A stretch of DNA of 64,000 nt, from positions 1,056,001 through 1,120,000 of the forward strand of contig CBDAOB010000005.1 of assembly GCA_965197905.1 (NCBI GenBank), read 5' to 3'. Positions 1-64,000 of the stretch are shown piece by piece. The notes below the pieces were generated by a model. It worked only from the letters and a program-made list of their open reading frames with translations. It was not told the DNA's origin and made no database searches. How positions within the stretch are numbered: the first letter of the stretch is position 1; each line of letters starts with the position of its first letter. The DNA comes from Candidatus Latescibacterota bacterium. Lineage in GTDB: Bacteria > Latescibacterota > UBA2968 > UBA8231. Made by a program: the position numbers and the translations under genes.

Positions 1-351
1 GGGTCGGGGGCAGATCTCGTATTCGAGGTTTCCGGCTCCCAGGCGGCGGCGTCGATCATGAGCGAGCTGCTGTGCGCCCGCGGTTTGATGCTCGTGGTCG
101 CCGTCTTCGGCGAGCCGCCGCGCATCAATCTGAAGAGCTGTTTCATGCGCGAGCTGCGCCTGCAGTCGGTTCGCTGTTACACCCACGAGGATTTCGATGC
201 AGCGATCGATCTGATCGCCAGCGGTCAGTATCCGTTCGAGCGCGTGATAACCGGGCAGGTCCAGGTAGAAGAGCTTGGCGATGTATTCAACGAGATGGAG
301 ACGGGCGCGCCGGTCATGAAGACCTTGCTGAAGATTGGTGGACAGGCTTGA
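1..351 (+). CDS. Zn-dependent alcohol dehydrogenase (MDR family), C-terminal part, 5'-truncated by window edge
   Basis: Frame 1 is open from base 1 (GSGADLVFEVSGSQAAASIM...), continuing into the 58..351 ORF. D-x-V-F-E-x-S-G and 'Y..EDF..AI.LI' are typical of MDR C-termini. Confidence 0.8.
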   Translation, partial: GSGADLVFEVSGSQAAASIMSELLCARGLMLVVAVFGEPPRINLKSCFMRELRLQSVRCYTHEDFDAAIDLIASGQYPFERVITGQVQVEELGDVFNEMETGAPVMKTLLKIGGQA

Positions 352-1118
352 GTGTGCTCGAAGGTTTCCAGTTGCACGGTAAGACGGCGCTGGTCACCGG
401 CTGCCGTCGGGGCATCGGTGCCGGCATGGCTCAAGCGTTGGCTGAAGCGGGCGCCGATATCGTCGGGGTCAGCGCCCAGCTGGAAAGCAGCGGAAGCGAG
501 GTGCAATCGTTGGTGGAAAGGTGTGGCCGCACCTTCAAAGGATACGCATGTGATCTTGGAGATCGCGCCGCGGTCCGCCAGTTCATCGCCGAGGTCAAGA
601 ACCAGGAAGCGGCGATCGATATTCTGATCAACAATGCCGGAATCATCCGGCGAACTCCCGCCGCGGATCATTCCGATACTGATTGGGACGATGTTCTGGA
701 GGTGAACCTGTCGGCTCAGTTCGTGCTGGCGCGCGAGTTTGGCAGGGGCATGATCGAACGCGGCGATGGCAAGATCGTCTTCACCGCTTCCATCCTGAGT
801 TTTCAGGGCGGCATCACCGTGCCCGGGTATGCCGCGTCGAAAGGGGCGATCGCTCAATTGACCATGGCGCTGGCCAATGAATGGGCGGGCAGTGGAGTAA
901 ATGTGAATGCCATAGCGCCGGGGTACATCCGCACGGACAATACCCAGGCGCTGCAGGATGACGAGGAACGTTTCCAGCAGATTCTAACGCGGATCCCGGC
1001 GGGGCGTTGGGGCACCACGGACGATTTGAAGGGCGCGGTCGTGTTCCTCAGTTCGTCCGCTTCTTCCTACGTCAACGGTATCACTCTCGTCGTCGACGGA
1101 GGTTGGATGGGGCGGTGA
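348..1118 (+). CDS. kduD: SDR oxidoreductase, 2-dehydro-3-deoxy-D-gluconate 5-dehydrogenase-like
   Basis: TTG start overlaps the upstream TGA. TGCRRGIG, NNAGIIRR, SILSFQGGITVPGYAASKG, LANEWA, RIPAGRWG and VDGGWMGR are all characteristic of the KduD family. Confidence 0.8.
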   Translation: MSVLEGFQLHGKTALVTGCRRGIGAGMAQALAEAGADIVGVSAQLESSGSEVQSLVERCGRTFKGYACDLGDRAAVRQFIAEVKNQEAAIDILINNAGIIRRTPAADHSDTDWDDVLEVNLSAQFVLAREFGRGMIERGDGKIVFTASILSFQGGITVPGYAASKGAIAQLTMALANEWAGSGVNVNAIAPGYIRTDNTQALQDDEERFQQILTRIPAGRWGTTDDLKGAVVFLSSSASSYVNGITLVVDGGWMGR

Positions 1119-2122
1119 TGATCAGCTGCGCGCAATACGGCACCAAACACCGGCATGCGGGGGGCAAGCTTCTGGCTCTGCAGAGAAACCCTGAGGTATC
1201 TCTCGCCGGCGTCTACGAACCCGATCCCGACCGGCGCAGGGAAGTTCAGGATGCGGAGGAAGATAACGCCTACGCAGGGGTGCACTGGTTCGAGAGCGCG
1301 GCGGAGATCCTGGAGAATCCGGATATAGTGGCGGTGGCATCGGAGGGCAACAATCGCGAAAGCCTCGAGCAGACCTCCGCACTGGTGCGCGCCGGCAAAC
1401 ATGTCTGGTACGACAAGCCGGCCGGAGATGACTGGGAATCCTGGCGCACCGTCGTCGCCGAGGCGGAAGAGCGAGGACTATTCGTCCAGCTGGGGTACAT
1501 GCTGCGTTACCACGACGGGTTCGCACGGATCATCAGCTGGGCCAAGAACGAAGTTCTGGGGGATATCTTTTTCGTGCGTGCCCATATGTCGACGCATATT
1601 CCGGAGGAATACCGGCGACAAATCGCCCGGGATCATATGGGCGGCATCATGTTCGACCTTGGCGGTCACGTGCTCGATCAGATCGTCTGGTTATTGGGTC
1701 GTCCGAGCAAGGTTACACCCTTTCTGCGCAATGACGGTATCAGGATACCCGATTTTCCCGACAACACCCTCGCCGTGTTCGAGTTCGAACGGGCCATGGC
1801 GATCATCGAGATCTCAGCGATGGAAAGCCGGCCCATGGCACGCCGGTTCGAGGTCTATGGCAGCAACGGCAGCGCAATAATCCTCGAACCGTTCGAACCC
1901 GGTCATCAGGTGCGTCTCTGTCTCGAAGAGCCGCGGGAAGGGTACTCGTCGGGAGCCCACCTGCTGTCCATACGGGGCTGCTCCCGGCAGCAACTCTACG
2001 AGCTCGAGCTGGAGGCGTTCCTGGCTGCCGTCAAAGGGGAGCAACCGCCGGACCGCCCTTTCGACCACGAGCTGCTGGTTCAGGAGAGTCTGCTGCGAGC
2101 TACCGGCCATTTGCCCGGTTGA
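1115..2122 (+). CDS. Gfo/Idh/MocA family oxidoreductase
   Basis: GTGA overlap with the kduD stop (start 1115 or 1118). AGKHVWYDKP, GYMLRY and GGIMFDLGGHVLD motifs. Confidence 0.8.
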   Translation: MMISCAQYGTKHRHAGGKLLALQRNPEVSLAGVYEPDPDRRREVQDAEEDNAYAGVHWFESAAEILENPDIVAVASEGNNRESLEQTSALVRAGKHVWYDKPAGDDWESWRTVVAEAEERGLFVQLGYMLRYHDGFARIISWAKNEVLGDIFFVRAHMSTHIPEEYRRQIARDHMGGIMFDLGGHVLDQIVWLLGRPSKVTPFLRNDGIRIPDFPDNTLAVFEFERAMAIIEISAMESRPMARRFEVYGSNGSAIILEPFEPGHQVRLCLEEPREGYSSGAHLLSIRGCSRQQLYELELEAFLAAVKGEQPPDRPFDHELLVQESLLRATGHLPG

Positions 2123-2171
2123 GAAAACCCCATCATCTGTATGACCAAACTCCAAAAAGGAGCGCTTCGTC

Positions 2172-2963
2172 ATGTTGGTAGAAGGCAAGAAAGCACTCAT
2201 CACCGGATCCGGTCGGGGCATCGGCCGCGGCATCGCCCAGCTGCTGGCCGAGGAAGGGGCCGATGTTGGGATCAACGATCTGGAGCGCAACGAGGCGGCT
2301 GAAGAGACCCTGCAGCTGGTCGGTGACACCGGGCGCAAAGCGAGCTGGCATCAGGCAGACGTCAGCACGGCCGATGGGATCAACCGGATGATCGACGAAT
2401 TCATCGCGACCCACGGCCGCATCGACATCATGGTGAACAACGCCGTTTCCACCCACGACAAACCGTTTCTCGAGATTACCGAAGAGGATTGGGATGCGGA
2501 GCTGGCTGTCGCCTTGAAGGGATATTTCCTCTGCAGCCAGCGCGCGGCGCGGGAGATGGTGAAGCAAGGGGATGGTGGCCGCATCGTCTGTATCAGCAGC
2601 GTTCACGCCCTCAGGGCCTGGGATGGGGATCTGATCTACGGTGTGTGCAAGGCCGGTCTGCTGCGCATGGTGCGCAGTATCGCCCTGGATCTCCACGGAC
2701 ACGACATAAACGCCAACTGCATCCTGCCCGGTTACATCGACAGCCGCTTGCTGCCTCCGGAGGAGGAGCACAAACGCGGCAAGATCGGCCATGCCGAGCA
2801 TGCCTGGCCCTGGATTCCGTGCAATCGCAGCGGCCTGCCCCTCGACATCGCCAAGGCCGTGCTGTTCCTGTCTTCCGGATTAAGCGACTATGTCAACGGC
2901 GAGTCCATCACGGTCGACGGTGGCTTGTTGGTGGGTGGCACACCCGAAACCAACCAAAGCTGA
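2172..2963 (+). CDS. SDR family NAD(P)-dependent oxidoreductase
   Basis: TGSGRGIG, VNNA, YGVCK (YxxxK), PGYID and GESITVDGG motifs. Confidence 0.85.
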   Translation: MLVEGKKALITGSGRGIGRGIAQLLAEEGADVGINDLERNEAAEETLQLVGDTGRKASWHQADVSTADGINRMIDEFIATHGRIDIMVNNAVSTHDKPFLEITEEDWDAELAVALKGYFLCSQRAAREMVKQGDGGRIVCISSVHALRAWDGDLIYGVCKAGLLRMVRSIALDLHGHDINANCILPGYIDSRLLPPEEEHKRGKIGHAEHAWPWIPCNRSGLPLDIAKAVLFLSSGLSDYVNGESITVDGGLLVGGTPETNQS

Positions 2964-3049
2964 TAGCGGCCGATGCCATCGTCGGGCTGCGGGCTTCGAA
3001 ACTTGCGGGTGCCGCCTACTCCGCCGCGAAACCTGCGTCCCGGAACTGA

Positions 3050-3496
3050 TTATGAAGCCGGTCGACCAGATCTACCAGTAGTCCGGCCGCTGGCTTCACC
3101 CACCATCACCCGGGTGCCTTCCTGGTTCTCGCACCAGACTTCCAAGGAACAGGTGCCATCCGCTTCAATGTCGGCGATGCGGGCTTTGGTCTGTACGGTA
3201 TCGTTCTCGGCCACCGGGTGGATGAATTTGAGGTTCGAGGTGGTGCCGTGCCGCAGCCAGCCGGCGCCAAAGAGCTCGATCATGAGCTCGGCGAGATGGC
3301 CCAGGTACTGGGTCGAGGAGACGTAGATCGTCTCGAGACCGGACGCCTTTGCAGTCTGCAGGTCGGTGTGAATGTTCTTCCGCGGCCAACCGGGGGTATT
3401 GAGCGGTCCTCCGGAAAAGGCGGCGATCCGTTCCCAAGACATCTTCTTCGTTCTACCGGCAAACACCTTCCCAATTTCAGTATCTCTGTCAATCAT
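3050..3496 (-). CDS. MaoC-like hotdog-fold dehydratase
   Basis: NIHTD..TAKASGL and LKFIHPVAENDTV motifs; 'LEVWCENQEG' strand pattern. Confidence 0.7.
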   Translation of the reverse strand: MIDRDTEIGKVFAGRTKKMSWERIAAFSGGPLNTPGWPRKNIHTDLQTAKASGLETIYVSSTQYLGHLAELMIELFGAGWLRHGTTSNLKFIHPVAENDTVQTKARIADIEADGTCSLEVWCENQEGTRVMVGEASGRTTGRSGRPAS

Positions 3497-3504
3497 CGAT
3501 ATTC

Positions 3505-3930
3505 TCAGGTGAGTTTTGGAGCCGCGAAAGTGTTGGTCATTTTTCTCCGCAGGATCTCCAGCCCATCTTCGTCGGCAATGAGTATGTCCAGCACATGCCA
3601 GGGCCGTCCCCGTTTTTCGAACTTTTCGACCACTTCCCAGGTGACGGTCAAACGTTTGCCCACCCGTGCTGGATTACAGTAGTTGGTCTCTTCGGCTGCG
3701 TGAATCTCAGCCCACCCTTGCGGAAGATGGAAAGATGAGCTCCGTGTATTGTTGCTCATATTGAGCAACAGTCCGGGGTGCGCAATGGGATCCTCCGCGT
3801 CGAGGTAGATCGCGCTGTAGTCCTCCTCGGCGTATAGGTACTGTTCGTTGAGCTCGCGAGTGACGACAAATTCGAGCGGCGCAAAGCGCTCGCCAACGTC
3901 CATTATATGCGCACTTTTCGGTTCCGACAC
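3505..3930 (-). CDS. MaoC/FAS1-like hotdog-fold protein (probable partner of the adjacent MaoC protein)
   Basis: IAHP, IHAAEE..YCNPARVG and EKFEKRGRP motifs; 8 nt from the downstream MaoC gene. Confidence 0.65.
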   Translation of the reverse strand: MSEPKSAHIMDVGERFAPLEFVVTRELNEQYLYAEEDYSAIYLDAEDPIAHPGLLLNMSNNTRSSSFHLPQGWAEIHAAEETNYCNPARVGKRLTVTWEVVEKFEKRGRPWHVLDILIADEDGLEILRRKMTNTFAAPKLT

Positions 3931-4082
3931 GGTTCAAACTCCTTTGGTTTGGCTTGGCAGTATCGGGCGACGAAGACCGGAGAAGGGAAGGAAAGATAAG
4001 GATTGCATGGTGAGCGGCAATCGAGCAGGTTTTGTATTCGCTGCCGTGACGGGTGGCCAATTTATCGGAAAACGAGGATCTC

Positions 4083-5849
4083 ATGAAATATCTGATGCGG
4101 TTTCTTGCCGCGATAGGCGCGCTGACGCTTCTGGCGGTCGTGCTTCTGGTAATCGCCGTGAGTCTGGTCGGCAGTGGGAAAGAGTCGGTTCCCGAAACGG
4201 CCATTCTTGAGCTCGACCTGGAGCAGCAGTTGGTCGAGTACGTTCCCGAGGATCCGGTTGCCCAGGCGCTGTCTTTGGCGGAAGAGCAGCTGACGGTTCG
4301 CCAGGTGACGGAGGCGCTAGAGCGAGCAGCGGACGACTCCAGGGTGGTTGGAATCTTTGCCCGCGTTGGGGCGGCTCCTATGGGGATGGCGGTGATTCAG
4401 GAGCTGCGCGATGCAATAATGGCCTTTCAAGAAGTTGGGAAGTTCGCCGTCGCGCATGCCGAAACCTTCGGGGAATTCGGACCTGGGAGTGGCTCCTACT
4501 ATTTAGCCACCAGTTTCGGAGAGATCTACCTGCAGCCCAGCGGAGATCTGGGTTTGACCGGCATCATGTATGAAAGCCCCTTTCTAAGAGGGGCCATGGA
4601 GAGGCTCCACATAAAGCCGCGGCTGTCGAAACGCAAGGAGTACAAGAATGCGGCCAATCTGTTCACCGAGGAGTCGTACACCGAAGCCCATAAAGAGTCG
4701 GTCACGAGGCTCATGAACGCTCAGTTCCTCCAGCTGGTCGCCGGAATCGGCGCGGCTCGAGGAATGGAAGGCGACGCGGTAAAGGCGCTGATGGAGGTCG
4801 CGCCTCTGAGTTCCCAGAATGCTCTCGACAGCGGATTGATTGATGGTCTCTACTACCGCGATGAGGTTTCCGAGCAGGTGAAGAAGCGAGCTGAGAACGG
4901 CAAGCTGATCGAGTTGAAGAAGTACCTGCGAAAGACGAAGGATTCGATCGAAACAGGTCCGGTGATCGCCCTGGTCTACGGTACTGGCCAGGTACACCGG
5001 GGGAAGAGCGATTTTAATCCATTGGGCGGTTCGCCCTCCATGGGGAGTAGCACCGTCACCGCCGCCGTTCGCGACGCCGCGAAGGAAGAGGATGTGAAAG
5101 CGATTGTCTTCCGCGTCGACTCGCCGGGAGGATCCTACGTGGCTTCGGATGCGATCTGGCGCGAATTTCAACAGGCTCGAGAGGCAGATAAGCCGGTGAT
5201 CGTCAGCATGGGCAACGTCGCCGCCTCCGGGGGATATTTCGTCTCGATACCGGCCACCAAGATCGTTGCACAACCGGGCACTATCACGGGATCGATCGGG
5301 GTGCTGGCAGGTAAGCTGGTCACCGGCGAGTTCTGGAAGAGGCACCTTGGGGTTACCTGGGACGAGGTGCACACCAATACCAACGCTACCATGTGGACCG
5401 GCGTCCAGGATTACACCCCGCAACAGCAGGAGAAGCTGGAACAGGTGCTGGACCGGATCTATCTAGATTTCACCGGCAAGGTAGCTGCCGCACGGGATCT
5501 GACGACGAGCCAGGTCGAGGCAGTCGCCGGCGGCCGGATCTGGAGCGGCTCCGACGCCATGGCCCACGGATTGGTCGACACGCTTGGGGGATTGGAGCTG
5601 GCGGTGCGCCTGGCAAGTGAGGAAGCCGGGCTCGACCCACAGGAACCGGCAACCTTTCGCATATATCCGCGTCCGAAACCATTGCTGGAGCAGCTGCTGG
5701 AACGGCTGGATACCGGTGGCGGCGCCCAGGCAACGGCCGGTCGTCAGCTGGCCGTTATCCTCAAGCCGCTTGCTCGGGTCGCCGCAGAGCTGGAAAACGC
5801 CCATGCCGGCGGAGTTCTGCAGATGCCGGGGCTAAAGCCCTCGTGGTAG
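4083..5849 (+). CDS. sppA: Signal peptide peptidase SppA, 67-kDa type
   Basis: N-terminal TM segment and GAGG RBS before ATG 4083. YYLA, EYKNA, FRVDSPGGS, SMGNVAASGGY, TITGSIGV and GRIWSG..A...GLVD.LGG motifs. Confidence 0.92.
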   Translation: MKYLMRFLAAIGALTLLAVVLLVIAVSLVGSGKESVPETAILELDLEQQLVEYVPEDPVAQALSLAEEQLTVRQVTEALERAADDSRVVGIFARVGAAPMGMAVIQELRDAIMAFQEVGKFAVAHAETFGEFGPGSGSYYLATSFGEIYLQPSGDLGLTGIMYESPFLRGAMERLHIKPRLSKRKEYKNAANLFTEESYTEAHKESVTRLMNAQFLQLVAGIGAARGMEGDAVKALMEVAPLSSQNALDSGLIDGLYYRDEVSEQVKKRAENGKLIELKKYLRKTKDSIETGPVIALVYGTGQVHRGKSDFNPLGGSPSMGSSTVTAAVRDAAKEEDVKAIVFRVDSPGGSYVASDAIWREFQQAREADKPVIVSMGNVAASGGYFVSIPATKIVAQPGTITGSIGVLAGKLVTGEFWKRHLGVTWDEVHTNTNATMWTGVQDYTPQQQEKLEQVLDRIYLDFTGKVAAARDLTTSQVEAVAGGRIWSGSDAMAHGLVDTLGGLELAVRLASEEAGLDPQEPATFRIYPRPKPLLEQLLERLDTGGGAQATAGRQLAVILKPLARVAAELENAHAGGVLQMPGLKPSW

Positions 5850-5853
5850 AGGA

Positions 5854-6099
5854 TCAGGTCTTGGTGAGGAACTGTTCGATCTGTCGCTTGAAGCGGGCGC
5901 CGTAGATCATGTCGAAGGTGTCCTGCTTGCCGGGGAAAAGCAGGCCGATCTGAAAGCGAAGATCGCCGGCGCGCTCGTGAGCTTCATGGGGATCAACTAG
6001 ACGGTTCTCGATCAGATGCGAGAGGTGGTCCACCATTTCGCGCACCGTTTGGAGGCGCACGGCCTCCCGTCCGCAGCGCAATTCATTGATGGAAGCCAT
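5854..6099 (-). CDS. Small conserved hypothetical protein
   Basis: 81-aa ORF abutting the upstream aldo/keto reductase stop, with an RBS-like GAGGA; 'LFPGK..TFDMIY..RF.R' segment. Confidence 0.6.
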   Translation of the reverse strand: MASINELRCGREAVRLQTVREMVDHLSHLIENRLVDPHEAHERAGDLRFQIGLLFPGKQDTFDMIYGARFKRQIEQFLTKT

Positions 6100-7029
6100 T
6101 CAACTGTCCTCTTTCACCGGACCGTAATCAGGGCCCCACGCTTCTGCGATCTTTCGTCCGTCGCGATCTAGCGCGGGGAGGTCGGGGGCGGCCAAGGGTG
6201 CATAATCCTTGACCCACGAAAGATTCTCCGCCAGTTCTTGCTCATTGTACATCCCGATCACAGCGATTGCTATCCCGGGCAACCCCAGGGCATAACGCAA
6301 CGCCTTCTGGTGATCGTGCGGGCCATGGGCTGCCAGGGCCGACTTGCGCTTCGATTCCGTCGGGCCGGTTTCGTAGTTCATCGACTCCGCGCCGCCGTAC
6401 ACCTTCATGGCGGCCACACCTACATTTCGTTCCACTGCCAGCGGCAACACCAGCTCCTCGAAATTGTAGGTGTAACGGTCGGCATAGTTCATCCCCAACA
6501 TCACCACATCGACCTCGGCCTCACGCAGGATACGCGCCGCCTTCCGGGGCCGATTGTGGGTGCTGAAACCCAGGTATCGGGTCCATCCCCGACGCTGAGC
6601 TTCCCGCAATCCTGCGAGAGCACCGCCGGCGCTCAAGACTTCATCCGTGTCCAGGCCGCCCACGTCGTGGACGTAGGTCAGGTCCACCTGATCGATCCCC
6701 AGGTCTGTGAGGTTCTCCTGAAGGATGTCCAGTGCTTTCGTGGCGCTTGCGGTAAGGACCTTGGTTACGACAAAAACCTCGTCGCGGCGCGCGGGTAGCA
6801 TCTGCCCGAGCTGTTTTTGCGCGCGTCCGTAGCCGGGAGCCGTATCCAGGTAGGTTACTCCGCGATCTACCGCTGCGTGGAATAGCTCTATAGCAGCTTC
6901 ATCTTCGAGGCCTATGCCGGCGGGGGCGGTTCCAAGTCCTAGTATAGGCACGATTTCCCCGGTTTTTCCGAGGATGCGCTCGGGCATTCCCCTTGCGTCC
7001 GTAACTGTTTTTAAATCAATATCTTGCAT
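6100..7029 (-). CDS. Aldo/keto reductase
   Basis: LGKTGE.V..LGLG, YLDTAPGYG, RDEVFVVTK, RYLGFSTH and AMKVYGG motifs. Confidence 0.9.
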   Translation of the reverse strand: MQDIDLKTVTDARGMPERILGKTGEIVPILGLGTAPAGIGLEDEAAIELFHAAVDRGVTYLDTAPGYGRAQKQLGQMLPARRDEVFVVTKVLTASATKALDILQENLTDLGIDQVDLTYVHDVGGLDTDEVLSAGGALAGLREAQRRGWTRYLGFSTHNRPRKAARILREAEVDVVMLGMNYADRYTYNFEELVLPLAVERNVGVAAMKVYGGAESMNYETGPTESKRKSALAAHGPHDHQKALRYALGLPGIAIAVIGMYNEQELAENLSWVKDYAPLAAPDLPALDRDGRKIAEAWGPDYGPVKEDS

Positions 7030-7241
7030 GCCAGCCGTCCCGTGTGCCAGGCGGTAGAGAACGACCCAAATCTAAGCCCCATTTGTAGCCCTGCAAAGGA
7101 AAACCTCCTGAAAAGAGGGGGCACCGTGACTAGGATCACGCAGAAACCGTCCTACCTCGTCGAAATCTATAAGTAAGAGACATCACGTAATACTACGTAA
7201 TAGTTTTTGGTTCGTAACTCAGAGACGAGGAGACGGGTACC

Positions 7242-10200
7242 ATGAACGCTATAGCCGCACTATCGCTTCTTCTGCTGGTTCTTTCTTTCCCAGGACACAC
7301 CCAGACCCTTGAACAGCTGGATGCTTCAGTGCCATCTGATTGGTGGTCCGAAAGCGGCAACCACATGGACGGGCTGTGGGTGAAAGACGGTATCGTTTTT
7401 TCCGTCTCCGATCGCAAAGACCGCTTGATTCTTGAAGGTCCTGGGTTCCAGGTTACGGATGAGACCGTCTTTATCAACAGCAACTTCTGGAACAACGATC
7501 CCTCAGAATTCGATGGCCGCGAGCTATCACTCGCCGAGTTCGCCGAACGGATCGAAGCCGGAGAAGCCCCGGATTTGGTCACCGTCTGGAGCTTGCCTTT
7601 GAGCGACGGCAGCGCCGTTGCCCAACGGGCACAGTACGGCATCTCGCCCGAACCTACCGATCGCGCCTTTCACTTCGGCCGCATTGAACAGGACGAAGAT
7701 CGCGGCACGATCCTTCGCGCCTTGGGAGAGCATTGGGAACTGGTGGGGGAGGTGGGAGATGAAAACGGCGATCCCATCGTGGACCTCTTCGGGGATCTGC
7801 TGCAAACCGAGAAATTCCCCCTTCCGGGTGACCGCGTGCGTTTGCTTCTGCACAACGGCACCGTTCTGCGCATCGTTCGCGATCCGCCCCTCATCGGGGA
7901 GTCCCATCACGCATCCACCTTCACCGAACGCCGGATCATTGGCGAGATCTTGCCCGATCGCCGGGCGTTACGCCTTCAGGGTCCCGTTGTCGTGGTTGGG
8001 GCGCACACCGAGTTCTACAACGAGCGCGGACTCGGTATCGACCGGGAGGCTTTTGCCGATCGGTTGGAACCGGGCGATCCGCTCCAGGTGGAAGGCGAAT
8101 ACCGGGGGCAGCTCTTTCACGCTCGAAGCGTCGACCTGCTGCAGGACATTCACGAGTCGAGGGCATTTCGTGACGGCAACTTCTGGCGCTTTTATGCCGG
8201 AAAATTCGAAGTCACCACGGGTGCCTTGAGGACCCTGGAACAGCATTACACCCAGGTCGCAGCAGACGCCTCGTTGGTCGACGTGGAAACAGATGCCCGC
8301 ATCTCCTTCGAGGATCTCGTCTCGGGGATGTCGGTCAGGATCGAGCGGCTGCATTGCACTGATCCACGGCACACACCGACTGCCGAACTCCGCAGCAAAC
8401 ATTTCTGCGATATCGTTGTCGCGCTGGACGCCAACGTCCCCATTGACGCCGATGTGGAGATTTACCACGAGTGGAACCGGGACGGTATCGTTGCGCGCAT
8501 CGAGGAGAACTTCGTGGGCCGAGAGCTGGTTCTGCAGGGTCCGATCGTGCGCAGGGATCGATTCACCGAGATAACTACTGGCGACGGTTTTCCCGCCGAT
8601 CTCCATGAGCTGCGTCCCGGGCAGAAGGTCTATCTGGAGATCGTGCCGGCCCGTGACCCCCTCGTCGCTTTGGCACGAAAAATACAGATGTGGAACCCGC
8701 AACTGGGCTACGGTGACGGGCCCGGAATCGCCATCGGCACGATCGATGCGGTTGAGAACGATCTCATCTATCTAGAAGGAGAGCGATTCTCCCTGCCCGC
8801 CGAGCTGGTGGTTCAGGATGAGGAGGGTGAAGAGCTGAAGACCCAGCAGTTGAAGGGCGGAACCTATGTGGAATTGAGGATTCAGGACACCTCGGTGGGC
8901 CGTCGAACCACACAGATTCGAATCCAGAGTAGGGATCCGCATTTTCAGCCTCAGCGCGAAGAGCAGGTTCAGCTCTTCGAAATCGCCAACGATGGCAGGT
9001 TGATCCTCGCCGGTCCGCGAATGACGCTGGTTCCCCGGCCCGCCGGCTCCACCCGCGGCACCGAGCTCATCGGTCGCCACGGTGAAGAGCTCTCGTTGAC
9101 CGAATTCTCGGAGGAGATTGGGCGATCTCCGGATGTGAAGCTCATCGCCGTCAACCGAACTAGCCGTGCCTCAGGGGTGGAAGTAGCGTTATTGGTTCGC
9201 ATCTACAACCATCAGGTCCCGTGGGAAGAGCAAGTACCGGACGGAGCTGAGGTCGGATACCTGGGATGGTTGGATGGGGATCAGCTGCAGCTGATTGACA
9301 GGGATCGCTGGTTACATCTGGCTGTGGATGCGAGCGTCCGCCGTGACGGAGAGCTTTTGCCGCTGGAATCCGTTGCTCCCGGGTCGACGGTGCGGATCAG
9401 CATCGCCTCAGTCCCTTCCGGATACGCTCGTTTCTTCGGGGATATCGTCAGTCACATCGAGGTCGCCACCGGATCTGTTGCACATGAAGGCCGGTCCGGT
9501 GCCATCCAAGGCGTCATCGAGGAGCTGGACCAAAGAGGCCGCAGTTTCGCGCTGCGGGGAACCGAATTTAGATACGACCCCTTTCTCACCACCGTCATGT
9601 TGTCGAGCGGTGAGCGCGTCAGCGTAGAGGAGTTGAGCAGCGGAGAATTGCTGGCCATCGAATCCGTCCCGGGTGAGATACCTACGGCGACCCAGATATT
9701 TGTCGTCGGCGACGAAAGTCTCCGCTTCGGTGGGGAGATGGCATTCGGGCGACTGCGGTCGTATCACGTCGGCGACCGGCTTCTCAGTGTTGAAGGACCA
9801 CAGTTCGAGGTACCGGAATCAGTCGAGATCTACAGTGCGGACGGACGGCAGCTGACTTTGGCCGACGTGCGGCCGGGGCATCGGGTTTCCGTATACGTGG
9901 ACGGGCATTCCGCGTCTATCGCTCGCCGCATCGAGATTCAGCACGAATTGGAGGAGGAATCCGGATTGAGCGTGGTTTCCGGCGTGCTCACTTCCGGATC
10001 CAAAGCGGATCTCTACGACATCGAGGTGCAGTTCAGCGAGCCACTAGTAGTCCGCCGCAGTTACGTCGCCGTCGATATGGCGTTGCATCCACGCCCCCCG
10101 GCAGGAGATCTCATGGGATACCTGAATGCAACCCGCGACTTGGAGGAGGGCAACCGGAGAATCGTCCTGAGGGACGTGCCGCTTGATCCCCAGCAGACCT

Positions 10201-12454
10201 ATCAGCTCTCTGTACTGTCGGCCCGCGGGTCTTCCGGTCGCGAGCTGACACAACCTGTCCACCTGCTGCTGGGTAATCAACCACCCGCCTCCGAGCTGGG
10301 CACCTTCGCTGGTGCGATCCGGCTGCACGGGGATGAGATCGCAGATGCCTCGGTGCTGTTGTTCGATCCCTCTCGCGATATTCTGCAAGTGATTACGGGC
10401 ATAAACGTTGGAACTTCCGGCCGCTTTCGGTTCGTTGGCCTGGTGCCCGGGTCCTACAGTGCTTTCGCTCAGATCGAGACCGCCGGCGGGGTCTCGCTGC
10501 TGGAGTTTTTCGACGCTGACGGAGACGGCGAACGAGACATCATCACCGTCAATTCGGACACCGAGATCGATCTGGAATACGAGTTCTGGGTCGACGGCGG
10601 CGCGCCGGTGACAGCGATGGGACAGGGAACAGCTTCGTGGGACCTGGACCCTGCTGCGGGCAACCAGTTCGTATCAGATCAAGAGGTAAAGCCGGGTGAC
10701 ACCGTGAGATTGTCGTTATACGGGTCCGACTTGCAGGAGGTAACCGGGGTTTCAGCTGTCGTGCGCTTCGATACCTTACAGCTGTCCTTCGAGCGGGTAT
10801 CCGAAGACACCGAGGACGAGATTCATCTACTGCGCTCCCGGCGGGGTGCTATCCCGCTGTTTCTGCCTCCCCGTCTTGCGATGATGGGGTGCAGTTCGGC
10901 GGTGCCATACTCAGCCCGACGGCCAACACGGCGGCGACGGGAGACGGGCTACTTGGGATATTCGATTTCACCGTCTTGGATGGGTTTGCAGGGACGCAGA
11001 TAGAACTCGAGGAGTTGGTATTGAGCGTCGTGGGAGGGAGCCGAGATACCCTGGACGTTAACGCTACTGCTGTCCTCGAAGCACCTTCCATAGCTCCCCG
11101 AATCTCACCAAGCAGGTTTTCGTTCGATCTGAATCCGAACGCGGGGGACGATCGGGTGCCCGAGCTGGGGGAGATTCAGGCCGGCGACCAGTTTGAGGTG
11201 GCGATTTACATCAACGATGCCACCGCGATAGCCAACTATTCAGTGAAAATCGCGTACGATACCGAGCAACTGGAGTACCTGGAGTATTCTATCCACGGAA
11301 CGAATGAGCCTCCCTTTCTCTCCTCAGCTGGCGGAAGGATCGTCGCGCTGCCTCCGATAGTTGGGAATGGCTCGTTGGAGTTCGGCAATGCCCTCCTGGG
11401 GCCCTCTGCAGACGAGGCACCGTCGGGGAACGGCATAGTGGCTATCCTCACCTTCGCCGCCACTGCGCATTTCTTGGAAACCGAGCTCACCATCGTCGAC
11501 TATTCAACGCGGAGCTTCGATGGAACGAACGAAACCCTGGCAACACCTGTCGTTGCGCGCTTGACCAATAAGTCGTTGGGCGCAATCGCCAAGGTCGACG
11601 CCGATTTCGATAACGATCAGCGAGTCGATTTCAACGACTTCTTCATGTTCGCAGACGCGTTTGGGCGCCCCGATTTCGACCCCGTATTCGATCTCGATGG
11701 CAACGGGGCGGTGGAGTTCGGTGATTTCTTTCTCTTCGCCGATCACTTCGGCCAGGCCGCCGGCAAAGCGATTGTGGTCGACCAGCTCACCTCGGTGCCG
11801 GGGGGGCTCGCTCTAATTGGTAAACCTTCCGGGGACGAGTTTACGTTAGAGCTGCATAGCCAGGATATGGAGCTAAGGGCGTTCCAAGCTGTAATCCGGT
11901 ACGACGCTGACCGGTTCAAGCTGCTGCCGAACGACCCACTCCAGGACGAACGAAACCTGTTGATGGTGTTCCCTGTTGACGGAGAGATTCAGATCCTGGG
12001 GGGGCAAGCTGGAGGCAGCGCCTACCAAAACAGCATGCTTGCCCAGTTGCGATTCGCTCCCGTATCCGAAACCTCCAGAGGGAATTTCATCGTCGAATCG
12101 GCAAATGTGAGTCTCACCGGCGGTACCATCGGTCAACCGGAACGGCTGGGAGGACACCGAGTAGAGATGCTGCCGGCCGAATTTTCGCTGGAACCGAATT
12201 TTCCGAATCCGTTCAATCCCACAACCTCCATCCGCTACAACCTGCCGGCCGGCGCCCGCGTGACCCTCGAGATTTTCAACAGCATCGGACAGCGGATACG
12301 GACCCTGGCGGATGGCGCCCACCAACCGGGAAGCTACGCGGTGGAATGGGATGGCATGGACCAGCATCGCACAGCCGTCGCTGCAGGGTTATATTTCTAT
12401 CGGCTTCACGCCGGCGATCAGGTGCAAACGAGAAAAATGATACTGGCTAAATAA
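7242..12454 (+). pseudogene. Giant exported multi-domain surface protein (~1740 aa): DUF5666-like repeats, Ig/carboxypeptidase-like, cohesin-like, EF-hand/dockerin-like and FlgD/T9SS-type C-terminal domains. Split by a 1-nt frameshift at ~10878 (error or pseudogene).
   Basis: Signal peptide; ~7 'L.L.GP..V...T' repeats. ORFs 7242..11003 and 10889..12454 join at CGT CTT GC GAT GAT GGG GTG, which restores a cohesin-like unit matching the next internal repeat. Also DFDNDQRVDFNDFFMFADAFG and NFPNPFNPTTSIRY...RKMILAK. Confidence 0.75.
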
Positions 12455-12465
12455 GGATCGCGAAA

Positions 12466-12975
12466 ATGTCAGCGAACAGGTCTTGCGTGCGGGCAGCTTT
12501 CGTCTCTTTTGGCATGGTCATTCTAGCGTGCGGCAAACTTCAAGCGGAGCGCGCGCTGCCTTTCAGCCTGCCCAAGGTGAATGGATCTCAGTTCGTGCTG
12601 GAGGAGGAGTTGGGTCGCGGACCGCTGGTGTTCGATTTCTGGGCGACCTGGTGCAAACCGTGTATCAAAGCGCTGCCCGGGTTGCAAACGATCGCGAAGG
12701 AGTATGCGCCGCGCGGGGTAAAGGTATTCACCATCAACATCGATGGGCCGCGAAACGAATCGAAGATCCAGCTTTTTTTGCGCCGTTACCGGCTCGAGCT
12801 GCCCGTGCTGCTGGACAAGACTAACGCCTTGATGAAACAGTTTCATTTCGTTGCCCCGCCGGCGACGATGGTCATCGCCCGCAACGGTGAAGTGGTCTAC
12901 AAACGGGAAGGGTACAAACATGGGGACGAGGCGAAGCTGCGGCAGGTGCTCAACCAGTTGCTTGCCAGCCAATGA
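12466..12975 (+). CDS. TlpA-family thiol:disulfide oxidoreductase
   Basis: Signal peptide; DFWATWCKPC (CxxC) thioredoxin motif. Confidence 0.9.
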   Translation: MSANRSCVRAAFVSFGMVILACGKLQAERALPFSLPKVNGSQFVLEEELGRGPLVFDFWATWCKPCIKALPGLQTIAKEYAPRGVKVFTINIDGPRNESKIQLFLRRYRLELPVLLDKTNALMKQFHFVAPPATMVIARNGEVVYKREGYKHGDEAKLRQVLNQLLASQ

Positions 12976-12987
12976 GCATCGAGCCGT

Positions 12988-14547
12988 TCAGAATACGCGG
13001 CTGACCAGGCGGAACTCGAGACCTTCAAAGCCCAGCACCTCGTAACAGGTCCCCCCGGTACAGGCCAGGCCAGGTCGCCGCTTGCCGGCGAACAGATTGA
13101 GGTTGCGGCCGTTCTGAATCTCCCAGTTCATGTTGCCTCCCCACCAATAGGTCGTTCCCGAGATATCGGCGCCGCGCTCCAGCTCGTCGGTGGACCGCTG
13201 GAGAACGATCGACCAGGACCAGGCAGGGGCACGGTCCACACCCAAGGTTAGATACAGGTTGCGGTAGGGAAGCTTCTCCCGACCGAAGCGACGGTCAACG
13301 TCCTGGAATTGAAGATCTCCACGGCCGGCGTAGCGCGAGGTCGCCTGCCAATCTATCCCGCTTCCGACGGTGCGTCGACGCTCGTTGTTGAAGCTTCGAT
13401 CGCGGCTGTAGTCCGCGAAGAGCTGACCGTCGACGTCGGCGCCAAGAGGGAGGTCGGCTTGGGCGAACAGTTCCCAGGAATTCATGTCGTCCTCGGATCC
13501 TGCATCACCCCGCCGTTTGTAGGTTGTGAAATTGGTGGTGAGGGTCTGTCCGCCGAGGAATCCGTAGCTGATCTCGAGCTGGGTTCCACTCTCGTCATCC
13601 GCCAGGAGTTCGTGGGTATCCCGGTTCAGCAGATACGATTCATGCTCGCGAATCAGCGGTGGCGGGTTGTTGATCGTCGAAAAAGCGAAACGCCGGTAAT
13701 CCTTGTATTCGAAGCTCAAGCCGAAACCTCCACGGGCCAGGGTGAAGGAGGAGTAGAGCGCCCGCGGCAGGTCGCGATCGAGCGAGAACCAGCGGCCGAG
13801 GTCCATATCGTACTGGGCGTACTCGCCGTAGATCTCGGTGTAGCTGTCGCGCAACCCGAGGCGCTCCAAAAAGCGGCCAAGGCGAAGTCGGGTGAACAGG
13901 GTGCCGGCATTCTGCTCCCGGCCACCCGACTTGATCTCCAGCAATCCCGTACCCAGATCGAGAAAGGGCGTGGGTTTCAATTCGACCCGGCTGCCGGCGA
14001 CAGCGCCCCGACGCCGATCTATGCCAGAGAGGCCTGGCGGGAAATTGCTATTGAGGGGTGAGCCGCGCAGCAAGACCAGGTCCACCATCCTGTTGTGGTA
14101 TCGCAGCTGAACCCCATCTAGATCGCGAGTCAACTGGTACCGACGGCGCGCGCCCCGCTCCTCGGTGATCACCCCCGGCTGCTCGAACGCATGGAGAAGG
14201 AGCCCCTGCCCGATTATGCTGTAATAGCTGCCGACACTCAGCTCGATCGGTCCGCGATGATAGCGCACGAAGCGCTGGACGAGCTCGTTGTAATTGCGAC
14301 CATCTTCGCTGGTTCGGTAACTCTCGTCGCGTACTCCCGCCTGGAGAGCCCCGTAGGTCAGGTCCAGGTTCAGCTGCAGGTACCCGGTGCGCATACCCGC
14401 CGGTTTGTCACCGGGTATGTTGCCCAACTGAGCCTCGGATAATGTGCTGATGCTCACCTGGGCTCCGGCACCAGTGGTCCAGAGAAAACAGACGACGCCA
14501 AGTGCAACGGTGAGAAGGCCAGTTCCACGGCTCATATGTGCCATCAT
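12988..14547 (-). CDS. Outer-membrane beta-barrel-like protein, DUF6029-like
   Basis: Signal peptide; G.YY...GQGL.L motif; alternating beta-strand pattern; C-terminal GLACTGGTC...GFEGLEFRL...F resembles the DUF6029 'C.GG.C' tail. Confidence 0.6.
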   Translation of the reverse strand: MMAHMSRGTGLLTVALGVVCFLWTTGAGAQVSISTLSEAQLGNIPGDKPAGMRTGYLQLNLDLTYGALQAGVRDESYRTSEDGRNYNELVQRFVRYHRGPIELSVGSYYSIIGQGLLLHAFEQPGVITEERGARRRYQLTRDLDGVQLRYHNRMVDLVLLRGSPLNSNFPPGLSGIDRRRGAVAGSRVELKPTPFLDLGTGLLEIKSGGREQNAGTLFTRLRLGRFLERLGLRDSYTEIYGEYAQYDMDLGRWFSLDRDLPRALYSSFTLARGGFGLSFEYKDYRRFAFSTINNPPPLIREHESYLLNRDTHELLADDESGTQLEISYGFLGGQTLTTNFTTYKRRGDAGSEDDMNSWELFAQADLPLGADVDGQLFADYSRDRSFNNERRRTVGSGIDWQATSRYAGRGDLQFQDVDRRFGREKLPYRNLYLTLGVDRAPAWSWSIVLQRSTDELERGADISGTTYWWGGNMNWEIQNGRNLNLFAGKRRPGLACTGGTCYEVLGFEGLEFRLVSRVF

Positions 14548-14572
14548 CGATGAGCCGTGGAATGGGCTCGCA

Positions 14573-15925
<1,353 letters not shown>

Positions 15926-15982
15926 CTATTTTAGCCAATTCGGCCACAAAAATGAAGCGACCCTCATAAGGAGAGAACCCAC

Positions 15983-16876
15983 ATGCCCTGGTTACAGACC
16001 GAAGAGAAGCTCCAGCTTCTAGGTATCTATGCCCATCCCCACGATTTAACCCATGCGATCGGGACCATGGGGAATCACGTGAAAAACGGCGACGCCGCCA
16101 CGGTGGCAATCGTGACCGATGGCGGCGCCACCCACAACGAGCGCCTCTGGGAGGAGCTGCACAAGGAAGGCGCCGAGCGCAACAGCGATGTGACCGAGCA
16201 GAAACGGCAGGAGTACGCTCAGCAGAAGTACGAGGAGGCGAAAACCGCCTGCTCCTATTTCGGGGTTACCGACGTCCGCTTTCTCGGCTACAAGGACAAG
16301 CCACTTCTGCGCACCGACGAGATGGTGGAAACGGTGGTCGATCTGATTTGCGAGGTGAGACCCGACATATTGATCACCGAGGTGCCGGCGCTGCACTGGA
16401 TGGATCGCACCTTCGTAACCCCGGACGATCACAGCACCTGCTCTGCTGTGGTGACAGAAGCGCTTATTATCGCCCAGCACCCGCACCTGGACGGAGACAA
16501 ACAGCGCATCCCCCACAAACCGGGCCGGATCTATTACATGTCACCGGGCCAACCCGGTGATCAGGTGGATGTTTACATCGACACCTCCGAATGGGAGGAG
16601 GAGCGGATCAAAGCGGAGATGGCGTATGCTTCCCAGGGACACACACCGTCCTACGCCCGCCAACGGGTGCTGCGCCAGTGTGGTAGCTACGGCTGGTCCG
16701 CCGGCGTCAATCTGGCGGAGAAGTTCCTCAAGGGGAATCGCAACGTTGCCTCGTATTTGCCCATTACCGATCTCGACCTGGAGCATTCTCGTGGCTCTGG
16801 GATCGATCACGCCGTAAATGTCATGGGCGATGAATACCGGGAAGAAGTGAACCGCACCCTGCGCGCCAAAAATTGA
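15983..16876 (+). CDS. PIG-L/LmbE-family deacetylase
   Basis: IYAHPHD, V.IVTDG, EEAKTAC..FGV.DVRFLGY.D, VRPDILIT and AY.SQ motifs; AGGAG RBS. Confidence 0.8.
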   Translation: MPWLQTEEKLQLLGIYAHPHDLTHAIGTMGNHVKNGDAATVAIVTDGGATHNERLWEELHKEGAERNSDVTEQKRQEYAQQKYEEAKTACSYFGVTDVRFLGYKDKPLLRTDEMVETVVDLICEVRPDILITEVPALHWMDRTFVTPDDHSTCSAVVTEALIIAQHPHLDGDKQRIPHKPGRIYYMSPGQPGDQVDVYIDTSEWEEERIKAEMAYASQGHTPSYARQRVLRQCGSYGWSAGVNLAEKFLKGNRNVASYLPITDLDLEHSRGSGIDHAVNVMGDEYREEVNRTLRAKN

Positions 16877-18456
16877 CCGCGCCGAAGGTCTCCCCGTTTA
16901 CGCAGCCGCAACTGCGACCCGATCGCACTCGGCGCAGCCTCGGCTCGTGGAATCCACTGGTGGATCTCACCGAGATCTACGCCGGGCATCGCAGCACCGA
17001 TCGCCTCGGGGTCTACGATCTCTTCGATGCTCCGGTTGGGATTGCCCTGCGGGTCGAGATGGCAGGGCGTTCGGACATCTTGCTGGAAGCGGACCCGCCG
17101 TGGGAAGCCGGAGGCTCGGTGGGCCCGCTCTTCATCTGGAAGACGGATGCTGGTTTCCACATGCTCTATGAGACCAAGAGTGGAACCGGTTATGCCAGCA
17201 GCGACGACGCCTATAACTGGACACGCCCGGAGCTGGGTGAGGTGGAGTTCGAGGGTTCCACGGCCAACAACCTCTTGGCGAACGGCATCGTCGGTTCAAC
17301 CGGGGTCTTCCTCGATCCACATGCTCCACCTGAAGAGCGCTTCAAAGCGATGGGCGGGGATATGGCGTGGTATGATCCAGAAACCTGCCAGCCGCTGGAC
17401 AACGAGGACGCGATGAAGCGGTACGACGCTCAGGAATACGGCGGCGCGGATTACGATGGCCCACGGGCGGAGATCTGGGGTCGTATGTTGGGATGGATCT
17501 CCTCCGACGGCCTTAAATGGGAGCAATTGCCGGAGCTCGGGAATCGTCCGGTCAATGGCGGCATCTCCGCGCGCTGGGACGAAACCACGGAACAGTACAT
17601 CTGCTACCAGCAGATTGCGGGCTATCCGGCCGAAGCATTGAAAGGGATTGGCAGCGCCAAGCTGGAGCAGGAATGCCAGCGCCGCACCATCGCCTTTTCG
17701 TGCACCCGGGACTTCCGGGTATGGCCGGCCCCCAAGCAGATCCTGGCGCCCGACGCCCAGGACGAGCTCGACATCGATTTCTACGGCGCCAACTACTTTC
17801 CGTATCCAGGGCGCACCGATCTACACACCATGATCATTCCGGTCTTTCACCGGGCGATAGACCACGTCGACACCCAGATCGCTTTCAGTCGCGACGGATT
17901 ATTCTGGGACCGGCCGGAGCGGCGAGCGCTGCACACAGTAGGACCTCCCGGCAGCGGCGAGGACTGTCAGGTGCATACCTGGCGCAACGGTATCGTGGAG
18001 CTGCCGGACGGGTTTTGGGCGGTACCCTATACCGGGCTCTCGGGTTTGCACAACGTAGAAAAGGAGTTCCAAAAGCAGCTCTTCCCGCAACACCGTGAGA
18101 TCCAGATCCGTTACGCCCTTTGGCAGCCGCACCGTCTCTGTGGCATCGAAGCCGAGGCCGAAGGACGGTTTACCATTCCTACTATATACCGCAGCGGCGA
18201 CCAGCTGCGATTAAACTACCGTTGCGCCCCCGGCGGCTGGATCGCCGTCGAGCTGCTCCCGAAAACCCCCACCCGCAGTCAGCCCGACATCGAACCGCCT
18301 GACGGATTCTCCTTCGAGGACTGTGAACGCTTGATGGGGGATGAAACAGATCGGGCCGTGACCTGGAACGGCAACACTGATATCACCTCTTTGGGTGATA
18401 CGGTTTCGATTCGCGTAAAGATGTTTCAGGCAAAGCTGTTTGCCTACAAAGTTTGA
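16873..18456 (+). CDS. Hypothetical protein, glycoside-hydrolase-like beta-propeller (paralog 1 of a tandem pair)
   Basis: TTGA overlap with the deacetylase stop. Repeated S.DG..W blades, W.RP.LG.V.F.GS..NN and VF.DPH.P..ERFK motifs. Confidence 0.65.
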   Translation: MTAPKVSPFTQPQLRPDRTRRSLGSWNPLVDLTEIYAGHRSTDRLGVYDLFDAPVGIALRVEMAGRSDILLEADPPWEAGGSVGPLFIWKTDAGFHMLYETKSGTGYASSDDAYNWTRPELGEVEFEGSTANNLLANGIVGSTGVFLDPHAPPEERFKAMGGDMAWYDPETCQPLDNEDAMKRYDAQEYGGADYDGPRAEIWGRMLGWISSDGLKWEQLPELGNRPVNGGISARWDETTEQYICYQQIAGYPAEALKGIGSAKLEQECQRRTIAFSCTRDFRVWPAPKQILAPDAQDELDIDFYGANYFPYPGRTDLHTMIIPVFHRAIDHVDTQIAFSRDGLFWDRPERRALHTVGPPGSGEDCQVHTWRNGIVELPDGFWAVPYTGLSGLHNVEKEFQKQLFPQHREIQIRYALWQPHRLCGIEAEAEGRFTIPTIYRSGDQLRLNYRCAPGGWIAVELLPKTPTRSQPDIEPPDGFSFEDCERLMGDETDRAVTWNGNTDITSLGDTVSIRVKMFQAKLFAYKV

Positions 18457-18504
18457 CGAGTAGCGCCGCTTCCCGCTGGCAACCCGCAGGATGAAAGGCT
18501 AGAT

Positions 18505-20085
18505 ATGGCTAAGAAAGCATCACCCTTCACCGAACCTCAGATACGCTCGTCGCGAATCCGGCGCAACGCCGGCACCTGGAATCCAATCGTCGATACCACC
18601 GACATCTTTTGCGGCAACCGCAGCGTCGATCGTCAGGGGGTCTACGATCTCTACGATGGGGCGATCGGGGTCGAGCTGCGCGTCGAACAGGCAAGCCGTT
18701 CGGAACCGCTGTTGGAAGGAACCGAGCCCTGGGAACAAGGTTCCGTCTCCCCACTATTCATCTGGAAAGCGGAAGACGGGTTCAAGATGCTGTATTCGGC
18801 CAAGTTCGGGACCTGTCTGGCAACCAGCGAGGATGGGTACGAATGGACACGACCGGTGTTGAACGAAGTGGATTACGAAGGTTCTACCGCAAACAATATC
18901 CTCGGCGACGGCATCAAAGGATGTACTGGGGTCTTCATCGACCCCCACGGTCCGCCCGAAGAACGCTTCAAGGCGATGGGTGGGGACATGGAGTGGTACG
19001 ATCCGGCAACCTGCCAACCGCTGGATGGGAACGAGGCGCAAAAACGGTACGATGCTCAGGAGTACCAGGGTGACAGCTATACCGGACCCAAAGCGGAGAT
19101 CTGGGGGCGCATGCTCGGTTGGACCTCGGCGGATGGCTTGCGCTGGACACCGATGCCGGAGATGCTGGGCAACAGGCCGGTGAACGGCGGCATATCCGCG
19201 CGTTGGGACGAAGACACGCAGCAGTACATCTGTTATCAGCAGATCATGGGATTCGCGGCGGAGGCAATAAAGGGGATCGGCAGCGCCAGCATCGAGGAAG
19301 AGACCCAGCTGCGCACCATCGCCTTTGCCTGCACGAAGGATTTCGCCAAATGGCCGGCGCCGAAGCTGATCCTGCGGCCGGATGCTCAGGATCCGTACGA
19401 CATCGACTTCTACGGTGGCAACTACTTTCCGTATCCCGGTCGCACCGATCTGCACGGCATGATCGTGCCGATCTATCACCGGGCCAACGACGGCATGGAT
19501 TCGCAGCTCGCCTTCAGCAGGGACGGCCTGTTCTGGACGCGCCCGGAGCGGCGCGCCGCCCACACCATGGGTGAACCCGGTAGCGGCGACGAGTGCGGGA
19601 CGCATTGTTGGCGCAGTGGACTCCTTGAGCTGCCAGATGGCAAATGGGCGGTGCCGCATACCGGCACCTCGAAGCTCCACAACGTGCGCGACGAGTACGT
19701 CGAGAAGCTGTTACCTCTGCGGCGTCAGGGGCAGATTCGCTACGCCCTGTGGGATCCGCACCGGTTCTGCGGCGTCGAGGCCGAGCTGGAAGGGCGTTTC
19801 ACTATCCCCTCCATTTACCGCAAGGCGAATCAGCTACGGATCAACTATCGCTGCGCACCCGGAGGCTGGATCGCGGTGGAGCTGTTACCCAGGAACCCCG
19901 GTTTGTTTCAGCCCGATCTGGATCCGATCCCGGGATTCTCTTTCGCCGAGTGTGACCGTCAGACCGGAGATCACACCAATCGTGCCGTAACCTGGAATGG
20001 GAACAGCGACATCTCGGAAATAGGCGAATCGGTGGTTATTCGGGTGAAGATGTTCCAGACGAAGCTGTTTGCGTACCGATTGTAG
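18505..20085 (+). CDS. Hypothetical protein, glycoside-hydrolase-like beta-propeller (paralog 2 of a tandem pair)
   Basis: Collinear with 16873..18456 over its full length, sharing ERFKAMGGDM.WYDP.TCQPLD, GNRPVNGGISARWDE and NYFPYPGRTDLH. Confidence 0.7.
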   Translation: MAKKASPFTEPQIRSSRIRRNAGTWNPIVDTTDIFCGNRSVDRQGVYDLYDGAIGVELRVEQASRSEPLLEGTEPWEQGSVSPLFIWKAEDGFKMLYSAKFGTCLATSEDGYEWTRPVLNEVDYEGSTANNILGDGIKGCTGVFIDPHGPPEERFKAMGGDMEWYDPATCQPLDGNEAQKRYDAQEYQGDSYTGPKAEIWGRMLGWTSADGLRWTPMPEMLGNRPVNGGISARWDEDTQQYICYQQIMGFAAEAIKGIGSASIEEETQLRTIAFACTKDFAKWPAPKLILRPDAQDPYDIDFYGGNYFPYPGRTDLHGMIVPIYHRANDGMDSQLAFSRDGLFWTRPERRAAHTMGEPGSGDECGTHCWRSGLLELPDGKWAVPHTGTSKLHNVRDEYVEKLLPLRRQGQIRYALWDPHRFCGVEAELEGRFTIPSIYRKANQLRINYRCAPGGWIAVELLPRNPGLFQPDLDPIPGFSFAECDRQTGDHTNRAVTWNGNSDISEIGESVVIRVKMFQTKLFAYRL

Positions 20086-20302
20086 ACACCGGGGTAAGGC
20101 CCACTAACGCCAAGATACTGCATGTCGGGAGGCTTGATTGATCGGTGCAAGGCTAATTTCGCCCATATTCGCGCTCATATGCGCCGCACATTTGTTAGGG
20201 TGTGACGCGTCTAAGGTTGGACCGCGATCTCCGATCCGGGTGGGTTGGCATCCATAGCCCGGCTACTACCCCGCTGTTCTGGGCGCCTTATATAGGCCAC
20301 AC

Positions 20303-23293
20303 TTGAGCCGTTCTTTGATTTTTCGGGGCAGGTTCTTGCCAGTGGCCCTGGCAGGATGGATAGTGGGGGTGCAAGCCGAGGAACGAGTACTCATACCCGA
20401 GCTAGTGCCTTCGCGTCCCTTCCTGCGGCATGAGCGTCCGATTTACCGCAACTACGCCTTCCGGAACTTTGCCAATTACCCGAACCATTCCTCCCCTTAT
20501 ACTGATCAAGCTCGAGCGTACTACAGCTCAATGGCCAACTACCTCACTACTGGCTATTCGCTTTACGAGTGGAGCGAGACGCGCTTGCCCGGGCAACAGT
20601 ATGGCAGCAGCCTTTCCAAAGACATGCAAGCGGGTGCGGCAGCCTCGGGTCTGTGGATCCCCGTTTTCGACAGCATGGTCATGGGGCGCGACGGCTACGG
20701 TGGTTGGGGTTACAGTGCCATTGTCGGGGACGCGCTGATTGCGCGCTTCACACCATTGACCCTATCGATGGTGGATTTCAACGGCATCCGGATGGATCTG
20801 TCCATGCCGCACCTGCAGCTCACCCTTCTCGGCTCGCGCATTGAGCGGCCCAAGGCTTACCAGGAAACACCTTCCCAGTGGTCTGTCGAGAACACCCATT
20901 ACGCCGATGACAACACCGTACTCTTGGGCAGCAGGGTGCAAACGCAGATAGGCTCCCTGCTCTTGGGCCTGAACGGGGTCAACCTGCACGTGTACAGAAG
21001 CACCCAGCCCGGCAACAGCCTGAAGGGCGTTTTGCGTCCTGACCTGCCCCTGGTTAACTGGCTGATAGTGCGCTTTAAGGATGACTCGCCAACGGATGGC
21101 GCGGGCGGTCCGGTTGTCCAGGACGTTCAGCTTGTTGTCAACGGCACCGCGCGGCCCGATCTGCGACCCAGGGTTATCCGCCACCGGCAGGGCATTCCCA
21201 CCCAGGTGGGGAGCGTCTCCAGGGCGACGGGCGAATTCCGGCCGATCACCTATTACAGCTTCTCGGGTCGATACCAGAGCCAGCCGCTCTACTACCGCGG
21301 GCGGGACGAGGCCCCGAAATATGCGGACTATCTCTACCGCTTTGACTACGAGGAAGGCGACGAGGCAGTGCGCCAGGAGGTAGCCGACAACACCAATCTC
21401 CCGGGTCTGCTCGCCGATTACCTGGTGGAATCTCCGGACGAGATTCTGCACGCGGACGGGGACGAGCTCCTGATCTATATGTTTGAACTGACGTCGGAGC
21501 CTCACCTAGAATCGGTGGAGGTGGAGGCTCTTGTGGGCAATGATTACCGCGCGGAAGTGAGCTTTCTGACTGGTCAAAACGAGCGCGCCCGAGACTATCC
21601 TTCGATGTTCAGAACCACGTTCTACCAGACGGCGCTGCGGGCCGAGGGCAATGTTCAGGATCTGTCGAACCTGAAGCGGGTGCGCTTTTCGGTAGGGGAG
21701 CACACCGCCCTGTTCACCTACAGCGCCGATATGCATCTTGGCGTGGCCGGGCTTGAGATCAACGGCGAATACGCGCGCTCTGCACGTTATTCGCGCTATC
21801 CGGCGCAGCTGGACGGGGAGCCCATCTTCGATCAGGCAAGTCGATCGGTGGAGCACGGCTCGGCCTATTTCCTCAATGCTACCCGCTGGTTTGGACCGGC
21901 ACGAGCGGGCGGAGAGTACTTCTCCATGAATCCCGACTTCCAAACCGGGATGCGCAACTTTGTGGACATGGAGTCCGGATTGTGGGAAACCAACCTGGCG
22001 TCGATGGCCAACACCACCGTCTACTGGGACCTGGTGGAGGACAACGAAGACGGGGATCGCTATCCGGATTTCCGCATCGGAAATCTCTTGGGGATGCCCT
22101 TTGATAGTCAACACTACGATCCCGATGGGGTTTTCCCGGGGCAGGATGACGATGTTGATGGCTTTCCGGACACAAACCGTAATGGCAATACGACTCCCGA
22201 CTACGAAGAGCCGTTCCTCATGTACTACGTAGAACCGATCGACTACGTATATGGGCTCGACCGCAACAACAATGACCAACCGGATGTGCGCGAAGACGAT
22301 CTGGATTTCGACTACCCCTACGACCTCGACCAGCGCGGTTATCATCTCTTCGGGCTGATGGATTTGACCAGACACTGGTCGGTGGGTGTGGGGCGCTACG
22401 CGATCGAGCAGGTCGTGGGCGCCGGACGCAACAAATCTGTGTACGCGCAACTGAGCTACCGCCGGGAGGGGGTCGCCCGCCTCCGCCGGCTGTTCTTCGA
22501 GAACCACTTTCGCCGGGTAAAGGACGATATTGCGGACGAAGCCAGGCTAGTGGATGAGAACCCGAGACGGGACCGTCGGTTGGGCTACCGAGGTCCGGAA
22601 CCGGTGGCCACAGGGGAGATAGGTCCACCCATCTTTGGCAGCAGCTTGCGGCAGGATCCGCTGCTCTACCAGGACAGCTACGTGGGGGAATCTTATCTGG
22701 AAGCACGACTGCGGCCCTGGTCTACCCTACGTTTGGCACAGCAGCTGCGCTTGCGGCTCAACTGGCAGCAGAAGGGGCAGTTGCCAAGCGGTCTCGAGCA
22801 GCGTCAGCGGCGGATGGACTTCTGGACGGTGGTCAGTCAGGCGGAATTCACCTGGTACTGGGGGAAGCTGAGTCTGACGCCGCAAGTCAAGTTCATGCAC
22901 TTGCGTCTGGTGGACCAGCAAGCCGACCGGCTGGCCAACGGAGATTACACCAGCCGGGACCTGACGTCCGAGTTCCGGACGATTCCGATCCTGCGCTTAG
23001 AGTATCCGCTGATGAGCCGAACGATGCTCCAAGCGGGGTTACAGGGGTTGGGGCCGTTGCCGTACAAGGTTGAGGACCGCGTCCGCAGTCGCAACAGCTT
23101 TGAGCAGCACACCGCATTCTTTACACTGACCAACCGCAAGCGGTATTTTGGCTACGATCTCTACACCGCTATCGGGGTAACCAAAGACAAGAAGGAATTC
23201 GACGATCCCTTCCGGCAGGCCGATGAGTTTGATGTCTGGTCGTTTTTTATCCGGACGTTGATTGGCTTCACCGAGTACGGTCGCTTGATCTGA
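20303..23293 (+). CDS. Uncharacterised ~1000-aa exported protein, paralog family copy A1
   Basis: 996-aa ORF with a signal-peptide-like N-terminus; aligns end to end with four other copies in the window. The start codon is uncertain. Confidence 0.85.
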   Translation: MSRSLIFRGRFLPVALAGWIVGVQAEERVLIPELVPSRPFLRHERPIYRNYAFRNFANYPNHSSPYTDQARAYYSSMANYLTTGYSLYEWSETRLPGQQYGSSLSKDMQAGAAASGLWIPVFDSMVMGRDGYGGWGYSAIVGDALIARFTPLTLSMVDFNGIRMDLSMPHLQLTLLGSRIERPKAYQETPSQWSVENTHYADDNTVLLGSRVQTQIGSLLLGLNGVNLHVYRSTQPGNSLKGVLRPDLPLVNWLIVRFKDDSPTDGAGGPVVQDVQLVVNGTARPDLRPRVIRHRQGIPTQVGSVSRATGEFRPITYYSFSGRYQSQPLYYRGRDEAPKYADYLYRFDYEEGDEAVRQEVADNTNLPGLLADYLVESPDEILHADGDELLIYMFELTSEPHLESVEVEALVGNDYRAEVSFLTGQNERARDYPSMFRTTFYQTALRAEGNVQDLSNLKRVRFSVGEHTALFTYSADMHLGVAGLEINGEYARSARYSRYPAQLDGEPIFDQASRSVEHGSAYFLNATRWFGPARAGGEYFSMNPDFQTGMRNFVDMESGLWETNLASMANTTVYWDLVEDNEDGDRYPDFRIGNLLGMPFDSQHYDPDGVFPGQDDDVDGFPDTNRNGNTTPDYEEPFLMYYVEPIDYVYGLDRNNNDQPDVREDDLDFDYPYDLDQRGYHLFGLMDLTRHWSVGVGRYAIEQVVGAGRNKSVYAQLSYRREGVARLRRLFFENHFRRVKDDIADEARLVDENPRRDRRLGYRGPEPVATGEIGPPIFGSSLRQDPLLYQDSYVGESYLEARLRPWSTLRLAQQLRLRLNWQQKGQLPSGLEQRQRRMDFWTVVSQAEFTWYWGKLSLTPQVKFMHLRLVDQQADRLANGDYTSRDLTSEFRTIPILRLEYPLMSRTMLQAGLQGLGPLPYKVEDRVRSRNSFEQHTAFFTLTNRKRYFGYDLYTAIGVTKDKKEFDDPFRQADEFDVWSFFIRTLIGFTEYGRLI

Positions 23294-23519
23294 CCCAGCA
23301 GATCAAAAATATCTTGCCTGTTTGCGCCAGCCCGGGCAGCGTACTGAACCTGACCAGATCGCGGCCGTTGTCCTGTTTCTCTGTTCCCCCGGGCGGGCTG
23401 CATCAACGCCGCGAATCTCGTCGCAGACGGTGCTCTTTCTCTGAGCAATTGGACCCTATGGATCGATCCTGAAGTGCTGTTAGGCTTCGACGACGACATC
23501 AAACACTATTCAGGTACTC

Positions 23520-24242
23520 GTGACGAAATATTCGGCTTCTTTCAATGAGAACGGCTATTGCGTGGCCAGGGGGCTTTTCCCGCCACCCGAGATGGCTGCG
23601 CTAGAAGAAGAATTCGACCGCATTGTGCTACAGTGTGGCCCGGTGAACGAAAGCGGGATCGTAAGCACGAAAAACGTTCACCAATATTCTGGCCTCTGGA
23701 TGTCGCTGATTCTCGACCGCCGGCTACTGGATATCGTGGAGCAACTGATCGGCCCCGACGTCGTGCTCAACCATACGACCCTGTTTCAAAAGGAACGCAC
23801 GGACGCGGTAGGGCCTTTTCGCATGCACCAGGATTGGAGCTATCTATCGACCTTGAACGACACCATGATCGGGGCCATGATTCACGTCAGCGAGGCGACC
23901 GAGGAGATGGGCTGTCTGAGGGTTTATCCCGGTTCGCACAAGCGCGGTCGCATGGAGGACTCGTCAGCGGGAGATGAGTCGTTCCACGAGAAATTTCCGT
24001 TCGAGAACGTGACGGCGATTGCGTGCCAACCTGGGGATGTGGTTTTCTTTCACTACTTTACCGTGCATGGTTCCGTTTCGAATCAATCGGACAAGCCTCG
24101 CAAGGTAGTGTTCGTGCGGATGTTCTCCGGGAAGGACCGCAAGGAAGACATCTACAGATTCGCTGAGAATCTGGTGTTGCGGGGTTGGAACCACCATGCA
24201 TCGCCGGCTACGACGATGCGGGGGGTGCCGAAACCCCAGTAG
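23520..24242 (+). CDS. Phytanoyl-CoA dioxygenase (PhyH) family Fe(II)/2OG oxygenase
   Basis: F.ENGY, HQD (HxD), GCLRVYPGSH, PGDVVFFH...VHGS..N.S..PR. Confidence 0.9.
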   Translation: MTKYSASFNENGYCVARGLFPPPEMAALEEEFDRIVLQCGPVNESGIVSTKNVHQYSGLWMSLILDRRLLDIVEQLIGPDVVLNHTTLFQKERTDAVGPFRMHQDWSYLSTLNDTMIGAMIHVSEATEEMGCLRVYPGSHKRGRMEDSSAGDESFHEKFPFENVTAIACQPGDVVFFHYFTVHGSVSNQSDKPRKVVFVRMFSGKDRKEDIYRFAENLVLRGWNHHASPATTMRGVPKPQ

Positions 24243-24338
24243 GCGGCGCAAGGTTCGCTGTCCGCCCAATGAAACTAGCGTTGGCGGATTCGTTGAGACT
24301 CTGGCGCCACCCGACAGTCGCTGCCCGCGAGTGCCGGC

Positions 24339-25674
24339 TTACCCGAGGTCCAGCGGATCATCCAGTCGGGACTGCCAAGCGGCCAGGTTGGCGCGGAGCG
24401 CGGCGATGCGGTCGGCGTGGGCGGGGTCGCCCGAAAGATCGTTCAGTTCGGCGGGGTCCGCGTCCAGGTCGAACAGCTGCGTCCGGCGCGCGCCTTCGAC
24501 GAGGTATTCGATGAGCTTGAAGCGCTCATCTTTGACCGTGCGCATGTAGTCACCATAGGCGCAGTAGATCGAATCGCGGTGGGTGTCTGCGCCGCCGGTG
24601 AGCACGGGGACCAAGCTTCGGAACTCATTCTGCGCGGGAATGTCCGCGCCGGCCGCTTCCAGAAGCGTGGGAAAGAGATCGTGTTGGTAGCAGAGCGCAT
24701 CCGTCCGACGACCCGCCTGGATGCCCGGTCCACGGACGATCAGCGGCATGCGGATGCTGTGGTCGTAAACGTTCTGCTTGCCGAGCAGGCCGTGCTGGCC
24801 TACGCCCAGGCCGTGGTCGCCCGTGTGGATCACGATGGTGTTATCGGCGCGGCCGGACTTTTCGAGCGCATCGTGAATGCGGCCGATGCATTCGTCCATG
24901 TGGGTGACCATGCCGTAGTAGTCGGCGATGTGCTGGCGCACTTCGAATTCGGTACGGGGGTGCGCGGCGAGGTCTTCGTCGCGACCAGACCGCATGCCGT
25001 TGTCGAACGGGTGCTCGGTCATGAAATTCGGCGGCAGCGGCACGGAATCGGGATCGTAGGTGTAGCCCTCAGGAGGCGTGCGCGGATCGTGCGGCGCAGT
25101 GAAGGCCACATAAAGAAAAAAAGGCGCGTCGCCTTCATATTCGTTCAAAAAGCCGGCGCCGGCGCCGGCGAACATATCCGACGAGAACGCTTCGCCGATA
25201 TACATCTTGTCTTTGGGGTACACGCCCTCCGGATCGAAGTCGTAGGTGGGGACCGAGTCATGGCTGCTCATGCCGCCGAAGAAAATTTTGCCGGCGGAAT
25301 CAAAGCTGCGCACGTGCGACGCGCGTTGGTTGTGCCATTTCCCCGTGGCAAAGGTCCGGTAGCCGGCGCCTTGCAGAATCTGGCCGAGAGTCTGGTGCGG
25401 CTGATCGGTGGCCGTGCTGACGTCGCCCGGTGCGGCCCGGCGGCTTCCATATGATTCGTCGTATGGAAGAGCGTGGTGCCGGTATGCAGCATCGCACGGC
25501 TTGGCACGCAGACAGCGCCCTGAAGCGAACCAGATGATGCGCTCGCGTGAACGCGGTGCCCTGATCGCAGAGCCGGTCCAGGTGCGGAGTGCGGACGTTG
25601 GGATCACCGAGGCATCCGACCATGTCGTGGCGTTGGTCGTCTGCGAACGTGATCAAAATATTCGGGCGTGCCAT
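24339..25674 (-). pseudogene. Sulfatase (choline-sulfatase/arylsulfatase-like) with two frameshifts (~25532 and ~25435)
   Basis: Spread over three frames: MARPNILITFADDQR...TPHLDRL, then GAVCVPSRAMLHTG (CxPxR signature), then GYRTFATGKWHN...APHDP...DHG...GKQN. Confidence 0.8.
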
Positions 25675-25863
25675 GGAGCAGGCCTCCGGGTTCAGCCGAT
25701 TTTGGCGAGCACGGCCTTCATCTGTTCCAGGACCGCGCAGGGACGTTTCAGCTAGCCCACGGTACTGTCGGGCTTGCAGACGTGGTGGCAGTCCGATCCT
25801 CTGGAGACGCACAGGCTGTCTGCACAGTATGGGCGTGCCCTCGCGGGCGCCAACGCGCCAACA

Positions 25864-26688
25864 TCATCGCTCCGTCGGAAAGTGCTGCGCCGCGTGCTCC
25901 GCCATATCCTCCGTCCACTGGCTGTAGAACTCTCGAGTTGCCGCGTCGGGATGTCGCGCCAGACGTTCCGGCACCAACATCCAGTAGGTCAGAGGCGGGT
26001 TTGTCACATGGCTGTAGTAGGTATGCTGGGTACGGCGGCCGTGGGTGCAGGCGTCAACGCCGGTAACGCGGGCGTGGAAGATATCGATGTTGTAAAGGAT
26101 GCCGGTTCCCGCCTTGCCTCGAATGGGTACCTCCCGGTAGTTCGTCATCTGAGCGCGCGCCTCTTCCTTGGTTTGATAGCGGTGGCTGTCGGGCATCACG
26201 CAGAAGCAGGGGCAACAGTCGTGGACGTCCCACAGATAGTAAATGGCGCAAAGATAGGCGCATTCAAACGGAATTTCTTTACGGCGGTTCAGCGCAACCT
26301 TACGCCGATCTCGATGGAAATCCATGGCGCAGTCGCCGGCGTTCTCCGGGAGCGCCTCGCGGAAATCAAACTGAGCGAACCGAACGCCCTTCCCCAAGAT
26401 CGCCTCCACTAGCGGATAGGAACGAGGCGGTTGCACATGGCGATCCAGTTCCGGATGCTCCACCAGGATCTGGCCATGGCCGTGCATCTCGCCACCGATT
26501 CCCCATTTTCCGGGAATCTCGCGTTGGGAACGGTCGACAAATGCGTTGAGGGTGCTCACCTCCTCTTCGCTGAGGGCGTCTTCAATAACGACGTAGTTGT
26601 TCTCCTTGAAGAACTGCAGGATGTCGTCGTGCTGGTGGTGAAGAAAAGTGGAGGCTTCCAAAGAGTGCCGCTCCTTCAAAAGGTTCAA
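25864..26688 (-). CDS. PhyH-family Fe(II)/2OG oxygenase
   Basis: FFKENNYVVIEDAL, FHRD (HxD), PDSH and KAG...LY....FHA motifs. Confidence 0.8.
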   Translation of the reverse strand: MNLLKERHSLEASTFLHHQHDDILQFFKENNYVVIEDALSEEEVSTLNAFVDRSQREIPGKWGIGGEMHGHGQILVEHPELDRHVQPPRSYPLVEAILGKGVRFAQFDFREALPENAGDCAMDFHRDRRKVALNRRKEIPFECAYLCAIYYLWDVHDCCPCFCVMPDSHRYQTKEEARAQMTNYREVPIRGKAGTGILYNIDIFHARVTGVDACTHGRRTQHTYYSHVTNPPLTYWMLVPERLARHPDAATREFYSQWTEDMAEHAAQHFPTER

Positions 26689-26722
26689 GGTTCGTTTATG
26701 CGGACTATACGTACTGGCACCA

Positions 26723-26877
26723 TCAGACCCCGTCCCAGCGCATGGTTTGCAGCGGAAAGATATAGCCCTTCTCGTTAAACTGTTTTACCTGGGCCGGCGT
26801 CAATGTTTTGGGCGACTCACCCGCCGGAAAAAACGCAACTCCCGTTCCATATCCGGCAGGGCATCCGTCAATGCCAT
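26723..26877 (-). pseudogene. 5' remnant of a PhyH-family gene
   Basis: GGAGAAGGA RBS then ATG: MALTDALPDMERELRF(F), a frameshift in a T-run, then PAGESPKTLTPAQVKQFNEKGYIFPL and an early stop. 'LT..Q...F...GY..P' is the PhyH N-terminal motif. Confidence 0.6.
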
Positions 26878-26930
26878 ATCCTTCTCCCAATCTACTTATC
26901 TAAAGCATGGTCATAATTTAGTTATATTTT
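26853..26930. repeat. 78-bp direct repeat, copy 1
   Basis: 73/78 identical to 29398..29475 by manual alignment. Confidence 0.92.
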
Positions 26931-27021
26931 TTCGCAGTGGCGGAGAGTGTGCAGTGGCGTTCGCTGGCGCCGATTCTACGGGCTTCGCCTTGATGGCCGT
27001 CCTATCTACCATCCCGTTGTA

Positions 27022-27327
27022 TCACTTCAAGGATTGAACTTCTGAATGCGCTGCAAAGGTGGTCAGATCCACCTCGCGGATCACCGCCAACGTATCGACG
27101 GTGACCAGACCCTGTACCTGGCGCAGAACCCAATACTCGGCGAACGGTTGTTTGCCGTCGTAGGGAGTCCAGTCGACAACAGCCGTCCCGGTCCCCGGGT
27201 CCAGTGACACCGTCACCGCCACGGCGGGTGTCAGCTTAGGATCGAACGGGTTTTTGCGCGGCGTGTCATGGCATCCGACAACCGCCAAAGAGAAGGCCCC
27301 TATCAACGTCTGTATTATTCGATTCAT
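27022..27327 (-). pseudogene. Lipoprotein, apparently 3'-truncated (FN3-like start)
   Basis: Lipobox AVVGC followed by R.NPFDP; beta-strands 'VVDWTPY...FAEYWVLR' end abruptly. Confidence 0.5.
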
Positions 27328-27652
27328 AACAGAATTCCTGGATTGACAGATCTGAATAATACCATGCAAAGTGGGGGCCAACAACAAAAAAGCGTCCAGA
27401 GGAGCACGCTAAGCGCTTGAAGCGAAGTCAGTTACGGAGTTGAAAGAGAGTTATTAGCAGCGGGGAATTGCCATTGAGATAGTCCGCGATACCGGACTGC
27501 GGTCCTGCATCCCGTACTAGGGCTACTTGGAGACGGGGAATTTGGCCTTGATATGGGCTGGCTTATCAACAGGCTGGGCCACTCTGTCCGGCTGGCATTA
27601 AGCTCATGCTGGACCTTCGCCTATTGCCCCGTATCTTTTCAGGCAAAGGGAG

Positions 27653-28684
27653 ATGCATACCATGAAAGGTGTCGTGCTTTTGGGCGAGCGCAGATGTGAA
27701 GTCCGCGAGTTCCCCGATCCAGTTCCTGGTCCCGGACAAGTGAGAGTGAAGATGATGGCCACGGGTATCTGCGGTAGTGATATGAGGGCTTATCCCATCA
27801 CCAGGGAGCAGGCCAGGGAGAGGGGCAGCAGGATCCCAGGCCACGAACCGTGCGGAATTGCGGACCTCGTGGGCAGTGGCGTAAGAGACATCAAAGAAGG
27901 CGATAGGGTGACAGTGTACCATTATCTGGGGTGCGGCCGTTGCGCGGATTGCGCTGCGGGAGATCTGATGTGGTGCAGCCAGACCAGAGCCTACGGGGCG
28001 CATGTACAGGGGTCGCACGCCGATTTTATTATTGCTGACGAACGCAACTGTGTTCCGCTGCCAGACTCTCTCAGTTTCATCGATGGCGCGTTCATCGCCT
28101 GTCCTGGGGGAACTGCGTATTCCTCGATGCAGAAGCTCGAAGTCAAAGCGGGCGAAACAGTGGTGGTGTTCGGATTGGGTCCTGTTGGACTGAGCGGGGT
28201 TTTGCTGGCGAAGGCAAAGGGCTGCAGAGTAGTGGGCGTCGATATCGTCGATGATCGCGTGGCTCTGGCGAAACACGTAGGAGCCGATGCAGCGGTCAAC
28301 GCCCGCCGCGAGGACCCGGTCGAAGCCATAGGCGATTTCACCGGCGGAAAGGGAGCGACAGCAGCGTTCGAAGCGTCGGGAAGTTTCGAGGCTCGTGACA
28401 ATATCGGCGCCTGTCTTGGCCGCAGAGGCAGAGGTGTGCTCGTCGGTTCCGGCAGCGCGCACAGATTCTTGGATCCAAATCAGTTGAAAAGCAAACAGTT
28501 GACGTTGATGGGTTCGTTTGTGCTTCCCCTGTGGATGACCTGGGAGATGATAGACTTCCTCGACGGGCAACGGCTCTCTTTCGAAAGCGCCGTAACCCAT
28601 CGCTTTCCCCTGGAAAAGGCGGCCGTGGCCTACGAGACGTTTGCAGGAGGCAGGAGCGGAAAAGTCATATTCGAATCCCAGTGA
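27653..28684 (+). CDS. Zn-binding alcohol dehydrogenase (MDR family)
   Basis: GICGSD, PGHEPCG, structural Zn motif CGRCADCAAG....C, and GLGPVG. Confidence 0.92.
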   Translation: MHTMKGVVLLGERRCEVREFPDPVPGPGQVRVKMMATGICGSDMRAYPITREQARERGSRIPGHEPCGIADLVGSGVRDIKEGDRVTVYHYLGCGRCADCAAGDLMWCSQTRAYGAHVQGSHADFIIADERNCVPLPDSLSFIDGAFIACPGGTAYSSMQKLEVKAGETVVVFGLGPVGLSGVLLAKAKGCRVVGVDIVDDRVALAKHVGADAAVNARREDPVEAIGDFTGGKGATAAFEASGSFEARDNIGACLGRRGRGVLVGSGSAHRFLDPNQLKSKQLTLMGSFVLPLWMTWEMIDFLDGQRLSFESAVTHRFPLEKAAVAYETFAGGRSGKVIFESQ

Positions 28685-28754
28685 AAGGTCCGATGCTGCG
28701 GTTGGCACCCGATTGATGAATGCCATGACATGAAAGGGCAAGACGCTCTTGGAT

Positions 28755-29357
28755 TCAGTTGTTCGACAATAGTGCTTCCAGACCCTTGCCCACGAACCAA
28801 CCAAGAACTCCGGTTACTACCAGGATCACCCAGAGATATCGCCAGACTGTATTTCGCAGTCTGTTCCTCGTCAGGGCCCTGATATCTCGATCAATAACCC
28901 AGCGCTCCGTGCCAGCATCGTACTTACCCTTAAGAATCCAGCCGGCACCAGACTTCACAATCCTGTCAAAAGCGGGACCACCAAGCAGATAGGGACCTTT
29001 CGACGTGTAGGCATAAATGGGGAAAGGAGTGTTACCGCCAAATGCTTTGGCCACCTCCTCTATTAGATCGATGCCTTGCCGAGCATCATCCCGATTCGCA
29101 TCCAGTGAATCGGCAACCTCCCTGAGCCGAGTGGCCTCTGCGCTCACCTTGGATTCGATCTCTATCGCCTCGTCCACGGTGTCATAGAAATAGATGTCGC
29201 AGAGCAAAGCATCGGGCGGACCGTCCCTCCGAATGGCGTCGAGAACATCAACCGGCTTTTCGAAGGTGCGCACGGAGAAGTCTTCTCGGTGATCTGTCTC
29301 GAATTTTTCGCGGTTTGAGGGCAAATCGTCCACAAACCAGACGCGGTGTCTCTTCAT
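28755..29357 (-). CDS. Response-regulator receiver-like domain with a C-terminal transmembrane helix
   Basis: WFVDD, PDALLCDI, GIDLI, PIYAYTS and WILK match the REC fold; hydrophobic tail YLWVILVVTGVLGWFVG. Confidence 0.65.
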   Translation of the reverse strand: MKRHRVWFVDDLPSNREKFETDHREDFSVRTFEKPVDVLDAIRRDGPPDALLCDIYFYDTVDEAIEIESKVSAEATRLREVADSLDANRDDARQGIDLIEEVAKAFGGNTPFPIYAYTSKGPYLLGGPAFDRIVKSGAGWILKGKYDAGTERWVIDRDIRALTRNRLRNTVWRYLWVILVVTGVLGWFVGKGLEALLSNN

Positions 29358-29397
29358 GCTGGGTCCGGCTACTGGGCGCGAAGGCGCAGGCGACGCG

Positions 29398-29475
29398 CCG
29401 GCAGGGCATCCGTCAATTCCATATCCTTCTCCCAATCTACCTATCTAAAGCATGGTCACAATTCAATTATATTTT
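29398..29475. repeat. 78-bp direct repeat, copy 2
   Basis: 73/78 identical to 26853..26930. On the minus strand it carries an RBS and ATG GAA TTG ACG GAT GCC CTG CCG. Confidence 0.92.
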
Positions 29476-29602
29476 AACTATCAACGAAGCAGGCCCGTAC
29501 GGCAAAATGAGGTCAGGCGGTTTTGGGTTTGAGGACCGCCTGCATTTTGCTTAAATACCTATCTATCGAATTCCACCGCTGCGCGTCGAGGGAGATGAGA
29601 AC

Positions 29603-30457
29603 ATGGACGACAGAAAGATCGATGACAGAGACTGGTCGAGGCTGACCTTGGGGGAACGGATTCAACAGGTGGAGCTGGAAGGGTATCTGATCATCCCGGA
29701 TACGCTGTCCCCCGAACATATTGCGCGGATCAAGGAGCAGGCGGAACGATGGGAGACCGTCCCCCGCGATTACAGCGAATTTCAACGGGGCGCCACCAAC
29801 GTCGAGTTCAAAGGGGGAGTGGTAACCGATCTAATTGCTCATCCGCCCACCATCGAATTTCTGGAGGCCATATTCGGCGAGGAAATCGTATTTTTATACG
29901 CCGGGTACGATCGGTCCGAACCGGGTACGCCGGGCATCAGTCTGCACACTGATGGCCAACCATACGGATCGACCATCTTCGGCCTCAACGGGAGCTGCCC
30001 CTTCACCATTCGTGTGCTCTATTATCTGGACGACCTCACCCTCGATGTCTCGCCGTTTCGGGTCGTGCCGCGCTCACACCTGTGTATGCACGCCGACGCC
30101 AATCCATACAAGCGCTATACGTCTCATCCAGAAGAGGTCATTGTGCCATGTACCGCGGGTTCGGCGCTCTTCCTCAATCACCGCACCTTTCACGGCACCG
30201 GCCCCAACGTTGGAAATCATACCCGCTCCATGTTGTCGGCAGCCTACCGTCCCGCCTGGGCTGGTCCTATTTCTGAAGTGGAACCGTGGGATGAAACTGA
30301 CCTGGCGAATTTACCCGACAACGTCCGGCGTTTTTTTGTGGACCGCAGTACCCGGCATTGGGACTACGGCGTTCCCAACAAGCCGGCCAACATGATCAGT
30401 GATCCCCCGGGCTTGAGCCCCAGTCGTTGGCAGAAGGAAACGGCCGTAGCATTCTAG
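29603..30457 (+). CDS. PhyH-family Fe(II)/2OG oxygenase
   Basis: EGYLIIPD.L, LHTD (HxD), YLDDLT, VVPRSH and AGS.L....TFHG..PN...TR. Confidence 0.88.
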   Translation: MDDRKIDDRDWSRLTLGERIQQVELEGYLIIPDTLSPEHIARIKEQAERWETVPRDYSEFQRGATNVEFKGGVVTDLIAHPPTIEFLEAIFGEEIVFLYAGYDRSEPGTPGISLHTDGQPYGSTIFGLNGSCPFTIRVLYYLDDLTLDVSPFRVVPRSHLCMHADANPYKRYTSHPEEVIVPCTAGSALFLNHRTFHGTGPNVGNHTRSMLSAAYRPAWAGPISEVEPWDETDLANLPDNVRRFFVDRSTRHWDYGVPNKPANMISDPPGLSPSRWQKETAVAF

Positions 30458-30475
30458 CTCGGTGGATAGCTGCTT

Positions 30476-30619
30476 AAGGATCAGACCGACGAGGTGTCGG
30501 TCATCGCAAAGGAAAAGATGACACTCCCCAGCGGTCGTTATGTCGCCATCGATTCCGCTCACGGAGGCGTCGGCCGGCAGGTCTACCTGCTGGACATCGG
30601 GAGCCTCGGAAACGGGTAA
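30476..30619 (+). pseudogene. Remnant of a TolB-like/oligogalacturonate-lyase-like propeller gene (C-terminal end)
   Basis: Start-less frame KDQTDEVSVIAKEKMTLPSGRYVAIDSAHGGVGRQVYLLDI...stop; 'IDS.H.G.GRQ.YL.D' resembles the end of such proteins (recall only). Confidence 0.4.
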
Positions 30620-30627
30620 CAGGATCT

Positions 30628-31377
30628 ATGATGACCCCGTACGAACAAGCTATCAACGAAATCGACGTCTTCGGATTTACCCTGGTCCCCGATGTACTGA
30701 CTGCGGAAGAGATCGAGACCCTGAAGGATGCTTTGATCCGCAGCGCAGACCGGATGGGCGAGGACGGGTACGAAAACCGTGGGGGCACTTCGCTGCTTGT
30801 TCGCAATCTGCCTACGCTTGACCCGGCGTTCTTCCAGGTCGTTGATCACCCGGTGATCTTGCCGATCCTCGAGCATTTCCTGGATAAGTCTCTGATCCTT
30901 GGAAGCCTCAGTGCACGCATCGTAAGGCCTGGCGATGGCCTGCAAAACTTTCACAGCGATATCCCGGGACACATGCTCAATCCCGTGTCGCCGGTGATGA
31001 TGAATACCGTGTGGCCCCTGGTTGATTTCAGTCCCGAAGTCGGGGGTACGAGGATCGTTCCCGGTTCCCATAGGAGTGGGCACGACGGTCCACCTGAAGG
31101 ATTTGAGGTTAAACACATTTTTCAACCAACTTGCAAAGCGGGCAGTGTGCTAGTCTTCAACGGTCAGTGCTGGCACGCGGGTGGTGCCAACGAAACAAAG
31201 AACAACCGATACGCCGTTTTCTCCCACTACAGAAAGTCGATGTTGACGTTCCAGCTCGATCCACACGACGACTTCCCCGCCGAGTGGTATGGTCAGCTCA
31301 ACACACGTCAGCGCGAATTGTTGCGGATGCAGCAAGGTCCGGGAGCCCTACACGCGGCGGATGAACATTTTAGTTAG
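30628..31377 (+). CDS. PhyH-family Fe(II)/2OG oxygenase
   Basis: GFTLVPDVL, FHSD (HxD), GGTRIVPGSH and KAGSVLVFNG..WHAGGAN....R. Confidence 0.92.
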   Translation: MMTPYEQAINEIDVFGFTLVPDVLTAEEIETLKDALIRSADRMGEDGYENRGGTSLLVRNLPTLDPAFFQVVDHPVILPILEHFLDKSLILGSLSARIVRPGDGLQNFHSDIPGHMLNPVSPVMMNTVWPLVDFSPEVGGTRIVPGSHRSGHDGPPEGFEVKHIFQPTCKAGSVLVFNGQCWHAGGANETKNNRYAVFSHYRKSMLTFQLDPHDDFPAEWYGQLNTRQRELLRMQQGPGALHAADEHFS

Positions 31378-31617
31378 CAACAATCGCGGAACGCCTTCCA
31401 ACACAGACGAATCCACCGCGCCAGGGCGCGTACCAGAACAGGGTCTCGTCCCCCATGTTCTCGAAACCTGCTCCGCTCGAGACATGGCTGGGGATGGGCA
31501 TGGTCGGGTCGCGGTAGTCGACCTCGTAGGCGGAAACCAGCTGGAAGTCCGGGATCGCTTCCGCGAACTGCATGCAGGTCACTAACGCCCGTTTCGAACC
31601 GACGTTGCCACCCTGGA

Positions 31618-32472
31618 TTAGACGGTCAAATACTCCGGATCGTACTTGAGGTTTTGATCTTGCGGACCGCGAGCACGATAAACCGGGCGAAACAGGCTCT
31701 GGCGTTTCTCCGGCATGGTTGCAACTATCTCCGTAGGCACCGAGTGGGCGCCCCAGCGGGAATTGACCGTGTTGTAGAGATGAAAGAGGCTGAGACGGTC
31801 CCATTCCTTGTTTGTCCAGGTGACCCCGGTGTGACAGAGCGACTCGGTGAAGATCAGCGCCGACCCCGGAGGACAGCTATAGGTTTGCCATAAATCGCTC
31901 TCCCGGCCGCAGAGCTCATCTGCTCGCTCGAAGGCGGTCTTGTGGCTCCCGGAGATTAGATGAGTGCCATCTCCAGAGCGCACCTCAGTTAGCTCCCAGA
32001 CCACCCGGGTCAGGCCGGCGTGAATCTTACCAGGAAGCATCTGGTAGAGCTGCGAGTTGCCGCAGAAGTTGAAATAACCGCCACCGCCATGGGCGCCCCA
32101 GAGGTCGTGACCGCACGGGCGGCGGTCGGTCCGAGTGCGCTCGAAGCGGAAACCGTAGCAGTTTTCGTCGGCAAGCCCCTGGTGGGATAGAATCTCGTTG
32201 AGCACACCCACGATTACGGGGTGGTCCAGCAACACCTGTGATGGTCCTCCTACCGAGTTTCTCTCGCCCGGGGGAAGTGACTCCGGTTCGTCGAGAAACC
32301 TCCACTGGTGCTCCAGAATCGGTTCCAGTTCCTCAGCAGAAAGGAGACCGGGAAGCACGATCCACCCCTTCAAGTCGAAGAGGTACTTTTGCGCCGCCGT
32401 CATCGGAACGATAGGCAGGCCGTCGGCATTCGAGGTGGGTAGAAATCCGTTCTTCATCTGTATTCCCCTCAT
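31618..32472 (-). CDS. PhyH-family Fe(II)/2OG oxygenase with HGG in place of HxD/E
   Basis: KYLFDLKGWIV.PGLL, AHGGG, VVWELT, GSHK and PPGSALIFTE.L.H motifs. Confidence 0.82.
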   Translation of the reverse strand: MRGIQMKNGFLPTSNADGLPIVPMTAAQKYLFDLKGWIVLPGLLSAEELEPILEHQWRFLDEPESLPPGERNSVGGPSQVLLDHPVIVGVLNEILSHQGLADENCYGFRFERTRTDRRPCGHDLWGAHGGGGYFNFCGNSQLYQMLPGKIHAGLTRVVWELTEVRSGDGTHLISGSHKTAFERADELCGRESDLWQTYSCPPGSALIFTESLCHTGVTWTNKEWDRLSLFHLYNTVNSRWGAHSVPTEIVATMPEKRQSLFRPVYRARGPQDQNLKYDPEYLTV

Positions 32473-32976
32473 ACCACTAGGAGCTCGCCCTCAATTTTCG
32501 CCAGCTGCTCGGGCATGTGTTCGGGTGCGTCAGCACCTGCTCGAGATGAGTCTGTCGCCGCGGTCCGGCAGGTTTCAAAGATACCGATTGGGTTCTCGCC
32601 AGGCCTGCAAGCGCCCCGATGTGACCAGAAGGTGTTCACCATGGGGGAAAATGGCAACTCGAAATGAAGCTGATTCCGACGTGAGCTCTCGCTGAATTCG
32701 CCAACGGTCGCGATGTTGACCGCCCCACTGGCAACTGGCGCGGCATCTGTACTGAATTTGTTGAACTTTGCATCCTCCTGAGCGTTCTTGTTCTGTGGGA
32801 GCAGGGCGCGCCGGTGGTTTGTAAATACCCTCAGCGTGTCACGCCGCCAGGACGTTTCCTGCTTCCCGAAGAGGAGGTTGCTACCCCCGTAGATATCTAC
32901 CTCTACGAGTGGTTTTGCTCCAACCGCGCCGGCGGCAAGGAAGCAGGATCATCCGGCGCAAAGGCAGGAGAGCTGA

Positions 32977-35866
32977 ATGACGCAGCGATCCTTCCAGGCG
33001 TATTGGGCTCTAGGGCTGTTTGTATGGACGGCCGGGCATACTGAGGAACCACCGCACCTAGCGTCTCCCGAGGTGACGGGGACCCGACCTTTTCTGCGCT
33101 ATGAACGGCCGCCCTACCAGAACTACGCCATCAACCACTTCACCAATTATCCGGAGCACACCTGGAGGCACGGCAATCTTGCGCTTGGGCTCTCGGGGCC
33201 GAAAGGACACGGCGACGGCATAGGCGTTGATCGGCCTCAGGCCATGTGGAGCCCACTGGGGGAGTACCTCATGACCGGCTACGACCTGTTCAGCTGGGTG
33301 GAACGACGCCAGCCGGAACAGCGCGAGGGCAGCGAGGCCTTCAATGACGGGGCGGCATGGGACGTCTTTAACCAGGTGGCATTGGGGCGCGACGGATACG
33401 GGGAGTGGGGTTACAGCGCCATTACGGGCGATGGATTGATCGCTCGCTTCACACCGCTGACGTTGTCGAAGACGGATTTCGACGGTCTGCGCCTGGATCT
33501 ATCCCTACCCCATGTGAAGTTCACCGGTCTGGGCTCGCGGATGGGCGTCTTTTCCAGAACCGATATGACCATGCTTCTCGGCGCCCGCGCCCAGGTCGAT
33601 CTGGGCGTTTTGAGCCTGGGTTTAAGCGGAGTGAACCTGCACCGCTACGACCCCACACAGCCGGGCAACAGCATGAAAGGCAGACTGCCTCCACGCCAAC
33701 CGCTCTTTGAGTGGCTCATCGTGCGCGTTGCGGATGACGCGCCCACCGACGGCCGCGGTGGAGCTGTAGTGCAGGAGGTACGCCTCATTCTCAATGGCCA
33801 ATTGCAGCCCGATATCCGCCCCCGGGTGATCCGGCACCAGGCCCGAACGCAGTCTCAGGTGGGGGTCCATTTAAGGTCAACGGGTGCCTTTTTAAGGGCC
33901 AGCTACAACCATGTCGAGGGCTCTTCCCAGTATTACCGGGGTCGGGAGAAACCGCTCTTTGCGGACTATTTCTATCGCCTGGCACACGAAGCGGGGGCGG
34001 AGGTGAGCAAGGATACCTACCTGGAGGGTCTGCTGGCGAATTTTGCGCTTGAAGCATCGGAGGGAACCAAACACGCCGATGACGCGGAGCAACTGGTCTA
34101 CCTCTTCGATCTGAGTTCGGTGCGCTACGCTGAATCGGTGGAGGTGGAAGCGGTTCTGGGCAATGACTACCGGGTGGAGTGGGCCGGAATATACGTAAAC
34201 GAGCCCCTTGCCCAGGACCGCCGATTCGACCGCCGATTCCGCAGCACCGTTTACCGCACGGCCCTGCGGGCCAGGGGTAGCGTACAGGATGGATCGAATC
34301 TCAAACGAGTGCGCTTCAACGTGGGCGAAAACACCGGGATTTTCACCTACAGCGTGGATATGCACCTGGCGCTCCCAAGCGTCGAGATCAGCAGCGAGTA
34401 TGCGCGCTCGGCGGTATATGCGCGCTATCCGACGCACCTAGAGGGCCGCAAATTGTTCGATGCGGGGCCGCGTTTTGCGAATCGGGGTTCGGCCTATTTC
34501 ATCAATGCGTTGCACAGGTTCGGGCGCGGCCGCGTCGGGGCGGAGTACTTTACCATGAATCCCGACTTCACCACCGAGATGCTGACCTCCGCCCCCCCCT
34601 GGTTGGACAACCAGACGATCATCTGGCACCTGGTGCAGGACAACGAGGATGGAGACCGTTGGCCGGAGGTCCGCCTGTGGGATGTTTCCGGCAGTCCACG
34701 GACAACCTACCCCGGGGCTTACCCTTCGGATGGAGACGGGACGTTTCCTGGTCAGGACGAGGACCGCGACGGCCTGGTGGACACGGATCGCAATCTCAAT
34801 GCCATCCCCGACTACGAGGAGACCTTCCTGCTCTACGAAGTGGAACCCAACGAGTACGTCTATGGCCTGGACCGCAATCACAACGACGAGCCGGATGCGC
34901 GCGAAGACGATTGGGACGCGGATTACCCGTACGATCCAAACCAGCAGGGCTATCACCTTTTCGGGCAGATGGATCTAAGCCCACACGCATCTCTGGAGCT
35001 GGGGCGCTACGCCATCAAAGAGCTCGTCAGCTGCGGACGCAACCGCTCTTTCTATGTTGAGCTACCGCCGGGAGGGGGTCGCGCGGCTGCTACGGCTCTT
35101 TTTCGAGAACAACTTCCGCCGGGTGCAGGACGACATTGCCGATAAATTCGCCCAATTCGAAACAGACGGAATCCAGGTGTTGGATTCTCCTGCGGAGCTG
35201 GACTGGGCTGGCGGACGAGTGTTTCACTACAAGGGTGGAAACAGGTCTCACCCGGATCTCCTGGACTATCAGGACAGCTACGTCAACGAGACCTACCTGG
35301 AGGGGCAGCTGCGTCCCTGGTCGACGTTGAACCTGGTGCACAAGCTGCGCTTGCGGCTCAACTGGCAACAGGGCGGCCGGCTGGCTAATGCCCGTTTCCA
35401 GCGCGCGCGCCGGCTAGACTTCTGGACGATGGTCAGTCGCGCAGACTACACCTGGGATGTCGGCAAATTAAGTCTAACCCCGCAATTCAAGTTCTTGCTC
35501 CTGCACCTAAAAGACCAGAAAGCCGACCGCTCCTTGCGCACCGAATACCGGGTGATTCCGATCCTCAAACTGAGCTACCCTTTGATGAGCCGGACCGTAC
35601 TGCAAGCCGGGTTCCAGGGTTGGGGCCCGGTACCCTATCGGGTGGAAAACCGGACCCAGAAGCGCGAGAGCTTCAAACGGCGCACCGCCATGGTTACCCT
35701 TACCAACCGTTCGCGCTATTTCGGCTACGATTTGCATACGATCATCGCTTTCAACCGGGAGGAGTTGAAGTTCGACGAACCTTTTCAACGCTACAAGGAA
35801 GTAGACGGCTGGTCCTTTTTAGTGCGCGGACTGGTGGGGTTCACCGAATATGGACGGTTGATCTGA
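32977..35866 (+). pseudogene. Uncharacterised ~1000-aa exported protein, paralog copy A2, frameshifted at ~35056
   Basis: ORFs 32977..35145 and 35054..35866 are consecutive halves. NRSFY-G-LSYRREG lacks 5 nt relative to the Y-x-x-L-[ST]-Y of the other copies. Confidence 0.85.
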
Positions 35867-35984
35867 TTAACTGCGCGGCGATTGGTCCGACGGCAGCACC
35901 CACGTGCTGCTTTCCCCCGAAGAGTTGATCGAGGCGATGTTATCGTTTGAGCTGGGCAGTACTTTTGGCCCCCTTTACTTGTCC

Positions 35985-36150
35985 TAGTCGTCTGGACCCG
36001 GCACCACCGCGTGTGCTGCTTGACGAGGTCTGGCCGCTGCTGAACGTGGTGGGGTATGGATGTGGAGCGCGTTAAAGCGGACATGAAAAGTCCGCACATC
36101 ACAGCGGTGATCGAGCAGGATCTGGCTGATGCCGAGGCGCTTTGGGTGCG
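35985..36150 (+). pseudogene. Remnant of a DsbA-like thioredoxin-fold gene
   Basis: Degenerate frames give W..HH..., EVWPLL and MDVERVKADMKSPHITAVIEQDLADAEAL.V, which resemble the DsbA C-terminal helices. No start and no CxxC are left. Confidence 0.4.
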
Positions 36151-36431
36151 ACGGGATCGTCATCCAACGACTTGCGGAAGAAGGGCCAGTACTTGAAAAA
36201 CTCCATGCCGATGAGATCCACGTCGTTGACTGGGTTCCCCGTGACGGCATTTCTGTGAAACTCAACGACGCAGCTGTCGATGGGCTGGAGCCGGCCGACC
36301 CGGACCGAAACCCCAAGGAAGGTCAGTGGCTGCAGGGCAATCTCGATGCCAAGCAGATCAATCGAGGTGAGAATCAGGATGTGCCCGCCCAGCGTACCCG
36401 ATGCGAACTACCTGAATAGCGAGGGAAAACC

Positions 36432-37454
36432 ATGGACATTCTCGAACGATACGTAGCTATCGATAATAAATGCGCCTGGCCGAATCTCACGCTCATGCCG
36501 GACGGCAGCATCGTTGCGTCCGTCTTCGGAGAGCCCTGTCACCTGTTGTGGGAAGGCGAGGCAGAATGTTGGCGCAGCCAGGATGGAGGCAGAAGCTGGT
36601 CATTCTTGAGTGTGCCCGTCCCCAACGGGAAGGGCACGGCTCGCGGTAATCTGGCGGCGGGTTTGACACACGGGGGTGCATTGGTCGTTGTGTGCAGCGG
36701 TAGGAGCAACATGAGCCCAAAGGGAATAATGCCCTCGAAACAAGCTCCGGCCCAACGCCTACTGGCCCCCATTGTTTCCAGATCTGAAGACGGCGGCACC
36801 ACCTGGACCCACGAAAGCCAGGTGTTCGCCCCCGAAACCAGCAAGCTCCTTCTCTTCGGCGATATTGTGAGGCTGCCGGGAAGCCGGCTGGGCGTTTCCT
36901 GTTATTCGTCAATGGACGATCGGGACGAAAACGGCGACAGTGCCTGGATCTACTTCAGCGACGATGACGGGCGAACCTGGGGCGACGCCCGGCTTATTGG
37001 CGAGCGGTACAACGAAACCAACCTGCTGGTCCTGGGGGAAGGTAAGATGCTCGCTGCAAGTCGCACGGCGGGAACCGCCAAATCCGAGATCTTTGCCTCG
37101 AGTGACGGAGGGCACTCATGGACCTGTCGCGGTGCGGTAACGCCGGCGCGGCACATGCCGGCACATCTTCTACAGCTGCAGGACGAGTCGATCCTGCTCA
37201 CCTACGGAGTGCGTCTGCGGGGCATGCTCGGAGTCTACGCCAGCATCAGTCACGACGAGGGCATCACCTGGGATGATCCCCGGGTATTGTTCAACATAGC
37301 CGCCTACCAGTCAGATACGAGCAGCAAGGGTACGGACGGGGGATATCCGTCCAGCGTGCAGCTGGCGGACGGCACCATTCTTACCGCCTATTACTGCCAG
37401 CACATTCCCATGCACCAGCGCTATCACATGGGTGTCGTACTCTGGCGGAAATAA
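36432..37454 (+). CDS. Sialidase-like BNR/Asp-box repeat protein
   Basis: Five Asp-boxes (SQDGGRSW, SEDGGTTW, SDDDGRTW, SSDGGHSW, SHDEGITW), AWPNL, NET and DGGYPSSVQL.DG.I.TAYY. Confidence 0.82.
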   Translation: MDILERYVAIDNKCAWPNLTLMPDGSIVASVFGEPCHLLWEGEAECWRSQDGGRSWSFLSVPVPNGKGTARGNLAAGLTHGGALVVVCSGRSNMSPKGIMPSKQAPAQRLLAPIVSRSEDGGTTWTHESQVFAPETSKLLLFGDIVRLPGSRLGVSCYSSMDDRDENGDSAWIYFSDDDGRTWGDARLIGERYNETNLLVLGEGKMLAASRTAGTAKSEIFASSDGGHSWTCRGAVTPARHMPAHLLQLQDESILLTYGVRLRGMLGVYASISHDEGITWDDPRVLFNIAAYQSDTSSKGTDGGYPSSVQLADGTILTAYYCQHIPMHQRYHMGVVLWRK

Positions 37455-37625
37455 TAGATGGAAGCAATCACAGGTATCGGTGCCAGGCGCGAACTATTTG
37501 TAGATCGGCACCTTATAGATAGCTTGAACGGATCAATCCCGTTGACGCCTTCCAGCTGAATCTCTCACTTCTTAAACTCGGTGCCGTGTTCTGCGCCGGT
37601 CTCTGAAACGCACCAGAATCTTAGG

Positions 37626-39071
37626 TCAGCTATGGTACACTTGATCCTGCGGCTCGAACAGGGGTCGTAGCGGTCTGCGGGACGTCAGCGGTAGGGCGAC
37701 CACTAATGTGACGGCAGCGACTACGAAACCGAACAGCGCCGGGCTCAGTTGCCATGGTGAACCGAGCAGGAAACGCCAACCCACCGTGGCGATCGTGCCC
37801 GCCGTCATCGAAGCCACCACAGCATAGACGCGACTGCGGTCGTACCAGAAGACACCGACGATAAACGGCACCACCATGCCTGGCGCCCAGAAGTCGTAGA
37901 TGAACTCGAGTGCCTTGATGATATCGTCGAAGAAGTAGGCGCAGATAGCCGATCCGATTCCAGCGATACATGTCGTCCACCGCGCGACACCTAGCAGCTG
38001 GCTGTCACTTGCCGAGAGATCGACGTGGCGCCTGTAGACGTCTTCCATGGCGATTGACGACAAACTCGCCAGGCAGCTGTCAGCGGACGACATGACAGCC
38101 GCCATCAGGGCGGCGATCATAACCCCCGACAGCACCGGGTGAAAGAGCATTCTCACAATCGAAGGCAGCGCCAGCTGCACATTGCCTGCGGACTGGCCGT
38201 TTACGGCAGGATCGATGTGCGCCGAGAGTCCGAGGATGAATATCACGATCGGGTGAAAAAGCAGCAGAAACAGCCCGGCGCCGGCCACCCCCCACCTTGA
38301 TTGTTTCGCATCCCGGGCGATGAAACAGCGCGTCGTGTAAGGAGGAATGAAGGTCTCGCCCAGCAGGAAGGCGAAGAACAGTCCGATCAGGTGTACGGAG
38401 GTCCATTGACTGGTGAGCTCGAACGGTGCGTCTCCGACGTGTTCTGCGATTCCTGTGAAGCCGCCGTAACGCGAGAACAGCATGAATGCGGCGGTACCCA
38501 GTCCGAAGATGAGAATCACGAATTGCAGCACGTCGGTCTTGACGACGGCGCGCATGCCTCCGACGGTGGAATAAAAAACCGTGATCGCCGACGCGATCAG
38601 CAGCGCCACCCCATAGTCGATTCCCAGCACGGCGGTCATGATCGTGCCCATACCGACCATCTGGGCGGCGGCGGCCCCGATGAGGAAGATGACGCAGTGA
38701 AACGTCGAGAAATCCCGCGCCAGTACCCCGAACTTGAGCTCGAAGAAATCGCCCACGGTGATCAGGTTGAGCCCACGCAGACGCGGTGCCACGAACAGTC
38801 CCGTGAAGATCAGCTGCAGGTGCCAGGCGCAGACGATAACGGCAGCGGCGATGCCGACTTTGTAGACATTGCCGACGGAGCCGATCGACGATCCGCCTCC
38901 CAGCATCGTGGCAGCCGTCGTCGCCAGCAGCACCAGCCACCCGACCTGGCGGCCGGCGAGGGCAAAATCAGTGGCAGTGTGGATCCTGCGGGCGCTCGTG
39001 ATCCCAATGCCCAAGAGGATCACCAGGTAAATACCAAGTGCCGCTATCTCGATCGCGCTATCGTCGAACAC
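37626..39071 (-). CDS. Sodium:solute symporter (SSS) family protein
   Basis: About 13 hydrophobic segments; DF.LAGR, GGMRAVVKTDVLQ and AALMAAVMSSADS motifs. Confidence 0.92.
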   Translation of the reverse strand: MFDDSAIEIAALGIYLVILLGIGITSARRIHTATDFALAGRQVGWLVLLATTAATMLGGGSSIGSVGNVYKVGIAAAVIVCAWHLQLIFTGLFVAPRLRGLNLITVGDFFELKFGVLARDFSTFHCVIFLIGAAAAQMVGMGTIMTAVLGIDYGVALLIASAITVFYSTVGGMRAVVKTDVLQFVILIFGLGTAAFMLFSRYGGFTGIAEHVGDAPFELTSQWTSVHLIGLFFAFLLGETFIPPYTTRCFIARDAKQSRWGVAGAGLFLLLFHPIVIFILGLSAHIDPAVNGQSAGNVQLALPSIVRMLFHPVLSGVMIAALMAAVMSSADSCLASLSSIAMEDVYRRHVDLSASDSQLLGVARWTTCIAGIGSAICAYFFDDIIKALEFIYDFWAPGMVVPFIVGVFWYDRSRVYAVVASMTAGTIATVGWRFLLGSPWQLSPALFGFVVAAVTLVVALPLTSRRPLRPLFEPQDQVYHS

Positions 39072-39097
39072 TTGAGATCTATGGGGAAATCTGGGGG

Positions 39098-39268
39098 CTA
39101 CAGAATAACGCCAAGTTCACCCGCTACCCTCTCTGTCTGAGACCACACACCCTCGGCGATCAGAATATCCTCCGCTCGGCGGTGCTGCCCGGTCTCGTAA
39201 TCGAGCTCTCCGGACATCCCTCTGGCGAGTTGTGCGGTCCTGGCGTAAGCGATGTAGGCAGTAGCCCA
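39098..39268 (-). pseudogene. C-terminal remnant of an Ldh_2 (malate/L-lactate dehydrogenase-like) gene
   Basis: Start-less frame YIAYARTAQLARGMSGELDYETGQHRRAEDILIAEGVWSQTERVAGELGVIL-stop resembles the Ldh_2 tail (GE.E.....R...GI.I....W......A.ELGV). Confidence 0.4.
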
Positions 39269-39436
39269 GTATTATACACAAAGCCTCCGGTCCAATGAAG
39301 CAATATTGTGGACGGGACAGACCGGCCCGTAGCTCCTGCGCAAACAAGGTTCCAGGGTACTGTTAAATGGCACATCTTTTTGGTAGATTATCCGGGAGCT
39401 TAGATTTCCAGGATTCACCTGGGCTCATATGTCAAT

Positions 39437-42385
39437 ATGTTCAGACTGTCGCAAATCCTCTGCCTCTGCTTGGCGATCACACATGCCGGCGCCGAGGTGT
39501 CTGAGCGCCTCGAGGAGGTGACCACGGCGCGCCCGTTTCTGCGCTGGCCCCGGCCTGCTTACCACAACTACGCCTACCAGAACATCACCAACTTCCCCGG
39601 TCACGTGTTTCCCTACGTGGACACGCCGAAAGACCATTACGGCTTCTTCGGTAACTACCTGATAACCGGGTACGATCTCTACAAATGGGAGGAGACGCGC
39701 GTCTTGGGTCAGGAGTTTGGCAGCGCCATTTTCAAGGAATTTGGTGTGGATGAGGCGGGGGGTACCTGGCCCAACGCGTTCGATTACATGGTGGCCGGCC
39801 GCGGTGGTTACGGAAGCTGGGGTTACAACATCATCGCTGGCGACGCTCTGATCGCCCGCTTCACCCCGTTGACTCTATCCAAAGTGAACTACAACGGCGT
39901 GCGTCTGGATGTTTCCACACCCTATCTGAAGGTCACGGGTCTGGCATCGAGGCAGGAGCGGCCCAAGGACAGAATTCGACGGGTCGATAGGGCCCTTCAA
40001 GCAAAAACCCATTTTGCCGACGATTCCAACTTGCTTCTGGGCAGTCGAGCCCAGGTGGATCTGGGTCGTCTCCAGGTAGGTCTCAATTGGGTGAACCAGC
40101 ACGTATACCAGAGCACCCGGACCGGCAATAGCCTCAAGGGGCGGTTGAAACCGGACCAGCCCATGATGGACTACCTTCTCGTCCGTTTTACGGACGATTC
40201 TCCGGGCGACGGCACCGGCGGTGCCGTGGTGCGGGACGTCCGGCTCGTGATCAACGGTGAAGCGCGGCTGGACGTGGCGCCACGCGTAATCGGCCATCTG
40301 GCAGATCCTCCCGTGCAGATAGGTTTTGTTTCGGCGATCACGGGGAGATTCACCCCTTTGCCCTACAACCTGTTGTCGGCCTCGGGCGGGGGTACGGGCT
40401 TTTTCAACGAGACTTTTTATCGCGAGCGCGATTATCCGCTCTTTGCCGACTACCTGACGCGCCTCGATCACGCCGCCGGCGTCGACGTGAGCAAAGTGGG
40501 CCATATCGCAGGTCTGGAAGCCAACTACCAGGTGCATTCGCCTGGGGACGAGCTCCGTGCCGACGGCCAAAGACAGCTGGTCTACCTATTCGATCTGTCG
40601 GCCGAACCGGCCGTCCAATCGGTGGAGGTCGAAGCACTGCTGGGCAACGACTACCACGTTGACGTGGCCATGCTGTACAGCAAAAGTGAGGTTGGTGCTG
40701 CCTACGCTGACAGATTCCTGCCCACCTTCTATCACGTCGTCCTGCGCGCCGAGGGCAATGTAAGGGATTTGTCGAACCTCAGACGGGCGCGGTTCTCGGT
40801 GGGGGAGAACACCGGCCAGTTCGTCTACGGTGCCGACGTGCAGCTGCTGCTGCCGAGCTTGGAGATCCACGGCGAGTACGCGCGGTCCAGTGTGTACTCG
40901 CGCTACCCGGCCCGGGTGGGTGGGCAACCCGCGTTCGATGACGCGCCGCGTTTCAGCAATCGGGGTGCGGCCTACTTCCTCAACGCCGTGCATCAGTTTG
41001 GACGCGGGCTCGTGGGCGCTGAGCTGTTCTCCATAGATCCCGGATTTCAGACGGAGATGCGCTCCTACCTGCACGAAGAGTCCGCTCATTGGTTGGGCAT
41101 GTTTTCGGCGGTGGTCAACAATACCATGTACTGGCAATTGGTAGAAGACAACGACGACGGCGATCGCGATCCCGACCGCCAGTTCGGCAATCCGGTGGCC
41201 CTCAGTCCGGACCAGGTGGGGACGGACCTCGACGGCGTCTGGCTGAATCAGGACGAGGACAATGACGGGGCACCCGACATCAATCGCAATCTCAATCGGG
41301 TGGCCGATTTCGACGAGCCGTTTCTGATGTTCTATGTGGAGCCCAACAGCTACGTGTATGGGCTCGATCGCAACAACAACAACGAGCCGGATCCGCGCGA
41401 AGACGACGGCGACGTCGACTATCCGTACGACTATGACCAGGACGGTTGGCATCTTTTCGGCCAATGGGAGCTGACGCGGCACTGGTCCCTGGGCTTGGGC
41501 CGCTACGAGGTGGCAGAGATAGCCGGTGGCGGGCGCAACCGCTCCACCTACGGGTTGCTGAGCTACCGACCCGTCGAGCTCGGCTGGTTGCGGCGCTTCT
41601 TTTTCGAGAGCGGCCTGCGGCGAGTGCGGGATGACATCCCTGACGAGATCATGACCTTCAATCCAGACGTAGGGGCTCGGACAGGCGCCTACCGTCAGCG
41701 TGGGATCTTCTACGCACAAGGTGCAGACACCGGTTTTGGCCTGCCGGTCTTCACATTCGTCGACTTCATACCGGATCTGTTGTTCTACCGGGACAGCTTC
41801 GTGAGCGAAACCTATCTGGAGGGCAATCTCAGGCCGTGGTCGAAGTTGGATGTGAAACAAAAGCTTCGCCTGCGTCTCAACTGGCAGCAGGGTGGACAAC
41901 TCTACAACGGCGATGTCCAGCGCGATCGCCGACTGGATTTCTGGACCTGGGTGAGCAAAGTGCAGTATCCCATGTATTGGGGCAGCCTGAGCCTGACGCC
42001 CCAGTACAAGTTCATGATACTGCGCTCGGTCGACCGCGAGCGCGACGTGCGGCTGCAGTCAGAATATCGCTCGATTCCGATTCTGCGACTGGAGTATCCG
42101 CTTTTGCGCCGGACGTCGATGGCAGCGGGCATTCAAGGTATAGGCCCGGTGCCGTACCTGCGCGAAAACCATGCGGACAGAAGACTGAGCTTCGAACAGC
42201 GCACGTTCTTTGTTTCCCTCAGAAATCGCTCGAAGTATTTCGGCTACGAGCTGGTGACGATCGTCGGGTTCAACAAAGACAAGGTAAGTTTCGATGACAT
42301 CTCCCAGAAAGATCGAAACCTAGACTTGTGGACCTTCTTTGTGCGAACCGTGATTGGTTTCACGGATTTTGGGCGCCCCCTTTGA
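39437..42385 (+). CDS. Uncharacterised ~1000-aa exported protein, paralog copy A3
   Basis: 982-aa intact ORF with a clear signal peptide (MFRLSQILCLCLAITHAGA) and all family motifs. Confidence 0.88.
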   Translation: MFRLSQILCLCLAITHAGAEVSERLEEVTTARPFLRWPRPAYHNYAYQNITNFPGHVFPYVDTPKDHYGFFGNYLITGYDLYKWEETRVLGQEFGSAIFKEFGVDEAGGTWPNAFDYMVAGRGGYGSWGYNIIAGDALIARFTPLTLSKVNYNGVRLDVSTPYLKVTGLASRQERPKDRIRRVDRALQAKTHFADDSNLLLGSRAQVDLGRLQVGLNWVNQHVYQSTRTGNSLKGRLKPDQPMMDYLLVRFTDDSPGDGTGGAVVRDVRLVINGEARLDVAPRVIGHLADPPVQIGFVSAITGRFTPLPYNLLSASGGGTGFFNETFYRERDYPLFADYLTRLDHAAGVDVSKVGHIAGLEANYQVHSPGDELRADGQRQLVYLFDLSAEPAVQSVEVEALLGNDYHVDVAMLYSKSEVGAAYADRFLPTFYHVVLRAEGNVRDLSNLRRARFSVGENTGQFVYGADVQLLLPSLEIHGEYARSSVYSRYPARVGGQPAFDDAPRFSNRGAAYFLNAVHQFGRGLVGAELFSIDPGFQTEMRSYLHEESAHWLGMFSAVVNNTMYWQLVEDNDDGDRDPDRQFGNPVALSPDQVGTDLDGVWLNQDEDNDGAPDINRNLNRVADFDEPFLMFYVEPNSYVYGLDRNNNNEPDPREDDGDVDYPYDYDQDGWHLFGQWELTRHWSLGLGRYEVAEIAGGGRNRSTYGLLSYRPVELGWLRRFFFESGLRRVRDDIPDEIMTFNPDVGARTGAYRQRGIFYAQGADTGFGLPVFTFVDFIPDLLFYRDSFVSETYLEGNLRPWSKLDVKQKLRLRLNWQQGGQLYNGDVQRDRRLDFWTWVSKVQYPMYWGSLSLTPQYKFMILRSVDRERDVRLQSEYRSIPILRLEYPLLRRTSMAAGIQGIGPVPYLRENHADRRLSFEQRTFFVSLRNRSKYFGYELVTIVGFNKDKVSFDDISQKDRNLDLWTFFVRTVIGFTDFGRPL

Positions 42386-42547
42386 GTGATCCGCTGTACA
42401 CGCGTGTGTCCGGCCTATGAGGTCGATATAGTCGCCGGCATGACCGGTTTCTTCTTCTTTCGTTCCCCGTCCAGACCCTCCAGCCTAACTTCGGTGTGGA
42501 CGTTCGTTTCGTCGATATCCTGAATGCGTCCCGCTACTCTGGGGCGC

Positions 42548-45500
42548 TTACAACATGCTCCCAAATTCAGTAAAACCGACGGCACTGCGAACGAAGAACA
42601 GGAGACCGTTGGCGTCGCGGAATCGCTGCCCCGGATCGTCGAATCTGAGCTTGTCCCTGCCGACACCGACTATGGAAATAAGCTCGTAGCCTAGATAGCG
42701 CGTCCGATTGGTCACGGTGAAGGTTGTGCTTCTCTGCTTGAGACTCTCGCGAGATTGCGCCTTGTTCTTTACGCGGTAGGGCAATGGACCCCAACCCTGA
42801 ACCCCCAGCTGCAAGGTCGTTTTCGGCATGATCGCATAGCTCATGTTCAGGATCGGGACGATGCGGTGCTCGGACTGGAGATCGATGCCCGACTCGTTGT
42901 CGCGCAGGCGCAGGTAGAGAAACTTGAAGCGGGGCACCAGATCGAACTTTCCGAAGGTCCAGGCATACTCGACGCGGTTTACGTACGCAAAGAAATCGAT
43001 CCGCCGGTTCTGCTGAAACTGCCTGGTCGGCAGTCTACCGCCTTGCTGCCAGTTGAATCGCAAGCGCAGTTTCTGGACCAGTCTCAGCTTTTGCAACGGC
43101 CGCAGGTGCCCCTCTAGATAGCTTTCGTTCACATTGCTCCTCTGGTAGAGCAGGATATCCTCGCGTCGAAGCAGAGTGCCCGAAAACCGCTGTATCAGAC
43201 CGATGAAGAGGGCGTCATACGGATCCACGGTGGAGAGACGAGCTCCCCTGCTGAACTGGTTGTAGGCGTCGGCGATATCATCCTGCACCTGCCGCATGCT
43301 GCTCTCGAAAAACAGCTGCCGCACGCGTCCCAGTCCCTGCCAGCGGTAGGTCAACAGCGCGTAGTCGGAGCGATTGCGGCCGCCGCCTGCCTGGTCCTTC
43401 ACGGCGTAGCGCCCCAGGCCGACCGACCAGTGCGGCGAGAGATTCACCTGTCCGAACAGGTGATAACCACGCTGGTTCGGATCGTATGGATAGTCCGGCT
43501 GCCAGTCATCCTCCCGCACATCCGGCTCGTCGTTGTTGTTGCGGTCGAGACCGTAGACATACTCGTTCGGCTCCACATCGAAAAGAAGGAAGGGTTCGTC
43601 GTAGTCCGGCGTGCCGTTGAAATTGCGGTCGGTATCTATCAGACCATCCTTGTCCTTATCCTGTCCGGGGAATACGCCGTCCTGATCCGGATTGACCGGA
43701 GCGACTCGTCCACCGCCTCCCTGCTGAGGACTCCCAAGAACATTGCCTGCCGCAATGTCGGGCCAGCGGTCGCCGTCCTCGTTATCCTGCACCAGGCGCC
43801 ATATGATGCTGTCGTTGGTCATGAAATGGTACGGGCTGTACCCGCGGCTGGCCTGGTAGCCGTAATCCTTCTTCAGAAAGGTCGGCATCTCAGTGGTGAA
43901 ATTGGGATTCATGGAGAAGGTCTCGAAACCAAAGACACCGCGGTCGAAGCGGTGAATGCCGTTGAGGAAATAAGCGGTGCCGCGTGTCGCGAAGCGCGGC
44001 CCTTCATTCACTACGGTTTGGCTCAGTGAGCGAGCCGGGTAGCGGGAATAAAGCGCGGATCGCGCGTACTCCGCACTGATATCCACCCAGGGCAAGGTCA
44101 GTTGTAGATCGGCGCTGTAGGTGAAGATCGCGGTGTTCTCCGCCACCGCGAAGCGCCGGCGCGCGAGGTTGGAGAGATCCTCTACCCGTCCTGGCGCCCG
44201 CAGGGCGGTACGCAGGAAAGTGCTCTGGAAGCGATCCTCGTGACGTTCCGCGGAGGCATTGGCAATGTTGAGGTCGACACCGGCCCACTCCACCAAGTAG
44301 TCGTTGCCCACCACCGCCTCCAGGTATGGTTCTTCCCTGAGATCGAAGAGGTAGACCAACTGCTCGCCGCCGTCGGCGTGCAGGATCTGGCCCGGCGATT
44401 CGAGCTGGAACTCTTCGAGCAGGCCCTCCAACCGTACCTTCGACGTAACGTCCACCCCCGCGTCATGTTCCGCCCGGTAGAGGAAATCCGCAAATAACGG
44501 CAGCTCACTGTCCCGGTAGTAGACGACCGGTCCTTGAACTGCGGTGTAGGTCGAGGGAATGAATCGACCGGTGCTCAGGGTGCGGCCCGCCTGGGGTCGA
44601 GCTCCCGCACGCTTGCGAATGATGTGGGGCAGGATATCGGGGCGCAGTTCGCCGTTAATTACGAGCTGGACGTTTTGGACGGCCGCGCCGGGGCGCCCAT
44701 CCTCGGGAGCGTCGTCGGAGAAACGAACCACTATCAAGGAATAGGTCGGCTGGTCCTGCCGCAGTCGGCCCTTGATCGAGTTGTTGGTCTCGGTGCTGTT
44801 ATAGGAATGGAGGTTGGAACCCCAGCGATAGCTGTCCCAGATCCAGCTGGGCACGTCCGCCCAGGAGCAATGTGGAATGATCGGTATCGACCTCGGCGAC
44901 ATTCTCGTTGGGGGTGGTCGACTCTCGATTGGGCCGGGCGATGCGCGAGCCCAGGGTCGTGAGCTTCAGATGGGGCGTGGAAAGGTCCACCCGCAGTCCG
45001 TTGAAATCGGTCCGGGACAGGGTGAGGGGGGAAAGCCGCGCGATCAGGCCGTCGCCAACCATAGCCCGGTAGCCCCAGCTGCCATAGCCGTCGCTGCCCA
45101 CCACCACATTGGTGAACACCAGCTGCCAGGCCGACCAGTCCTTGAACAGGTGGCTGCCAAACCGCTGCTCCGCTTGGCGCCGCTCGACCCAGGTGAAAAG
45201 GTCGTAACCGGTGGTCAGGTGGTTGCCCATGAGATCGATCTTCGCCTGGGGCCGATCTACGCCCAACGCGATGCCATGCTGGGAACCTATTTGACGGGTT
45301 TTCCACGAGTGATCCGGATAGTTCTCGTAGTGATTGAATGCGTAGTTCCTGTATTCCGGCCGCGGATAGCGGATGCCGAATCGTCTTTCTGGAGTTTCGG
45401 GGGCAAAAAGGTCGTGTCTATCGTCGGCAAACAAATGCCCGGCCAGCAGTAGGCCGAGCAATGCGCAACGAAGGACACAGGGTATGGCAACCCTGTAGCT

Positions 45501-45551
45501 GGAGCCGAGGTGAGACCTGCCCCCGATGGTGCACCAATCGCCTTGCAACAA
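42548..45551 (-). pseudogene. Uncharacterised ~1000-aa exported protein, paralog copy A4, frameshifted at ~44816 with an in-frame deletion at ~44318
   Basis: ORFs 44799..45551 and 42548..44902 are consecutive parts. GF-c-NLH lacks 8 nt versus GFNGANLH in A5, and EPYLEAVVGNDY lacks SVEVE. The start is uncertain. Confidence 0.85.
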
Positions 45552-46140
45552 CCTAGTCCTCGCTTTTTGGGGAGCGCGCGCGTCTACGCTTGGTCACGAA
45601 CAACTGCTCAGTGTAGCAGCCGTTGAGTAATATACAACACAATAATCTCGCTCTTGAAAAAAATCTCGCAATCACAGCTGCACCGACGGCTGCTTTGCGT
45701 CGATTTGGCACATACCGCCCGCACCGGCTTCTCGCCCATCCTCGCCCGTGACTGCCGGCTTCTCTCCCGGTCATTGCGAACGCAATCCACAAAGTGGGGA
45801 ATCTCGTCGCGAACCAACCGGAGAATGGCGAATAAAAGCCACAATCGTTGGTCGCAGCAAGCGGGTGTTCGATGGGCATCGAGGAGGCCGGCCCGAGAAA
45901 GCGACGGTGCTATGTTCGGTTCGCAAGGAAAACTGGGAAATACCAGAGGGCCTCAAAAAAGCTATATTTATTCAATAGCCTATTTTGATGGAATTAGACT
46001 TCTGCCTCAACGGCTCGCAGTTTGATGAGACCAGGTATCGCCAGTACCATCGATAGATTGGCCACGAAATAGACCGGCTGACTTCGGCCATTTCTTTGTA
46101 TCGCATTGTCTTGTAACGTTTCCTCAGTGCCCGAAGCGGC

Positions 46141-49100
46141 ATGGGACAGCTGATCATGTATTGGAGAGGATGGACTGAAACGCTCGGGCGCTGCGGCGGA
46201 AGGTCGGGTCATGGCTCTCCCGAGCGAGCCAGAAACCTGCGCTGGTTTGGGTTTTGTGCCTCCCTACTGCTGGTGCACGGGGTTCCCGCAAACGGTTACG
46301 TAGGCCCTGGTCCGTCAGAAACGACGGCGACGCGTCTTTCCTTTCGCTACACGCGACCCACCTACAAGAACTACGCGTACGATCTCTACCAGAACTATTC
46401 GGACCACACGTGGAGCACTCGCGGTATCGGCGGGCAGCACGGAATCGCATTCGGTGTCGAGCGGCCACGGACCGTAGTCGATTTGATGGGCAACTACCTC
46501 ACGACCGGTTACGACCTCTACACCTGGGAGGAGCGGCGTCAGCCGGAGCAGCGAACCGGCAGCGAGCTGTTCAAGGACTGGTCGGCATGGCAGTTGGTGT
46601 TCACCAACGTGGCAGTGGCCAGTGACGGTTATGGCGAATGGGGGTATCAGGCGATCGTGGGGGACGGTCTCATCGCGCGGCTCTCCCCCTTGACCCTGTC
46701 GAAAACCGATCTCTATGGGCTGCGGGTAGACGTCTCGACACCGCACCTCAAACTGACCGGATTGGCCTCCCGCATCGCCCGGCCGAACCGCGAGAGCTAC
46801 CTCCCCAGCGAGAATGTGGGCGAGGTAAGGGTGGATCACTCAACCATGCTCCTTGGGGGCCGGGCCCAGGTGGATTGGGGGGCGCTCAAGGTGGGGTTCA
46901 ACGGCGCCAACCTGCACGCCTACAACAGCACCCAGGAAAACAACTCGATAAAGGGTCTGCTGCGACGGGACCAGCCTCTGTACTCCTTTCTGGTGGTCCG
47001 TTTTTCGGACGAGGTTCCCGGGGACGGCCTGGGCGGGGCTGCAGTTCAGGATGTACGCCTGGTCGTCAACGGCGAGGTGCGGTCCGATATCGCGCCGCAT
47101 ATCATTCGCAAGCGAGCGGGGAGCGGCGTCTACTCCGGGCGCGTGCTGAGGACCGGATTCATTGCCAGCGCCTACAATAAAATCACCGGGCCGAGACCTT
47201 ACTACCGGGATCGGGAGATACCACTCTATGCCGACTTTCTATATCGGCTGGATCACGAAGCCGGCGAGGATGTCTCCAACGTCACCTTGCTGACTGGTCT
47301 GATAGACGAATTCCAGCTGGAACCCCCGGGGCAGATTCTGCGCGCCGACGGCGACAAGCAGCTGGTCTACTTCTTCGACCTGCGGAACGAACCGCATGTC
47401 GAGTCGGTGGAGGTGGAAGCGGTGGTGGGGAACGATTACAAAGTCGAATGGGCCGGGGTGTATCTCAACAGAGGCAGTGCCACGGCGGAGCGCTACGAGG
47501 ACCGCTACTCGAGTACGATCTACTATCCCGCCATGCGGTCCCGAGGCCGCGTCGAGGATCTGTCCAATCTCTCGCGCAAGCGTTTCTCAGTGGGGGAGAA
47601 TACGGCGATCTTCACCTACAGCGCTGATATGGAGCTGGTTCTACCCTGGATGGATCTCAGCGGCGAAATCGCGCGTTCCGCGCTCTATTCCCGCTACCCT
47701 GCGCAGGTGGGAGGGGACCCAATGCTGGACGAGGGCCCGCGTTCCGTCCATCGAGGCAGCGCCTACTTTCTCAACGGCCTGCGCCGCTTTCGGCGCGGCA
47801 TCATGGGGTTCGAGCTGTTCTCAATCAATCCGGAGTTCACCACCAAGATGCCCACCTACCTGCGGAAGGATTTCGGCTATACCGCCAGCCGCGGTTACGA
47901 TCCCCTGGCGCAGCTGGACCGAAACACCGTGATCTGGAGCCTGGTGCAGGACAACGAGGATGGAGACCGCTGGCCAGACATCCTGGTGGGCAATGTCCTG
48001 GGCAGCCCGTACGGCAGCTCCGACCTGGACGGAATCTTTCCCGGTCAGGACGCCGACTACGATGGCCTGGTGGATACGGATCGAAACTTAAACGGTACTC
48101 CCGACTACGACGAGACCTTTCTGGTCTTTGAGGTGGAGCCGAACGAATACGTCTACGGGCTCGACCGCAACAACAACAACGAGCCGGATATCCGGGAGGA
48201 CGATTGGCAGCCGGACTACCCGTACGATCACGACCAGCGCGGCTACCACCTTTTTGGACAGCTGGACCTCACGCCTGCTTGGTCGTTGGGCCTTGGGCGC
48301 TACGCGGTTCGGGGACTGGCCAGCGGCGGCCGCAATCGCTCGGCTTATGCGCTCTTGACCTACCGATGGTTGGGGCGCGACCGCGTGCGCGAGCTGTTCT
48401 TCGAGAATAATCTGCGCCGCGTAAAGGACGACATCGCCGATCCTTACAATCAGTACAGCCAATCGGCGCAATGGGAGCTGAACAGCCCATACGACGCAGG
48501 CTTTACTGGCATAATTGCAAGAATAGATGGATCGTTGCTGCGGCGGGAAGACGTGCTCTTCTACCAGGACAGCTACGTCAATGAGACCTATCTGGAAGGG
48601 GACTTGCGTCCCGTATCGGGCCTGCAGGTAGTGCAGAAGCTTCGCCTGCGGATCAACTGGCAGCAGGGAGGTCTTCTTCCCAACGGAATGCTGCAGCGAC
48701 CGCGGCGCCTGGACTTCTGGACCACCGTCAGCCGGATCCAGTACACCTGGACCCTGGGCAAGCTGACCCTGATGCCGCAATACAAATTCATGCACCTGCG
48801 CCTGACAGACCGGGGCGCGGAACTCATCGGGGAAGGGAAATACGCCAGCCGCGACCTGCAATCCAGAACGACCACCGTTCCGATCCTGCGGATCTCATAC
48901 CGTATGCTGCCCCGCACGAAGGTGCAACTTGGGCTGCAGGGATTCGGATCACTGCCGTACAAGGTCGACGACCATGCGCGGTCGCTCGAGGGGTTCGAGC
49001 AGTACACCACCACGGCGACGGTGACTAACCGCTCCAGGTATTTCGGCTACGATCTACACACGATCGTCGGCTTCAGCAAGGAGCGGCTCATATTCGACAG

Positions 49101-49188
49101 CCGCCACCAGAGTTTCCGCAACCGGGATGGATTCCTTTTTTTCATCCGCGCCCTGATGGGTTTCACCGAATATGGGCGGATGCTCTAG
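46141..49188 (+). CDS. Uncharacterised ~1000-aa exported protein, paralog copy A5
   Basis: 1015-aa intact ORF with all family motifs. The true start may lie downstream, nearer the hydrophobic segment WFGFCASLLLVHGVPA. Confidence 0.88.
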   Translation: MGQLIMYWRGWTETLGRCGGRSGHGSPERARNLRWFGFCASLLLVHGVPANGYVGPGPSETTATRLSFRYTRPTYKNYAYDLYQNYSDHTWSTRGIGGQHGIAFGVERPRTVVDLMGNYLTTGYDLYTWEERRQPEQRTGSELFKDWSAWQLVFTNVAVASDGYGEWGYQAIVGDGLIARLSPLTLSKTDLYGLRVDVSTPHLKLTGLASRIARPNRESYLPSENVGEVRVDHSTMLLGGRAQVDWGALKVGFNGANLHAYNSTQENNSIKGLLRRDQPLYSFLVVRFSDEVPGDGLGGAAVQDVRLVVNGEVRSDIAPHIIRKRAGSGVYSGRVLRTGFIASAYNKITGPRPYYRDREIPLYADFLYRLDHEAGEDVSNVTLLTGLIDEFQLEPPGQILRADGDKQLVYFFDLRNEPHVESVEVEAVVGNDYKVEWAGVYLNRGSATAERYEDRYSSTIYYPAMRSRGRVEDLSNLSRKRFSVGENTAIFTYSADMELVLPWMDLSGEIARSALYSRYPAQVGGDPMLDEGPRSVHRGSAYFLNGLRRFRRGIMGFELFSINPEFTTKMPTYLRKDFGYTASRGYDPLAQLDRNTVIWSLVQDNEDGDRWPDILVGNVLGSPYGSSDLDGIFPGQDADYDGLVDTDRNLNGTPDYDETFLVFEVEPNEYVYGLDRNNNNEPDIREDDWQPDYPYDHDQRGYHLFGQLDLTPAWSLGLGRYAVRGLASGGRNRSAYALLTYRWLGRDRVRELFFENNLRRVKDDIADPYNQYSQSAQWELNSPYDAGFTGIIARIDGSLLRREDVLFYQDSYVNETYLEGDLRPVSGLQVVQKLRLRINWQQGGLLPNGMLQRPRRLDFWTTVSRIQYTWTLGKLTLMPQYKFMHLRLTDRGAELIGEGKYASRDLQSRTTTVPILRISYRMLPRTKVQLGLQGFGSLPYKVDDHARSLEGFEQYTTTATVTNRSRYFGYDLHTIVGFSKERLIFDSRHQSFRNRDGFLFFIRALMGFTEYGRML

Positions 49189-49285
49189 CCCGGGCAAACG
49201 CGCCCGGATTGTGCCACTTCTACGGGATGCCAGCGGACTTTGGCGTGGAGGATTTCGTCGCTAGGGGACGTCGCCAAGTTGCGAA

Positions 49286-50182
49286 TTAGCGCGCGTCGTT
49301 TTTCAGCTGGCCCCAGCTCCTGCGCGTAACCGATGTCTGCGCATCTCCGATCTTTGGCCCCACCCTCAGAATGCGGGCACCAATACCGTAGGATCGATCC
49401 CCGGGATGGAACGACTCACGTCGGGCGGAGCGCAGGTTTTCGCCGTCGGCGCTGAAACAACCCCCTCTCACGACGCAGACGAAGCCCGTTGCAGGTCCTC
49501 GGGGGTCGACACGTAACGACTGCCGGTAATGGTTCGCGCCAAACCAATCCTGCACCCATTCGAACAGATTCCCATGCATATCGTATAAGCCCCATGGATT
49601 CGGCAACTTTGTGCCCACCGGCTGAGCGTATGTCAATCCCACATTGAAAGCATTGGGCCCATACCAGGCATACTCCCCCAACTGCACTTCACTGTCCCCG
49701 GACGACCACAGAGTTGTCGTTCCCGCCCGGCAGGCATATTCCCACTCTGCTTCCGTTGGCAAGCGGTAGAGCTCCTCATCCGCATCCTCGTTCATCGTTG
49801 CTATGAATTCTTGCATGTCGTACCAAGAGATATATGCCGCCGGATGGGTTGGGTTCACCTCCAGATGTATTCCTTCAGACCAGGGCGTTGTTCCCATCAA
49901 ACTTTGCCATTGCGCCTGGGTGATCTCAAACTTCCCCAGGTAAAACCCGCGACTGATGGTCACCTCGTGAGCGGGGCGTTCGTCTTTGATCCAATCGTTT
50001 TTGTCCTGCAACAGCTCTTCTTGCTCCTCCGTCAACCCCATTATGAAGGTCCCCGGTTCCACCCACACCATCTCCATCGTTTCGCTCGCGGAGAGTTCAA
50101 TGGTGATTTCCTCTTGAGAGCAGACGGGCAGAACTGAAAAAACAGCAAGGGTCACGTTAGTCCATACAAGCGAGTGCTTCAT
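49286..50182 (-). CDS. Exported FGE-sulfatase (SUMF1-like) domain protein
   Basis: PGTF.MG, DERPAHEVTI, RLPTEAEWEYACRAG, PNPWGLYDMHGN..EWVQDW and RGG motifs; signal peptide; C-terminal SWGQLK. Confidence 0.92.
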   Translation of the reverse strand: MKHSLVWTNVTLAVFSVLPVCSQEEITIELSASETMEMVWVEPGTFIMGLTEEQEELLQDKNDWIKDERPAHEVTISRGFYLGKFEITQAQWQSLMGTTPWSEGIHLEVNPTHPAAYISWYDMQEFIATMNEDADEELYRLPTEAEWEYACRAGTTTLWSSGDSEVQLGEYAWYGPNAFNVGLTYAQPVGTKLPNPWGLYDMHGNLFEWVQDWFGANHYRQSLRVDPRGPATGFVCVVRGGCFSADGENLRSARRESFHPGDRSYGIGARILRVGPKIGDAQTSVTRRSWGQLKNDAR

Positions 50183-50246
50183 CAGATCTTCATTATGTAG
50201 ATATCGAGTTTGGGTGTGTTGTTCGGCCCGTTTGGCGTCACTCGCC

Positions 50247-51305
50247 CTACCCTCTCGCCCAGGATTGGGTCTCGGCCCTGACGGGCTGGCCGCTTTCCTG
50301 CGACTCTTGTATCAGCAGGAATAGGTACCAATCCTGGCAGGCATCTGCCAATGAGTACACCGGTGGGCCGCCATCAAGGTAGGAGGCCATTCTGAGTAGA
50401 CAATCGCCGATGGCGATCTCCTCGTCTGACAAGGCCGCAGGAGCCAGCGGATTTCGGTACACCCATTCGCCGTCGGCTTGGTACCCCTTGAGATAGTTTC
50501 CTTCCAGGTTGCCTTCAGGTCCGGCACTGTGACGGGTGAAGTCGACCTCGATGTGGGTTAGATCGTCGCGGAGATAACTGGCACGAAGGTCAATGAGCTC
50601 ACCGCGTTCGCCGCGAACCAGCACCCGCTGGTTGCGAATGAGCGATCCGTACTGCGCATCGTCGAAGTCGAAGACGCCGAAGCGATCGCCGTAGTCAAAC
50701 CAGGCGATGGTCTGCTTTGAATCGACGAGAGTGGCACCGGCTTCGGGCTCAATATAGTTGTTGAACTTCAGGAGCGGAGAGGTGACGCTAGTCGCCGTGA
50801 TAGTGGGGTTCTCAAACGACACCCCGAGAAACTTACGCAGCAGGCCAAAACCGCGCTCGGCAGAGATCTGCGCCTGGGAGACGCGGCCGAGCTTGCCGGA
50901 ACGCACGAACGAGAGGCGGGCGGCGTGATGGGGTTGCAGGTAATACTGGTTGGTGACCTGGATTTTAGCGCCCTGTTTGACACGCGCTGCTAGGCCGGTC
51001 AGGTCTTCGAGAGTCTTGCCGGGGTGGCGTTCGGAGAGGACCGGCGCGTTGCGATCCGCCAGCTGGTGTAGCACACCGGGGTTGACGGCCATGGGCAGGC
51101 TGGTGAGGATGAAGAGCGGATTGGTGGCGATCGCATCGTCCAACGAGGGAACGAGCGTGACGCCGTAGCGCCTGTGGAATTCCTCTTTCTTCTCGGGGGT
51201 CCGCGAGACGAGGGCGGTCACCTCGAAGCGGTCGGGACAAGCAGCGGCGGTGCGCAGGAAGAAGTGTGAACGCCAACCGGTGCCGACGATGGCGAACCTG
51301 ATCAT
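50247..51305 (-). CDS. Gfo/Idh/MocA family oxidoreductase
   Basis: FAIVGTGWRS Rossmann start; PVLSE, VRGERGE and LSDEEIAI motifs. Confidence 0.75.
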   Translation of the reverse strand: MIRFAIVGTGWRSHFFLRTAAACPDRFEVTALVSRTPEKKEEFHRRYGVTLVPSLDDAIATNPLFILTSLPMAVNPGVLHQLADRNAPVLSERHPGKTLEDLTGLAARVKQGAKIQVTNQYYLQPHHAARLSFVRSGKLGRVSQAQISAERGFGLLRKFLGVSFENPTITATSVTSPLLKFNNYIEPEAGATLVDSKQTIAWFDYGDRFGVFDFDDAQYGSLIRNQRVLVRGERGELIDLRASYLRDDLTHIEVDFTRHSAGPEGNLEGNYLKGYQADGEWVYRNPLAPAALSDEEIAIGDCLLRMASYLDGGPPVYSLADACQDWYLFLLIQESQESGQPVRAETQSWARG

Positions 51306-51499
51306 GGCTATACTCCACTACCATTCAAAGAGAAAATGAATATAGGATGACGACCAGAGCGAGTCCACATAGACACCCCTCGAACCAGGCAGATCTTCGC
51401 TGGATAGTAACGACGAAGCCGCTTATTGCTACCACCTATACGTAGGATGCGGTGAATTGCCAGAAACAGCTCACACCCCGCAGCTGAGGGCGGCAAAGC

Positions 51500-51985
51500 T
51501 CGGTTGAAACCTCCATTCACTTTCCGTCCGGGGGAGGTCCTGACTGAGTACATGATTCTTGAGCAAAACGCCCCGAACGAACTGGCGGTGTTCACACTGC
51601 CAATCAACTGGGTCAATTATCCTTGAGCCGATGCTTCCAGGAGAGCGCTGACCTGACTTGCGATACGTGCCACGTTCCGCATAAGGACGAACATGCAAGA
51701 AGCGAGTTATTCACCGAGCGCTGTCTGAAGTGTCACGAAATCGCCCGATGTAAGATGGCCGCCGGAATGGGCGGAGGTGGAAGTGAAAGCTGCATCTCTT
51801 GCCACATGCCGTTACGACAAGAGAAAAAGGTCAGGCTGAAAGGACCTGAATCGGATCGAGTTCCCGTCATTCGCGATCACTTCATTCGAGATTTTCCGGA
51901 ACACGGTACCTCTGTCGAGAGGTTCGAGGACAACGTCAGGGGCCGGGAGCCGCTGCCGCGAAGAGGAAGTGTAAAAAGTGAGTGA
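51500..51985 (+). pseudogene. Multiheme cytochrome c fragment (3 CxxCH), 5'-truncated
   Basis: CDTCH, CLKCH and CISCHMP in ORF 51623..51985. An upstream piece PFTFRPGEVLTEY lies in another frame. No signal peptide or credible start. Confidence 0.6.
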
Positions 51986-53118
51986 GACATACCGAGCCGC
52001 CTTAGTCGGGTGCAGCCGCATGGGCGCGTTCATTGACAACGAGTTCGTTGGCTTGCCTGGCCGCATCGCGCCCCACTCGCATGCTGCTGGCTACGAAGCC
52101 TGTGACCGGACTGATTTAGTGGCTGGGGTTGATCTGCGTCCGGATGTGCTGTCGGAGTTCGGGAAGCGCTACGGCGTAGGAGAGAATCACCTGTACACCG
52201 ACTACCGCGAAATGCTCGCCAAGGAGCAACCGGATATCCTCAGCGTCGCCACCCAGCCGGAACAGCGAGCAGAGATCGCTGTCTACGCCGCCGAGCATGG
52301 CGTGAAGGCGCTGTATTGCGAGAAGCCCATGTGCGCCTCTCTCCCGGAGGCCGACGCGATGGTAACGGCCGTTAGAGCGCCACGGGGTGGTCTTCAACAT
52401 GGGCACCAATCGGCGCTGGCACCCCGGCTTCATTAAAATGCGGGAGGTGGTAGCCTCTGGCGACTTGGGCGCGCTCCAGACCCTGGTGATTTACAGCAGT
52501 AACGCCGTGTTCAACGCCTCCAGCCACCACTTTGAGCTGATGCAGCACCTCAACGGCGATGAGCCAGCGACCTGGGTACAGGGATGTCTGCCAGAAGGCG
52601 ATCAGAGCATTGTTGGTGATGAAGTGCGCGAGGACCCCTCGGTGGAGGGCATGTTTGGGTTCGCCAATGGAGTGATCGTTTACCTCATGGATGGGCCGCA
52701 GGGCCGGGAGTATGAGGCTAACTGTGAGCAAGGTCTAATCAGAGCCACCTATCTTGGCGTTGACTTTCTGGTGTGGCGCCGCCAGAGCGAGGGAGTGAGG
52801 CTGGTGGATGCGCCACCCGCGGTGCGGCACCACCGCGGTCTCCAAGCTGAGCTGGTGGCTGCACCCCCCTTAGCGTACACGCCGGCCAGCAACACGCTGC
52901 GGCTCGTCGAGGAAATGGTGCAGGCGCTGGACACCGGCACCGCGCCGCGTGGGGGTGTGCGAGTGGCCCGCGCCAACCTGGAGATTAGCTTCGGGTTTAT
53001 CGAGTCGCACCGGCGGGGCGGGGCGCGGGTATCCCTGCCCCTTCCGGACTGCCGGCTGCGATTGAACCGGCGGACCCACGACCCGCGCGCGCCGTGGTAC
53101 GCACCTGCCTCGGATTGA
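51978..53118 (+). pseudogene. Gfo/Idh/MocA family oxidoreductase with a +1 frameshift at ~52373
   Basis: ORF 51978..52436 (GCSRMG, YCEKP) continues into ERHGVVFNMGTNRRW of ORF 52387..53118 if one T of GTTA is removed. Confidence 0.8.
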
Positions 53119-53154
53119 GGGCTCCTCGCTGCCCACGAGAGGGAAGACAGGCCA

Positions 53155-54084
53155 ATGAGTGACTACCGATTCAAACTGAGCATGTTCCTGTCTGAGCTCG
53201 GCTTGCCCTTTGAGGAGGCCCTTGCTACCGCCAAGGACATCGGCGCCGAGTACGTGTGGTTTGGCGGTGGGGGTGAGGAAACCCCGATCGCCGAGATGAG
53301 CGATGCCGAGGTGGATCACATGGCTGCCCTCGTCGCCCAGCACGGCCTCCAGCTCCATCTCGTGCGGGCAGGCAGTCCTTTTAAGCAACTCCACCTCACC
53401 GATCTCGATCTGGAGGCCATGGGAGACCAGCCCCTCTTCCGCCAGGACTTCGACCACCTCACCCGCTCGATGCAGATCGCCGCCCGGCTGGGGGTGGGCA
53501 CGGTCCTTGCCTTCACGTTCGCTTGGCCGGGTGAGTACTCCGCGGGCAAACCTACCTGGCCGATGCGCTGGATCACGCGCGGTGGTGTGATTGCCGAGGT
53601 GGACATGGAGAAGTTGGTCAAAGCGTTTTCCCTGGTGCTGGAGCAGGCCGAGCGCTACGACGTGGACGTGGCCCTCTTCCTGGAGCCATGGCAGTACACG
53701 AATACGACTGGCAACTTCCGCCGCTTGGCCGAGCGATTGGGATCGCCGCGGATTAAGGCGCTGTGGGGGCCAGCGGACAACTTCAACTGTGGCGAGGCGG
53801 ATGTAGCGACGGCTGGCTTCGCCAATGTACAGTCCTATCTGCACGGGTTGCATCTAAAGGACCTGCACGTCATTGACGGCCAGCAGTTGGACTTCGAATA
53901 CTGTGCCCTCGGGCTCGGAGATGTAGACTATGTGACCATCCTGCGCCAACTCCGCGAGCACCGCTCCGAGGCAATCTTGGCAGTGGCGACGCATTTCCAG
54001 CCGGCCAACGGATCGCAGGTCGATGCGATGCGCACGAACTTCGCCCAACTCAAGCAGCTCATCAAAGCGGCAGGCTTTCCTTAG
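53155..54084 (+). CDS. Sugar phosphate isomerase/epimerase (xylose-isomerase-like TIM barrel)
   Basis: LHLKD, LG.GDVDY..IL..L and W.PA motifs. Several canonical acidic metal ligands look degenerate. Confidence 0.7.
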   Translation: MSDYRFKLSMFLSELGLPFEEALATAKDIGAEYVWFGGGGEETPIAEMSDAEVDHMAALVAQHGLQLHLVRAGSPFKQLHLTDLDLEAMGDQPLFRQDFDHLTRSMQIAARLGVGTVLAFTFAWPGEYSAGKPTWPMRWITRGGVIAEVDMEKLVKAFSLVLEQAERYDVDVALFLEPWQYTNTTGNFRRLAERLGSPRIKALWGPADNFNCGEADVATAGFANVQSYLHGLHLKDLHVIDGQQLDFEYCALGLGDVDYVTILRQLREHRSEAILAVATHFQPANGSQVDAMRTNFAQLKQLIKAAGFP

Positions 54085-54154
54085 TTTGCAAAGAGCACCG
54101 CCAACGACTTTGCCATTCCGCTGTTTCTCATACAGATGCTGGGGAGACCACCTG

Positions 54155-55573
54155 TCAACACACTATCTCTAGCGGGATTCCCAAACCAATAGAAACCCGG
54201 CCGAGAGCTTCGACGTGTTCACCGAGGCCAAGAGCGCCGTGATGTGTAGGGCCGTACGAGCTCCACCGCTCAACAAAATCTCGAAGTCCGCAAGAGAATC
54301 GCACCCGACAATTGGTATCTCCCAACGAGAGTGTTGGTCCATCCTCGACAACTCCTTCAGCGGCGATCATTCGATAATCTCCACGCGCATCTTGGGTGAC
54401 AGATACAAGTGTTACAGGCCCCGTTTCCGGGTAGAACTGGGTCAGAAAACCTTTGCCACTCTTGCCATGAAAGACCTCCGACGCAGAAAGCGATGGCTTT
54501 TTTGAAGATATTGCCGGATCGCCTGCACCACTGTGCCCTATGAAACAGATGTCGTCCTCAAAATCCATCGAGTAGAGTTCGGCAAGCGTCGTGCTTCCGG
54601 CAATACTCTTGAGGATAAGCATGGCGATGCCGGCCTTGATGTCACCCTCAACCGGGCAAGCAATGCCATCGGCCATGAGTAGCGAAAGCACCGGATTGAG
54701 AGCAGCGAGGAGCTCAGCGCGCTCGCCACTGGACTCTCCCTCATAATGACTTGCAATCCCGCAGAGGTTGTAACGGCTGACAAACCTCGAGAAGGCACCA
54801 TAAAAGGTGGCTATAGAGTTGACTTCTTCTCTGTCTAATGAAGTGGGAAAGTCAAAAAGCGATTCAATGCGAGCGATCCCGAGTTCCTTGTCTGCATCCG
54901 TAACGTTTGCCAACTCGGCGATGATGTCGTCCCAATCGAGATGGTGGATGAAAGTGCCGAATTTATTTAGTAGGTGTGTCTCATCTACATTGAGGTCAAG
55001 CATCCCGGCAAAGGGGCGGCCGAGTAACGCGATGGACTGAGACACAAGCCGCCTGTGAAGCGTCGCAATGGAACACCATTGTCGTAGACGCTGATCGAGA
55101 ATTGCGTCGTTATCCAGGTGTCCAGTGATGGTTGAAAAACGTTTTCCAGACCTGAGCAAGACCGCCGTCATTTCCGGTAGACCCGCGCAGGTAACGCCAA
55201 CACCGAGCCAGTCAGCGATGGTGTTGACCTGGGTCAAATCCAGGGCCTTGACGGGTTGCACATTCAGAAGGACGATTGGAACATCAAGGGAAGCTACAGC
55301 CGGAAGGAGGGTCTCGGAGTTTGCGTAGGTAGCGAGATGGCAGAAAACGATGTCTACTTGAGACTTTGAAAACAGATCCTCGGCATTGCGTGCAGTCGCC
55401 ACGGAGTCTACGAGCCCGGCAGGGACAATCTCTCCTTGCCCCTTGAGTAGCTGGGCCAGGCGCCCGTGCGTATTTAAGATCCCTTCTTTCATTCCAGGGA
55501 ATTGTTCCCAGTAGTTACCTAGTCCAATGACCATGAGACCGATTCGGGCTACGTGTTGTTGTATCTCTGCCAC
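54155..55573 (-). CDS. L-fucose/L-arabinose isomerase family protein
   Basis: GL..YW.QFPG, GMLDL, EGDIK, GHSG.G, FHGKSGKG, GDTN.R.RF and GPTHH.ALG.G motifs. Confidence 0.85.
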   Translation of the reverse strand: MAEIQQHVARIGLMVIGLGNYWEQFPGMKEGILNTHGRLAQLLKGQGEIVPAGLVDSVATARNAEDLFSKSQVDIVFCHLATYANSETLLPAVASLDVPIVLLNVQPVKALDLTQVNTIADWLGVGVTCAGLPEMTAVLLRSGKRFSTITGHLDNDAILDQRLRQWCSIATLHRRLVSQSIALLGRPFAGMLDLNVDETHLLNKFGTFIHHLDWDDIIAELANVTDADKELGIARIESLFDFPTSLDREEVNSIATFYGAFSRFVSRYNLCGIASHYEGESSGERAELLAALNPVLSLLMADGIACPVEGDIKAGIAMLILKSIAGSTTLAELYSMDFEDDICFIGHSGAGDPAISSKKPSLSASEVFHGKSGKGFLTQFYPETGPVTLVSVTQDARGDYRMIAAEGVVEDGPTLSLGDTNCRVRFSCGLRDFVERWSSYGPTHHGALGLGEHVEALGRVSIGLGIPLEIVC

Positions 55574-55730
55574 ATCCTTCTCCTACGTTACAGTTTTTTG
55601 ATTATAATCAATCTCAATTTCGATTACGGAACGTAAAGAAAAGATGTGCGTCCCTAAAGACCCGAAACGGGAATTTGTCCGCACCAGTGGGCGGAACTCC
55701 TGCGTTTATCATACTTGAAGGAGATCAGCA

Positions 55731-57302
55731 ATGCCGAGCACCTACGAAACCGCGCGCATAGTTCGGGCCACGCCCAAGCGCCTGTTCGAAGCGTGGCTGG
55801 AGAGCCAGGAACACTGCGACATGACGGGTGCTGCCTGCGTTATCGGTCCGGGGGAAGGGGAACCGTTCAGCATCGCCGATGGGCAGATCACAGGGCGGAC
55901 TCTCGAAGCGGAACCGTACCACCGCATCGCGCAGGTCTGGAGCACCGAGGAACCGGGCGGTAGAGTGTTCGAATCACGAGTCGAGATCACCTTCAGCACG
56001 GGGCCGTCGTGGGGAGGGTTGCCGGGATCTGCCGCAGATGGGGCGACTATCGGGATTCGCCATTCAGGTTTGCCCCCGGAACAGCGGATTTTCTCACCCC
56101 AGTGGTGGGAGGACAGCTACTTCCAGCCAATGGATGCCTATTTCGCCCGGGGAAGCACCAGGTTCATGCGCCCTTCACCCGCCCCCACAACAACTGCGAT
56201 CACCCGCTTCAGCGAGCACCTGATTCACGGAGGTTTCGCCTACGCCGTCTCGGCCGCCGACATCACCGGCAACGGAGCTAAAGATCTGCTGGCAGTGGAC
56301 ACCAACGTCGGCCTCTACCTGTTCGAGAATGATGGCCAGGGCAACTTCTCGCGACACGTGATCCGCCGGCGGGTCGGAGAGTGGCTCGAAAGACATGCCA
56401 TCGCTGACATCAACGGCGATGGCAAGCCGGAGGTCGTATCGGTGGACAATACCAACGGTTGTCTGCTCTACTTCGAGTGCGGCGGAAACCCCAGGGACAG
56501 TGCCTCATGGAAGCACCACTACATCACAGAGGGCGGGCTCCCCGGTGCCTACGACCTGACGGTCGCGGACCTGGACGGGGATGGGGACCTGGACGTGGCC
56601 GCGTCGAGCTGGAGAATCGGCAACCACTTTGCTTGGTTCGAAAACCGCCAGGGCTCGTGGGTAAAACACATGATCGAGGATAGTATCGGCGAAACTCGAG
56701 CTATCCACGCGGTCGACTTCGACAGCGACGGACACCTTGACCTGCTCGGTACAGCTTACACAGGCAAACAGGTCGTATGGTACAGGAATCCGGGCGACCC
56801 GTCCCGCCAGCCCTGGGAGAAGTACGTCATCGACTACGCCTCCGGACCGATGCACGGCCAGCCCGTCGACATGGACGGCGACGGTGATTTCGACGTGGTG
56901 ATGGCCCTGCGGGGTTCGGACGACCCCGCCGCCGTCGGCCTCAATCAGATCGTCTGGTACGAAAACGACGGTTCGCCGGAATCAATCCCCTGGAACAAGC
57001 ACGTTATTGCCGACGGCTTTCCATCGGCTTTCGAGGCCGTTGCAGGCGACATCGACGGAGACGGACAAATCGAAGTGGTGGCTACGGCGTGGGGCATAGA
57101 CGGGCGGCTCGTTCTTTTCAAACATCGCGGCGACCCGAGAGGTCCGTGGGACATGCAGATTCTCAAGGAGGGTTGGCCTAACGTCACCCAGGCGATTCTG
57201 GTCGACCTGACGGGCGACGGGCGACTCGATATCGTTGCCAGCGCCGAGCGCGGCGCCAACGAGCTGCGCTGGTGGAAAAACGAAGGTCCAGATTCGCGTT
57301 GA
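55731..57302 (+). CDS. SRPBCC/AHSA1 domain fused to FG-GAP/VCBS repeats
   Basis: N-terminal ATPKRLFEAWL...RIAQ.W...SRVEITF...WEDSYFQPM, then about seven D.DGDG.LD repeats with W[FY]EN.G. Confidence 0.8.
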   Translation: MPSTYETARIVRATPKRLFEAWLESQEHCDMTGAACVIGPGEGEPFSIADGQITGRTLEAEPYHRIAQVWSTEEPGGRVFESRVEITFSTGPSWGGLPGSAADGATIGIRHSGLPPEQRIFSPQWWEDSYFQPMDAYFARGSTRFMRPSPAPTTTAITRFSEHLIHGGFAYAVSAADITGNGAKDLLAVDTNVGLYLFENDGQGNFSRHVIRRRVGEWLERHAIADINGDGKPEVVSVDNTNGCLLYFECGGNPRDSASWKHHYITEGGLPGAYDLTVADLDGDGDLDVAASSWRIGNHFAWFENRQGSWVKHMIEDSIGETRAIHAVDFDSDGHLDLLGTAYTGKQVVWYRNPGDPSRQPWEKYVIDYASGPMHGQPVDMDGDGDFDVVMALRGSDDPAAVGLNQIVWYENDGSPESIPWNKHVIADGFPSAFEAVAGDIDGDGQIEVVATAWGIDGRLVLFKHRGDPRGPWDMQILKEGWPNVTQAILVDLTGDGRLDIVASAERGANELRWWKNEGPDSR

Positions 57303-57419
57303 AGGATTGCATCCGCCGCGCACGAAATCGAACCGAACATCGCGGTTCACCATCGCTGTCTCTGGTCGGCCTCCTCCATGCCCATCAAACACGAGAAGCT
57401 GGTCGATGCGAAGCAGTAG

Positions 57420-60400
57420 TCAGCTGTTGTTGTAGCGCGCCGTGACTTCCTCCGCGGTCAATGCTCGGCCATAGACGGTGAAGTCATCGATCGTAGAATC
57501 GCAGTACCAGTTGCCGAATCTCCAGCCAAGATTGATCCGGCTCTGCTCTCCGGCCGGAAGAGCGACCACCTGGTCGCCGAACCGGCTCCCTTCGTCGTCA
57601 CGGATCTGCTCAAACCCGTCCAAATAGAGCCGTACGCGCGTCGTGCTCCAGGTGACGACCACGTGATGCCACTGTCCGGCTTCCCAAGCGGTGATATCTC
57701 CTTCCGCCGTTCCGTGGAGATGGCCGACATCGTCCTTCAAACGAACTCGGAGGTCTCCGAAGAGCGTGCACAGCGCCAGTGAACTGACGAGAGGTGTCTG
57801 GCCTTCGACGTGAAACACGGATCGCTGTCCGGGCGTGGCAGGGTCCGGCTTGAAATTGGGCTGTACCCAGAGCTCGATGGCACCAGAGCCGCGGAGCATT
57901 TCGGGTGGAGCCGGTAGCTGCGCGTAACCGTTCTTTCCGACCGCAACGGCACGGCTACCAGCCTTGCGACCGGCGACGAACTCGATACGGCCAACGCGCT
58001 GCCCCAGCGTGGTGCCTCGGGGTGTGGTGCACTGCAAGTCGCCTTCAAAGCCGGCCTGCAGCAGGATTTCGGCTCGAGACCCCGGTGGGACCACGACCCT
58101 TTGTTTGAGGGGTTGGGGCGACGGGGGAAGCTCGCCGGGCCTAATCCCCTCCCGATGGAAGTAGGCCGCCGTGTGTGGCGAGTTGCGCGTGTTCATAGAA
58201 AACGATTTGCCGTCCCGTCTCTGGCGCCATTTCCCTCACCTGCGCCCAGAACGCCCTGGTGGCGACGGACAGATAGCGCTGGTCGCCGGTCATCTCATAG
58301 CCGAAGCGGAATGCGTCGTCCCGAGAAGATTCAAATGGGTGAGGCCGGCAAGACGGTTCCGGCGATTGAGCGCATTGAACTCGTAGACAAACCCGTCGAG
58401 CTCGGGATTCCACATGTGGTCGATCAGCCAGTCGAGACCGATGGTGATCACCTCGCGAAGTTCCTCGTCACGGGTGATGGCGTAGTAGGCGCCCAGGCCG
58501 TCGTGAAGCTGGCCGGTCATAAACAGTTTGCATCCGTCCATCATCCACGACCGCCACCACTTGCCTTCGCCGTGAGCGGCCAGCGGGTCGCGGGCGTAGA
58601 TCTTGATGTAGTCTACGATCTCCGTAGCGGCTGCGAGGTATTTCGCGTCGCCGGTGACCACATAGGCGCGACACAACACCATCAGTGGCCAGCCGAGCTG
58701 CCGTTCCGCTCCAGCGAAAATATTCCGAATCCGGCCGTGACTGTCGCCTTCGGCGATTGCGGAGACGCGATCTGCTATCAAGCGCACCGCCTCAAGGCTG
58801 CGTTCGTCGCCGGTGAGGTAGTAGGAGTCGGCAGCGCCGTCGACAAAGACATGACCCCATTCGAGGCCGGTGGTAACCGCTTCGTGGGTCTCGGCGCGGG
58901 CGCCGTACCCATGGAAGCGTTGCTCGCCATTTTCGTGGTTCAAGTCTATGTCGATGAAGTGCTGGTTGCAGGCGATGGCAAAATCGAGATAGTCACGCCT
59001 GCCGCTGCGCGCGTAGAGGAGAAAACAGCCGTGGGCCGTGTCGTACTCCAGATCGCCCCGGGTCAACTCGTTACCGTACCCTCCATGGTAATAGTCGCCG
59101 TAGTGCAGCATGCCGTTTTCTCGCGGCATGCTCTCGCGCTGGTCGCGCAGGCTCTCGAACGCTCGGCGTATTTTGCGGTCGTAGTCGACCGTCTCCGGCT
59201 CACCGGCCGGGGACAGGGGTCCGAAGGCATCGGTTCTGCAGAAATAACCCGGTTCGACCGTCGCGATCAGGGGTTGTTGAAAGGTGGCGACGCGGTTTGG
59301 AAGGTCGTCGTCATCAGGTCCGCCGAAGGTATACAGAACGTGGTGCGTTTTCGCCCGCGTGCGGCCAAGCTTGAGCCGCTCGTCTTCGTGGCTGCTCCAC
59401 AGGGCCAACTTCACCTGACCGGCGGCCAGCTCGATCGCCTTGGGCGCCAGCTGCCAGAAATCGCGAACCGCCGTTCCAAGGGTACCCCGGTCACTTGCAA
59501 GAATCGCCCAACCGTTCAGCTTTTGCACCGCTTGGACCGGGGCGTCACCCGGGCCGGATTTGCAGACCATATTTGCGTTCGCCGCCAACAAGGCGGTCCT
59601 GCCCTTGGTGACTGACCCCTCGACAAAACCCGAATCTCTCGGAAGCGTGAACCGCTGCTGCTCCCCGAGTTCGGGGTTGAGCTCAACGGCGATCTCTTTG
59701 ACTTCGTGCAATTCCGGCTGCCCCAGGCAGATGAAGGTTAGCTCCGCCTTCATGTACGATTGGCCGGCGTAGAAGCGCAGCCGCGTGTCGAGCTTGTAGG
59801 CGCGGTTGCCCGCGGCGTCCTGCAGCCAACCGACCAGGTGGACGGTGGCTCTGACTGGGCCGGTTTCCTCGATGGTTATCGTTTCGGGCTTGGAAGCGGA
59901 CGAGTTGTGTACGGTGCCGTCCGCCAGCACGAACCGCATTGTGGAACCGTCGAGAAGCAGTTGCCGTGAATCATCGTCCTTTTGAATCCAGACCGATCCG
60001 AGCAACGCCAGGTCGTTCTTGGGTATCGTCAGTCGGACGGGACCGGTGTCGACAATTATTTCATTCGGTTGTTCGTCGATCTTCAGTGGTGTTCTTGGTG
60101 GTGGGGAATCGCCGGGAACGAAATGGTATGTGCGATCGGTGTTTGCGGGACAATCCGCGAGAAACTGAACCAGCAGCCACTTCACCGTTCCGTCGGGCCA
60201 GGTACCCAGAACCTTGGTCTGCGTCGGTATCGGTTCGCCACCGGGGATTCGAACGTGCATCGATTGGCCAACCGATAAAGTTCCTTGGACAAACGGCACG
60301 CCGGAGCAGACTGCTTCCCGGACGCGAGCGATTCCGGTGGCGTCGGTGACGGTGAGCTCACGGGATCCGGCGGCTGAGCTTCGACGTAGCTAACGGCCAC

Positions 60401-60445
60401 GAGCCCCCCTGCGAGACAGGTGGACAGCAGTTTCTGAAATGGCAT
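57420..60445 (-). pseudogene. Large exported protein, PcRGLX/YetA-like (exo-rhamnogalacturonan lyase-like) with a C-terminal LamG-like domain; three frameshifts (~60365, ~58322, ~58218)
   Basis: Signal peptide in ORF 60182..60445, then SGVPF..G, WPDGTVKWLL, RDFWQ..PK, G..HYGD and Y.LTGD, then AFRFGYEMTGD.RYL, then a LamG-like domain (G.IE.W..P, QWHHVVVTW, LYLDG, IDDF.VY.RAL). Confidence 0.7.
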
Positions 60446-60681
60446 GAATCAGCTCTCTCTGCGAATGGAACGATGCGCGAATGTAGATCGTCCGATTCCG
60501 AGCGTCCATCCCGTTCCTCTCCCTTGCTGCGACTAACGATAATGGCGTTATTAGGCCTTGTCGGGAAAGGGAATTTACGAATGGACGCAGGTGTCGGTTG
60601 GCAGGTTAAAATCCGAAATAGCCAAAGCGTAGGTGGAGATAGATAAATGGTCGGAGAGATCGTGAATTGGTTGAATAGCAG

Positions 60682-61890
60682 ATGAAAATCGCAGAGATCA
60701 ACACCTTTGTGGTGGCGAACCCGCCCCCTCACCGCGGTGGCCCGTACTTCGTCTTTGTCAAACTGACCACGGACAACAAGATCGACGGGGTCGGCGAAGT
60801 CTACGGTACTCCCTTTCACCCGGCCAAGGTGACGCAGCTGATCGAGGACATAGGCGAGCGGTATGTCATGGGGTGGGATCCATTCAAAACCGAAACCTTG
60901 TGGAGGCTGGTTTATTCCAGCGGCTATACTCAGAATCCCGACCTTACCTTGATGGGCGTGTTGAGCGGCATCGAGTTGGCGTGTTGGGACATCGTCGGAA
61001 AAGCGTTGGAGCAGCCCGTTTACAATCTGCTCGGCGGCCAGGTACATGAAAAGCTGCGCTCCTACACCTATCTCTATCCAGCATTCGACGAGGTCGACGA
61101 AACGGAAGGGGCCCTGGCGATCGCGGACGTGTTCGGCGATCCGGACCTGGCGCCCAAACGGGCGGCGCACTACGTGGAGCAGGGGTTCACGGCGATCAAA
61201 TATGATCCGGTGATGCCCATGTCCGCATTCGATCCGCGCCAGCTTTCTCTAGCAGCACTGGACAATGCCGAGCTGGTCACCAAAAACCTGCGCGAGGCGG
61301 TGGGTAGCAGGTGCGACCTGCTCGTCGGTACCCACGGCCAGATGACCACCTCAAGTGCCATTCGCTTGGCCAAACGGCTTGAACCCTACGATCCACTCTG
61401 GCTAGAGGAACCAGTGCCGCCGGGGAATTTGGAGGAGATGGCGCGAGTTGCGCGCTCGACCAGTATTCCGGTAGCCACCGGAGAACGTCTAGCCACTAAA
61501 TACGAATTTGCCGGCCTGCTGGAGAAACAGGGGGCCTCCATAATTCAACCGGCGCTGGGACGGGTGGGAGGCATCCTGGAAGCCAAGAAAATCGCTGGTA
61601 TGGCGGAAGCGCATTTCGCAGAGCTCGCCCCTCATCTGTATTGCGGCCCGGTGGAGGCGGCAGCGAATATTCAGGTGGCCACCTGCAGTCCGAATTTCCT
61701 GATTCAGGAGAGCATCGAAACCCTCGGCGGCTTCCACGCGGAGATCCTCAAGGAGCCGATTCATTGGGAGGACGGCTTCATCATCCCGCCCAACAAGCCG
61801 GGTCTCGGCGTCGAGTTGGATGAGGAGGTGGCGGCAAGACATCCATACGAAGGGCCCGTATTTCCCGACATGGTAGACCACCCGATCTGA
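60682..61890 (+). CDS. Mandelate racemase/muconate lactonizing enzyme family protein (galactonate dehydratase-like)
   Basis: SGIELACWDIVGK, GFTAIKYDP, GTHGQ, WLEEP, PVATGERL, APH.Y.GP and PGLGVELDE motifs. Confidence 0.92.
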   Translation: MKIAEINTFVVANPPPHRGGPYFVFVKLTTDNKIDGVGEVYGTPFHPAKVTQLIEDIGERYVMGWDPFKTETLWRLVYSSGYTQNPDLTLMGVLSGIELACWDIVGKALEQPVYNLLGGQVHEKLRSYTYLYPAFDEVDETEGALAIADVFGDPDLAPKRAAHYVEQGFTAIKYDPVMPMSAFDPRQLSLAALDNAELVTKNLREAVGSRCDLLVGTHGQMTTSSAIRLAKRLEPYDPLWLEEPVPPGNLEEMARVARSTSIPVATGERLATKYEFAGLLEKQGASIIQPALGRVGGILEAKKIAGMAEAHFAELAPHLYCGPVEAAANIQVATCSPNFLIQESIETLGGFHAEILKEPIHWEDGFIIPPNKPGLGVELDEEVAARHPYEGPVFPDMVDHPI

Positions 61891-61911
61891 GGCCCCCTAC
61901 TCGAGGGTTCC

Positions 61912-62919
61912 ATGGTTTCGATTGTACAGCTTTCCCACCCCTCTCGCGGCCGTTGTGCCGCACGCGTCAAGGCCGACGCGCTCGAATTGCTCCAAACATC
62001 GAGTACGCTCGGATTGGTCGAAGCTGCCCTCAAATCCGGTGGACCGTTGACGGAGGTCGTTTCATCGTGCGTGTCCACCCAGAGCATCGACTACGGGATG
62101 GTTTACGCAGGGTCGAGCGATTGGAGATTGCTCCCGCCCTTCGATCATCCCGATGAACCCAATCGCTGCATTGTCAGTGGCACGGGCTTGACACACAAAG
62201 CGAGTGCGGCGAACCGACAGGCCATGCACGAGGCACAGAGCGGGGACGAGGAGTCTCTTACCGACAGCATGCGCATGTTCCAGTGGGGCTTGGAGGGCGG
62301 ACAACCCGCTGCCGGGAAGATTGGAACGCAACCGGAATGGTTTTACAAAGGACTGGGAACGATCATCCGTGCGCACGGTGAGGAACTCGTGGTCCCATCC
62401 TTCGCGGACGACGGCGGTGAAGAACCCGAAATTGCGGGATGTTATGTGATCGACGCCGACGGCTCACCTCGTCGCGTCGGATTCCTGCAGGGCAACGAGT
62501 TCGCCGATCACGTCATGGAGAAGAAGAATTATCTGTATCTCGCACCCTCGAAGCTCAGGGACTGCGCGATTGGCCCCGAGCTCATTCTCGACGCGGAGTT
62601 CGAGGCGATCTCGGGAACGGTTTCGATCGAGCGTAGCGGCAAAACGATCTGGTCGCAAAACATCGCAAGCGGAGACGCAAATACCTGTCATAGCCTCGCT
62701 AACATGGAGCACCATCACTTCAAGTATGCGAGCCATCGCCGGCCGGGAGATCTTCATATCCACTTCTATGGAGCGGACGCTTTCAGCTTCGGCGCAGGTG
62801 TTTCGCTCGAGGACGGAGACATCATGGCCGTCGCGTGGGAGGGGTTTGGCAGGCCCTTGCGTAATCCGCTTCGTTGTCTGTCAAAAACAGATATGCCCAT
62901 CCGAGTTTATCACGTATGA
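61912..62919 (+). CDS. araD1: AraD1/GguC-family fumarylacetoacetate-hydrolase-fold protein (2-keto-3-deoxy-L-arabinonate dehydratase-like)
   Basis: GTGLTH, LTDSMRMF..GLEGG, QPEWFYKG, DGGEEPEIAG, GNEF.DH..E..NYL.LA.SKLR and N.EHHHFKY motifs. Confidence 0.85.
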   Translation: MVSIVQLSHPSRGRCAARVKADALELLQTSSTLGLVEAALKSGGPLTEVVSSCVSTQSIDYGMVYAGSSDWRLLPPFDHPDEPNRCIVSGTGLTHKASAANRQAMHEAQSGDEESLTDSMRMFQWGLEGGQPAAGKIGTQPEWFYKGLGTIIRAHGEELVVPSFADDGGEEPEIAGCYVIDADGSPRRVGFLQGNEFADHVMEKKNYLYLAPSKLRDCAIGPELILDAEFEAISGTVSIERSGKTIWSQNIASGDANTCHSLANMEHHHFKYASHRRPGDLHIHFYGADAFSFGAGVSLEDGDIMAVAWEGFGRPLRNPLRCLSKTDMPIRVYHV

Positions 62920-63076
62920 GCGGGACGATTGCTGGAGCAATCCGGCGACAGGGACGATCTCTGTGGCGTATGAAATCGACCCGAGCAGAGCAGTTCCGCC
63001 GAGCTGACGCCGGGCAGCGACGAGTCACAGTGGCATTGCCTACACACGAGATTCTACGATATCGAAGAAGGAAACC

Positions 63077-64000
63077 ATGGCAAAGAACTACGACGCCGTC
63101 CTGATCGGTGCAGGTATCATCGGCAGCTGCACAGCCCTAGAAATGGCCCGTAAAGGGTACAGAACCCTCAACATCGACAAGCTGTCGGTGGCTGGCTCCG
63201 GCTCGACATCTAACACCTGCGCCATTATCCGTCTGCACTATTCGACTCCCCAGGGAGTGGCCATGGCTCGCGAAGGATATTTTTACTGGATCGACTGGCC
63301 GCGGTATCTGGGTGTAGCTGACGAAACCGGTATGGCCAAGTATGTCAACACCGGTTGCCTGGTGATGAAGACCGACAAGAACAAGCACCTCGTGAACGTC
63401 ATGGCCTGCCTCGACGAGTTGTCAGTGGTCTACCAGGAACTGGACGAGGAGGGGATCAGAGAAAAGCTCTCTTACATCGATACTCGCGGTTACGGCCCAC
63501 CGGTCTTGTCCAGTGACAAGCGCTTCGGCAAGCCGACTCGAGAGAGCGTCGCCGGCGCTGTCTATATCCCGGAGTCGGGCTTCATTAATGACCCGCAGCT
63601 GTCGGTCCACAACGTCCAGCGGGCGTGTGAAGTGCGAGGCGGTGAGTACCTTTTCAACACCGAGGTGGTGGAGATCCTAAAACGGGATGGGCGCGCTGTG
63701 GGTGTGAGACTCGCCGACGGCAGCCAGATACACGCGCCGGTGGTGATCAACGTCTCCGGTCCTCACTCGTCCAAGATAAACCGCATGGCGGGGGTCGAGG
63801 AGGAGATGAACATGACCACCCGCGCCCTCAAGCAGGAGGTCTGCCACGTCCGTGCCCCCGAGAATATCGAGTACGATTTTCTCGGCACCCTAATCTCCGA
63901 TGGCGACATCGGCTGTTACTCCAGACCCGAAGCCGGCAACCACGTGCTCATCGGCTCCGAGGATCCGGAGTGCGACGAGCTGGAATGGGTCGAGGATCCG
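63077..64000 (+). CDS. FAD-dependent oxidoreductase (DAO/sarcosine oxidase-like), 3'-truncated by window edge
   Basis: Translated manually; it is absent from the ORF track. MAKNYDAVLIGAGIIG (GxGxxG), GSGSTSNTCAIIR, SGFINDP and VINVSGPHS; AAGGA RBS. Confidence 0.88.
   Translation, partial: MAKNYDAVLIGAGIIGSCTALEMARKGYRTLNIDKLSVAGSGSTSNTCAIIRLHYSTPQGVAMAREGYFYWIDWPRYLGVADETGMAKYVNTGCLVMKTDKNKHLVNVMACLDELSVVYQELDEEGIREKLSYIDTRGYGPPVLSSDKRFGKPTRESVAGAVYIPESGFINDPQLSVHNVQRACEVRGGEYLFNTEVVEILKRDGRAVGVRLADGSQIHAPVVINVSGPHSSKINRMAGVEEEMNMTTRALKQEVCHVRAPENIEYDFLGTLISDGDIGCYSRPEAGNHVLIGSEDPECDELEWVEDP

Follow-up and report, generated by a model that had tools for sequence, protein, structure and literature searches.

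Introduction

To our knowledge, TonB-dependent transporters, with a barrel of 22 strands, are almost the only known means of active uptake across the outer membrane. The Agl-Glt system of Myxococcus combines a TolQ/R-type motor and three outer-membrane barrels with a TPR protein, a TonB-like protein and an adhesin-like protein at the surface. The barrel family described here recalls several such systems. With the Ton system, as portrayed in excerpts of PMC7782687 and PMC10404256, it shares a (predicted) plugged barrel, many paralogues among catabolic genes and a linked ExbB/ExbD motor, and with the lid pairs SusC/SusD and BtuB/BtuG, in the excerpts that cover them, a co-duplicated surface protein, a predicted propeller. 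SlpA of Deinococcus (7ZGX, 8AE1; PF21620; excerpts of PMC9388160) is likewise a barrel of very large size whose pore contains acidic metal-type inserts, and gives a weak profile match over ~90 residues. Like Agl-Glt (PMC9946355, PMC3169522), the family has TolQ/R-type motor, TPR and TonB-like proteins in one cluster, a likeness by domain type only. The vWA-headed force transducers, in one section of PMC12204202, have a membrane anchor, a basic/proline-rich linker and a non-TonB head, and are accompanied by a TPR gene, an exbB-like gene and two that are exbD-like.

Five type C barrel loci in the window

The window is the whole stretch of 64,000 nucleotides that was analysed. A sequence-only reading had placed five paralogous genes in it, making up about 15 of 29 kb. 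Using hmmsearch, we confirmed five paralogous loci at these places (>1000 bits per locus, far beyond chance), covering 14,882 of 28,886 bases:

20303..23293, + strand: A1, intact type C barrel gene, 996 aa
32977..35866, + strand: A2, type C barrel pseudogene (probable), frameshift near 35,055
39437..42385, + strand: A3, intact type C barrel gene, 982 aa
42548..45551, - strand: A4, type C barrel pseudogene (probable), frameshift near 44,825
46141..49188, + strand: A5, intact type C barrel gene, at most 1015 aa; the true start is perhaps further down

Pairwise identity was 48-63% across 525-969 aligned residues. The eight motifs listed earlier were present, in a regex test, in A1, A3 and A5 and across both pieces of A2 and A4, with the first motif loosened to R.{1,8}Y.NYA and A4 showing LRFN instead of LR.N. 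Three of the five genes (A1, A3, A5) are intact, but two are frameshifted: A2 (32977+) is split into ORFs 32977-35145 and 35054-35866, and A4 (45551-) into ORFs 45551-44799 and 44902-42548. Contigs of two runs from two studies, X2 (which may be the source sample) and X3, span both breaks without a gap; A2 and A4 are therefore probably true pseudogenes. Assembly error behind the frameshifts was rejected on the same contigs. One sponge metatranscriptome held a 174-nt contig identical to A1, too little to count as expression.

The loci do not form a local tandem array. For each, the closest paralogue is found in another part of the genome, the sole exception being the N-terminal piece of A4, whose best partner is A5. 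The closest paralogue of A1 is the type C member of the core operon described below (C5:489,246; 59%), and A3 has recent paralogues at C5:823,666 (83%) and C3:229,885 (79%).

A lineage-restricted family with one expanded type

The five window copies proved to be a small part of the family. The host genome contains 60 loci, of which 44 are single full ORFs, 9 are split and 7 are fragments; together they take up ~2.4% of it, and a broader profile search of this genome found no additional members. The proposed lineage-restricted exported family was supported, with members in 106 of 168 Latescibacterota genomes; some records are labelled Gemmatimonadetes, and the range was counted among Latescibacterota genomes. 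The tree resolved three ancient barrel types (A, B and C), of which only type C multiplied in the host genome, ~58-fold.

As had been suspected, no named family was recognised: Pfam and NCBIfam profiles gave nothing above cut-off. PDB sequence searches with two profiles gave no real relative (one chance match at E 0.05), a plasmid collection gave no match, and the main texts of openly licensed literature held no description of the family. In the ESM Atlas the closest clusters were unnamed at 0.98; the nearest named one, DUF6029 at 0.89, is a lead only. Judged by its sequences, the family is unnamed and is described here only for uncultured Latescibacterota.

A very large barrel predicted from model and couplings

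The AlphaFold2 model of A1 (P0001, residue numbering starting at 20363; pLDDT 84, pTM 0.85) shows an outer-membrane barrel that has 23 strands or more and carries an outer beta-sandwich:

20303..20377, + strand: likely signal peptide (basic start, hydrophobic core, VQA before EE; judged by eye)
20420..20623, + strand: N-terminal segment (P0001 20-87, Y.NYA motif), pLDDT 48-91, coupling to strands 3-6
20675..20998, + strand: first six wall strands (105-212), predicted from model and couplings
21005..21697, + strand: outer beta-sandwich insert (215-445), predicted; pLDDT 89 folded alone
21698..21928, + strand: middle four wall strands (446-522), predicted
22028..22330, + strand: acidic D/N-rich insert (556-656), from couplings and conservation
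22331..23266, + strand: last thirteen wall strands (657-968), predicted; Arg/Lys-rich, with long outer loops
22526..22675, + strand: longest indel-prone outer loop (722-771), from alignment indels on the model
20624-20674, 20840-20908 and 22910-22960, + strand: other indel-prone outer loops, from alignment indels on the model

The large outer-membrane barrel of the sequence-only reading is supported by this model, by its best structural matches, which are outer-membrane barrels, and by couplings. In a coupling analysis of 458 sequences, each of 23 wall strands paired best with a sequence-adjacent strand, and 17 of the top 20 wall-wall coupled pairs lay within two strands (base rate 17%). The predicted wall comprises 23 consecutive strands in both model and couplings, probably 24 or more, with the closing partner of the last strand left ambiguous by the couplings. 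The N-terminal segment, modelled with low confidence, likely lies inside the pore, although it may lend a strand or two to closing the wall. Strands had been assigned to the N- and C-terminal thirds; they are present there, but the middle has four as well. We predict that the family product is a very large outer-membrane barrel.

The best Foldseek match was MtrB (6R2Q chain B; E 1.2e-7), of comparable barrel size, but TM-score was 0.25 and identity 6%, and the pore of the present barrel is likely filled by its own inserts. The sandwich insert had no Foldseek match at E 0.001, and no solved fold came close to it, the best hit in a fold search having Z 4.9 (rmsd 3.1, 100 aligned); a new fold does not follow from this. 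TonB-dependent transporters differ in having 22 strands versus at least 23 predicted here. The window copies gave no match to PF00593 (E up to 1) or to the Plug profile, whereas PF00593 had 27 matches elsewhere in the genome; the N-terminal segment is shorter than a Plug domain, and no TonB box was spotted by eye.

Passive substrate-selective porins or structural proteins akin to SlpA, with the motor genes serving other parts of the operon, would be a quite improbable explanation. A sub-threshold SlpA_C match (E 2e-5, 23.7 bits, cut-off 35) falls in the middle four strands of A1, SlpA shared the top VIA rank with maltoporin (Z 13.3), and the SlpA pore too holds metal-stabilised inserts (excerpts of PMC9388160). 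However, the rmsd to SlpA is 8.3 A over 380 aligned residues, the present barrel is predicted to have fewer than the 30 strands of SlpA, and it has neither an SLH domain nor a coiled coil (profile search; no long helix before the barrel in the model). A profile of 77 diverse members found no SlpA among PDB sequences. Dozens of copies and a motor-linked operon also set the family apart: a structural tether has no need of at least 40 divergent copies, and a DUF4159 protein co-occurs with the barrels phylum-wide.

The acidic insert as a candidate plug

The middle of the protein had been described as dense in Dx[DN]xDG. The acidic stretch was confirmed, with 30 D/E among 101 residues in A1, but the strict motif occurs only once or twice per copy, and the TSP_3 profile for thrombospondin type 3 repeats gave no match at E up to 1. 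Rather than a variable segment, the stretch is the most conserved part of the family: among 77 diverse members, 28 of 52 near-invariant columns sit in it, and its dN/dS was 0.08. Mean charge was 29 acidic and 7 basic residues for the insert, and 26 basic and 16 acidic for the last 13 strands.

Y621-E828 was the third strongest long-range coupled pair (Tyr pairs with Asp/Glu, Phe often with Gln/Val), and N636-R717 ranked 12th. Strong insert-to-wall couplings are few, four at z >=7, roughly what the overall tail yields, and one of the four, N636-I967, fits a plug position poorly. The insert is likely folded into the pore as a plug, and its D/N/G pattern suggests that it is probably Ca2+-bound. 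In the Ton system, by comparison, the main plug is not an internal acidic insert as predicted here, nor does an Ig-like domain sit in an outer loop. An invariant, metal-locked plug could also be permanent, as argued for the SlpA inserts in excerpts of PMC9388160, which counts against an uptake function.

Purifying selection on outer loops and turnover of copies

The variable segments mapped to outer loops of the model, in support of the conserved scaffold with indel-prone loops proposed earlier. Pooled dN/dS of the outer loops (50 independent close pairs) was 0.21 versus 0.16 for the wall; the codon counts excluded insertions and columns rich in indels, and length variation therefore lies outside this test. 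Only 4 of 1378 paralogue pairs shared a 180-nt window >93% identical, and all four were already 80-83% alike. Close orthologues are retained between genomes at 95-98%, and 16 of 60 loci in the host genome are broken or partial.

Variable surface antigens or decoys evading phages or host recognition, as also suggested earlier, might account for the concentration of indels in outer loops, for the broken or partial loci and for one recent pair with loop dN 0.11 above dS 0.06 (a few other pairs also peak in dN in the loops). Purifying selection on the loops counts against variable antigens, as do the retained orthologues and the lack of any trace of cassette exchange among paralogue pairs, and we consider this explanation very unlikely.

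The core operon adjoins motor genes

In the host genome, types A and B and one C copy lie in one gene run with genes for TPR, DUF4159 and two discoidin proteins (C5:471-492 kb). Divergent from it and immediately upstream is exbB-exbD-exbD, which is absent beside the stand-alone copies. Besides the barrels and ExbB/ExbD, the products are a TPR protein of 1080 aa, a DUF4159 protein shaped like TonB, and surface proteins with T9SS tails. Among 18 fetched stretches, picked around divergent matches and ending at 20 kb or contig ends, the TPR gene was found in 8, discoidin in 7, propeller in 6, DUF4159 in 5 and exbB in 3. The DUF4159 protein occurs in 78 of 168 genomes, every one with barrels, and in none of 61 genomes of four families without a detected barrel; in family f10, among the barrels listed, seven have it within 1.7 kb.

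Unlike in the Ton system, the TonB-shaped partner has a DUF4159 head, T9SS tails replace lipid anchors, and three barrel types stand together in the operon. The TonB-type Ser-x3-His of the membrane anchor, a motif taken from a section of PMC12204202, was present in one of seven DUF4159 proteins inspected. The vWA-headed transducers differ in their head, the SHLS motif here usually lacks its His, and that section names no barrel partner. The genome also holds about two dozen classical TonB-dependent receptors (the 27 matches) and a separate TonB-ExbB locus, which, like the rarity of Ser-x3-His, speaks against a further energised route.

An operon that brings together three different barrels with a motor, a large TPR protein, lipoproteins, a TonB-shaped protein and secreted proteins resembling lectins would also suit permanently plugged platforms that show or move T9SS-secreted discoidin lectins or propellers for adhesion or motility, driven by ExbB/ExbD in the manner of Agl-Glt. 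SprA, two C25 peptidases and ~90 FlgD-like tails are encoded in the genome, and the sandwich insert is weakly like pilin/adhesin Ig domains (Z 4.9). Yet type C alone expanded, without A, B or motor, and a fixed motility machine would have no need of such copies, which sit among catabolic genes. The discoidin gene, in its seven stretches, was always alongside the A/B/C operon, and a separate 317-aa protein in one operon (L085), PorV-like by eye, could hold the T9SS tails instead. Compared with Agl-Glt, the barrels here are ~900-1000 aa with one type multiplied alone, and the likeness is by domain type; as to homology with GltA/B/H, seven barrels were searched against Pfam/NCBIfam profiles and had no match. 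We regard such platforms as unlikely.

Neighbours of the stand-alone copies

Barrel copies are confined to regions rich in PhyH, hydrolase-like propellers and sulfatases. Of 60 barrel genes, 11 have a propeller partner no more than three genes away (4% under local permutation, 0/2000) and 13 have a DUF6785 membrane protein at that distance (9% expected, p 0.0005), both families having been chosen after the counts were seen; PhyH and propeller-hydrolase neighbours barely exceeded local permutation (p 0.09 and 0.05). The propeller core reached an ESM Atlas similarity under 0.85. A complex prediction of one propeller (L067, residues 25-626) with the sandwich insert of the adjoining barrel scored 0.00, which has no bearing either way on binding.

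The remaining 49 barrel genes, including all five window loci, have no propeller nearby, a point against the uptake reading given below. Neighbours are also not conserved between close relatives: beside a relative of A1 (in L002, 87% identical), the best matches of nine neighbours were scattered over host C2, C3 and C5, none beside A1 and one 31 kb off. The uptake receptor of the sequence-only reading is retained as the best reading, but its tie to the adjoining catabolic genes is not supported.

Discussion

The ancestral copies adjoin a proton-motor gene set; the family therefore likely represents a second, undescribed energised uptake route rather than a variable antigen. We give about an even chance to stand-alone copies being gated, substrate-specific, motor-assisted uptake receptors, TonB/SusC-like but with unrelated parts. 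This reading draws on copy number, range, the three types, the operon and purifying selection, as observed, and on a predicted barrel, sandwich and plug position; ligand binding, transport and gating are proposed on this basis.

In such receptors, the pore would be closed by the barrel's own acidic, probably calcium-bound insert, and outer loops and sandwich would bind the ligand. The TonB-shaped DUF4159 protein would, together with the TPR protein, relay force from the motor, upon which the plug would open; the co-duplicated T9SS-tailed propeller protein may aid capture. Type C was copied repeatedly into the catabolic half of the chromosome, with birth-and-death turnover, and its copies would widen the substrate range with a single shared ExbB/ExbD motor for all. 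More tentatively, and with some doubt, we propose a second, independent import system of calcium-locked plug barrels, an ExbBD motor acting via a DUF4159 arm and TPR scaffold, and T9SS propeller/lectin lids, in which an ancestral three-barrel machine released one of its subunits, dozens of copies of which then came to act as interchangeable receptors.

If true, energised outer-membrane uptake arose twice, with another fold size and another plug on the same kind of motor, and there would be a new gating mechanism to solve; because each copy is a single gene, expression and structure determination do not require a culture of the host. Latescibacterota are abundant uncultured marine and sponge-associated degraders. 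With such a share of the genome, and present in most sampled Latescibacterota, the family likely shapes what these bacteria eat.

A family of paralogous genes in the window and across the phylum

Paralogous loci were confirmed at all five positions proposed in the sequence-only reading, spanning 14.9 of 28.9 kb and sharing 48-63% pairwise identity. That reading had taken them for five collinear genes; three (A1, A3 and A5, 982-1015 aa) are indeed whole, but a frameshift breaks both A2 and A4.

Barrel-gene loci in the window
20303-23293, +: A1, whole ORF
32977-35866, +: A2, frameshift-split
39437-42385, +: A3, whole ORF
42548-45551, -: A4, frameshift-split
46141-49188, +: A5, whole ORF

Contigs from sequencing runs of two studies (X2 and X3) bridged the A2 break without a gap (34158-35299), as they did that of A4 (44751-45228 in X2, 44762-45434 in X3); therefore, A2 and A4 are probably real pseudogenes. 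All five loci begin with a signal-peptide-like segment, read by eye.

Employing a profile built from A1, A3 and A5, we found 72 ORFs in the 6.69-Mb, five-contig genome, merging to 60 loci after two weak matches were dropped: 44 single full-length ORFs (one without the last strand), 9 split full-length copies and 7 fragments. Matched DNA makes up 2.4% of the genome, and median identity among the 44 full-length copies is 50% (26-94%). A wider profile added no members in this genome. In a phylum sample, 106 of 168 genomes were positive: all 75 others of the same family, 30/31 from nine other families and 0/61 from four more. At 50% clustering, 788 proteins matched (E 0.001); relatives also turned up in named records, whose titles read Candidatus Latescibacterota or, for some, Gemmatimonadetes or uncultured bacterium.

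The view that these proteins belong to no named family held in Pfam, where the sole match, SlpA_C, fell below its cut-off. An NCBIfam search of seven barrels and PDB sequence searches gave no match. The open-access literature searched contained no paper on the family, which is undescribed there and whose function is putative. The genome paper on Latescibacteria (PMC4454575) speaks, in its accessible part, of non-specific porins and TonB receptors only.

A predicted large outer-membrane barrel with two inserts

The AlphaFold2 model of the A1 protein (P0001, numbered from window base 20363; 122 sequences) had pLDDT 84 and pTM 0.85. It showed 23 long strands in succession, joined by short turns at one side and long loops at the other, as is typical of outer-membrane barrels and as had been anticipated. 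At least one further strand, from the N-terminus, probably completes the barrel, making 24 or more. Mean-field coupling analysis (458 sequences, effective 259) recovered the strand order independently, with a precision of 85% in the top 20 wall pairs vs a base rate of 17%.

The top Foldseek and VIA matches were all large outer-membrane barrels, none close: MtrB (E 1e-7, TM 0.25), SlpA (Z 13.3, rmsd 8.3, 380 aligned) and maltoporin (Z 13.3). The probable pore inserts are also common to SlpA, as described in the accessible part of PMC9388160, but the family is without the SLH and stalk of SlpA; that it is a passive or structural SlpA-like barrel appears improbable.

Two inserts emerge on the loop side. 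Residues 215-445, modelled alone, formed a beta-sandwich with a helical excursion (pLDDT 89) and had no close solved match in fold searches. Residues 556-656 are acidic and D/N/G-rich and, from established knowledge of such loops, would bind calcium; near-invariant columns in this insert were 28/52 among 77 diverse members. Y621 of the insert and E828, a wall-strand residue close to the periplasmic end, form the third strongest long-range coupled pair, with sensible covariation; N636 is coupled to R717, and a basic excess on the last 13 strands complements the insert. Given these few couplings and the charge complement, the pore is most likely where the acidic insert folds. The N-terminal segment, coupled to strands 3-6, may fill the other half.

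Variation among copies

The loop side carries every cluster of indels seen among paralogues of this genome (88-104, 160-182, 722-771 and 850-866). Across 50 independent pairs (76-99% identity, inserted columns left out), dN/dS was lowest in the acidic insert (0.08) and higher in the wall (0.16), the sandwich (0.18) and the outer loops (0.21). A near-identical 180-nt window exceeding overall identity was found in only 4 of 1378 pairs. The variable-antigen proposal places diversity in loops, where the indels indeed lie; the low loop dN/dS and the rarity of near-identical windows argue against antigenic switching and leave this proposal very unlikely. Copies diverge slowly, with birth and death of copies.

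An operon with motor-linked partners

In a tree of 110 sequences, three types stood apart: A (support 1.0), B (0.999) and C (0.977). Type C takes in all but two of the loci of this genome that were placed in the tree. Divergent relatives carry the three types in tandem within one operon. Its other members, as tallied over 18 chosen stretches, include ExbB, ExbD, a lipoprotein, a CsgG-like protein, a TPR protein of 1080 aa, DUF5683 and FN3 proteins, and a DUF4159 protein with a membrane anchor. A T9SS type A tail marks another member, whose propeller core is predicted from its sequence and from weak Atlas leads, and a discoidin protein has a type B-like tail. In one copy of the operon (L085), the second ORF (317 aa), which separates the discoidin gene from that of barrel A, encodes a small protein that resembles a barrel, looks PorV-like by eye and is absent from the other fetched stretches. 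This genome has one such locus (C5:471-492 kb), which precedes the window by ~585 kb and whose type C copy is the closest relative of A1.

The DUF4159 protein is shaped like TonB but has a different head, and its membrane anchor mostly lacks the His on which TonB relies (present in 1/7). It occurred in 78/168 genomes, all barrel-positive; because kin genomes are non-independent, these are not 78 separate tests but reflect shared inheritance within a few lineages. No match at E 1e-40 came from 28 barrel-positive genomes. In one sampled family (f10), it has multiplied (up to 10 scored matches), often adjoining stand-alone barrels (G060:C19, G061:C122/C158/C163, G062:C95, G053:C178/C571).

Genomic neighbours

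In this genome, propeller-family genes (18 copies) lie within three genes of 11/60 barrel genes (local permutation 4%), and DUF6785 membrane-protein genes of 13/60 (9%). PhyH genes and those of hydrolase-like propellers often adjoin the barrels too, for the most part because all occupy the same catabolic chromosome half. That half holds about 129 PhyH-like dioxygenases, 80 Gfo/Idh oxidoreductases, 38 DUF6785 proteins and 122 unannotated 500-aa propeller-like proteins, two of them in the window without a Pfam match (expansions at 16873-20085 and 23520-32472); these expansions are almost absent from C1 and, past 1.4 Mb, from C4 and C5.

Other genes of the window were also noted. One (12988-14547, -) encodes an outer-membrane protein of DUF6029, which among named Atlas clusters also lies nearest to the barrels (0.89, no more than a lead); this gene converges on a DUF5666 gene (7242-11003, 1253 aa) and a cohesin gene with a T9SS tail (10889-12454). 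An exported FGE-sulfatase-like protein (49286-50182, -) ends in a short WG.LK tail, of a type found in six genes of the genome and presumably as in Poribacteria-like proteins. A sulfatase ORF (24339-25607, -) has no in-frame N-terminal part, its Pfam match beginning at profile position 75, and may be frameshifted because some contigs carry indels at 25436 and 25529.

The genome also encodes SprA, PorU-like C25 peptidases and about 90 FlgD-like tails. With these and the T9SS-tailed operon proteins, the barrels might be a platform that serves T9SS cargo in display or motility; we consider this unlikely, at perhaps one chance in four.

A putative motor-linked receptor

The barrel system resembles TonB/SusC in layout but fails the TonB/SusC family profile and, in its predicted fold, the strand count; the genome also encodes some two dozen TonB-dependent receptors and has a TonB elsewhere. 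Its motor-TPR-transducer layout matches that of vWA transducers, as far as the accessible part of PMC12204202 describes them. The family is real, and about half of our confidence goes to its being a motor-linked, plugged outer-membrane receptor, a putative function.

From the gene content, the conservation and the predicted fold we infer every transport step of motor-assisted uptake, the likeliest scheme, with an even chance of being correct. Each barrel copy would be a closed receptor pore, with substrate caught by the loops, the sandwich and sometimes a secreted propeller. The shared ExbBD motor would work via the DUF4159 arm or the TPR scaffold, shifting a plug, and the enzymes and inner-membrane carriers encoded in the catabolic regions would then take charge of the substrate.
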